From Geotalea uraniireducens Rf4 (GTDB taxonomy: Bacteria; Desulfobacterota; Desulfuromonadia; Geobacterales; Geobacteraceae): a stretch of 32,000 bases of DNA. A program made the translations under genes and the position numbers. The stretch covers positions 2,580,001 through 2,612,000 of the forward strand of contig NC_009483.1 of the NCBI RefSeq assembly GCF_000016745.1, read 5' to 3'. Numbering within the stretch: position 1 is the first letter of the stretch; every line of letters begins with the position of its first letter. The notes beneath the pieces are model-generated. The model searched no databases. It was given only the letters and a program-made list of their open reading frames with translations, and was not told the DNA's origin. This document shows, piece by piece, positions 1 through 32,000 of this stretch.

Positions 1-705
1 GTTACAGACCGCTACCTGGGGTACGGCTATTTTCAGGCAATTGATCGGGTCGTCGCACCGATTCAACTGGCAAGCCTTGCGGCTACGACACTGCCGATGG
101 GCTTCGGCCAGACTCAGGCTCTCCCGCGGATCACCGAAAATTTTCCATGGCCCCTGCGATGAAAAAGGCAGCGGCGCCCACCCCATAAAGCCGATGACAT
201 CCTTTAGCGGATAGCCAAGGAACACCCCTATTTCGTGGGGGAAATTTCCCTCTGTAAGCCGGGACTGCAACTGTGCCAGGGTTTTCTCCAGGTTGGCCGG
301 CTCCGTGTACCCTGCTTTGCGTAGGATGATCGCCACACTTTTTCGGGCAAGCAACGCTGTTAATTCACTCCGGCGATACAGGAACAGAAGCACTGAATCG
401 CCACGATCGACGAATTCGATCACCTCTAACCCGCTATCCTGAAGTAATGCTGCACCCTGTTTCTTCCAGAGCACGTACAGATTGCGCCCACAGGAACGAC
501 GCTTATTGACAATATTTACCAGGTTTGCCGGCTTTACCCCTTCCAGCACCTCAGCCGTTTCAAGGGCAAGATATGAGGCTAGACAGTCCCTGTCATCGGG
601 GAACCGTCGTGAAAAATCCTGCCACATCGGCCTGTGTCGGGTAATGGAACGGTCGGTGATGCTTTTCATGGCAGGAGTTTCCCGATCTCTATTTGTGGTT
701 CCCAT
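1..705 (-). CDS. DUF3793-family protein, partial (C-terminal end runs off the window edge)
   Basis: Open minus-strand frame from the ATG at 705 to position 1 with no stop, which explains its absence from the ORF track. GGGGGA lies 4 nt upstream of that ATG, and a second in-frame ATG is at 669. The translation contains ...EGNFPHEIGVFLGYPLKDVIGFMGW...WKIFGD..., which I recognise as the DUF3793 signature. Confidence 0.6.
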   Translation of the reverse strand, partial: MGTTNRDRETPAMKSITDRSITRHRPMWQDFSRRFPDDRDCLASYLALETAEVLEGVKPANLVNIVNKRRSCGRNLYVLWKKQGAALLQDSGLEVIEFVDRGDSVLLFLYRRSELTALLARKSVAIILRKAGYTEPANLEKTLAQLQSRLTEGNFPHEIGVFLGYPLKDVIGFMGWAPLPFSSQGPWKIFGDPRESLSLAEAHRQCRSRKACQLNRCDDPINCLKIAVPQVAVCN

Positions 706-798
706 TATTCCCCCGCCCAAAGTTCTGACCAGCATTTCACTGAAACGCCATGCTCCTGACAGCTCAGACAATCCCGCTGCACGCAGACGTTGAAATTG

Positions 799-827
799 AT
801 AATAGTTTTCGTTTGCATTATTGTCAA
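799..827 (-). promoter_or_regulatory. Sigma70-type promoter candidate for the DUF3793 gene (TTGACA-N17-TATTAT)
   Basis: On the minus strand, TTGACA is at 827-822, followed by a 17-nt spacer and TATTAT at 804-799. This is about 90 nt upstream of the ATG at 705. Confidence 0.45.
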
Positions 828-1064
828 TAAAATATTTGGAGAAATATTCAACTACGTTTTTTACAAATACTTTATGTATGTGTGAGGGGCTCGAAGAGGA
901 TTATGCTGATATCCGCAGGCTGTACGGCGATGATTTTATCGGCGAGAGGGTTAGGCCGGATCTGGTGGCTCAAAAAACTACAGACAGTCCTTTGAGAGCG
1001 GCAGACACTTAAACGAGAAAGAATTGTCACCTCTGGAAGAGCAGGCTTGCTGACAGAAGGGACA

Positions 1065-1104
1065 GAAAACGCAAAAGGCCCCTGGCTTTTGTAGTCAGGG
1101 ACCC
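1065..1104 (-). terminator. Candidate intrinsic terminator downstream of tRNA-Gly
   Basis: The stem pairs 1077-1084 with 1096-1103 (7 of 8 bp, 11-nt loop). On the minus strand it is followed by TTTTGCGTTTT. Confidence 0.4.
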
Positions 1105-1139
1105 TTTGCTTATAAATACATGAAAATGATTTGTAAAAA

Positions 1140-1214
<75 letters not shown>

Positions 1215-1228
1215 TCAACGAGTTCTGT

Positions 1229-1257
1229 TTTATAGCAAAAGAGGCTTTGCTAGTCAA
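1229..1257 (-). promoter_or_regulatory. tRNA-Gly promoter (TTGACT-N17-TATAAA with TGn extended -10)
   Basis: The minus strand reads TTGACTagcaaagcctctttTGcTATAAA and ends 14 nt before the mature tRNA 5' end. It has the same architecture as the tRNA-Gln promoter at 17350-17378. Confidence 0.6.
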
Positions 1258-1295
1258 CAGTTTTTTTACAAAATTTATTTTTTTTGCTCAAGCGA

Positions 1296-1448
1296 TCATT
1301 TTTTGCGTAACTGCTCCCCCTCTCCTTCCGCCACAACAAGGCCGTCTCTGAGGACTATCGTCCTATCGGTATAGACGCAATTCTCCGGGTTGTGGGTCAC
1401 CATGACAACGGTCCGGCCGCCACTGTTCAACTCCTTGAAATGAGCCAT
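1296..1448 (-). pseudogene. Remnant of an ABC-transporter ATP-binding protein (C-terminal ~50 codons only)
   Basis: The 50-codon minus-strand ORF reads MAHFKELNSGGRTVVMVTHNPENCVYTDRTIVLRDGLVVAEGEGEQLRKK. This matches the conserved C-terminal end of MacB/LolD-type ABC ATPases (H-loop VMVTH, then DRxIxLxDG). No Walker A or ABC signature lies upstream in any frame. Confidence 0.5.
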
Positions 1449-1560
1449 TACTGGATTTATGTGTGATCGTGGGTGAAAAATGTGGTCGATTGTTGAAAAG
1501 ATACGAAGATTGGCCGGGACATCGTTGGCCCGACCAGAACGGAAGAAAGAAGCGTTATTT

Positions 1561-1926
1561 TTATTTTACAGGCTGAATGAGGCAGGATGCGGTATCTTTT
1601 TTGGCAATGTCACCGACCTTGACTGCACCCTTGACGATTTCCGCATCGAAATAATGTTCTCCTGCATAACCGATGACTTTAACCTGGCCGACTTCTCTGG
1701 ATTTCACACTGCTCCCACCCATGGTTTCACGGTAAACCGGGATCACATCATTGATGCAGATTTCCTTTTTTACGTCCGCAGTGCCGCTATGGAATAGATG
1801 CACCTTGCTGCCGACCTTCATAACCACTTCACCTTTTGTCTTCGCTTCCTTGGCGACGGCAACCGGCGGCAAGGACAACATGACGGCCAGCGTCAGCAAA
1901 CCAATAATCCTTACGATTACATTCAT
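1561..1926 (-). CDS. Hypothetical secreted protein (signal peptide, 121 aa)
   Basis: The ORF-track frame 1561..1995 was trimmed to the ATG at 1926, which is preceded by AAAGGAGAAcgaac. The N-terminus MNVIVRIIGLLTLAVMLSLPPVAVA looks like a signal peptide. I recognise no family. Confidence 0.6.
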   Translation of the reverse strand: MNVIVRIIGLLTLAVMLSLPPVAVAKEAKTKGEVVMKVGSKVHLFHSGTADVKKEICINDVIPVYRETMGGSSVKSREVGQVKVIGYAGEHYFDAEIVKGAVKVGDIAKKDTASCLIQPVK

Positions 1927-2095
1927 GTTCGTTCTCCTTTCAGTTATGATTTCAATTGCAATATACCTTATTTCGCCACCACCTCCCGGTTCCAAACTGG
2001 AAATAACGACATTTTTCAGCTCAACTCAACACCCTCGCCCGCTTTATTTGATATTTTAACAAATTTATCTCCATAAACAATAAAGCGGCGCTATA

Positions 2096-3130
2096 TTATT
2101 TCTCCACGGCCGATATCGCCGCGTTGATTGCCTGACTGGTAATCTCGCCATCACCCACCAGCAGCTTACGCTTCTTGGTTTTTTCGTTTGCCACGACCAC
2201 CGTCGGCGTCGCGTTTACCCCGTATCCCCGGTATATGGACTCGTTCTGTTTCACCCCGTTCATGACATCCATGAAATTGAGCTGTCGCAGCTTGACGCCA
2301 TAGGGAGCTACCGCCGCCTGCACCTGTTCATTGCTAGGCGCTTTCACCTTCATGGAAAGCTCACTCAATGCGCGGCGCAACTGAATATACTTGTCCTTCT
2401 CGTACACCAGGAATTGAAGATTGTACGGCGTGTAATTGGATGTTTCCGGATGGATCGGATAATCAATAAATGCTATTCTCGTCTGGCGGGCAAGCGCGGG
2501 GTACATCTTTTCAATCTTCGGTTCAAGCCTGCGGCAACCAGGGCAGAACCAGTCGCTGACAAAGTACACGGTGGTCGGACTGTTTTGCTTGCCGAGATAG
2601 ATATTGAGCCCGGCTGCGTCAGCTTCCTTTCTGACCCCGACCATGGCAGACATAGCTCCGAGCGCAATCGCGACCAGCATAATGACCAAAAACTTCAGTG
2701 AACTCTTCATATCTCCCCTCGACATCCTTGTAACAAGGAACTTTTCATACACCAATACAATTGCAGCCACGAAGACCATAACAGCTATCCAGAGACAAAG
2801 CGGACACCATCTGCCGATGACGAACTTTTGCAACCAAAGGAACCGAAGTTCAGCACCAAAACCAGCAAAGACTAAAGAAGAAAAACAGCTGCTCAACCAT
2901 GCGCCCCGGTTGCGCAAACCAAGCGTCACAATGGAGATGATGAAAAACACCACGCCAAACCAGCCGAAATCTATGCCGAAGATATCGTACTTTGTCGACT
3001 CGCTGCAGGCTGCGGTGCAGATCTTCAGGGCTGACAGGACGGCAAGAACAAGCCCCGCGGTCACGGCTGACCACAAGAGAACCGTCTTCATGTCGGTTCG
3101 ACCAGATTTATTAATCACTGAATTTTCCAT
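2096..3130 (-). CDS. Vitamin K epoxide reductase (VKOR) family membrane domain fused to a DsbA-like thioredoxin domain
   Basis: The N-terminal half has multiple TM helices with CTAAC and CPLC motifs, as in VKOR. The C-terminal half has FCPGC in a thioredoxin/DsbA-like context. The start is uncertain: in-frame ATGs at 3157, 3130 and 3091, and only 3130 has an SD-like GGTGA upstream. Confidence 0.8.
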   Translation of the reverse strand: MENSVINKSGRTDMKTVLLWSAVTAGLVLAVLSALKICTAACSESTKYDIFGIDFGWFGVVFFIISIVTLGLRNRGAWLSSCFSSLVFAGFGAELRFLWLQKFVIGRWCPLCLWIAVMVFVAAIVLVYEKFLVTRMSRGDMKSSLKFLVIMLVAIALGAMSAMVGVRKEADAAGLNIYLGKQNSPTTVYFVSDWFCPGCRRLEPKIEKMYPALARQTRIAFIDYPIHPETSNYTPYNLQFLVYEKDKYIQLRRALSELSMKVKAPSNEQVQAAVAPYGVKLRQLNFMDVMNGVKQNESIYRGYGVNATPTVVVANEKTKKRKLLVGDGEITSQAINAAISAVEK

Positions 3131-3233
3131 AATAATCACCAGCAAACATTTTACCATCTTTGCCGGTAAAACTGAAACCTTGATTTCAACCTGCCGGTCA
3201 AAAAAAGGCGTTCACATCTTCAGGGATTGATTA

Positions 3234-4169
3234 TCATGGAATCAAAGGTGCAGAAACATGGGGGATAAGTGAAGGGTCGAAACGGGTAATGGCCCAGTCG
3301 AGGATTTCGTAACAGGAGGCGCCCGTAAGTGAAGGAGGCGGTTGCTGACCGAGAAAACGGAGTGCGGCCAGAAGCAGCCCCCCCCCATCTTTACGCAGAT
3401 CAAGCCCGGCTGCCAGGGAAACAGCATTGTCCCTTTTACTGAGCTTTGCCCCGCCCGGAGCGGTTACCAGCGGCAGGTGTGCATAGGAAGGTGTCGGATA
3501 ACCGAGCAGCCTCTGGAGATAAATCTGCCGAGGCGTCGAAGAAAGCAGGTCGGCGCCACGCACTACCTGATTCACGCCACTTTCGGCATCATCCACTACT
3601 ACTGCAAGATGATAGGCAAAGGGGCCGTCAGCCCTCTGAATGACAAAATCGCCACACGATGCCGACAGCACCTGGCTGTAACGCCCCATGATACCGTCGG
3701 CAAAAGAGACCACTTCGTCGTAAACCTTTACCCGGTAAGCCCTTTCGACCTTCCCGGGCGGCAAACCATCGCGACAAAAACCCGGATAGATGACATCCTC
3801 CGTCCCCTCAGCGGAAGATATTTTGGCGATTTCCGAACGGGTACAGCCGCATGAATAGGCAACTCCCCTATTGATGAGCTCTTCCAGGGCGGCCTGGTAA
3901 ACTTCGGTCCTGCGGCTCTGGAAAAGCACCTCGCCATCCCACTGAAATCCGAGAATTTCGAGGGTATCCTGCATGTCATCGGCAATCCCCGGCACAACGC
4001 GCGGAAGGTCCAGGTCCTCTATGCGCAGAAGCCAGCGTCCATCTGAATGCTTGGCAAAAAGGTAGCTGCCGAGCGCCGCCACCAGCGACCCGAGATGAAG
4101 CGGCCCCGTCGGGGACGGAGCGAATCGTCCGATAATATTCTGATTTGTCTCTTTTCCAGCAGATAGCAT
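3234..4169 (-). CDS. gluQ: Glutamyl-Q tRNA(Asp) synthetase
   Basis: GRFAPSPTGPLHLGSL (HIGH-type motif) and KLSKRD (KMSKS-type motif) are present. The 311-aa length indicates a truncated GluRS-like catalytic domain without an anticodon-binding domain. Confidence 0.9.
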   Translation of the reverse strand: MLSAGKETNQNIIGRFAPSPTGPLHLGSLVAALGSYLFAKHSDGRWLLRIEDLDLPRVVPGIADDMQDTLEILGFQWDGEVLFQSRRTEVYQAALEELINRGVAYSCGCTRSEIAKISSAEGTEDVIYPGFCRDGLPPGKVERAYRVKVYDEVVSFADGIMGRYSQVLSASCGDFVIQRADGPFAYHLAVVVDDAESGVNQVVRGADLLSSTPRQIYLQRLLGYPTPSYAHLPLVTAPGGAKLSKRDNAVSLAAGLDLRKDGGGLLLAALRFLGQQPPPSLTGASCYEILDWAITRFDPSLIPHVSAPLIP

Positions 4170-4269
4170 ATATGCAGCTACCTCCTACCCTGTTTTAATC
4201 CGGCCATAGGTCCGTTACAAAAACAGTCGTGACTCACCTGTTAAATAAACATATCTGGAACAGCAATTG

Positions 4270-4584
4270 TTAATCAAGAAAAGAACAGCAATAATCAGTC
4301 AGGCTTTTTACTTTCAGCTTGAAAGCTGCATTGGCAGGCACGTCAAAGGATTCGCCACCCTTTATCGTCTGCCAGGAATCAGCGCCGGGGAGCAATACAT
4401 CCAGGTCACCCGACAGTATCTCCATCAGCTCGGCACTGCCGGTATTAAACTCGTAATCCCCCGGCATCATCACACCAAGGGTTTTCTTGCAGCCTGAATC
4501 GAATATAATCGTACGACTGGTCACCCCGCCGTTAAAATATACATTTGCTTCCCGGATAATCGTCACATTTTTGAACTCAGACAT
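4270..4584 (-). CDS. ppnP: Pyrimidine/purine nucleoside phosphorylase PpnP (DUF1255/YaiE family)
   Basis: The 104-aa protein has ...[13 protein letters not shown]...[23 protein letters not shown]...[13 protein letters not shown], typical of the family. AAAAAGGAG lies upstream of the ATG. Confidence 0.88.
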
Positions 4585-4638
4585 TGCAGAACTCCTTTTT
4601 ATCAGATTCTGATTTAATGAAAACTCAGCCGATGTGAT

Positions 4639-4667
4639 ACTTAAGTCAATATATGTGCGTCTGTCAA
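4639..4667 (-). promoter_or_regulatory. Sigma70-type promoter candidate for ppnP-gluQ (TTGACA-N17-TTAAGT)
   Basis: On the minus strand, TTGACA is at 4667-4662 and TTAAGT at 4644-4639 with a 17-nt spacer. It sits between the glnA terminator and the ppnP start. Confidence 0.4.
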
Positions 4668-4722
4668 GGACAAAGTTAAGACCTTGTTATAAATATGCTG
4701 CCATATATTTGCCGGGAACAAT

Positions 4723-4756
4723 AAAAAAAGGCGGGAGAATTCTCCCGCCTTTTTTT
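4723..4756 (-). terminator. Intrinsic terminator after glnA (symmetric, usable in both directions)
   Basis: Perfect palindrome GGCGGGAGAATTCTCCCGCC at 4730-4749, flanked by A7 on one side and T7 on the other. It lies 20 nt after the glnA stop. Confidence 0.9.
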
Positions 4757-4775
4757 ATATGTTTCACTGCCCTGA

Positions 4776-6188
4776 TTAAATGTCGAAGTAAAGGGCGAAT
4801 TCGAGGGGAACCGGACGCATGCGAACCGGATTAACCTCTGCTTCAGTCTTGTACTCGATCCATTTCTCGATAACGTCAGGTGTAAAGACGTCTCCCTTGA
4901 GGAGGAATTCGTGGTCTTCCTTAAGGGCACTGAGTGCCTCTTCAAGACTCCCCGGAGCTGAAGGAATGTGGGCAAGCTCTTCAGGAGACAGGCCGTAAAT
5001 ATCCTTATCCAGCGGCTGGCCCGGATCGATCTTGTTTTCGATGCCGTCAAGACCTGCCATCAGCATTGCGGCAAATGCCAGATATCCGTTGCAGGAAGGG
5101 TCCGGAGTACGGTATTCGATACGCTTCGCCTTCGGATTGGAGGAGAACATGGGGATACGGAGCGACGCAGAACGGTTACGGCTGGAATAAGCCATGTTCA
5201 CCGGAGCTTCGAAACCTGGCACCAGACGCTTGTAGGAGTTGGTGGTCGGGTTGGTGAATGCGCACAGGGCACGGGCATGCTTGATGATGCCGCCGATGTA
5301 GTAGAGGGCCATTTTGGAAAGCCCACCGTAGCCGTCGCCGGCAAAGAGGTTGGTACCGTCTTTCCAGAGCGACTGGTGGCAATGCATACCGGAACCGTTG
5401 TCGCCGTAAAGCGGCTTCGGCATGAAGGTAGCGGTCTTGCCGTTTCTGTTGGCCACGTTTTTGATGACGTATTTGAACCACTGCAGGTCGTCAGCCATGG
5501 CGACGAGCGAGTTGAAACGCATGTCGATCTCGGCCTGGCCGCCTGTGGCAACTTCATGGTGCTGACACTCGACACGGATACCGACCTTCTGCAGTTCCAT
5601 GACCATCTCGTTTCTCAGGTCGTTCTGTGAGTCGGTCGGAGAAACGGGGAAGTAGCCTTCCTTGTGACGCGGCTTGTAACCCAGGTTGGGGAATTCTTCG
5701 CGACCGGTATTCCAGGCGCCTTCTACGGAGTCGACGGCGTAGAAAGACTGGTTGGCAGTCGAATCGTAGCGAACATCGTCAAAGATAAAGAATTCGGCTT
5801 CCGGTCCGAAGTAAGCGGTATCGGCAATAGCTGTGGACTTCAGGTACGCCTCTGCCTTGCGTGCGATGTTACGCGGGTCGCGGCTGTAGTCTTCCTTGGT
5901 GATCGGATCGAAAATGTTGCAGATCAGGCTCAGGGTAGGGATAGCAGTGAATGGATCCAGTTTGGCGGTGGTCGGATCAGGTATAATGATCATGTCGGAT
6001 GCGTGGATAGGCTGCCAACCGCGGATGGAGGAGCCGTCGAAGCCCTGACCTTCTTCAAAGGTATCTTCGCCGAACTCACTCATGGGCACGGTAAAATGCT
6101 GCCAGATACCGACAAAGTCCATAAATTTGAAATCAACCATCAGTACGCCGTTTTCTTTGGCAAATTCTACTACTTGTTTTGGTGTCAT
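4776..6188 (-). CDS. glnA: Glutamine synthetase, type I
   Basis: 470-aa protein with classic GSI motifs ([40 protein letters not shown]). AAGGAG lies upstream of the ATG. Confidence 0.97.
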
Positions 6189-6223
6189 CTACAATCTCCT
6201 TTGAGAATATGAAATACAGACGG

Positions 6224-6565
<342 letters not shown>

Positions 6566-6602
6566 TCATCACCCCCTGGTTAATTTGTTAAAAAGCGTGC
6601 GG

Positions 6603-6631
6603 ATTATAAGTGGCTTGCAGACAAAATGCAA
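6603..6631 (-). promoter_or_regulatory. Sigma70-type promoter candidate in the glnB leader (TTGCAT-N17-TATAAT)
   Basis: On the minus strand, TTGCAT is at 6631-6626, followed by a 17-nt spacer and TATAAT at 6608-6603. This is about 40 nt upstream of the glnB TTG. Confidence 0.45.
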
Positions 6632-6673
6632 GATTAATCAAACGATTTTATTTATGCTATATGAACGTACATA

Positions 6674-6694
6674 ATTATAGCAAATTATCTGCCA
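6674..6694 (-). promoter_or_regulatory. Sigma54-type promoter candidate (TGGCAG-N5-TTGCT) overlapping an extended -10 (TGcTATAAT)
   Basis: The minus strand reads TTGGCAGATAATTTGCTATAAT. GG and GC are in the correct -24/-12 spacing, and the site is about 115 nt upstream of glnB. The -12 element overlaps a perfect TGnTATAAT. Confidence 0.5.
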
Positions 6695-6810
6695 AGAGAC
6701 ACCAACCCAACATTAATCTGTCATATCAACATGTTACAAGCAATAATAATCACATTAAATATCTAGTCGAAATAAGTGTAGCTTATAAATTGAGCAACCC
6801 GACCCCGACG

Positions 6811-6829
6811 ATGCCCAATGGATGGGCAT
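6811..6829. promoter_or_regulatory. Palindrome ATGCCCA-N5-TGGGCAT, a possible activator (enhancer-binding protein) site upstream of the glnB sigma54 promoter
   Basis: Perfect 7-bp arms about 120 nt upstream of the sigma54-type element. No T-run follows on the minus strand, so it is a poor panE terminator. Confidence 0.3.
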
Positions 6830-6847
6830 AAAATTAAATACTCGGCT

Positions 6848-7765
6848 TCAACTCTTTTCCGAAGAAACCAGGTCTAGCAGAGCGTGCAATTCTTCGACCC
6901 GCGGCATGGCGAGCCCATTTTCACGTGCCGCTGCCAAAGGCTTGTCGAATATGGCTTCAAGCTCCAACTGCCGCCCTTCTTCACGGTCAATCTGCATGGA
7001 AGGCTTATAGGCGCCGAGTGTTTCCGTAAAACGTATCATGCTATCGGCAAATGATTGCTGCATAGGCACGGTGAGCCCCTGGGCATTTGCTGTCTCGATC
7101 AACTCCGCCATGATAGCGCGGACCTGAGCCCGGATTCCGTCATGACGCAAGAGCACATCCACAGGCTTCAATAAAAGAGCACAGATTCCGTTAAAGGGGA
7201 TGTTCCAGATAAGCTTTTCCCAGCGCGCCTTCTTCAGGTCAGTAACACCCCGGCACTCGACACCGGCTGCACAAAAAAGCCCTGCTATACGCTCTACCCG
7301 TTCCATACCGCAATAACAAAGTTCACCGAGCAGAATTCGCCCGGCGCCGAGATGGTGTACGACTCCAGTCTCACCACGGTTGGAGCAGAGGAACGCCACG
7401 CCCCCCATCACTCGCTCGGCGCCGAAAATCCCGGCAAGAGCCTCTTCATTGCCGAGTCCGTTCTGAAGGGTAATAATAATCGTCGTTTCGCCGACAAGCG
7501 GCGCAATAAGCTGCCGGTAAAGGTGATTGGCAAAGGTCTTGAGTCCAACCACCACGAGATCTACCGTCCCGATCTCCTCAGATGTTCTGTATCCATTCAC
7601 ATGGGGCAGATGGAAATCACCATTTACGGAATAGACGGCGAGCCCTTTTGCAGTCATCGCCTCATAATCGCGACGGAGCAAAAAATGGACATCATTGCCC
7701 CCCTTTTGCAGCATAGCCCCATAATAGAGGCCCAATGCTCCTGCACCAACTACTGCAATACGCAT
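6848..7765 (-). CDS. panE: 2-dehydropantoate 2-reductase (ketopantoate reductase, ApbA/PanE family)
   Basis: MRIAVVGAGALGLYYG forms a Rossmann GxGxxG motif. The family-typical ...KPSMQIDREEGRQLELEAI... is also present. Confidence 0.85.
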   Translation of the reverse strand: MRIAVVGAGALGLYYGAMLQKGGNDVHFLLRRDYEAMTAKGLAVYSVNGDFHLPHVNGYRTSEEIGTVDLVVVGLKTFANHLYRQLIAPLVGETTIIITLQNGLGNEEALAGIFGAERVMGGVAFLCSNRGETGVVHHLGAGRILLGELCYCGMERVERIAGLFCAAGVECRGVTDLKKARWEKLIWNIPFNGICALLLKPVDVLLRHDGIRAQVRAIMAELIETANAQGLTVPMQQSFADSMIRFTETLGAYKPSMQIDREEGRQLELEAIFDKPLAAARENGLAMPRVEELHALLDLVSSEKS

Positions 7766-7925
7766 GATTTTCCCCCATTTCTTGTAATATCTGCCGGATA
7801 ACGATATAGTGTCACTTCATTTCTGTTTCATAACGTCAGGCCGAAAATTACGAACTTTTTTCAAATTTAAAGACTGAATCTGCTTGTTAAACTGCCGCGT
7901 AAAACGGGAAAGGACCGCACTCAGG

Positions 7926-8669
7926 ATGCATCTTCTTCTTTTCATACTTCTGCTGTTTCTTACCCACTCTGAAGCCGATGCGGATTTCTACAAATACCGG
8001 ACAGAAGACGGTGTGGAAGTCTTCACAAATACGCCGACCACCAGTAATGCCGTAAAAATAATCAGGGAAGATAGCCCGCGGCAGGTTGCATCACCTGCCA
8101 GAAAAAAACCTGCGACAAATAAAACCGCCCACAGCGGCCAAAATCAGGCAAACAACAGACTAGACCAGGAAGACGCGCTGCTGCGCCTCCCCGTTTCCGG
8201 GACTATCTCCTCCCAATATGGCTGGCGGCACGACCCGATCGACGGAAATCTGAGACACCATAACGGTGTCGACATAGCCGTGCCGACCGGAACACCCGTT
8301 AAATCCATCGCACCGGGAAGAGTGTCATTCAGCGGCACGCGTGGGGGGTACGGCAATCTCGTCATCATTGAGCATGATAACGGCATGGTTTCCCTTTACG
8401 GCCACAATTCGCTCGTTCTGGTAACCGCCGGGGAAACCGTGGATGCGCACAAAACCATTGCCTTATCAGGCTCGACAGGCCGATCAACCGGTCCCCATCT
8501 TCATTTTGAACTATGGAAAAACGGGGACAACCTGACACAGGCGTATGTGCAGAGCCGCAGCGGAAACTTTACCGGCGCTGACGTTGCCTCCAGCCGGGTT
8601 CAACACGATGAGATCAGGAGATTTGTCGAGAAAAACGGCACCCTCGTATTCACCAATCTCCCCCAGTAA
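7926..8669 (+). CDS. M23 (LytM-type) metallopeptidase with DUF4124-like motifs at both termini
   Basis: HHNGVDIAVPTGTPV...GGYGNLVIIEH...LYGHNS...GSTGRSTGPHLHFEL are the M23 catalytic motifs. I chose the ATG at 7926 (signal-like MHLLLFILLLFLTHSEA) over the TTG at 7884 used in the ORF track. Confidence 0.85.
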   Translation: MHLLLFILLLFLTHSEADADFYKYRTEDGVEVFTNTPTTSNAVKIIREDSPRQVASPARKKPATNKTAHSGQNQANNRLDQEDALLRLPVSGTISSQYGWRHDPIDGNLRHHNGVDIAVPTGTPVKSIAPGRVSFSGTRGGYGNLVIIEHDNGMVSLYGHNSLVLVTAGETVDAHKTIALSGSTGRSTGPHLHFELWKNGDNLTQAYVQSRSGNFTGADVASSRVQHDEIRRFVEKNGTLVFTNLPQ

Positions 8670-8679
8670 CGGCCAGTCC

Positions 8680-8703
8680 CCATCAACCATCTACCATCTA
8701 CCG
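8680..8703 (-). repeat. Heptad array, family 1: aaaCGG TAGATGG TAGATGG TTGATGG (minus-strand reading)
   Basis: The plus strand reads CCATCAA CCATCTA CCATCTA CCG. The hrpB TAG stop (8698-8700) lies inside the first unit. The array fills the 28-nt gap between the convergent M23 and hrpB genes. Confidence 0.8.
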
Positions 8704-11226
8704 TTTCTTCGTATGCCGCGTCGGCGCGGCATTCCATGGATCATCCGGCCAGGGATGTTTCGGATAGCGCCCCTTCAGTTCCTTTTTTACTTCCGGATAG
8801 ACTGAATTCCAGAAGCTTCTCAGGTCACGGGTTACCTGGATCGGCCGACGAGCTGGCGACAGCAGGTGAAGAACAACGGGAACCGTACCCCTCGCCAGCG
8901 TCGGGGTGTCGGCCAAACCGAACATTTCCTGCAACTTGACCGCAAGCACCGGCGGACCGTCCTGCGCATAATCGAGGGAAATCCTTGATCCGCTGGGAAC
9001 GACAATATGGGTCGGCGCCTCCCCACCCAGCATGCGCTGTTGCTCCCAACTCAACATATTCTTCAGAGGTGAGAGGATGTCGAGGTTCGACAACTGTGTC
9101 AGAGTTTTAATCCCCGCCAGATACGGACCGAGCCACGCCTCAAGACTTCTGCCAAGATGCTCGATCGTGAGGTCCGGCCACCCTTCATCCGGGAAACAGC
9201 GGGCGATGAAGCAAACCCTGGACCGAAACTGCACCGCCTCCTGCGTCCAGTTGAGGGATGCCAACCCCTGTCCCTCGCTGATGCCCTGCAAAAGTGCGGC
9301 AGTCGTCTCATCTGCTGACGGGGTGATCTGCCGGCTGTCTAAAACAATGGCACCGAGGCGTTCCTCCTCACGGGCGACAACCCGTCCCTGCCTGCCGTCC
9401 CAGACAACCAGCCGCTGCCAGGCGATATCTCCGGCGCATTCTTTCCGTATCATATCGATGTTCAAGGCACTGGCCAGATGGATCACCCCATCGCCCCTTT
9501 CACCACCCTCCATGGCGACCGCCACGACGAAGGGGTTATCGCCCAAGGCGCTCCGTTCGGACAGCTTGCCGCCACGGCCATTGACCAAAAGATAGCGAGC
9601 CGATCCGGGTTCGCGTTGCCGGGCTATCCGGTCGGGATAGGCCCAGGCAAGGAGAAGGCCGGCCGTCTCTACGGAGCATGGCAGGAAAGAATCCTTGATC
9701 CCCAGGATGGAGCGAAGCTGGCGGGATACCCGGTCAACGGCACGGCAGGCAGTTGAATCGACACCATCCGGCATCGCACCGCCCCCCCCTTTTTTGCGCC
9801 ATTCGCCAAGCGCCTCTACCCTGTCCAGCATGTCACTGTCGCTTACCGGCCTATGACCAGAGGAAAAGGTGTATCTAAAGATGTCCCGTTCCGTCAGCAG
9901 GGCGGCCATATCGCAGGCCTGTGTCCCATACCCCCTCCTCCCCCCCTCGACAAGGAGATGGGCAAGACGTGGATGGACCGGCAACCCGGCCATTCGCCGC
10001 CCCGATTCGGTAATCAGTCCCTGCCGATCAAGGGCGCCAAGCCTTTTCAGCAAGGCGCGCCCCTCGGCGAGTGCCGCAACTGGCGGCGGATCAAGCCAGG
10101 CCAGGCTTGCAGCATCGCCTACCCCCCAAAGAGCCAGATCAAGGGCGAACCCGGCAAGGTCTGATGTGCAAATTTCCGGCGCAGCATAGGGGATGAGAGT
10201 TGTCTGAATATGCTCTGTCCAGAGACGGTGACATATTCCCGGCCCCAGCCTTCCCGCCCGGCCGGCCCGCTGGGTAGCGGAGGCGGCAGACACCCGCACT
10301 GTGACGAGACGGTTCAGTCCGCTGGCGGGATCAAAGCGGAGCTGGCGGCAGAATCCGCTGTCGATCACCACACGCACTCCCTCGATGGTCAAACTCGTTT
10401 CGGCAATATTGGTGGCCAGCACCACTTTACGGCGGGAAGCTGGTAGAATCGCCTTCTCCTGGGCATCGAAGGGAAGGTCGCCAAAGAGTGGACAGATAAG
10501 TGGCGATTGTCCATCGCCAGAGTTTTCGAGGAGCCGCTGGCAACGGCGGATTTCCCCTGCACCGGGGAGGAAAACGAGAATGTCGCCCTCCGTTTCATTA
10601 AGTGCCCGATGAACGGCAGCGGCTACCGTTTCAGGGAGCCGCCCTTCCGCCTCGCGGGGGAGATAACGCAGGTTGACGGGGAAAGTGCGCCCCGCACTGG
10701 TTATCAGCGGGGCGTTGCCCAGGAGGGCCGCAATGGGGGCGGCATCAAGGGTCGCCGACATGACGACGATCTTCAGGTCCTCACGCAGACCCTGCTGCGC
10801 GTCCCGGCAGAGAGCTAACGCAAGGTCGCTGTGCAGGCTCCGTTCGTGGAATTCATCGAATATCACCACCCCGACACCGGCCAGGCCAGGGTCTGTCTGG
10901 AGCCGTCGGCTGAGAATCCCTTCCGTGACAACTTCGATGCGCGTTGCGGCAGAAACCTTCCTCTCAAAGCGAATGCTATAGCCGACCGTCTTTCCCACCT
11001 CTTCCCCCAAAAGGGAAGCCATCCAGCGGGCCGCATTGGTGGCAGCCAGGCGGCGCGGTTCGAGCATCAGGATTTTTTGATTATTGAAGGAGGAATCTGC
11101 CAGCAGGGCCAGCGGCACCCGGGTGGTCTTGCCGGCGCCGGGAGGAGCCTGGACGACAATTGCGGAGTGGGTTTTTACGGCTGTCAGAAATTCGGGAAGA
11201 ATTTCATCGATCGGAAGGCGGTTCAT
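8698..11226 (-). CDS. hrpB: ATP-dependent RNA helicase HrpB (DEAH-box)
   Basis: 842 aa with PPGAGKTT (motif I), DEFHER (DEAH variant), SATL and the QRAGRAGR motif, plus a long HrpB-type C-terminal domain. Confidence 0.95.
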   Translation of the reverse strand: MNRLPIDEILPEFLTAVKTHSAIVVQAPPGAGKTTRVPLALLADSSFNNQKILMLEPRRLAATNAARWMASLLGEEVGKTVGYSIRFERKVSAATRIEVVTEGILSRRLQTDPGLAGVGVVIFDEFHERSLHSDLALALCRDAQQGLREDLKIVVMSATLDAAPIAALLGNAPLITSAGRTFPVNLRYLPREAEGRLPETVAAAVHRALNETEGDILVFLPGAGEIRRCQRLLENSGDGQSPLICPLFGDLPFDAQEKAILPASRRKVVLATNIAETSLTIEGVRVVIDSGFCRQLRFDPASGLNRLVTVRVSAASATQRAGRAGRLGPGICHRLWTEHIQTTLIPYAAPEICTSDLAGFALDLALWGVGDAASLAWLDPPPVAALAEGRALLKRLGALDRQGLITESGRRMAGLPVHPRLAHLLVEGGRRGYGTQACDMAALLTERDIFRYTFSSGHRPVSDSDMLDRVEALGEWRKKGGGGAMPDGVDSTACRAVDRVSRQLRSILGIKDSFLPCSVETAGLLLAWAYPDRIARQREPGSARYLLVNGRGGKLSERSALGDNPFVVAVAMEGGERGDGVIHLASALNIDMIRKECAGDIAWQRLVVWDGRQGRVVAREEERLGAIVLDSRQITPSADETTAALLQGISEGQGLASLNWTQEAVQFRSRVCFIARCFPDEGWPDLTIEHLGRSLEAWLGPYLAGIKTLTQLSNLDILSPLKNMLSWEQQRMLGGEAPTHIVVPSGSRISLDYAQDGPPVLAVKLQEMFGLADTPTLARGTVPVVLHLLSPARRPIQVTRDLRSFWNSVYPEVKKELKGRYPKHPWPDDPWNAAPTRHTKKR

Positions 11227-11239
11227 AATAAGGGATGGG

Positions 11240-11917
11240 TCAAAACAGGCGGCTCAGCCCCTGACAATCGATGCCGACCAGGGAATCAACCACCCGAAAT
11301 GCACCCGTAAGCCTCTCCTCCGGGTAGCTGTTGGCAACAGCGAGGACCTTCAGGCCGGCGCTGGTTGCCGAGGCAATGCCGGCAGGGGTGTCTTCGATGG
11401 CAAGACAATTCCCGGCAATTATCCCCATGTCGGGAAAAACTGCCGCCAACCTTTCCACAGCAAGGAGATAGCTCTCCGGATCAGGCTTGCTTGCCGCCAC
11501 CTCATCAGCAGTAACCATGGTGTCGAAGGCGTCGGTAATCCCGAGTTGTTTCAGGATAGGATAAATGTCGCCAGAGAGGGCACCGCTGCACAGGCCAAGG
11601 GGCAAATCCCCCTGAACGGAGCGAATCAGCTCGACCACCCCCGGGTACGGCTTTACGCCGGAAGCAATGATCCTGTTGAAGGCAGCGGCTTTCTTTTCAA
11701 TCAACGACTTCAACTCCTCAGCGCCAATCATTTTATTCCCGGCCCGGAACGCCTCGCGGAAAGCATCGCGGTCATCGAAGCCGATGTAATGGCGGAGATA
11801 TTCATCCCAGGAATAACCGAACCCAAGAGGCACGAGCACCTCCTGAAACGCCTTATAGTGCAGCGGTTCAGTATCGACAATGATCCCGTCAAAATCAAAG
11901 ACGACAGCGGAAAGCAT
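11240..11917 (-). CDS. HAD-IA family hydrolase (beta-phosphoglucomutase-like phosphatase)
   Basis: The FDFDGIIVDTE motif I, motif II (CSG) and IEDTPAGI motif are present. GGAGGT lies upstream of the ATG. Confidence 0.85.
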   Translation of the reverse strand: MLSAVVFDFDGIIVDTEPLHYKAFQEVLVPLGFGYSWDEYLRHYIGFDDRDAFREAFRAGNKMIGAEELKSLIEKKAAAFNRIIASGVKPYPGVVELIRSVQGDLPLGLCSGALSGDIYPILKQLGITDAFDTMVTADEVAASKPDPESYLLAVERLAAVFPDMGIIAGNCLAIEDTPAGIASATSAGLKVLAVANSYPEERLTGAFRVVDSLVGIDCQGLSRLF

Positions 11918-11998
11918 TATTAAACCTCCAATTTACCATGATGCTTCAAAACCTAGGAGCCTGTCGGGTCTGAACTTGCGGCAATTTTCGATAATTTG

Positions 11999-12805
11999 TC
12001 AGAACTTGCCGACTAGCACAAGACCAGCCGCGTCGCCGGAAACCAGCGGAGCCAGAGTGACATTGCGTCTCGAAGCGTGGTAGTTTGTGACAACCCTGCC
12101 GCAGAGTTCACCGATTGCGGCGCCGAGAACAACGTCGCTGGCCCAGTGCTTATCCTGATACATGCGCGAGAAACCGACAAAGGCAGCGGCAGAATAATAG
12201 GACAATTTGAGGGTCATGCTCTCCGAAGTTGCCGCCAGCACGGACGCCATGGCAAAAGAGCTGGACGTATGCATGGAAGGCATGGAATCATAGTCCCCTT
12301 TAAACTGGAACGGCTTGAAATCCCCTTTACCCGCGCCTGTAAATGGCCGCCCCCTGCCGATCCCCTCTTTAAGCAGAAACGTCGTCGCGTCGGCGAGAAG
12401 AACAGCTTCCCCCATCATCTCACCGATGGACCGGTATTGGGGCGAATCGGCGACAACCCCTCCGCCATAGACGGCGGCAGCAATACCCAGATGAAGGAAC
12501 GGATTACCCAGCACATTCCCGGCATCGGCGGCCTTGTCCAGGTTGCGGCTTTTCACCCCCTGAAGCTTTGTCCTTATGTCGTCGTCAAAAACATAGGTCA
12601 ATCCCACGGCCCCGGCTACGGCCAGGGTCCCGACAAGGCCATGATTATCCGTATCCAGCGGCGTCCTGGCAACATCAACCGCCTCTTCCCCCAGACGGAC
12701 GATCTCCCCCTTTATGACAGCAGTGCTGTTAAAGAGATTATCTTCGGCCAAAGCAGGAGAAACAATCAGGAACAGCAGAAACATGACCGGCAAGAGACAA
12801 CGCAC
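11999..12805 (-). CDS. PAP2-family (type 2 phosphatidic acid phosphatase-like) secreted or membrane phosphatase
   Basis: The KEGIGRGRP, PSMHT and SRMYQDKHWASDV tripartite PAP2 motifs are present. The GTG start at 12805 is preceded by GAAGGAG, and a signal peptide follows. Confidence 0.85.
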   Translation of the reverse strand: MRCLLPVMFLLFLIVSPALAEDNLFNSTAVIKGEIVRLGEEAVDVARTPLDTDNHGLVGTLAVAGAVGLTYVFDDDIRTKLQGVKSRNLDKAADAGNVLGNPFLHLGIAAAVYGGGVVADSPQYRSIGEMMGEAVLLADATTFLLKEGIGRGRPFTGAGKGDFKPFQFKGDYDSMPSMHTSSSFAMASVLAATSESMTLKLSYYSAAAFVGFSRMYQDKHWASDVVLGAAIGELCGRVVTNYHASRRNVTLAPLVSGDAAGLVLVGKF

Positions 12806-12874
12806 TTCAACTCCTTCAAGGTTTCACTAAAACAACAACTCCCCATGCGATGAACAACAACCACCCGACGTCAG

Positions 12875-14065
12875 TTACGTCCGGCGACGAAATTCCAGTG
12901 AGCCCTTGATCTCCTGCCAGCGCCCCCGATCCTCATCAGACATTTTATCGAAATATTCGAGGACGAAGGCGGTAAAGATCGAGACAAAAAAGGCGGTAAC
13001 CGTGGCAAGGATGACGATCAGCGACCTTTTCGGCTTGCTCTTCTTCATGGGGACTACAGCTTCATCCAGCACCTGGATGGACGACGAATCCTTGGCCTCG
13101 GAAATCTTCGCCACCTCGTACTGCTTTTTCAACTGCTCGAAAATCGCTTCCTGGGTTTTCAACTCCCGCAGCTTGCGTGCGTATTCGAGGCCCAGATTGG
13201 GGACATTGCCGACCGAAGGGATCACGTCGCCGGCGCCGTTACCGGAGAAAGCTCCCAACTGGTTGCGCAGTTTGCCTATCGATACCTGGAGCAGCTTGAC
13301 TTCCGGGCTTTCATCGGTCTGGTAGCTTTTCAGGGAGGCGAGCTGGACCTCCTTGGCGACGATCTCCGCCCTCAGCCTGGCGATACCCTCGATACTGGCC
13401 GCCGCCTGCGAATCGACCTTGAATATCTTGTTTTTTTCCTGGAACGCCTTTAAATCGTCTTCAGCCCGCGCCAGATCCTGCTTGACCACAGCAAGACGCT
13501 TTTCCAGGAAAGCCCGTTCAGTACCGGCCTTGGTCAGGTTCAACTGCACGCTTCGGATGCCCAGCTCCTCGACCATGACATTCGCCAGGCTGGCGGCCAT
13601 CCTGGGGTCCCTGCTCTCGGCGGTAATGGTAATGATCCCGTCCTTTCCCGCCTGGTACTTCACCACCCCTGCCAACGCATTTCTCGTGTCGTCAAGGGTA
13701 TTTGTCTTGAACCCTTTCTGCAGATCGAGGCGCTTGATCACAGCATCGGCAACCGAGCGGCTCTTCAGAATGCCCATATAGAGGTCGGCGCTCCCTCCCA
13801 GGGCCCCACCCGCCAGCCCGGCAAGACCGCCCATCTGGCCGAGAAGCGCCGAAACCCCACCGCCGCCCACGTCCTTCTGCGGCGGAAGCAGACGCGCCGT
13901 TGCCGTATAGATGTTCGGCAGAAAAAGGCAGTATATTATGGAAATAACGGCAACTGAAACAGAAAGCTTGACTATCATTCCCTTGCGCTTGATGACCACC
14001 CGGAGGAGGTCGAGGAGGTTTATCTCCTGCTCTTCCAGCTGCACTTCGTTTACACGTTCATCCAT
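12875..14065 (-). CDS. Polysaccharide chain-length determinant (Wzz/GumC-type) protein without a kinase domain
   Basis: An N-terminal Wzz motif region (INLLDLLRVVIKRKGMIV + TM) is followed by a long coiled-coil periplasmic region and a C-terminal TM. No Walker motifs are present. Confidence 0.85.
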   Translation of the reverse strand: MDERVNEVQLEEQEINLLDLLRVVIKRKGMIVKLSVSVAVISIIYCLFLPNIYTATARLLPPQKDVGGGGVSALLGQMGGLAGLAGGALGGSADLYMGILKSRSVADAVIKRLDLQKGFKTNTLDDTRNALAGVVKYQAGKDGIITITAESRDPRMAASLANVMVEELGIRSVQLNLTKAGTERAFLEKRLAVVKQDLARAEDDLKAFQEKNKIFKVDSQAAASIEGIARLRAEIVAKEVQLASLKSYQTDESPEVKLLQVSIGKLRNQLGAFSGNGAGDVIPSVGNVPNLGLEYARKLRELKTQEAIFEQLKKQYEVAKISEAKDSSSIQVLDEAVVPMKKSKPKRSLIVILATVTAFFVSIFTAFVLEYFDKMSDEDRGRWQEIKGSLEFRRRT

Positions 14066-14077
14066 GCCGGTATCCTT

Positions 14078-16924
14078 TTATTTGAGTCCGATGAAGACGG
14101 TGGCTGCGGTCAGCGCCACCTGCGACAGGATGGTGGTTATATCCTTGATTTCCCTCAGCCATGCCGTGCGCTCCAGTTTCTGCGGCACCACCAGGGTGTC
14201 ACCCGGATCCATGGTCTTGGACATGAAGCTGCCGAAGGTCCAGCTCTTCGACACTTCGTCCCAATGGATGCCGAACGTGGCCTGTTGGCGACTGTCTACG
14301 GAACCATCCGCCTTGATGATGTACATTTCGTCTTCCTCTGCATCCCTGGTCGGTCCGCCGGCATTTTTCAAATAGGATGCAATACTGCCGCCGGCCATAT
14401 GGACAAAAGTCGTCGGATTGTATACCTGCCCCATAACATTGATAACATTGGGCGTTTGTGGTATGTCGAGGATATCGCCCCCCATCATTTCAAGGTCATA
14501 GGGGCTCTTTTGCAGCTCGTTTAAAGGTACAAGACGCACTACCACCCGACCTTCGGCTTTTACCAACTTCAATTTCTCCAACCCTTTCATCAACCCTTCC
14601 AACGACGCCTTGGTTGCTTCAAGCTCTTCCTTTGAAGAAGCCAGCGAAGCGAGTTCACCCTGCTTCTTCAAGATGTCCTGTTCGCTGCGGGAAATAACTT
14701 CATCCATCCGCTTTTGCTGGCTTTCCTGAACCGATTTCCTTGTGAACTTGGCCCCTTTCAGATATGCCTTGTCGGTAAAACCACCGGCCCTGGAAATCAC
14801 GGAATCAAGCTTCTCGCCCTTGGCAATGGAATAAATGCCGGGAAACCTGACTTCGCCCTTAAGGGTAACGAATCTATCGGTTGCATCAAGCCACTCGACA
14901 ACGCCGCGCACAATAAGCACATCATCGGGCTGAAGCTGAATATTCTGTTCCGGATCTCCTGACATAGCTTTTTTCAGGTTGATATCCACGCGTATTGAAT
15001 TGGCTTTGCCATGCACCACATCAATACGTGTCAACTCGGCGTTATCGAGATATGCGTTTCTCTTGAGGCTGCCGGCAGCGGTCACCAGATCACGCACCGT
15101 CATTCGCTGGTAGTAATCATAGGTGCCTGGATTCAGCACCTGTCCATTGATTGAAACCACCGGCTTTTCTTCCATCTCTCCGCGGGAAAACACCCTGATG
15201 GTATCCTGCTCCTGAAGCAGGATATTTTCCTTCTGGTCGCCTTCCATGGCTTTTCGCAGATTGATCGACAATGTTTCCTTGTGGAAATCCGGGGAAACCA
15301 GGCGGGAGATTTCCGCGGACTCCAGATAGGAATCCGGCAAGAGCGCCGTGTAAGAAGGGATTATATCGGTTACTCGCATCCCGTCTTTGTACTGGTATTC
15401 GCCCGGCCGCGCCACATTGCCCTTGAGGCCGACCACATGACGTAATGCCTTGAACACGGGAAAGACCTTTATCATGTCCCTGTCGTGGATCGTCACCTTT
15501 GCAAGAGTTTCCTCCATCTGGCCGGCCTTCGGCTCATAATCGAGGACAATACGCGCGCTATTCCCTTCAATCCTTTCTACCTGCAGCCTGCCGGTATCCC
15601 CGGACGCGGCAATGCCGCCCGCGAGCTGCAGAATCTGAACGAGGTTCGTCGTCCCCTTTAATTCGTAGATCCCCGGTCGCTTCACCTCACCGGCCACTGC
15701 CGCAACAGGACCTATGACAGGAACAAAGATGGTGTCGCCGTTTTCCAGACGCAGGTCTTTGCTCCGGTCGCCACCGAGGAGCATATCGTAAAGGTCGATT
15801 TCCTGAACGACCTTCCCCCCCCTGAGCAGTCTGATGGTGCGCAGGCTTCCGTTCAATGAGGGGCCGCCCGCCTGAGACAAAGCGTTTATGACTGTCGCAA
15901 GCGAGCTGACCGAATACGTGCCGGGAGATTCCACCTCGCCGACTACAAACACCTGAATGGTGCGTAATCTGCCAAGCGTGACGTTCAGTTCGTACCCCTT
16001 AAAGTAGCGGGAAATAGCCTTGTTGATGACATCTTTAGCCTGGGCATAACTGATCCCCCAGACTTTTACCGTGCCGACTTTTGGCAGAGAAATTTCACCG
16101 TTTCTGTCCACCGTTGCATCATATCGTGCCTGCACTGACCCCCACAGGTCGATGCGCAGAGAATCGCCAGGGCCAATAATATAATCTCCCCCAACCGGAA
16201 GATTGTCGGTCAATATTCCGGTGGAAAGACTGTTTTTGAAAAAATCATAGCCGAACTGCTTGAGGTCCCTCTTGAACGGGTCCGCCTCCAGGTTGTCCTG
16301 CAAGGTTGTTACGTTCCTGGCAAATGATTTTTCCAGCTGAGAACCCTGCTCTTCCGTCGGCAAAGGAATAGCAGTCATTTCTCTGGAGAAAAGAACCAGG
16401 TCGACAGCTTTCGGTTCTGCCTCGTCCGTTTCCTGTTTGACCTGGATGCTGGTGCTTCCCTGGATCTTGATATAATAGACCTGGTGGTTTTTCAATCCCC
16501 GGAGTTTATAATCCCGTACATTACCAACATCGAGTTTTTTGTCATAACTCCCGGACTCGGTTCCGTAAAACAGGGTATATTTCAACGGCGGATCGCCAGG
16601 TTTCTGTTGAAGTCCCTTGATGTCCCAACTAAGGGAAATGAGCCCGTCGCCCGGCTCGGTTTTCATAAAAATCCTGGCTTTATTACCGGGCGGCTCCGTT
16701 AAAGATTTGTCCTTATCGGAAGGGACCCCCTTAGTGATATCAGATGTACTTCTCCCCTTCAATTCATTCAGTTCTCCAAGAGGGATTCCCTGCTTTTCCG
16801 CCCCTGTGTACATACCCTGCTGTTCTTCGATTTTTTTCATTTCATCTGCCGTCAACGCAAATGCAGGCACGAAAACAAGGAGCAGAAGCAAGGTCAGCAT
16901 ACTGTTACTCAAGATTTTTTTCAT
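14078..16924 (-). CDS. Large polysaccharide export protein (Wza-like Poly_export domain, multiple SLBB repeats, N-terminal FN3-like module)
   Basis: The PGDSLRIDLWG Poly_export motif is present. The motif (P/R)G.Y.(L/V)..G.T(L/V)..(L/A)I..AGG recurs at least four times, indicating SLBB domains. I chose the ATG at 16924 (signal peptide MKKILSNSMLTLLLLLVFVPAFA) over the TTG at 16963. Confidence 0.9.
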   Translation of the reverse strand: MKKILSNSMLTLLLLLVFVPAFALTADEMKKIEEQQGMYTGAEKQGIPLGELNELKGRSTSDITKGVPSDKDKSLTEPPGNKARIFMKTEPGDGLISLSWDIKGLQQKPGDPPLKYTLFYGTESGSYDKKLDVGNVRDYKLRGLKNHQVYYIKIQGSTSIQVKQETDEAEPKAVDLVLFSREMTAIPLPTEEQGSQLEKSFARNVTTLQDNLEADPFKRDLKQFGYDFFKNSLSTGILTDNLPVGGDYIIGPGDSLRIDLWGSVQARYDATVDRNGEISLPKVGTVKVWGISYAQAKDVINKAISRYFKGYELNVTLGRLRTIQVFVVGEVESPGTYSVSSLATVINALSQAGGPSLNGSLRTIRLLRGGKVVQEIDLYDMLLGGDRSKDLRLENGDTIFVPVIGPVAAVAGEVKRPGIYELKGTTNLVQILQLAGGIAASGDTGRLQVERIEGNSARIVLDYEPKAGQMEETLAKVTIHDRDMIKVFPVFKALRHVVGLKGNVARPGEYQYKDGMRVTDIIPSYTALLPDSYLESAEISRLVSPDFHKETLSINLRKAMEGDQKENILLQEQDTIRVFSRGEMEEKPVVSINGQVLNPGTYDYYQRMTVRDLVTAAGSLKRNAYLDNAELTRIDVVHGKANSIRVDINLKKAMSGDPEQNIQLQPDDVLIVRGVVEWLDATDRFVTLKGEVRFPGIYSIAKGEKLDSVISRAGGFTDKAYLKGAKFTRKSVQESQQKRMDEVISRSEQDILKKQGELASLASSKEELEATKASLEGLMKGLEKLKLVKAEGRVVVRLVPLNELQKSPYDLEMMGGDILDIPQTPNVINVMGQVYNPTTFVHMAGGSIASYLKNAGGPTRDAEEDEMYIIKADGSVDSRQQATFGIHWDEVSKSWTFGSFMSKTMDPGDTLVVPQKLERTAWLREIKDITTILSQVALTAATVFIGLK

Positions 16925-17038
16925 CAATCCGTCCCTGATAGTTTTTTGATAATCCAGTGACAAGAAAGCAGGTCACCGGGTAATTCCTTCACTCAGCAAA
17001 TTCCTTATGAACGCTGATATCTGCAAACGGCTCTAAAC

Positions 17039-17072
17039 AAAAAAACAGCAATCCTTACGAAAAGGATTACTG
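17039..17072 (-). terminator. Intrinsic terminator after the tRNA-Gln/tRNA-Glu unit
   Basis: The minus strand reads CAGTAATCCTT-ttcgt-AAGGATTGCTG followed by T7, starting 14 nt after the tRNA-Glu CCA end. Confidence 0.85.
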
Positions 17073-17085
17073 TTCTTATTGATGG

Positions 17086-17160
17086 TGGTGATCCCAAGGG
17101 GACTTGAACCCCTGTTACCGACGTGAAAGGCCGGTGTCCTAACCGCTAGACGATGGGACC
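17086..17160 (-). tRNA. tRNA-Glu (anticodon UUC), CCA encoded
   Basis: The reverse complement is GGTCCCATCGTCTAGCGGTTAGGACACCGGCCTTTCACGTCGGTAACAGGGGTTCAAGTCCCCTTGGGATCACCA. The anticodon loop is CTTTCAC, and the sequence closely resembles the E. coli tRNA-Glu layout. Confidence 0.93.
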
Positions 17161-17198
17161 TGAATATCGGTGAATGGTGAATAGTGAATGGTGAATGG
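17161..17198 (+). repeat. Heptad array, family 1: TGAATAT CGG TGAATGG TGAATAG TGAATGG TGAATGG (plus-strand reading)
   Basis: Read directly in the 101-nt spacer between the two tRNAs. It is followed at 17228-17255 by two copies of CTTCACTTTT(T)CAT, which is partly complementary (GTGAA/TTCAC). Confidence 0.8.
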
Positions 17199-17261
17199 TC
17201 CCCAAAAACTTTCATATCCCGCTCACACTTCACTTTTCATGCTTCACTTTTTCATTTTTAA

Positions 17262-17335
17262 TGGCTGGGGTGCGAGGATTCGAACCTCGGATGACGGAGT
17301 CAGAGTCCGTTGCCTTACCGCTTGGCGACACCCCA
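17262..17335 (-). tRNA. tRNA-Gln (anticodon CUG), CCA encoded
   Basis: The reverse complement is TGGGGTGTCGCCAAGCGGTAAGGCAACGGACTCTGACTCCGTCATCCGAGGTTCGAATCCTCGCACCCCAGCCA. The anticodon loop is CTCTGAC. Confidence 0.93.
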
Positions 17336-17349
17336 ACAGGTAGACGAGA

Positions 17350-17378
17350 TATATAGCAAAGTGCGCCGTTCCAGTCAA
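17350..17378 (-). promoter_or_regulatory. tRNA-Gln/Glu promoter (TTGACT-N17-TATATA with TGn extended -10)
   Basis: The minus strand reads TTGACTggaacggcgcactttGcTATATA and ends 14 nt before the tRNA-Gln 5' end. Confidence 0.6.
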
Positions 17379-17423
17379 GTATTTTTCAGTAACCAGTTGC
17401 CGGCATGGTTAACAAAATCATAC

Positions 17424-17969
17424 TTATCTGCATTTGATGCTTGCCGCTCCCGCTGCAATTGCCCTGACATTGGCCGGAATAAACTTGTGATTTCTTTCAG
17501 GAAGGGCCTCGTTCAATCCCTCCTCCAGTGATGATAGCGACACTGCTCCGGACTTCGCCACATAGGCGCCGACAGCCACCATGTTGACCATCCTGGCGTC
17601 GCCAAGCTCCATGGCGATATCATTCATTGGAATGGCTATGATTTCCATATCATCCCGATTTAAATCGACGGTGTTGACCAGGGAAGAATTTACAATACAG
17701 ACGCCTCCCGGCTTGACCTTTGCACCGAATTTATCCAGCGACGCCTGATTGAGTATTATGACACCTGATGGAGTACCGATAATCGGCGAGCCCACGTCAC
17801 CAGCAGCAATTACCACTGTGCACATGGCAGCTCCGCCACGTTTCTCGACACCGTAGGCAGGGAAAAAGGATACGTTTTTCCCTTCGATTATCGCCGCATA
17901 GGATAGAAGATTCCCCGCCAGCAGCACACCTTGCCCGCCAAATCCCGATATGAATACATCGTGTCGCAT
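17424..17969 (-). CDS. korC: 2-oxoacid:ferredoxin oxidoreductase, gamma subunit (probably 2-oxoglutarate)
   Basis: 181 aa with ISGFGGQGVLLAGNLL, typical of the POR/KOR gamma domain. It is the last gene of a delta-alpha-beta-gamma cluster. Confidence 0.85.
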   Translation of the reverse strand: MRHDVFISGFGGQGVLLAGNLLSYAAIIEGKNVSFFPAYGVEKRGGAAMCTVVIAAGDVGSPIIGTPSGVIILNQASLDKFGAKVKPGGVCIVNSSLVNTVDLNRDDMEIIAIPMNDIAMELGDARMVNMVAVGAYVAKSGAVSLSSLEEGLNEALPERNHKFIPANVRAIAAGAASIKCR

Positions 17970-17982
17970 GAAGATTGCTCCT

Positions 17983-18027
17983 GTAGGCGAACGGCGTTCG
18001 CCCAGGGCGCATGCAATGCGCCCCTAC
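17983..18027 (-). repeat. REP-like nested palindromic element (outer stem TGTAGG/CCTACA enclosing two GC-rich hairpins)
   Basis: The minus strand reads TTGTAGG GGCGCATTGCATGCGCC CTG GGCGAACGCCGTTCGCC TACAGG. The hairpins are at 18005-18023 and 17986-18002. The korB TAG stop lies in the outer stem and the korC SD (AGGAG) follows immediately. Confidence 0.7.
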
Positions 18028-18767
18028 AAATTCTCCGTATTCTTGAACACTCCCAACCTGAAATAGTCGCACATTTCCGTGCCGACCCGTGAGTTTGCCA
18101 TGAGCGGGTTCAGCCCCCAGTTGGTCGGGCAAGAGGAAAGCGCCTCGATAAAGGAAAATCCTTTTCCTTCCACCTGATACTGAAAGGCTTTTTTGATCTG
18201 CTTTTTGGCGTCCATCAGGTTCTTGGGCGAATTAACCGCCACCCGCGCAGAGAATGCCACACCTTCCAGTTGCGACAGAAGTTCGGCCATCCTGATGGGT
18301 GCCCCGTCCTTTGACTGATTTCTGCCGTAGGGGGAGGTTGAAGTTTTCTGACCGACCAGGGTGGTCGGCGCCATCTGCCCACCAGTCATTCCATAGGTCG
18401 TGTTGTTAACGAAAATAACGGTAATATCTTCGCCACGGTTAGCAGCATGGATAATTTCAGCAGTGCCGATGGCAGCAAGGTCCCCGTCACCTTGATAGGT
18501 AAAGACGAAGCTCTCCGGCTTCGCCCGTTTCACACCGGTCGCCACCGCTGCAGCGCGGCCATGGGGCGCCTCCACAACATCGACATCGAAATAGCCGTAG
18601 AGAAAGACCGAGCACCCGACCGACGCAACGCCGATGGTCCGTTTCTGCACGCCAAATTCATCCATCGCCTCGGCAACGAGACGGTGAATCGTGCCATGGT
18701 GACAACCCGGGCAGAAATGGGTCTGCACGTCCTTCAGACTTACCGGCTTTTTGAAAACCTGCTGCAT
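18024..18767 (-). CDS. korB: 2-oxoacid:ferredoxin oxidoreductase, beta (TPP-binding) subunit
   Basis: FCPGCHHG and GDGD...NN TPP-binding motifs are present. The start was set to the ATG at 18767 (MQQVFKKPV..., GAGGT 8 nt upstream). The 25 extra codons in the ORF track are translated heptad repeats. Confidence 0.88.
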   Translation of the reverse strand: MQQVFKKPVSLKDVQTHFCPGCHHGTIHRLVAEAMDEFGVQKRTIGVASVGCSVFLYGYFDVDVVEAPHGRAAAVATGVKRAKPESFVFTYQGDGDLAAIGTAEIIHAANRGEDITVIFVNNTTYGMTGGQMAPTTLVGQKTSTSPYGRNQSKDGAPIRMAELLSQLEGVAFSARVAVNSPKNLMDAKKQIKKAFQYQVEGKGFSFIEALSSCPTNWGLNPLMANSRVGTEMCDYFRLGVFKNTENL

Positions 18768-18786
18768 AGAAAAACCTCGTAAAATG

Positions 18787-18903
18787 GGGATCAGGGATCG
18801 GGGAACTGGGACCAGGGACTTGGGATCGGGGATCAGTAACAAACTCTAATCCGCCAGTTCCCAGTTCCCAGTTCCCAGTTCCCAGTTCCCAGTTCCCAGT
18901 TCC
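18787..18903. repeat. Inverted pair of 7x7-nt arrays. Left: GGGATCA GGGATCG GGGAACT GGGACCA GGGACTT GGGATCG GGGATCA. A 19-nt spacer follows. Right: (CAGTTCC)x7
   Basis: Counted base by base. The left array spans 18787-18835 (degenerate), the spacer 18836-18854, and the right array 18855-18903 (perfect). It fills almost the whole korA-korB spacer. Confidence 0.95.
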
Positions 18904-18906
18904 CAA

Positions 18907-19962
18907 TCAATAATATTTCCTGATCTGCTCAAACAGTTCTTCAGGAGTCGGAAGCGATCCGGCTCCCGGTGGTCTACCGTAAAAATAAACCTCCGCATCC
19001 CTGGCGACGGAAAGTCGGACGTCTTCAACCATCTGGCCGGTGTTGAGCTCGATATCAAGCACCTTTTTACATTGTTGCGTCGCCTGCAGCAAAGCCTTTT
19101 CCGGAAATGGAAAAAGGGTTACGGGTCGTAGCAATCCGACCTTGAGTCCCGCATCTCTCGCCATCAGGACGGCAGTTTTGACAATCCGCGCCGTGGAGCC
19201 GAAGGCAGTGACCAGCAGTTGGGCATCGGCAGTCTCGAACTCTTCCCAGCGGGTCTCTCTTTCCTTCAGTTCCTGATACTTTGCATGCAGCCGCCAATTA
19301 TGGGCTTCCAGTTCACCATCGCCGAGAAAGAGGGATTTGACGACCCGCTGTTCACCGTCACCCTTCCCCCTGACCGCCCAATCCTTGGGAGGAAGTTTTG
19401 TTTCCGGCCTTCTGTTGGCGACAAGGGCTTCCTTCATCTGTCCCACGACCGAATCACCCAGGACCATGGCCGGCATCCGGTAAATGTCGGCAAGGTCAAA
19501 AGCAAGCATGGTGAGGTCGTACATTTCCTGAACCGATGCAGGCGCCAGCACAACGATATGATAACCACCGTGACCGCCTCCCTTGACTGACTGGAAATAG
19601 TCGGCCTGTGAAGCATCGATGCCGCCGAGTCCGGGGCCGGAACGGGAAATATTGACGATGACGCCTGGCAACTCGGACCCTGCCATATAAGAAATTCCCT
19701 CCTGCTTAAGGGAAATCCCGGGGCTCGATGACGATGTCATGGCACGTACGCCGGTTGCGGACGCGCCCAAAAGCATATTGATGGACGCAATTTCGCTTTC
19801 GGCCTGAATGAATTCTCCGCCGAGCTTGGGCAATTCACGGGAAAGGTATTCCGGGATGTCGCTCTGGGGAGTGATCGGATAGCCGAAATAGTAGCGACAG
19901 CCGGCCTCTATGGCAGCCATTGCAACGGCCTCGTTCCCTTTAACAAACAAACGCTTTGCCAA
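18907..19962 (-). CDS. korA: 2-oxoacid:ferredoxin oxidoreductase, alpha subunit
   Basis: ...[28 protein letters not shown]... is typical of the POR/KOR alpha N-terminus. I chose the TTG at 19962 ([11 protein letters not shown]) because GGAGGT lies 5 nt upstream; the ATG at 19992 has no SD. Confidence 0.88.
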
Positions 19963-20083
19963 ATGTACCTCCGGTAACATCAACTGAAACAATAACTAAT
20001 ACTACACTACAAATTTTACATAAAAGCAGGAAACTATATCCCTGTTCAAATAGCTTGTCTGCAATAAGTTGTTTTCAGAATTA

Positions 20084-20287
20084 TTATTTGAAGACGACAA
20101 TAGCAACGTCCGGACACATTTCGGCACACAATGCACAGCCGATGCATTTATCTTGAGAAGTTATCTGAGCAGGTGTATACCCTTGGTGATTGATCTTGTC
20201 GCTCAATAGCAACAACTTGTGCGGACAGGCTATGGTGCATATTCCACATCCTTTACATCTCAGCTCATCTATTTTTATCAACGCCAT
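20084..20287 (-). CDS. korD: 2-oxoacid:ferredoxin oxidoreductase, delta subunit (2x[4Fe-4S] ferredoxin)
   Basis: 67 aa with CKGCGICTIACP and CIGCALCAEMCP cluster motifs. Confidence 0.85.
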   Translation of the reverse strand: MALIKIDELRCKGCGICTIACPHKLLLLSDKINHQGYTPAQITSQDKCIGCALCAEMCPDVAIVVFK

Positions 20288-20479
20288 TATAACTTCCCTT
20301 AATTTGCTTAGAGACCCGGATTATTACACGTTTTAAACAAAACTAACAGATGTTTACCGGATGAGTCAACGGTTTTAATTTATGCAAATTTTCATTTATT
20401 GCTTGATTTCGTTCAATAATGTAGTTAAATATAAAAAATTGAATCATAATATTTTATATCTGACAAGGAGGAATAAAAC

Positions 20480-21049
20480 ATGGCCTCAACATTACTGGAA
20501 CTTACTGCCAACATCGTCTCTTCACATGCATCTGTATCAGAGATGTCCGGTGAAGAACTACTTCAGGAACTGCAAAAAGTTTATTCTGCATTGCAAAAAC
20601 TTGAAACCGTCCCTGTAGAAACTGGTGAACAAGCTGAAGTGAAAACTCCGGCAATCTCCCTTAAGAAAGCCTTTCAACCCGACCAGGTATCCTGTATGAT
20701 CTGCGGCAAGACCGGCATGAAGACCCTTGCCCGCCACCTGGCACAGGTACACAATATGAAGCCGGGTGCATACAGAAAGCAGTTCGGCATTCCCAGCACC
20801 CAGGCACTCACCGCCAAGAATTTTTCAGAAGCCAGAAGAAAAATGGCCCAGGACAGGGGACTTGCCGATAATCTGGCAAAAGCCAGAGCCGTAAGAGCTG
20901 CAAATATAAAGGCAAAAACAGCCGCACCGGAAAAAGCGGCCAAGGCAGCAAAAACAGCTCCCAAGGCAGCTCCAAAAGCAGCAGCAAAAGCTGCGCCTAA
21001 AGCAAAACCGGTAACGGCAAAAGCCGCACCAAAGGCAAAAAAGGCATAG
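20480..21049 (+). CDS. mucR: MucR/Ros-family zinc-finger transcriptional regulator with a Lys/Ala/Pro-rich histone-H1-like C-terminal tail
   Basis: ...VSCMICGKTGMKTLARHLAQVHNMKPGAYRKQFGIPSTQALTAKNFSEARRKMA... aligns by eye to the Ros/MucR C2H2 domain. AAGGAGGA lies upstream of the ATG. The tail is KAKTAAPEKAAKAAKTAPKAAPKAAAKAAPKAKPVTAKAAPKAKKA. Confidence 0.88.
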   Translation: MASTLLELTANIVSSHASVSEMSGEELLQELQKVYSALQKLETVPVETGEQAEVKTPAISLKKAFQPDQVSCMICGKTGMKTLARHLAQVHNMKPGAYRKQFGIPSTQALTAKNFSEARRKMAQDRGLADNLAKARAVRAANIKAKTAAPEKAAKAAKTAPKAAPKAAAKAAPKAKPVTAKAAPKAKKA

Positions 21050-21083
21050 AGCATAGATTTTATTGCATCATCCTTTTGAATAG

Positions 21084-21112
21084 CCGCTCACTCTCCCGTG
21101 AGCGGTTTTTTT
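21084..21112 (+). terminator. Intrinsic terminator after mucR
   Basis: CCGCTCAC-tctccc-GTGAGCGG followed by T7. Confidence 0.85.
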
Positions 21113-21184
21113 CATTTCACCCCGCCCTTTCCCGCCATTCGATCAAGCGATAATGCTGCATAATTTATAATATTTCGCCCACTC

Positions 21185-21236
21185 GTCAACCACAATTCCA
21201 AATCAGGTTGACAACAACCGATCCGCCATGTTAATT
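21185..21236 (+). promoter_or_regulatory. bio operon promoter (TTGACA-N17-TTAATT) overlapped by a BirA-type operator GTCAACC-N14-GGTTGAC
   Basis: Perfect 7-bp inverted arms lie at 21185-21191 and 21206-21212 with a 14-nt spacer. This is the same architecture as the E. coli bioO half sites (TGTAAACC...GGTTTACA). The right arm overlaps the -35 hexamer at 21208-21213, and the -10 is at 21231-21236. Confidence 0.55.
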
Positions 21237-21256
21237 CATGGATCGGAGGAAACCAC

Positions 21257-22243
21257 ATGGAAAATACGATTGAGGCATTAACAGGCCGCATTATAAATGG
21301 CGAAGCTATAACCCATGCGGAAGCTCTGGAGCTTTCGCAAATGGAAGGATCAGCCCTATTCCCGCTCTTTTGTGTGGCAAACCGCATCAAGGAGCATTTT
21401 GTCGGAGACAAAGTCTATCTCTGCTCCATCATCAACGCCAAATCCGGCCGTTGCCCTGAAAACTGTTCATTTTGCGCCCAATCGGCCCATCATAAGACCG
21501 ATGCGCCGGTCTATTCATTGGTTGACGAAGACAAGATGGTAGCCTGCGCCCATGAAGCGGAAAAAAACGGCTCCTCTTGCTACGGAATCATCACCAGTGG
21601 CACATCGATCAACAAGGGAGAAGAATTGACGCGGATCTGCCGGGCGGTGAAACGGATCAGGCAGGAAACCGGCATCACACCTTCATGCTCCCTCGGCATC
21701 ATCGATTATGAGACGGCGCTCGCCCTTAAAGATGCAGGTGTAGAAACTTACCACCACAACCTGGAGACGGCCAGAAGCTTTTTCCCCAACGTTTGCACTA
21801 CCCATGATTACGAAGAAGATGTGGAAACCGTGAGAGTCGCCAGGAAAGCCGGCATGAAGGTATGCTGCGGCGGCATCTTCGGCCTGGGAGAGAGCATTCC
21901 CCAGCGGGTGGAAATGGCCCTCACCCTCCGGGAACTGGACGTGGATTCGGTGCCGCTCAACTTTCTCAATCCGATTCCTGGAACCAGGCTGGAAAATGCC
22001 GTAAACATAACGCCAATGGAGTGCCTGCAGACCATCGCCCTCTTCCGTATGATCCTGCCGTCAAAAAAGATCTCCGTTTGCGGTGGGCGTGAAAAAAACC
22101 TGCGCGACCTTCAATCGTGGATTTTCTTTGCCGGCGCCAGCGGCACCATGATCGGCAACTACCTGACCACCACAGGCCGGGCAGCAGAGGAGGACTGGCA
22201 GATGCTGAAAGATCTCAACCTGTCGGCGGCGAATTGTTGCGAT

Positions 22244-22246
<3 letters not shown>
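21257..22246 (+). CDS. bioB: Biotin synthase (radical SAM)
   Basis: CPENCSFCAQS forms the radical-SAM cluster motif. The typical BioB length and YHHNLET motif are present. Confidence 0.95.
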
Positions 22247-23059
<813 letters not shown>

Positions 23060-23089
23060 TGACACAAAGCCGGTAAATGGAGACAGACC

Positions 23090-24457
23090 GTGAAGAGTAT
23101 CGACACCAAAACCCTCCAGGAGTATGACCGCCGCTACGTCTGGCACCCTTTCACCCAGATGAAGGAATGGGAGGAGGAAGCCCCCCTCGTCATTGAGCGG
23201 GGTGAAGGTTCCTTCATCATCGACAGCGACGGCAACCGCTATCTGGATGGGGTTGCCGCCATCTGGACCAATGTCCATGGTCACTGCAAAAAAGAAATAA
23301 ATGAGGCAATCAAGGCCCAGGTGGACAGGCTGGAACATTCGACCCTGTTGGGATTGACCAATGACAAGGCGGCGCTGCTCGCCAAGCGTCTGGTGGAGAT
23401 AGCGCCTCCCGGTCTGAACAAGGTATTTTACTCGGACAACGGCTCGACGGCCGTGGAAATCGGCGTAAAGATGGCCTTCCAGTTCCAGCAGCACCGGGGG
23501 GGCAGATTCGCAAGGAAAACCAGATTCATCTCCTTCACCAACGCCTATCACGGGGATACGGTCGGCGCCATGAGCGTCGGCGGCATCGACATCTATCATG
23601 AGGTGTACAGCCCGCTCCTCTTCTCCACCATCAAATCTCCGGCCCCCTACTGCTACCGTTGCCGGCTCTGCGCTGGAAAAGACGAGTCAACCTGCGGCTT
23701 GCTCTGCCTGAAGGAACTGGAACGGTTGATGGCCGCCCATGCGGACGAACTGGCCGGCCTGGTTATCGAGCCGCTGGTACAGGGCGCCGGCGGCATGATC
23801 GTCCAGCCAGCCGGATTCGTTAGGAAGGTTCGAGAGTTATGTGATAAATACGATATCCTCATGATCGCCGATGAGGTAGCAGTTGGTTTCGGTCGTACCG
23901 GAGCCATGTTCGCCTGTGAAAAGGAAGGGATCACACCGGACATCATGGCGCTGTCAAAAGGGATCACTGCCGGTTACCTCCCTCTTGCAGCCACGCTCAC
24001 GACACAACGGGTCTATGACGCCTTTCTCGGTGAATACAAAGAGCTGAAGACCTTTTTCCACGGCCACACCTTCACCGGGAACCCGATCGCCTGCGCAGCC
24101 GCACTGGCAAGCCTCGACCTCTTCGAAAAGGAGCAGCTGCTTTCGAACCTGCAACCCAAGATAGATTACCTGAAAAAAAGGCTATCGTCGCTGAAACAGC
24201 TGGATCACGTGGGAGACATTCGCCAGGAAGGCATGCTCGGCGGCATCGAACTGGTGAGAGACAAAGAAACAAGGGAACCCTATCCCTGGGAAGAACGGAT
24301 CGGGGTACAGGTCTGCAAGGAGGCAAGGAAGCACGGTCTTTTCCTACGCCCACTAGGCAACGTGATCGTGGTATTTCCGCCGCTATCCATTTCGCTGTCA
24401 GAGCTCGAACAGCTCATGGACGGCATTGAGGAGTCCATCAGGGAAATAACAAGATAA
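23090..24457 (+). CDS. bioA: Adenosylmethionine-8-amino-7-oxononanoate aminotransferase
   Basis: Class-III aminotransferase with ...WHPFTQM..., IADEVAVGFGRTG and the LSKGITAGYLP (PLP lysine) motif. It sits in a bioB-bioD context. The GTG start is preceded by GGAGA. Confidence 0.92.
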   Translation: MKSIDTKTLQEYDRRYVWHPFTQMKEWEEEAPLVIERGEGSFIIDSDGNRYLDGVAAIWTNVHGHCKKEINEAIKAQVDRLEHSTLLGLTNDKAALLAKRLVEIAPPGLNKVFYSDNGSTAVEIGVKMAFQFQQHRGGRFARKTRFISFTNAYHGDTVGAMSVGGIDIYHEVYSPLLFSTIKSPAPYCYRCRLCAGKDESTCGLLCLKELERLMAAHADELAGLVIEPLVQGAGGMIVQPAGFVRKVRELCDKYDILMIADEVAVGFGRTGAMFACEKEGITPDIMALSKGITAGYLPLAATLTTQRVYDAFLGEYKELKTFFHGHTFTGNPIACAAALASLDLFEKEQLLSNLQPKIDYLKKRLSSLKQLDHVGDIRQEGMLGGIELVRDKETREPYPWEERIGVQVCKEARKHGLFLRPLGNVIVVFPPLSISLSELEQLMDGIEESIREITR

Positions 24458-24461
24458 ATGC

Positions 24462-24496
24462 AAAAAAAGGGTGGCTGATAAACAGCCACCCTTTTT
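24462..24496. terminator. Bidirectional intrinsic terminator shared by bioA (+) and the convergent glycine-zipper gene (-)
   Basis: A7-GGGTGGCTG-ataaa-CAGCCACCC-T5. Confidence 0.85.
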
Positions 24497-24505
24497 AAAT
24501 CTGTT

Positions 24506-24630
24506 ATTCCAATTCCAAATCAAGGCGCTATCTTCGTTGGCTCGTCTTCGGCTCCTCAACGTACTATCTGTACGCCTTCGTCGCCTCACTCCTCGCCGCC
24601 TTGATTTCATCCTTGATTTGAAATTGGAAT
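24506..24630. repeat. 125-nt element: 20-bp terminal inverted repeats (1 mismatch) around a strand-asymmetric C/T-rich core
   Basis: ATTCCAATTCCAAATCAAGG at 24506-24525 pairs with CCTTGATTTGAAATTGGAAT at 24611-24630. The right arm carries a direct duplication of CCTTGATTT. The core, read on the minus strand, is purine-rich with units such as AAGGCGG, CGAGGAG and ACGAAGG. Confidence 0.75.
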
Positions 24631-24646
24631 TAGAAGTAACGCTTCC

Positions 24647-25039
24647 TTAGAATTTACCCCTGAAAAACTCAGCCATGACGATTATCGGTGTCTGCCCCTT
24701 GGAATTTGGTTCCTGAATGTCAGGGATAATTGTCGGCATGGAAAACCTCACTTTACCATTTTCCATCTCGGCAAGTGACCTGGTGCTTTTTACCAGACCG
24801 TAACCGGCGCCCAACAGGACACCAGCCGCAGCACCATAACCTATACGATCCAGGTGATCGGCCGGCTTACGGGTGAATGCAATAAGCGCCGTTCCGATCA
24901 GGGTCCCCGCCAAACCACCATACAAGGAATCTTCGAAAATCTCTTTAAATGCGTTTTCCGCTGCAAAACAAGGAGCAGTCATGCTGGTTAGCAGAACTGT
25001 GGCTGTCAGTATCACCATCGTCCGTTTAATTCTGTTCAT
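24647..25039 (-). CDS. Small secreted or outer-membrane glycine-zipper protein (hypothetical)
   Basis: A signal peptide (MNRIKRTMVILTATVLLTSMTAPCFA) is followed by two G/A-rich zipper segments (GGLAGTLIGTALIA, GYGAAAGVLLGAGYG) and a C-terminal Phe. Confidence 0.65.
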   Translation of the reverse strand: MNRIKRTMVILTATVLLTSMTAPCFAAENAFKEIFEDSLYGGLAGTLIGTALIAFTRKPADHLDRIGYGAAAGVLLGAGYGLVKSTRSLAEMENGKVRFSMPTIIPDIQEPNSKGQTPIIVMAEFFRGKF

Positions 25040-25321
25040 CTGGTACTCCTTTTGAAAGAGTATGGCTCAGTCATTTAACATTAAACAGCAACAAACGAGC
25101 CAAAACCACCAGATCGAACCATCAAACTATAACACAGCTATTTCATTGATATATTCCCAGACCAAAACCATCATTCGAAGTAATTCCCCGCCTTATCATT
25201 CTTGATTGCTACAAAATCAACCGTGATATTGCTGAAACATCAGAGCCATGCGAGCAATTTAGAGTGGAAGAACAATGAGTTAGCCATAAGCCAGTTGTTT
25301 GACCATAGTGTTGCAAATTCG

Positions 25322-27949
25322 CTACAGATGCTTCAACCTCTCCCTGACCATACCCAGTTCGTCATCCCGACTTACAACCTGACCGTTCAGTCGTGCTTTT
25401 AAGACTACATCCAGAAGCTCCCGATAGAGTGGCCCGGCTGGCACCCCGAGTCGTTTAAGGTCTTCACCGGAAATCAGGCAGCGGACACCCTGCAATTGGG
25501 TAAAATAGAGTGAGATGCATTTTTTGGCATCGTCACTGCCGGTTTTCGCCATCAGATAGAGAAGAATCTCCACCGGCAGATCTTTCAACCAGAAATATAT
25601 TTCGCTTTTTGCTACCCGCCCCCCCCGCGCCACCTTCATTTCCATGATCTCCAGCACCTCTTCACCCCGCCTGCGCATCTCGAAGAGCTTCTCCTTGTAA
25701 TGCTCGTTAACGGCCAGCCGCGTGCAAGCCCCCCACAACATATCGTCAGTCAGGGACTCGCATAGGGTAAGGAAATATACCACCCAACGCTCATAGGCCC
25801 GATCGAGAAAGAGGAGATCAAACCAGGAAATGATTTTCCGGGCGTCTTCCAAAACAGTGCGTGTCCGTGCGGTCATCTGGAGTTCAGGATGAATGAAGCG
25901 CAAAAGGCCGAGGGCCGACAACCTCTCCACCGCTTTGAACGGTTCTTTTTCACGCAGAATATAAACGAGTTCGGTCAAAAGGCGCTTACCGCCGAGTTTC
26001 TCCAGAAAATCCATTTTTACCGCATTCTTGATCAGGTTTTCCGTATGCTTGGCAATATGAAAATCAAGCCGCTGCTCAAAGCGAATGGCGCGGAACACCC
26101 GGGTCGGATCTTCAACAAAGGAGAGATTGTGCAGCACGCGAATAAGCCGGTCCTGCAAGTCGCGGTGCGCGCCGAAATAGTCGATGAGCAGGCCGAATTC
26201 AGAATTGTTCAGGCGGATGGCAAGGGTATTGATGGTGAAGTCGCGACGGTAGAGATCCATCTTGAGGGAGGAACGTTCGACAGTCGGAAGAGCGCCCGGC
26301 GAAACGTAATACTCCAGCCGGGTGCTGGCCACATCGACCTTGAATCCGTCGGGAAAAACGATCACGGCCGTGCCGAATTTCTCGTGGCTCTTGACACGGC
26401 AGCCGAACTCAGCGGAAAAGGTCTCGGCAAACAGGATGCCATCCCCCTCCACAGTCACATCTATGTCATAATTTTCGTTATTCAACAGGAGGTCCCGGAC
26501 AAAACCGCCGACCGCGTAAACAGGCAGGTCCAGACGGTCCCCGACCCGACCCAGATCACGCAGCACCTGCAATACCGTCGGCGAGATATGCTTGTTCATC
26601 AAGCCGGATATTTCCTTGCTGCGCAGCGGCGTTGCGTCCCTTGCCAGGTCGTATAGGGAGTCGCCACTGTACAAGTAACGCAAGATATCGGTACGGGTCA
26701 CGACGCCCACCAGGTTGCCGTCGGCCAAAACCGGCACGAGACGCCGGTTCCGGCCGACGATATAGTCTTGGATATCGCTGATCGGGGTGGACGGTTCAGC
26801 CGACATGAACTCCGAATGCATGTAGTCGCTGACTGGCACATGGCCGAGATTGTGGTAGAGAGACTTTTCAACAATACGCCGGGAAATGACCCCGACCAGC
26901 CGTTCCCCGTCCATCACCGGCATGGCGTTGACGTTATACCTGGTCAAGAGCTCGCGGGCCTCCTCGATGGTGGCATCGGCGGAAATGATTTTCACCGGTG
27001 ACGACATGATATCGCTTGCAACACGCCGTGGATTTACCCTGTTCCGCAAAATCTCTTCCAGCTTTTCCAGCACCTGGATCAGAGTCAGGTCCTTCACCGT
27101 AGCAGAAGCAGCCGAGGCGTGTCCCCCTCCACCGAATTCGTGAAGGATCTCACTCATATTCACCTCGGGGACGCGGCTCCTGGCGACGATGTAGACCCGG
27201 CTCCCCATGCCGACCACGAGAAAGAGGGCCTGAAGGTTCTCCATGTCCCGCATCATGTGTGCAAGAGCGGCGATGTCCCCGATATAGTAGTCGACTGACG
27301 CATGGGCGATAGAGACATCGACACCGTTCAGATTGGTCGTCTTCAGTGATTTCAGCAGGTCGTTTAGCAGGGAGACCTGCTCTACGGTCAGCTCCTGGGT
27401 GATGAAATCGGCAACGGTGTTCAGATTGGCGCCCCGCTCCAAAAGCCATGCGGCAGCATGATAGTCATCTACCGTCGTGGAGGGAAAGGTGAGGCTCCCG
27501 GTATCTTCGTAGATGCCGAGCATCATCAGCGTCGCCTCTGTGGCATTCACCTCGATCCACTTCTCTCGTAGTATGCCGGTAAGGATGGTGGTCGAGGAGC
27601 CGCTCACGCGGATTACCCCGCCAGTGGAAGCGATGTCGCCCGATGATTCGGGGTGGTGGTCATAAATATGGATTTCAAGACCGGGCCGGTGCAGAATCTC
27701 GGCAAACCTGCCGATGCGGGAAGAGTGTTGGCAATCCACCAGGATCAGTCGCGTTACCTGGTCAAGATCGAGATCTTTGAAGCGGGTGAAGTTGAGCACG
27801 TAGCTGGTGGATTTAAGAAAAAAGTCGCGCATGCTCTTTTCCTGGGCGCCGGAAAACACCATAGCCGCATCGGGATAGAGCTTTTTGGCGGCCACCATGG
27901 CCCCCAGACAGTCGAAATCAGCATTAACGTGGGTGGTAATTACGTCCAT
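25322..27949 (-). CDS. Multidomain DHH/DHHA1 - CBS pair - polyA-polymerase-family tRNA nucleotidyltransferase (CCA-adding enzyme type)
   Basis: The N-terminus has HVNADFDCLGA and the DHH motif (IYDHHP). The middle has tandem CBS domains (IMSSPV..., DYMHSEF...). The C-terminal half has the nucleotidyltransferase head GGFVRDLLL...DIDV...RRDFTIN. Confidence 0.88.
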   Translation of the reverse strand: MDVITTHVNADFDCLGAMVAAKKLYPDAAMVFSGAQEKSMRDFFLKSTSYVLNFTRFKDLDLDQVTRLILVDCQHSSRIGRFAEILHRPGLEIHIYDHHPESSGDIASTGGVIRVSGSSTTILTGILREKWIEVNATEATLMMLGIYEDTGSLTFPSTTVDDYHAAAWLLERGANLNTVADFITQELTVEQVSLLNDLLKSLKTTNLNGVDVSIAHASVDYYIGDIAALAHMMRDMENLQALFLVVGMGSRVYIVARSRVPEVNMSEILHEFGGGGHASAASATVKDLTLIQVLEKLEEILRNRVNPRRVASDIMSSPVKIISADATIEEARELLTRYNVNAMPVMDGERLVGVISRRIVEKSLYHNLGHVPVSDYMHSEFMSAEPSTPISDIQDYIVGRNRRLVPVLADGNLVGVVTRTDILRYLYSGDSLYDLARDATPLRSKEISGLMNKHISPTVLQVLRDLGRVGDRLDLPVYAVGGFVRDLLLNNENYDIDVTVEGDGILFAETFSAEFGCRVKSHEKFGTAVIVFPDGFKVDVASTRLEYYVSPGALPTVERSSLKMDLYRRDFTINTLAIRLNNSEFGLLIDYFGAHRDLQDRLIRVLHNLSFVEDPTRVFRAIRFEQRLDFHIAKHTENLIKNAVKMDFLEKLGGKRLLTELVYILREKEPFKAVERLSALGLLRFIHPELQMTARTRTVLEDARKIISWFDLLFLDRAYERWVVYFLTLCESLTDDMLWGACTRLAVNEHYKEKLFEMRRRGEEVLEIMEMKVARGGRVAKSEIYFWLKDLPVEILLYLMAKTGSDDAKKCISLYFTQLQGVRCLISGEDLKRLGVPAGPLYRELLDVVLKARLNGQVVSRDDELGMVRERLKHL

Positions 27950-28752
27950 CAGGCGACCGTAAACGCCGCATAGGCAACGACCTGGCGGTTATCGCCGGTC
28001 ACATCGCCGCTCGTGGCATAGCGCACCAGCTTCGCCTGTGTTGCCCCCAGTTCATTGACCGCTACGAGCATGACCGTTGCGGGGATCACTCCGCACATGG
28101 TGATGTCTTTTTCGCGGCAGACCCGCAAAAGTCCCTCGGGATTCAACGCCAGTATCTCGTTGATGGCATGTTCATCCTTCTCTTTCGCCATCACAGCCGA
28201 TTCGTAATGGGTCATGTCCGAACTGGCAACTATCAGCACCTCTTCTCCATATTCCCGTATCGCCCGGGCAATACCTGAACCGAGCGACTTGCAGCTCGCA
28301 TAGTCGCCGAAGCCGAGACAGAGAGGGACAATGGTCACATCGGACCGGACGAACTGGAGAAAGGGGACCTGGACTTCGAGGGAGTGCTCGAAATGATGGG
28401 CGGAGGTTTCCTCCTCCACCAGGGGGGCATGTTTTTTGATTAACGCGGAAAGGCGGCTGTTTATGGAGACGGCGCCGAGCGGGGTAAGCCATTTGCCAGC
28501 GGGATAGATGGCTGCCCTGGCGCCGACACCCTGGTGATTGGGGCCCAGGATGATAACGGTCGGCGGCACTTCGACAGAGCCGTAGAGCCTGCCGGCAACC
28601 GCTCCCGAGTACATGTAGCCCGCATGGGGAGCAATCACCCCCAGGACCTTTTCCCGGAAAGTTTCCACCGTAACCATCCGTTCCAACTGGGCACGGAGTT
28701 CTTTCGGGTCGTTCGTGTAAAACTGTCCTGCCACTGCCGGTTGACGAATCAT
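27949..28752 (-). CDS. amrB: AmmeMemoRadiSam system protein B (Memo-like)
   Basis: RQPAVAGQFY, PHAGYMYSG, HSLEVQVPFL, SSDMTHY and MCGVIP motifs of the Memo family are present. The start was set to the ATG at 28752 (AAGGAG 6 nt upstream). The stop overlaps the downstream start as ATGA. Confidence 0.88.
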   Translation of the reverse strand: MIRQPAVAGQFYTNDPKELRAQLERMVTVETFREKVLGVIAPHAGYMYSGAVAGRLYGSVEVPPTVIILGPNHQGVGARAAIYPAGKWLTPLGAVSINSRLSALIKKHAPLVEEETSAHHFEHSLEVQVPFLQFVRSDVTIVPLCLGFGDYASCKSLGSGIARAIREYGEEVLIVASSDMTHYESAVMAKEKDEHAINEILALNPEGLLRVCREKDITMCGVIPATVMLVAVNELGATQAKLVRYATSGDVTGDNRQVVAYAAFTVA

Positions 28753-28767
28753 GGCACACTCCTTGGA

Positions 28768-28894
28768 AGCGGTGAATGGTTGATAGTCGATGGTCGATGG
28801 CAATACAATAAACATTGTAATCCATAAACCATCGACCATCAACCATCGACCGATTTTACCATCGACCATCGACCATCGACCATCGACCGATTTA
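28768..28894. repeat. Three family-1 heptad modules. One is on the plus strand: CGG TGAATGG TTGATAG TCGATGG TCGATGG. Two are on the minus strand: aaatCGG TCGATGG TTGATGG TCGATGG TTTATGG, and TAAatCGG (TCGATGG)x4
   Basis: Counted base by base. The G-rich arm spans 28768-28800. A 28-nt loop contains the inner palindrome TACAAT-aaac-ATTGTA. The C-rich arrays span 28822-28856 and 28859-28894. The scpB TAA stop (28892-28894) is part of the last header. Confidence 0.95.
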
Positions 28895-29461
28895 TTCCTC
28901 CAGCGGCAGATCCTGCTGATCACCGTATGGGTTGACCGGCGCAAGCTCCTGAATTTCCTTCAACGTCGGCAGACTCGACAGGTCCTTCAGATTGAACAGT
29001 TCCAGGAACTCCCTGCTGGTCCCGTAGATGAGCGGCTTGCCGGGGATGTCCTTTTTGCCGAGGATCCGCAGCAGCTTTTTTTCCAGCAGAGTTTTCAGCA
29101 CCCCTCCCGAATCGACACCGCGCAGGTATTCCACTTCGGCACGGGTAATGGGTTGGCGGTAAGCGATGATCGCCAGCGTTTCCAGGGCGGACGGGCTGAA
29201 CTTGACGGTTTTGCTTCGGGTCAGACGCCGCAGATAATCGGCATTCTCCGGGCGACTGCGAAACTGATAGCCGCCGGCAACCTCATCCAGGAATATCCCC
29301 CGCTCTGCCTGACGGTAATCCTCCTTCAGGGCTTCGACCGCAGCGCGGATATCTCCCCGCTCGTGCTCTTCCAGGACCGAGCAGAGCCTGTCGAGGGTTA
29401 TCGGCAGGTCCGAAACGAAGATCAGGCTTTCGACAATGGATTTAAGACCGGCCGGCGACAT
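28892..29461 (-). CDS. scpB: Segregation and condensation protein B
   Basis: ...IVESLIFVSD.P......L........ and the winged-helix pair layout typical of ScpB are present, directly after scpA. I preferred the ATG at 29461 (GGAGGAGG upstream); ATGs at 29467 and 29491 are also in frame. It overlaps the scpA end by 20 nt. Confidence 0.85.
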   Translation of the reverse strand: MSPAGLKSIVESLIFVSDLPITLDRLCSVLEEHERGDIRAAVEALKEDYRQAERGIFLDEVAGGYQFRSRPENADYLRRLTRSKTVKFSPSALETLAIIAYRQPITRAEVEYLRGVDSGGVLKTLLEKKLLRILGKKDIPGKPLIYGTSREFLELFNLKDLSSLPTLKEIQELAPVNPYGDQQDLPLEE

Positions 29462-30263
29462 GGTCATCCTCCTCCCCGGCCGTCCCATCATCAGCCTCGA
29501 CTGCGACAGGCATGATCCAGATGGTGCCGAGGCTCCTGGCCTGGCTGATCCTGATCATCTTCAGCTTGCACAGCTCGAGGATGGCGAGAAAGGTAACCAC
29601 CAGGCCATCCCGGGTAACTTCGGAAAGAAACAGTGATTCGAAGGGGACCGCTTCCTTCCCCTCCAGCAGGGAAAGGACCTCGGCAATTTTGTCCGCGATC
29701 GAGACGCCGTCGGCGCCCACTTCGTGAAAATTCTCGACGGAAACCTTGGCCAGCACCCGCTGAAAGGCCTCTATCAGCTCAAACAGTTCGACCTCGGTCG
29801 GATCCTCTTCCGCCTCGCATGTGGCAAGATCGGCAGATGGGAATTTGCGGGCAAAGATGTCCCGGCCCAGAAGTTCGCGCTGGCCGAGCATTACGGCGGC
29901 CTCCTTGTACTTCTGATATTCCAGGAGTCTGCGCACCAGTTCGGCGCGGGGGTCCTCCTCCTCTTCTTCTTCGGCTTCTTCTTCCACGGAGGGGGGGAGC
30001 AGCATCTTCGATTTGATCTGGATGAGGGTCGCTGCCATGACCAGGAATTCACCGGCTATATCAAGATTGAGATCCTTCATCAGGTCGATATAATCCAGAT
30101 ACTGCCTGGTGATGGCGGCAATGGGGATGTTATAGATATCCACCTCATTCTTCTTAATGAGATGAAGAAGGAGGTCGAGCGGGCCTTCAAACTCTTCAAT
30201 ACTTACCTGGTAAGCATGATCATAACCATCGGTAAACAACGAGTTTTGCTTGGCTGAATCCAT
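29442..30263 (-). CDS. scpA: Segregation and condensation protein A (kleisin)
   Basis: FEGPLDLLLHLIKKNEVDIYNIPIAAITRQYLDY is the canonical ScpA N-terminus. Confidence 0.9.
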   Translation of the reverse strand: MDSAKQNSLFTDGYDHAYQVSIEEFEGPLDLLLHLIKKNEVDIYNIPIAAITRQYLDYIDLMKDLNLDIAGEFLVMAATLIQIKSKMLLPPSVEEEAEEEEEEDPRAELVRRLLEYQKYKEAAVMLGQRELLGRDIFARKFPSADLATCEAEEDPTEVELFELIEAFQRVLAKVSVENFHEVGADGVSIADKIAEVLSLLEGKEAVPFESLFLSEVTRDGLVVTFLAILELCKLKMIRISQARSLGTIWIMPVAVEADDGTAGEEDDHVAGRS

Positions 30264-30278
30264 GGGTGTGAGGTTACT

Positions 30279-30327
30279 CCGTTTTCCTTTGTCCTCGGTC
30301 CTTTATCCTCGGTCCTTCGTCCTGGGT
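30279..30327 (-). repeat. Heptad array (NNNNAGG type): ACCCAGG ACGAAGG ACCGAGG ATAAAGG ACCGAGG ACAAAGG AAAACGG (minus-strand reading)
   Basis: Seven units (49 nt) start 4 nt after the trpS TGA and end 15 nt before the scpA ATG. The plus strand reads CCGTTTT CCTTTGT CCTCGGT CCTTTAT CCTCGGT CCTTCGT CCTGGGT. Confidence 0.9.
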
Positions 30328-30331
30328 TTGA

Positions 30332-31315
30332 TCACACCTTGAGGGCCGCCCTGACATCCTTCATGGTTTGGCCTGCTTCTTCCGTCGCCTTGTGCGCCCC
30401 CTCGGCGAGAACATCCTCCACCAGGGACGGCGTGGCGGCAAGCTCCTCACGCTTGGCGCGGAACGGAGAAAGGGTATCGACAACGGACTGGGCAAGGATT
30501 TTCTTGCAGTCCACGCATCCTATCTGTGCCCCGCGGCAGGAAGCGACGATCTCGGCCCGCTTCTCTTCGGCAACATAGAGGCTGTGGAGGGTAAAGGCCA
30601 CGCAACGGTCCGGTTCACCCGGGTCGGTCCGCAACGGGCGCTGCACGTCGGTAACCATGGACATGACCTTTTTCCGCGTCTCTTCGGCGTTATCTGAGAG
30701 GAAAATGGCGTTGCCGTAAGATTTGCTCATCTTGCGCCCGTCGAGCCCCAGCACTTTCGGGGTCTCCGTCAGAAGGGCCGCCGGCTCCGGAAACACCTCG
30801 CCGTAGAGATAATTGAAGCGGCGGGCGATCTCCCGCGTAATCTCCAGATGGGGGATCTGGTCCTGGCCGACCGGTACCCGCGCCGCCTTGTAGACGATGA
30901 TGTCCGAGGCCATCAGCACCGGATAGCCGAGGAAGCCGAAGGTGGACAGGTCCTTAGCCGTCAGGTTTTCCTGCATCTCCTTGTAGGTGGGATTGCGCTC
31001 CAGCCAGGAAACCGGCGTAATCATGGAGAGTATCAGGTTGAGCTCAGCATGCTGCGGCACCTGACTCTGGACGAAAATGGTGCTCTTTTCCGGGTCGATG
31101 CCGAATGCGAGCCAGTCGAGTACCATCTCGCGGATGCTGTCCCGGATACCCTCGGTATTGGCATATTCGGTGGTCAGGGAATGCCAGTCGGCAGCGAAGA
31201 AGAAACACTCGAACTCCTGCTGCAACTTCAACCAGTTGGAAAGGACCCCGTGAAAATGCCCGAGATGCAGCTTACCGGTTGGTCTCATACCACTGACAAT
31301 ACGCTTATTTTCCAT
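30332..31315 (-). CDS. trpS: Tryptophan--tRNA ligase
   Basis: GMRPTGKLHLGHFHG (HIGH) and KMSKS are present. At 327 aa it is typical of bacterial TrpRS. Confidence 0.95.
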   Translation of the reverse strand: MENKRIVSGMRPTGKLHLGHFHGVLSNWLKLQQEFECFFFAADWHSLTTEYANTEGIRDSIREMVLDWLAFGIDPEKSTIFVQSQVPQHAELNLILSMITPVSWLERNPTYKEMQENLTAKDLSTFGFLGYPVLMASDIIVYKAARVPVGQDQIPHLEITREIARRFNYLYGEVFPEPAALLTETPKVLGLDGRKMSKSYGNAIFLSDNAEETRKKVMSMVTDVQRPLRTDPGEPDRCVAFTLHSLYVAEEKRAEIVASCRGAQIGCVDCKKILAQSVVDTLSPFRAKREELAATPSLVEDVLAEGAHKATEEAGQTMKDVRAALKV

Positions 31316-31438
31316 TTAATAGAGACTCCTTTTCAGTAGTTGTCCAAAGCAGGGTACGTCACTACCATCCACCATCCACCATCCACCATCCACCATCCAC
31401 CATCCACCATCCACCATCCACCATCCACCGCCGACCAT
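31316..31438 (-). CDS. Candidate 40-codon Trp-rich upstream ORF/leader peptide ([40 protein letters not shown])
   Basis: I translated this by hand; it is below the 60-aa cutoff of the ORF track. The ATG at 31438 is preceded by AAGGCGG at -10 to -4. The frame passes through the (TGGATGG)x9 array. Its TAA (31316-31318) directly abuts the trpS ATG (TAAATG), and the trpS SD AAAAGGAG lies inside it. Translation is unproven. Confidence 0.3.
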
Positions 31439-31459
31439 CGACCGCCTTTACCGCCTTTA
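31365..31459 (-). repeat. Heptad array, family 1: TAAaggCGG TAAaggCGG TCGATGG TCGGCGG (TGGATGG)x9 (minus-strand reading)
   Basis: Nine perfect CCATCCA units on the plus strand at 31365-31427 were verified unit by unit. They are followed by CCGCCGA CCATCGA and two copies of the 9-mer CCGCCTTTA. The M50 protease TAA stop (31457-31459) lies in the first header. Confidence 0.97.
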
Positions 31460-32000
31460 CCGCATCATAAGCCGGGTGACGCTGAACACCAGGCTGCTCT
31501 GCGGGCCGGCAAGGAAATGAACTCCCATGCTCAATATGGGCGAAATCACATAGCTGAAAATATCGGTAAAAAATACCAGAACTATGATGATTATCATGCC
31601 GAACGGCTCTATCCGGGAATAGGCAACGGACTGGCGATATGGGAGAAGGCCGACGGCAACGCGCCCGCCGTCCAGCGGCGGCACCGGAATAAGGTTGAAG
31701 ATGGCCAGGAGCAGGTTGATGTAGACCGAAAAGGCGAGCATCAGGGCGATCGGTTCAACGAACACCTGGAATAACGGTACAGCAGCACCATTCACACTGA
31801 CTGCGGCAATGCCGCGCAAGGCCATGGCCGAAACGGCGGCCAGGATGAAGTTGGTAATGGGACCTGCCGCGGCAACCCAGATCATGTCCCGCTTCGGGTG
31901 GCGGAGATTGTTGAAGTTTACCGGCACCGGCTTTGCCCAGCCGATACCGACGATGAAAATCATCAGCGTGCCGAATATATCCAGGTGCTTGAGGGGGTTC
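31457..32000 (-). CDS. Site-2 protease (M50) family membrane protein, partial (N-terminus beyond the window)
   Basis: The ORF-track piece 31457..31963 stays open upstream to the window edge (...LKHLDIFGTLMIFIVGIGWAKPVPVNFNNLRHPKRDM...). It has multiple TM helices and the typical PLDGG motif. Confidence 0.8.
   Translation of the reverse strand, partial: NPLKHLDIFGTLMIFIVGIGWAKPVPVNFNNLRHPKRDMIWVAAAGPITNFILAAVSAMALRGIAAVSVNGAAVPLFQVFVEPIALMLAFSVYINLLLAIFNLIPVPPLDGGRVAVGLLPYRQSVAYSRIEPFGMIIIIVLVFFTDIFSYVISPILSMGVHFLAGPQSSLVFSVTRLMMR

Follow-up and report, generated by a model that had tools for sequence, protein, structure and literature searches.

Why should short tandem heptads sit directly behind stop codons at several places in one bacterial chromosome? 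The 32,000-nt window analysed here, from Geotalea uraniireducens Rf4, carries seven arrays of the unit TNNATGG. A first-pass annotation had read them as a headed repeat that supplies the stop of the upstream gene and matches no known feature class. All seven arrays are present, and every string quoted for them is reproduced in the raw sequence, including (TGGATGG)x9. We consider them probably to be heptanucleotide simple-sequence repeats of the Gmet_H4/GGGAATC/STRR kind, driven by slippage and confined to spacers, with convergent pairs acting as hairpins; STRR-type repeats are tandem heptamer families of cyanobacteria. The arrays and their neighbours are as follows.

8680 to 8703, minus strand: array (i), aaaCGG TAGATGG TAGATGG TTGATGG, three units only, in a 28-nt convergent spacer, 10 nt past the M23 peptidase stop codon.
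8700 to 8698, minus strand: stop codon TAG of hrpB, with which the first unit of array (i) opens.
17161 to 17199, plus strand: array (ii), tgaatatCGG and four TGAATGG-type units, adjoining the tRNA-Glu 5' end rather than a stop codon; C-rich 3' arm in the tRNA-Gln/tRNA-Glu precursor.
17222 to 17261, minus strand: purine-rich partner of array (ii), with units ATGAAAA AGTGAAG CATGAAA AGTGAAG and more; 5' arm of the tRNA-spacer hairpin.
18776 to 18836, plus strand: C-rich 3' arm in the kor transcript, header TAAAATGG and seven GGGAYCN units; canonical G3N4 quadruplex motif.
18854 to 18909, minus strand: 5' arm of the korA-korB hairpin, (GGGAACT)x7.4, from about 2 nt past the korA/vorB stop TGA; G3N4 quadruplex motif.
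22244 to 22321, plus strand: array (iii), filling the bioB-bioD spacer as far as bioD, whose start is near 22329; bioB TAA (22244-22246) opens the header, followed by AGCGG, TTGATAG TCGGCGG TTGATGG TCGGCGG TTGATGG TTGATGG and decayed units.
28768 to 28800, plus strand: array (vi), CGG TGAATGG TTGATAG TCGATGG TCGATGG; C-rich 3' arm of the scpB-memo hairpin of the transcript, ending 4 nt from the memo Shine-Dalgarno sequence.
28822 to 28856, minus strand: array (v), TAAAATCGG TCGATGG TTGATGG TCGATGG TTTATGG; 5' hairpin arm.
28859 to 28894, minus strand: array (iv), scpB TAA (28892-28894) opening the header, ATCGG and (TCGATGG)x4.
30285 to 30331, minus strand: trpS-scpA heptads, AGGACGA AGGACCG AGGATAA AGGACCG AGGACAA AGGAAAA (six AGGAC-type units), from 4 nt past the trpS stop to the scpA ribosome-binding site.
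31365 to 31459, minus strand: array (vii), M50 TAA (31457-31459) opening the header, (TAAAGGCGG)x2, TCGATGG, TCGGCGG and (TGGATGG)x9.

Tandem Repeats Finder places the TNNATGG arrays at 8680-8702, 17169-17199, 22248-22319, 28776-28800, 28822-28888 and 31364-31446, and the other heptad types at 17229-17259, 18786-18836, 18854-18905 and 30285-30327. Period 7 accounts for 11 of the 19 repeat clusters of the window, compared with 8 in all (about 0.4 per shuffle) across 20 shuffled windows. The pattern TNNATGGTNNATGG, with at most one mismatch, matches 24 times; shuffles give 2.11 +/- 1.48, and none of 100 reached 24. Every array in the window is intergenic, and together they cover 13.6% of a non-coding share that is itself 11.6% of the whole. 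Gene calls agree with the stops assigned earlier to four of the arrays (hrpB TAG, bioB TAA, scpB TAA and M50 TAA), and the korA and trpS stops do lie about 2 and 4 nt ahead of the other two heptad types. Inverted partners had been recognized only in part: there are three convergent pairs, namely (v) with (vi), (ii) with 17229-17259, and 18786-18836 with 18854-18905.

The arrays share more than a period. CGG directly precedes the TNNATGG units in 7/7 cases here and in 5/83 TNGATGG arrays of other phyla among the matches listed (Fisher p = 1e-7). The common header proposed from the first reading survives as this CGG; the headers of (ii) and (vi) have nothing further in common with the rest, lacking both TAA and AAA. 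The unit TCGGCGG and the string ATGGTCGGCGGT do occur in both (iii) and (vii), at the bioB and M50 sites. The header of array (v) is identical to that of Gmet_H403 and to positions 3510-3518 of contig L257. Within the one genome the foot TAAANCGG stands before different unit types (TCGATGG at 28856, GGGATCA at 18776), and it recurs in another genus, in Gmet_H403 and Gmet_H439. These observations support a single family of TNNATGG arrays with a lineage-specific foot, and they are better accounted for by common origin or a common mechanism than by chance resemblance. The earlier argument had set such common descent or mechanism against slippage; the shared origin or mechanism stands, but the signature of slippage is visible, as unit number and type differ at 96% DNA identity.

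Do the arrays provide the stop codons that they abut? Not generally. The M50 and bioB stops occupy the same aligned position in the array-free relatives L007 and L008 and are therefore ancestral; the array merely begins after them. Only hrpB here, and scpB in relatives L005 and L007, end on a stop that lies within a unit. The corresponding spacers in array-free L008 (Geotalea sp. SG265, 81% ScpB identity) are very short, at 41, 15, 86 and 28 nt, so any array seeded in such a spacer must touch the stop codon.

Orthologous spacers reveal how quickly the units turn over. Behind M50 there are 11 heptads here, 4 in L249 (a contig with 96.1% nucleotide identity to the window over 5.4 kb), 4 in L001, 2 in L005 and none in the more distant L007 or L008. 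Where array (iv) has (TCGATGG)4, L001 has TCGATGG TTGATGG TTGATGG TCGATGG and L249 has (TCGGCGG)4 followed by TCGATGG. The trpS-scpA site holds six units here, four in L001 and four in L249, with different units in L007; in both L007 and L008 these spacers hold other heptads. Copy number, proposed earlier for comparison between strains, varies between genomes even at 96% identity. Persistence in the same spacers with changed unit number and type is, as judged from these alignments, the mark of slippage-driven simple-sequence repeats. L008 also carries proto-units, TAG CGG CATTTATG TCAATGG after bioB and GGTGGGGTTGGTG after M50, which suggest that the arrays originated in place.

The convergent pairs are predicted to fold. 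The scpB-memo hairpin reaches -66.2 kcal/mol (z = -7.3 against shuffles), with z = -4.5 for korA-korB and z = -2.3 for the tRNA spacer. Four of the seven TNNATGG arrays are unpaired, and their predicted folds are no more stable than those of shuffles (z -1.3 and +0.5). The three hairpin sites have no canonical terminator signature, and the Rfam search suggested earlier returned no match for the arrays. Across phyla, among the matches listed, arm order is invariably G-array first, then C-array (14 versus 0). REP/BIME elements are likewise short dispersed palindromes of intercistronic and 3' spacers, often just past stop codons, with a conserved foot beside the stem. Their stems are not made of tandem heptads, and their foot resembles GTAG and is linked to a RAYT transposase; neither that foot nor that transposase is seen here, and the unpaired arrays differ as well. 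By analogy, the paired arrays most plausibly behave like such extragenic palindromes. Array (v) additionally contains a -35-like TTGATG; a TACAAT lies 17 nt away, within the hairpin loop ahead of memo, and this hexamer is also found in L001, L249 and L005.

The view that no known feature class fits is wrong, and the annotator's tentative mention of heptanucleotide repeats in Geobacter genome papers was correct. In the same bacterial family, G. metallireducens has Gmet_H4## elements (Aklujkar 2009, PMC2700814, Additional file 6) that show the same header plus about four G-phased heptads. Their feet (TAAAATCGG, TAAAGACGG, AAAAGGCGG, TAGAGGCCGG) are A-rich or stop-like and end in C(C/G)GG, and dozens of dispersed copies, often in (+)/(-) convergent pairs, complete the likeness. 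Their unit is GGGACCR, with GGG rather than the GG of TNNATGG, although the arm at 18776-18836 has nearly that unit and a similar header. BLAST recovered the G. metallireducens copies as near-identical 45-mers, some of them within genes, whereas ours have 3-11 units and are all intergenic in the window.

The available text of Rehm 2015 (PMC4692102) describes GGGAATC (Xanthomonas) and GGGGA(C/T)T (Nostoc) repeats that are 89-93% intergenic, close to stop codons, present as 70-75 convergent inverted pairs per genome, most often four units long, and flanked by the same genes across related species with varying length and sequence, features that our arrays share in kind. Their hosts are gamma-proteobacteria and cyanobacteria rather than Geobacteraceae, and in vitro their G3-G4 tracts fold as quadruplexes; that text describes no conserved header. 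Cyanobacterial STRR and the TAACTGA repeats of Beggiatoaceae, Cyanobacteria and Bacteroidetes (MacGregor 2015, PMC4679880) are also intergenic tandem heptamers, with mixed unit types in one spacer, strain indels in 7-nt steps and patchy phylogenetic spread. Unlike our arrays, the Beggiatoa TAACTGA sets for the most part immediately precede start codons, in 2-6 copies, and neither header nor hairpin pairing is described. The kind of repeat is already known, with precedents in Geobacter metallireducens, Xanthomonas and cyanobacteria; the unit here differs (TNNATGG, in-phase GG).

In the model that we propose, each locus has an A-rich foot ending in CGG, often overlapping the upstream stop (TAAANCGG), followed by about four heptads (range 3-11). 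Replication slippage or unequal exchange may then grow, shrink and homogenize the array in 7- or 14-nt steps. Persistence would be limited to the short stretch, free of constraint, that separates a stop codon or tRNA end from the following gene's ribosome-binding site, and this confinement would explain why the arrays abut stop codons. Where a G-rich array is followed by its complement, DNA and transcript may fold into a long hairpin behaving as a REP-type palindrome rather than a terminator, which could influence processing, stability or translation of the neighbouring genes. Against this, placement by itself should leave orientation unbiased, yet a crude ORF-based count gives about 17 G-rich-sense arrays within 7 nt of stops versus 1 C-rich-sense. 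Slippage also does not explain the fixed G-then-C order or the preference for four units, and pure slippage leaves the foot shared across unit types and genera unaccounted for.

That foot invites another explanation, in which a transposase recognizes the foot of a small REP/REPIN- or MITE-type mobile element, made up of header plus array or of a palindromic pair, and carries it from spacer to spacer, slippage acting only after insertion. It would account for a foot common to loci and unit types (CGG in all seven; TAAAATCGG at 28856, TAAAATGG at 18776), for feet on both palindrome arms (L257 GAAAGCGG...CCGATTTT; the TAAGACGG arms of L001), for TCGGCGG in both the bioB and M50 arrays, for identical 9-mers in a 49-copy BLAST-similar G. 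metallireducens family (PMC2700814), and for copies in widely differing settings, rRNA-operon tRNA spacers among them. We nevertheless think it unlikely. No window copy has a target-site duplication or a REP-type GTAG foot, and no transposase lies beside the arrays at gene-listed loci, the sole transposase-like gene (in L007) being separated from the closest array by about 6 kb. Orthologous positions are kept through speciation without sharp-edged presence or absence, with the L008 proto-units at the same spots, and a header of just 3-9 nt, A-rich, is what one expects past stop codons.

It is equally tempting to see selected cis-regulatory elements, acting in DNA or transcript, whether intercistronic hairpins governing mRNA or pre-tRNA processing and stability or stalling terminating ribosomes, G-quadruplexes or multi-site protein-binding platforms (IHF/HU, CsrA, S1 or Csp might bind, as proposed for related repeats). 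Very stable predicted hairpins lie exactly between cistrons or tRNAs, and L008 repeats purine-rich heptads with a predicted hairpin in its tRNA-Gln/Glu spacer and bears heptads between korA and korB. The G-then-C order is strict, the modal four units are the number required for an intramolecular quadruplex, the korA-korB arms are canonical G3N4 motifs, and array (v) carries the -35-like TTGATG spaced 17 nt from TACAAT. In the available text of Rehm 2015 (PMC4692102), transcript starts or ends are more frequent at such repeats than at controls. This reading is doubtful all the same: unit sequence and number vary freely between near-identical genomes, whole arrays are missing from relatives with the same flanking genes, the unpaired arrays fold like shuffles, and neither a terminator signature nor an Rfam family was found. 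TNNATGG has GG runs only and could therefore form at best a weak two-tetrad quadruplex; the available text of the published heptamer work (PMC4679880, PMC4692102) reports neither phenotype nor functional enrichment. Slippage-driven simple-sequence repeats remain our preferred account.

Independent microsatellites that merely share a unit, with a header arising by chance or assembly artefact, are already disfavoured and very improbable: heptads elsewhere are extremely diverse and TNGATGG arrays occur in many unrelated phyla among the matches listed, but the CGG contrast, the TCGGCGG unit and 12-mer common to two arrays, and the recovery of the same arrays in independent assemblies from other samples all speak against it. 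In line with the slippage account, heptamers are reported to outnumber all other long simple-sequence repeats in the majority of prokaryotic genomes (Mrazek 2007, cited by PMC4679880). At the (TNGATGG)x3 loci, spread over many phyla among the matches listed, period 7 is also the commonest among the other tandem repeats, with at least 100 of about 270 clusters and very diverse units.

The seven TNNATGG arrays are real and the first-pass annotation described them accurately; the strings it quoted were reproduced at each site by reading the sequence. Their positions, with those of the other heptad types in the window, are as follows.

8703->8680, minus strand: array (i), three units
17161-17199, plus strand: array (ii), four units
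22244-22321, plus strand: array (iii), at least six units
28894->28859, minus strand: array (iv), four units
28856->28822, minus strand: array (v), four units
28768-28800, plus strand: array (vi), four units
31459->31365, minus strand: array (vii), 11 units
17222-17261, minus strand: partner array in the tRNA spacer
18776-18836, plus strand, and 18854-18909, minus strand: the two korA-korB arms
30285-30331, minus strand: trpS-scpA heptads

CGG stands ahead of the first unit in every one of the seven arrays. The odd unit TCGGCGG is found in both (iii) and (vii), and the (TGGATGG)x9 run is likewise present as described. The TAG stop of hrpB is the start of the first unit of array (i), the TAA codons of bioB, scpB and the M50 protease gene are the start of the header, and the two other heptad types begin about 2 nt after the korA stop and about 4 nt after the trpS stop. 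Window arrays lie near or overlap the stop codon in the coding strand of their 5' neighbour ORF.

Head-to-tail 7-nt units in three or more copies exceed both chance and other periods. TRF returned 25 rows forming 19 clusters, 11 of them with period 7, as against 8 period-7 clusters in total across 20 shuffled windows. The pattern TNNATGGTNNATGG, with at most one mismatch, occurs 24 times where 2.1 are expected, a count reached in no shuffle. Nearly all array sequence (473 of 478 nt) lies in non-coding DNA, which is 11.6% of the window (G+C 50-58%). Heptad arrays make up 13.6% of that non-coding DNA, a share large enough that annotators of Geobacteraceae genomes will meet them. ORF listing, with tRNA and family searches, gave as neighbours an M23 peptidase (+) and hrpB (-), tRNA-Gln and tRNA-Glu (-), three 2-oxoacid:ferredoxin oxidoreductase subunits (-), bioB and bioD (+), and a minus-strand operon of M50 protease, trpS, scpA, scpB and a Memo-like protein.

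The initial view that no described class explains the arrays does not hold, as a heptamer class has already been described (Rehm 2015, Aklujkar 2009). The arrays are not a new class; they belong to a known heptamer kind whose function is still unexplained. Heptanucleotide long SSRs in prokaryotes were covered by Mrazek et al. 2007 (via the summary in PMC4679880), and MacGregor 2015 (PMC4679880) reported that TAACTGA arrays occur together with other heptamers in Beggiatoaceae, Cyanobacteria and Bacteroidetes, strains differing by 7-nt indels in arrays of this type. In Rehm et al. 2015 (PMC4692102), a Xanthomonas genome is described as carrying about 185 GGGAATC arrays, and Nostoc as having GGGGA(C/T)T arrays. 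Of the Xanthomonas arrays 89-93% are intergenic, and the ORF closest to them is almost always the 5' neighbour; there are 70-75 convergent inverted pairs and a preferred number of four units, and two species that carry arrays at matching intergenic sites show differences in array length and sequence.

Closer to the present genome, Aklujkar et al. 2009 (PMC2700814) catalogued 49 "four tandem heptanucleotide repeats" in G. metallireducens, the Gmet_H4## elements. Their alignment shows a foot (e.g. TAAAATCGG, TAAAGACGG, AAAAGGCGG, TGAAGGCGG or TAGAGGCCGG), then four GGGACCR heptads and an A-rich tail, with many adjacent (+)/(-) pairs. The window arrays share the foot, A-rich or stop-like, that ends in C(C/G)GG ahead of the first heptad, but their TNNATGG units depart from the GGGACCG/GGACCGG unit consensus, which only the korA-korB arm at 18786-18836 approaches. 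No TNGATGG dimers or strings were found in the supplements of PMC2700814, and a full-text literature search with TTGATGG, TCGATGG, TGGATGG and their complements returned primers and unrelated uses only, the TNGATGG unit being named in none of the papers searched. The Geobacteraceae arrays bring to three, with those of Xanthomonas and Nostoc, the independent lineages that follow the same unexplained rules: a seven-base period, about four units, contact with stop codons and convergent pairing.

The same spacers are occupied in close relatives, with different content. The ScpB of the window shares 81% identity with its Geotalea sp. SG265 counterpart, and closer metagenome relatives stand at 85-98%.

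Orthologous loci in relatives and their spacers compared with the window
L001-L004: ScpB 97%, Logan assemblies
L005/L006: ScpB 91%, GCA_027356255.1 and an ENA contig
L007: ScpB 86%, JGI metagenome
L008: ScpB 81%, Geotalea sp. SG265
L249: 96.1% DNA identity to window 26574-32000, JGI metagenome
M50-trpS, window: (TAAAGGCGG)x2, TCGATGG, TCGGCGG, (TGGATGG)x9
M50-trpS, L249: (TAAAGGCGG)x2, TCGATGG, TCGGCGG, TCGGCGG, TCGGTGG
M50-trpS, L001: single header and 4 units
M50-trpS, L005: TAACGGCGG and 2 units
M50-trpS, L007 and L008: no heptads
scpB array (iv), window: (TCGATGG)x4
scpB array (iv), L249: (TCGGCGG)x4 and TCGATGG
scpB array (iv), L001: TCGATGG TTGATGG TTGATGG TCGATGG
scpB array (iv), L005: array altered, scpB-memo split by an inserted gene
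scpB array (iv), L007: scpB stop within a TTGATGG unit
scpB array (iv), L008: none
trpS-scpA, window: 6 AGGAC-type units
trpS-scpA, L249 and L001: 4 units each
trpS-scpA, L005: about 5 units
trpS-scpA, L007: GGCTGAA/GACTGAA x5 and GGGATGA x8
trpS-scpA, L008: none, spacer 15 nt
bioB-bioD, window: 6 units and 3 decayed
bioB-bioD, L001: 3 units
bioB-bioD, L005: 4 units
bioB-bioD, L008: proto-units only
(the bioB-bioD spacer lies outside the L249 and L007 contigs)

Orthologous sites are therefore polymorphic in both length and sequence, with 11, 4, 4, 2 and 0 units after M50 and replaced units in array (iv). Arrays are identical wherever the four L001-L004 contigs, which have identical ScpB, overlap; L004 ends inside a hairpin. 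In the array-free L008 the four spacers are only 41, 15, 86 and 28 nt, with unit-like seeds (TAG CGG CATTTATG TCAATGG after bioB, GGTGGGGTTGGTG after M50), and the korA-korB and tRNA-Gln/Glu spacers hold heptads even there, their units drifted. Judged from these alignments, the arrays behave as slippage-prone simple-sequence repeats, in which the site persists and the units turn over. They change faster than all surrounding DNA, which makes them useful strain markers; they also cause assemblies to break and gene ends to be mis-called.

For M50 and bioB the same comparison goes against the earlier proposal that the array supplies the stop codon: in every genome aligned, each of these two stops keeps its position, and so they are ancestral. 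At scpB, the stop TGA falls inside a TTGATGG unit in L005 and L007, and array dynamics may be reshaping the ScpB C-terminal tail. Homologues of ScpB (window 28892-29491) vary from 189 to 194 aa among the closest.

Other features of these spacers were seen in passing. In L005 a period-6 array (GGTTGA x8, 5184-5234) follows scpB instead of heptads and precedes a canonical terminator, and a 756-aa Big_2/NHL-repeat gene (5554-7824) separates scpB from memo as an opposite-strand insertion, with the remnants of arrays (v) and (vi) staying with memo. The M50-trpS spacer of L007 holds a 150-nt element (7957-8108) with long inverted ends (GAATTCGTCAAAAG ... CTTTTTACGAATTC) and no heptads, possibly another dispersed palindromic repeat. 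L001, L005 and L249 have nearly the same 46 nt from array (vii) to the trpS start (window 31316-31364, TAGTGACGTACCCTGCTTTGGACAACTACTGAAAAGGAG...) beside the varying array, which suggests a constrained trpS leader or promoter element.

The CGG foot sets the lineage apart, being present in 7 of 7 window arrays vs 5 of 83 cross-phylum arrays among the matches listed (Fisher p = 1e-7). A metagenome scan for TAAAN{1,2}CGG followed by two units gave 21 matches, near the rough chance estimate of about 15, and we dropped the idea that the header-plus-array module is widespread across phyla. With only 21 matches and about 10 of them real arrays, the header is rare outside this lineage. L249 is one of the 21, and in about 8 of 17 distinct matches the TAA ends an ORF that is 96 or more codons long. 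One real array is from Bryobacteraceae, where the TAA of Lon is followed by AGGCGG, heptads and an inverted arm. A contig from the same sample as L249 (L257, 3500-3745) carries two header-bearing heptad hairpins (TAAACCGG... and TAAAATCGG...) that fill the tRNA-Ile/tRNA-Ala spacer and the tRNA-Ala/23S side. The tRNA-Ile/tRNA-Ala pair suggests an rRNA-operon spacer, in which case the hairpins would be transcribed at very high levels and would have to be removed in rRNA/tRNA processing. On the minus strand of another array-bearing contig (L259, host DNA 64% G+C), the 121 nt from the TAA (plus-strand 2874 to about 2754) form a nearly perfect 40-bp hairpin of TGGATGG units, predicted at -87.7 kcal/mol, which follows the stop of an ORF taken for nusG and precedes the ribosome-binding site of what is probably rplK, the gene after it. 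The header TAAAATCGG is identical in array (v), in L257 (3510-3518) and in the Gmet_H4## alignment, and TAAAATGG heads the GGGAYCN arm at 18776. A header common to this genome and G. metallireducens offers a handle on whether a specific protein or process lies behind the rules.

Heptads themselves are far more widespread. (TNGATGG)x3, a query with 20 specified bases for which about one chance match is expected, recurs in at least 120 stretches of the one-genome-per-species contigs, among the matches listed in Bacteroidota, Cyanobacteria, Planctomycetota, Verrucomicrobiota, Acidobacteriota, Gemmatimonadota and others. We reject TNGATGG as a universally favoured unit, because the same genomes hold about 100 other heptad arrays; across 80 listed loci (L128-L207), period 7 is the commonest of the other tandem repeats (100 of about 270 clusters) and the units are very diverse, so it is the period that is special and not the unit. 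Among the matches listed, array length has its mode at four units (27 of 83), the G-rich array always stands ahead of any inverted partner lying within 150 nt (14 vs 0, p = 1e-4), and, with crude ORF calling, G-rich-sense arrays touch or overlap the upstream stop far more than C-rich-sense arrays. A looser (TNNATGG)x3 scan of viral contigs gave single scattered matches among the matches listed.

Convergent inverted pairs able to form stem-loops occur three times in the window, and each is predicted to fold; folding of unpaired arrays is weak or absent.

Predicted folds of array-bearing sequences
scpB-memo spacer: -66.2 kcal/mol, z = -7.3, stem of more than 30 bp from arrays (v) and (vi)
korA-korB spacer: z = -4.5
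tRNA spacer: z = -2.3
array (iii), unpaired: z = -2.5
array (vii), unpaired: z = -1.3
array (i), unpaired: z = +0.5

The scpB-memo stem ends 4 nt ahead of the memo Shine-Dalgarno. Paired arrays probably behave like REP-type intercistronic palindromes, and they could plausibly act in RNA processing, stability or translation. Rfam covariance models at gathering score matched three tRNAs only in the window, and no array. Canonical G3N4 quadruplex motifs, as sequence motifs only, are confined to the korA-korB arms (18786-18831 and 18860-18904); TNNATGG units have GG runs only.

The best-supported reading is that the arrays are a lineage-specific member of the heptamer-SSR class. Slippage would generate and remodel them, and they would be retained only where coding and ribosome-binding constraint is absent. 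As the ancestral operon spacers are 15-86 nt, retained arrays would touch stop codons or tRNA ends. Units bearing TGA or TAG should give a stop in every frame within 21 nt, so that a G-rich-sense array could replace the last codons of a gene harmlessly (hrpB; scpB in L005 and L007).

Slippage alone does not account for the conservation of the foot among unit types and between genera, for the strict order of G before C or for the four-unit mode, and these same features keep alive two rivals, that the arrays are a mobile element and that they are selected cis-regulatory elements. REP/BIME elements, which are RAYT-associated, have an imperfect palindrome, a conserved GTAG-type foot and a cognate Y1 transposase gene flanked by repeats. 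The window arrays form palindromes at three sites, but they differ in having an AAANCGG foot and in that four arrays are without a partner. No Y1 transposase gene flanked by repeats was seen among the listed genes of L001-L008, and inspection of the flanks of paired arrays in the window and L249 revealed no direct duplication of the MITE target-site type. It is tempting to speculate, though we think it improbable, that the TAAANCGG-like foot is the recognition site of an enzyme or a DNA/RNA process that seeds and polarises heptad arrays. Such a process would explain why the same foot sits on unrelated units in two Geobacteraceae genera, why it is the 5' end of the G-rich strand that starts arrays at gene ends, and why the G-array always precedes the C-array in pairs. 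On this reading the arrays would mark an undescribed site-specific activity that generates or mobilises repeats, and would not come from generic polymerase slippage.

Arrays are not intrinsic terminators (a GC-rich stem-loop, then at least 5 T in 8). The 33 terminator-like sites include no array and no array hairpin, the clear ones being ordinary A-tract/stem/T-tract hairpins elsewhere (e.g. 24496-24464 and 17077-17041). Avoidance of C-rich-sense arrays inside operons via Rho loading is not supported by co-directional spacers, where a crude ORF count among the matches listed gave similar numbers (about 15 C-sense vs about 11 G-sense arrays). Ribosome tracks of repeated Shine-Dalgarno-like or ATG-bearing units can be set aside, as the array units (TCGATGG, GGGAACT, AGGACNN) are too different for one such motif.

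A promoter-like TTGATG-17-TACAAT lies on the memo strand at window 28814-28842 (-), mirrored at 28780-28809 (+), with its -35-like hexamer in a heptad unit of array (v) and its -10-like hexamer in the hairpin loop. The loop string ATTACAATGTTT recurs upstream of memo in L001, L249 and L005, and so does TACAAT; memo in L005, cut off from scpB by the inserted opposite-strand gene, needs its own promoter. Elsewhere in the window, a 12-nt repeat (CAAAAGCAGCTC x4.7, 20949-21004) lies within a ROS/MucR-like gene and has counterparts in L001 and L008; it is probably low-complexity coding sequence that has nothing to do with the heptads.

Follow-up and report, generated by a model that had tools for sequence, protein, structure and literature searches.

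Complementary heptad arrays between two oxidoreductase subunit genes of Geotalea uraniireducens Rf4, a predicted hairpin related to other heptamer repeats

The spacer between the genes for the alpha (korA-like) and beta (korB-like) subunits of a 2-oxoacid:ferredoxin oxidoreductase in G. uraniireducens Rf4 is filled by two complementary arrays of 7-nt units. On balance we favour the view that this element is one local member of a class of heptamer simple-sequence repeats (SSRs) found across the lineage in transcribed spacers, and that it is present here as a convergent hairpin pair. The insert would be looped out as RNA, the coupling between the two subunits would be kept, and a G-quadruplex (G4) would form at most transiently. 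Heptamer tandem repeats are the most over-represented long SSRs in many bacteria, and the cyanobacterial STRRs have been known since 1990. This repeat class is already published, including the same positional rule, convergent pairs and G4 formation in vitro (Rehm 2015; Aklujkar 2009).

The korA-korB spacer

The features of the spacer, and of the other arrays in the window (the whole stretch of 32,000 nt that was analysed), are collected in Table 1. Both genes lie on the minus strand, and the gap of 139 nt between them (18768-18906) ends at the korB-like ATG (18767-18765). Tandem Repeats Finder (TRF) places the perfect arm at 18854-18905 (period 7, 7.4 copies, 100% matches, score 104) and the degenerate arm at 18787-18836 (period 7, 7.1 copies, 74% matches). 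Read on the plus strand, the units of the degenerate arm are GGGATCA, GGGATCG, GGGAACT, GGGACCA, GGGACTT, GGGATCG and GGGATCA. The arms are of matching length, about 49-52 nt each, and are 78% complementary over 49 nt. This corresponds to about 5.4 of the 7 positions in each unit, close to the five of seven given in a preliminary description of this DNA, whose coordinates, units, 139-nt gap and 19-nt central segment were all exact when checked again on the sequence.

Table 1 Features of the korA-korB spacer, its flanking genes and the other heptad arrays of the window
Feature	Position	Strand	Remarks
korA-like stop codon, TGA	18907..18909	-	2 nt upstream of hairpin
5' arm (mRNA sense), perfect (GGGAACT)x7	18855..18903	-	plus strand reads (CAGTTCC)x7; begins 2 nt past korA-like stop
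Non-repeat segment between arms, 19 nt	18836..18854	-	predicted apical loop and short apical helix
3' arm (mRNA sense), seven degenerate C-rich heptads: TGATCCC CGATCCC AAGTCCC TGGTCCC AGTTCCC CGATCCC TGATCCC	18787..18835	-	G-rich GGGAnnn on plus strand
Shine-Dalgarno (SD) site GAGG of beta-subunit gene	18775..18778	-	7 nt before ATG; ~8 nt past last C-rich heptad; outside main stem
Whole predicted RNA hairpin	18780..18906	-	~47 base pairs, mismatches at 7-nt phase; begins 2 nt past korA-like stop, ends ~8 nt ahead of SD site
Alpha subunit ("korA") of four-subunit 2-oxoacid:ferredoxin oxidoreductase	18907..19992	-	Pfam POR_N + PFOR_II
Beta subunit ("korB"), TPP-binding, same oxidoreductase	18024..18767	-	Pfam/NCBIfam profile matches
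tRNA-Gln/tRNA-Glu spacer, convergent pair (GTGAAnn)x4, loop, (nnTTCAC)x4	17161..17261	-	untranslated context; conserved in L001, L005, L010, L011
scpB-Memo spacer: perfect (GGTCGAT)x4, degenerate GGTYGAT arm, loop, CCATCGA-type arm, then SD	28753..28891	-	
Single array (GGATGGT)x9.4, perfect	31316..31456	-	sense-strand G-rich, downstream of M50-peptidase stop
bioB-bioD spacer, single array of GGTTGAT / GCGGTTGATGGTCG units	22247..22328	+	sense-strand G-rich; starts 1 nt past bioB stop
trpS-like/scpA spacer, single degenerate array, sense-strand AGGACNR units	30264..30331	-	
Short array GGTAGAT/GGTTGAT, convergent genes	8670..8702	-	overlaps hrpB stop codon

The perfect arm looks like the younger of the two, homogenised or expanded, and the degenerate arm like the older. 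YGATCCC-type units, as in the degenerate arm, are common to six orthologous spacers (L002, L003, L005, L020, L082 and L085). A search for (GGGAACT)2 with up to two mismatches gave 8 matches in the 32-kb window, all of them in the korA-korB spacer, with 0.30 expected; this unit pair is absent from the rest of the window and from 160 fetched loci, with the exception of a Logan contig of the same species (L081), in which the 19-nt inter-arm segment is also identical. These observations agree with the earlier suggestion that the perfect arm is a recent expansion. For KorB and KorA proteins identical to those encoded here, the only records are two Logan short-read assemblies (SRR29904083/84), and their contigs end within the perfect array. 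Metagenome contigs were scanned for exact matches to the 19-nt loop sequence, with none found, and a protein-anchored metagenome scan reached a best identity of 89%.

The naming of the genes needs some comment. The alpha subunit passes the NCBIfam cut-off only for the VorB-like 2-oxoacid:ferredoxin oxidoreductase subfamily (559 bits, cut-off 399), and its scores against the NCBIfam 2-oxoglutarate equivalog models are below cut-off. The Geobacter literature names the orthologous operon 2-oxoglutarate:ferredoxin oxidoreductase (Gmet_1361 = GSU1467). The korA-like gene has an alternative ATG start at 19980; the called gene on record has 357 aa.

Several other readings of the spacer were considered and set aside. 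An ORF of 82 aa (18658-18906) runs through the repeat, but it shares part of its length with korB in another frame, and relatives have nothing that corresponds to it; it was treated as a repeat artefact. For an intrinsic terminator or attenuator, the spacer contains no minus-strand terminator-like site, and no more than a UUUU lies 2 nt past the stem. No sense-strand promoter was found in the spacer; the one promoter-like match lies within the perfect arm on the plus strand and is no better than expected by chance. When Rfam covariance models were run on the whole window, only three tRNAs passed the gathering thresholds, and the spacer matched no family.

Predicted folding: hairpin and G-quadruplex

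The preliminary description proposed that the two arms could pair into a long imperfect hairpin, and such a hairpin is indeed predicted. The sense RNA folds at -67.2 kcal/mol (z -4.5), and none of 200 shuffled sequences folds as well; the spacer folded alone gives -65.2 kcal/mol (z -6.2). The minimum free energy (MFE) structure of the sense RNA has a low ensemble frequency of 0.003, since the repeats let the two arms align in several registers. The corresponding fold of single-stranded DNA amounts to only -27.6 kcal/mol (z -4.7), and with 22% mismatches and a centre of 19-26 nt, extrusion of a cruciform from duplex DNA is unlikely. It was also considered whether the order of the arms, G-rich first, defines a polarity at the RNA level. 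This was dropped: on either strand, an inverted pair reads G-then-C, and the order is the same as the convergent arrangement of Rehm et al.

The same description had taken the spacer to carry the canonical G4 motif on both strands, and this holds. The motif (G3+ N1-7)x3 G3+ is present on each, and the stricter G3-N4 x4 pattern has 8 matches in the 32-kb window, all within the spacer and four per strand, where shuffles predict 0.03. One may ask whether a functional G4, formed by the (GGGAACU)7 mRNA and/or the GGGAnnn array on the opposite strand, tunes korB translation, mRNA stability or transcription. In favour of this, very similar units, (GGGAATC)n and (GGGGACT)n, give K+-dependent G4s in vitro as DNA oligonucleotides (PMC4692102). 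Moreover, transcription reaches the G-rich arm first, and a G4 (-13.6 kcal/mol in the isolated 5' arm) is the predicted MFE structure as long as the nascent transcript measures about 40-110 nt, and only then. Allowing G4 energies in the fold of the full spacer, a prediction that the preliminary description had proposed, leaves the hairpin as the MFE structure by about 50 kcal/mol. With about -67 kcal/mol for the hairpin against about -14 kcal/mol for the G4 arm, the models support the hairpin reading; a three-tetrad G4 in the G-rich arm would be at most transient, limited to the time before the polymerase has copied the C-rich arm. Kinetic trapping can occur in RNA G4s and is not covered by thermodynamic folding. 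On duplex DNA, the complementary strand would compete with the G4.

The comparison with other spacers also tells against a functional G4. The G3 x4 motif is found in only 2 of the 15 heptad-bearing orthologous spacers (the window and L005), and these are the same two that have it among 24 long spacers. The other heptad arrays of the window, built of GGTGAAT, GGTCGAT, GGATGGT or AGGACNR units, contain no G3 tracts and fill the same niche, which argues that the capacity to form a G4 is not the unifying property of the class. RNA G4s are, in addition, reportedly depleted and poorly tolerated in bacteria (Guo & Bartel 2016). The preliminary description offered the G4 as an alternative to pairing of the arms, and named absence or random variation of the array in close relatives, without phenotype, as a finding that would tell against its proposal. 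The G4 reading does not pass this check: close relatives lack the G3 heptads or have other units in their place. Taken together, we regard a functional G4 as rather improbable, and the motif as not a conserved feature.

Heptad arrays in the window and in orthologous spacers

Heptad arrays are not confined to the korA-korB spacer. Arrays are found in 6 of the 18 co-directional spacers of the window, in 1 of 2 convergent ones and in none of the 2 divergent ones, about a third of its intergenic spacers altogether; their period-7 scores are at least 0.71, compared with a maximum of 0.62 in coding controls. Among tandems of long period, only the perfect period-7 class is in excess. Three spacers (korA-korB, tRNA-Gln/tRNA-Glu and scpB-Memo) contain convergent inverted pairs, and all of the pairs seen are convergent, with no divergent example. 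The single arrays lie on the sense strand, 0-8 nt past stop codons. Every site has its own heptad unit, and of the seven heptad-bearing spacers in the 32 kb, only korA-korB has G3 units. The flanking genes are unrelated housekeeping genes. The array had been treated as special to its spacer and was tied to a central-metabolism enzyme; neither idea stands, with heptads in at least six other spacers of the window and the korA-korB array as one instance of a genome-wide repeat class.

Orthologous spacers were available for comparison at 81 loci, of which 24 are at least 50 nt long and 52 at most 20 nt. In close relatives the korA-korB spacer also contains a heptad hairpin, but the units and the lengths are different; in more distant relatives it is only 0-20 nt long and holds the SD site. 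Of the 24 long spacers, 13 have 7 as their best period. Heptad pairs with other units are found in spacers of 58-127 nt, the units including GGTTCGA, GGCACCG, GTGAAAN, GGCAAAA and TTGAGTT. The difference can be large even between near neighbours: in L001 the flanks are 86-87% identical to those of the window, but the spacer is 87 nt rather than 139 nt and has a different unit. The strict 7-nt phase is kept across orthologs while the sequence drifts. Thus the hairpin and the 7-nt phase persist, whereas the unit sequence and the G3 tracts do not. This argues against G4 formation, and against sequence-specific protein binding, as the unifying principle, and points to pairing of RNA (or of single strands).

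The position of the predicted stem is also similar between orthologs. It starts 0-7 nt past the stop codon in 12 of the 13 period-7 orthologs, L004 being the exception with 21 nt, and in 11 of the 13 it stops 2-17 nt short of the SD site; in the window and in L007, a fold of the spacer alone runs into the SD site. Within each genome the two arms co-vary. A comparison of unit consensus sequences proved too crude to measure this (3-7 of 7 positions within genomes against a mean of 4.0 of 7 between genomes), and an arm-swap duplex test was used instead. Native pairs of 5' and 3' arms gave -0.91 kcal/mol per nt, compared to -0.65 for chimeras (permutation p~5e-5), and in six genomes the native partner ranked first of 15. 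Such co-variation could also arise mechanically, from quasipalindrome template switching without selection. An alignment of the tRNA-spacer hairpin shows only one compensatory pair; its GTGAA/TTCAC cores are simply conserved.

These results bear on three further explanations. The first is that the element is purely neutral: slippage at heptamers would be intrinsically frequent in this lineage, arrays would pile up in untranslated spacers as a by-product, and the hairpin would have no role, its inverted symmetry coming from fold-back or template-switch errors of replication. The turnover and length change of the spacer are indeed fast, and the hairpins are weak in some relatives (z +0.4 to -1.4 in L002, L003, L006 and L011), with decayed G-rich arms in L082 and L085. 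Relatives with a bare spacer of 8-19 nt do without the hairpin altogether. The arrays occur in all kinds of spacer, including that between two tRNAs, and next to unrelated housekeeping genes, as also found by Rehm et al. (PMC4692102). Slippage was put forward for the excess of heptamers by Mrazek (2007), as quoted by later papers. Against this, the arms match in length (also in the tRNA spacer, with 31/31 nt) and co-vary, the pairs are convergent without exception, and the SD site is left free in most heptad-bearing orthologs, all of which implies at least purifying constraints on what is tolerated. We consider a purely neutral origin an appreciable but minor possibility.

The second is an array of protein sites, with one monomer bound sequence-specifically per 7 nt, acting either on DNA (a global regulator) or on RNA (a Csp, S1 or CsrA-like protein). 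Persistence of the 7-nt phase through sequence drift would suit such an array, as would the location of the single arrays on the sense strand just past stop codons, and proposals of this kind have been published for G. metallireducens (PMC2700814) and for TAACTGA repeats (PMC4679880). However, paired arms would be sequestered in a duplex, and the units differ both between the sites of one genome and between orthologous sites, so there is no common recognition sequence. This makes the explanation very improbable.

The third is a mobile or dispersed palindromic element of the REP/BIME or MITE type, inserted into the spacer. REPs are sequences of 20-40 nt with a conserved sequence and a GTAG head, present in hundreds of near-identical copies and mobilised by RAYT transposases. 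REP/BIME palindromes of enterobacteria (for example in malE-malF) lie just past stop codons within operons, and can shield the upstream mRNA from 3' exonucleases and modulate the relative expression of cistrons. The korA-korB repeat resembles them in being intergenic, hairpin-forming, next to a stop codon within an operon, and lineage-restricted. Heptad hairpins of the GTGAA/TTCAC type recur at different spacers in different genomes, and the adjacent korB-korG spacer contains a REP-like palindrome with a GTAG head. On the other hand, the korA-korB arms are private tandem heptads, without another copy in the window or in the 160 loci, and every site of the window has its own unit. The sequence of the spacer has no terminal inverted repeats, target duplications, conserved heads or otherwise defined ends, and perfect tandem blocks indicate growth in situ. 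A REP/BIME or MITE-like identity was set aside as barely credible.

Relation to known repeats and possible role

The closest published match is the class of G-rich heptameric SSRs described by Rehm et al. (2015, PLoS One 10:e0144275; PMC4692102), with units of GGGAATC in Xanthomonas and GGGGA[C/T]T (STRR1-type) in Nostoc/Anabaena. They are found between co-oriented ORFs and are rare between divergent ones, and their G-rich strand is either the coding strand up to 50 bp past a stop or the non-coding strand up to 50 bp before a start. Inverted pairs in convergent arrangement, with the potential for a stem-loop, are frequent (70-75 per Xanthomonas genome). Related genomes differ in the length and sequence of the arrays but agree in whether a site has a single array or a pair, and the arrays are associated with housekeeping genes. 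The korA-korB element agrees in most respects: it has head-to-tail 7-nt units with a G3 tract and a TRF period of 7; between two minus-strand genes its sense G-rich arm follows the stop by 2 nt and its antisense G-rich arm ends 19 nt before the ATG; the arms form a convergent inverted pair with a predicted stem-loop; and orthologous spacers vary in length and sequence but preserve the pair type. It differs in its units (GGGAACT, GGGATCR/GGGACCA/GGGACTT), which are one-base relatives of the GGGNATC or GGGGA(C/T)T consensus rather than members of it, in the number of units (seven, compared to a preferred four), and in belonging to a different phylum, here represented by the Geobacteraceae.

Within the family, Aklujkar et al. 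(2009; PMC2700814) described the Gmet_H4## elements of Geobacter metallireducens, with four tandem GGGACCG units at 49 sites, mostly 3' of one gene and 5' of the next in co-directional pairs, and sometimes two per spacer. They proposed binding of a global regulator, and action at the RNA level. The GGGAnnn units of the korA-korB spacer (including one GGGACCA) and its location between co-directional operon genes are similar, but the 7+7 units of private sequence contrast with a multicopy four-unit family that can be aligned by BLAST, and the orthologous operon of G. metallireducens is absent from the list of Gmet_H4## sites in Table S4 of that paper. A literature search for Geobacter-specific work on G4s or SSRs gave nothing beyond it. 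The TAACTGA heptamer direct repeats of marine Beggiatoaceae, cyanobacteria and Bacteroidetes, for which post-transcriptional roles were proposed (MacGregor 2015; PMC4679880), are likewise abundant intergenic arrays near translation signals in scattered lineages. Unlike the present class, they have one A/T-rich unit throughout the genome, are almost always direct (one is indirect), and lie immediately upstream of starts.

The only experimentally dissected mechanism for a structure of this kind is that of the Haemophilus influenzae hmw genes, which encode a phase-variable adhesin (NAR 2025; PMC12721329). Here, an (ATCTTTC)n hairpin in the 5'-UTR is cleaved by RNase III, changes in repeat number are RNA-dependent, and competition between G4 and hairpin is discussed. 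As in hmw, the korA-korB spacer has a perfect heptamer SSR as one arm of a long imperfect RNA hairpin, with a non-identical complementary tract opposite, although the korA-korB hairpin is predicted only. It differs in being intercistronic and in a housekeeping operon, and in hmw the SSR arm is pyrimidine-rich and 5', with the G-rich arm 3'.

On the basis of these comparisons, the favoured account of the spacer as a looped-out member of a heptamer class runs as follows. The heptad arrays would have arisen, and would keep changing, by slippage, the perfect (GGGAACT)7 arm being the latest homogenisation or expansion. Pairing between the arms may be maintained by selection or by quasipalindrome template-switch correction. 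Folding would loop out the insert of about 125 nt and so leave the stop codon and the downstream ribosome-binding site about 20 nt apart, similar to the ancestral short spacer, and expression of the beta subunit would therefore stay coupled to that of the alpha subunit. By analogy with the Haemophilus hmw hairpin, the duplex of about 47 bp is a plausible substrate for RNase III, or a barrier to 3' exonucleases. The same architecture is found between two tRNA genes, so translational coupling cannot be the general role of the class. As to any functional role, the weak, decayed or missing hairpins in relatives fit near-neutral birth and decay as well as they fit selection.

A broader hypothesis is that, throughout the lineage, heptad hairpins make up a functional layer of RNA structure in the operons and tRNA clusters of the Geobacteraceae, with selection on pairing and on the 7-nt phase rather than on sequence. 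They might serve as modules for RNase III processing or stability, or as "Rho-shielded" spacers, in which the always convergent order means that the C-rich arm would never be exposed unpaired, whichever strand is transcribed; repeat number might change in an RNA-dependent way, as in Haemophilus hmw. We think this unlikely, but if true it would provide a common explanation for the convergent-pair and the stop- and start-proximal rules in Xanthomonas, Nostoc and the Geobacteraceae.

The oxidoreductase operon itself is probably little affected in practice: the predicted fold loops the insert out and keeps the ribosome-binding site accessible. More widely, the korA-korB locus extends the same architecture and the same positional rules to a third phylum-level lineage.

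The spacer between the alpha- and beta-subunit genes

A four-subunit 2-oxoacid:ferredoxin oxidoreductase is encoded on the minus strand around the array, with genes for the delta (ferredoxin), alpha, beta and gamma subunits. In NCBIfam, only the VorB-like (3-methyl-2-oxobutanoate dehydrogenase) subfamily model scores the alpha subunit above cut-off; against the 2-oxoglutarate synthase equivalog models it stays below. The orthologous operon is named 2-oxoglutarate:ferredoxin oxidoreductase in the Geobacter literature. The label kor is therefore reasonable but not proven, and the substrate it implies comes from Geobacter genome annotation and not from NCBIfam models. Almost all of the 80 best genomic relatives found with the alpha subunit belong to Geobacteraceae or Desulfuromonadales, the top one having 93% amino-acid identity.

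On re-reading the window, the preliminary description of the array matched the sequence exactly. Tandem Repeats Finder counts 7.4 copies in the perfect arm (100% matches) and 7.1 in the degenerate one (74%), and the two are 78% complementary across 49 nt. The G3-N4 x4 pattern has eight matches in the 32-kb window, four per strand, all in this spacer (0.03 expected). The array is a real feature, well past chance.

The korB-korG spacer contains no heptads. Instead, a GTAGGGG...CCTAC frame encloses a pair of short GC-rich palindromes, GTAGGGGCGCATTGCATGCGCCC and GGCGAACGCCGTTCGCC, in a manner reminiscent of REP elements, and a similar hairpin, GTAGGGGC...GCCCCTAC, is found at this position in the related locus L083.

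Features of the window, with repeat units and strands as read from the sequence
Feature	Position	Strand	Detail
Alpha-subunit gene	18907-19992	minus	
Alpha-subunit stop	18909-18907	minus (coding)	TGA
Perfect 5' arm	18904 down to 18856	minus	GGGAACT x7; begins two bases past TGA
Perfect arm, opposite strand	18855-18903	+	(CAGTTCC)x7
Segment between the arms		minus	19 nt, non-repeat
Degenerate 3' arm		minus	TGATCCC CGATCCC AAGTCCC TGGTCCC AGTTCCC CGATCCC TGATCCC
Degenerate arm, opposite strand	18787-18835	+	GGGAnnn x7
After the degenerate arm		minus	CAUUUUAC
Shine-Dalgarno (SD) GAGG	18778-18775	minus	followed by seven bases
Beta-subunit ATG	18767	minus	
korB-korG spacer	17970-18023		
tRNA-Glu	17086-17160		
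tRNA-Gln/tRNA-Glu spacer heptads	17161-17261	minus	(GTGAAnn)x4, loop, (nnTTCAC)x4 hairpin
tRNA-Gln	17262-17335		
Array at hrpB stop codon	8670-8702		
bioB-bioD spacer array	22247-22328		
scpB-Memo spacer array	28753-28891		contains perfect (GGTCGAT)x4 block
trpS-like/scpA spacer array	30264-30331		
M50-peptidase/trpS-like spacer array	31316-31456		perfect (GGATGGT)x9.4
Ros/MucR-family regulator gene	20480-21049	+	
Period-12 tandem repeat in that gene	20949-21004		
Large fusion protein gene	25322-27949	minus	

Hairpin and G-quadruplex

It had been proposed that the arms pair or, alternatively, that the G-rich tracts form a G-quadruplex (G4). The sense RNA is predicted to fold into a single long imperfect hairpin of -67.2 kcal/mol (z = -4.5, no shuffle being equally stable), and the spacer alone gives -65.2 kcal/mol (z = -6.2). 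With G4 energies switched on in ViennaRNA, the predicted structure is unchanged. The same program takes the isolated 5' arm from -8.7 to -13.6 kcal/mol on G4 formation, and makes G4 the optimum only in nascent transcripts of about 40-110 nt, where the C-rich arm is not yet made. The hairpin half of the proposal is supported. The G4 half has support only in the presence of the motif and fails on conservation, with G3 x4 in only two of the 15 heptad-bearing orthologous spacers (the window and L005), and on thermodynamics, where the hairpin dominates.

Within genomes the arms co-vary: in an arm-swap test, native 5'/3' duplexes had a mean of -0.91 kcal/mol per nt, compared with -0.65 in between-genome chimeras (permutation p ~5e-5), and in six genomes the native partner came top of 15. 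The relevant structure of the array is probably an RNA hairpin. Hairpin strength is uneven (z from -7.7 to +0.4) and the G-rich arm has decayed in two metagenomic relatives, which points less to strict conservation than to arrays that expand, decay and are renewed in turn. In the alpha/beta spacer there is no terminator-like site, no promoter on the sense strand and no Rfam family.

Heptad arrays in the window and in relatives

The window's spacers were surveyed with a simple period-7 score, for which 190 control coding windows gave a maximum of 0.62. Scores of 0.71-1.0 were found in six of 18 co-directional, one of two convergent and neither of two divergent spacers. Where an array stands alone, its G-rich strand is the sense strand, and it starts 0-8 nt past a stop codon. 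Inverted pairs of the same build occur at three sites (kor, tRNA-tRNA and scpB-Memo). In these pairs the order of G-rich then C-rich arm denotes a convergent arrangement and not transcription polarity, since an inverted pair reads so on both strands; notably, all pairs seen in the window and related loci are convergent, and none is divergent. The units of the other window arrays (GGTGAAT, GGTCGAT, GGTTGAT, GGATGGT, AGGACNR) have no G3 tract. The suggestion of a device peculiar to a central-metabolism operon is not supported, as heptads also fill other spacers, including one between tRNAs.

Along the M50-peptidase/trpS-like/scpA-scpB/Memo string, arrays fill every spacer, with perfect blocks in two. 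Among other genes, the Ros/MucR-family regulator has a C-terminal lysine/alanine/proline-rich, histone-H1-like tail (…AAPKAAPKAAAKAAPKAKPVTAKAAPKAKKA) encoded by its period-12 repeat, and the large fusion protein combines DHH/DHHA1, two CBS domains, and a poly(A) polymerase/CCA-adding head domain with its RNA-binding domain.

Among 81 alpha/beta spacers, 52 are 0-20 nt long, with little beyond the SD, five are 21-49 nt and 24 are at least 50 nt, the last mainly in the closest relatives. Period 7 is the top self-similarity period in 13 of these 24. All keep the window's order of G/purine-rich arm, loop and complementary C-rich arm; the first arm begins 0-7 nt past the stop in 12 of the 13 (21 nt in L004), and the predicted stem ends 2-17 nt short of GAGG in 11, the spacer-only fold reaching into the SD in the window and L007. 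The units turn over within this architecture: GGTTCGA in L001, GGGAMCN in L005, GGCACCG in L004 and L006, GTGAAAN in L009, GGCAAAA in L010 and L011, TTGAGTT in L024, and others besides. In the closest relative, flanking coding DNA is 86-87% identical, yet the spacer is 87 rather than 139 nt and has a different unit. A YGATCCC-type 3' arm is common to the window, L002, L003, L005, L020, L082 and L085, so the degenerate arm is probably older and the perfect arm a recent homogenisation or expansion. No further (GGGAACT)2 occurs in the window or the 160 fetched loci, a same-species short-read contig aside; the array is not a dispersed mobile element.

That contig (L081, 1-30) and Logan SRR29904083/84 are short-read assemblies, evidently of the same species, that break on both sides within perfect (GGGAACT)n. 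Perfect heptad arrays of this kind will be systematically lost or shortened in k-mer assemblies and MAGs.

The beta/gamma spacer has its own convergent pair, GTGAAAR / YTTTCAC, in L003 (5869-5925), L005 (5957-6033) and L007 (3028-3106), a unit type also found in the L009 alpha/beta spacer and the tRNA spacer. The heptad habit reaches past the closest clade: Geomonas species (L043, L049, L061, L065; ~5855-5889) carry (TAGAACN)x4 directly past the beta-subunit gene, their alpha/beta spacer being only 19 nt. An uncultured Desulfuromonadales contig (L027, 8451-8533) has a perfect (AGAAGGT)x12, G-rich on the strand of its co-directional flanking ORFs. The tRNA-spacer hairpin, better conserved than the kor one, is kept in sequence in L001, L005, L010 and L011, with no covariation signal either way, and other relatives have unrelated spacers of 7-72 nt.

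Relation to published repeats and possible function

The feature consists of two heptamer SSR arrays in convergent arrangement and belongs to a lineage-wide class. The class is already described; the lineage and the private unit are new here. Rehm et al. (2015; PMC4692102) reported heptads of the unit GGGAATC in Xanthomonas and GGGGA(C/T)T in Nostoc, enriched where neighbouring ORFs are aligned and rare where they diverge, with 70-75 convergent inverted pairs in each Xanthomonas genome; length and sequence differ between related genomes while the type stays, and the repeats form G4 in vitro. The G. metallireducens catalogue of Aklujkar et al. (2009; PMC2700814) has 49 elements, each made of four tandem GGGACCG heptads; the majority lie between co-directional genes, and some occur two per spacer. 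Further heptanucleotide families are listed there too, and the orthologous oxidoreductase operon is absent from the GGGACCG list. MacGregor (2015; PMC4679880) described TAACTGA arrays and summarised Mrazek's finding that, in many bacteria, heptanucleotides are the commonest of the long SSRs, an abundance that polymerase slippage may explain. In H. influenzae, transcribed (ATCTTTC)n and a G-rich tract form a long RNA hairpin cut by RNase III; expression depends on this cleavage, as does the change in repeat number (2025 study; PMC12721329).

We suggest that the arrays grow by slippage, and that selection or quasipalindrome template switching may maintain the arm pairing. The hairpin would loop out the ~125-nt insert and leave about 20 nt between the stop codon and the ribosome-binding site that follows, a distance matching relatives with a bare 16-nt spacer. 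A serious alternative is that the array is near-neutral, tolerated if it folds back. A general role cannot depend on translation, because the same architecture lies between two tRNA genes; RNase III could process these co-transcribed tRNAs at the duplex between them, and by analogy the kor hairpin may in addition serve as an RNase III site or as a barrier to exonucleases. The most useful result is the comparative evidence that it is pairing and the 7-nt phase that persist, not G tracts or unit sequence.
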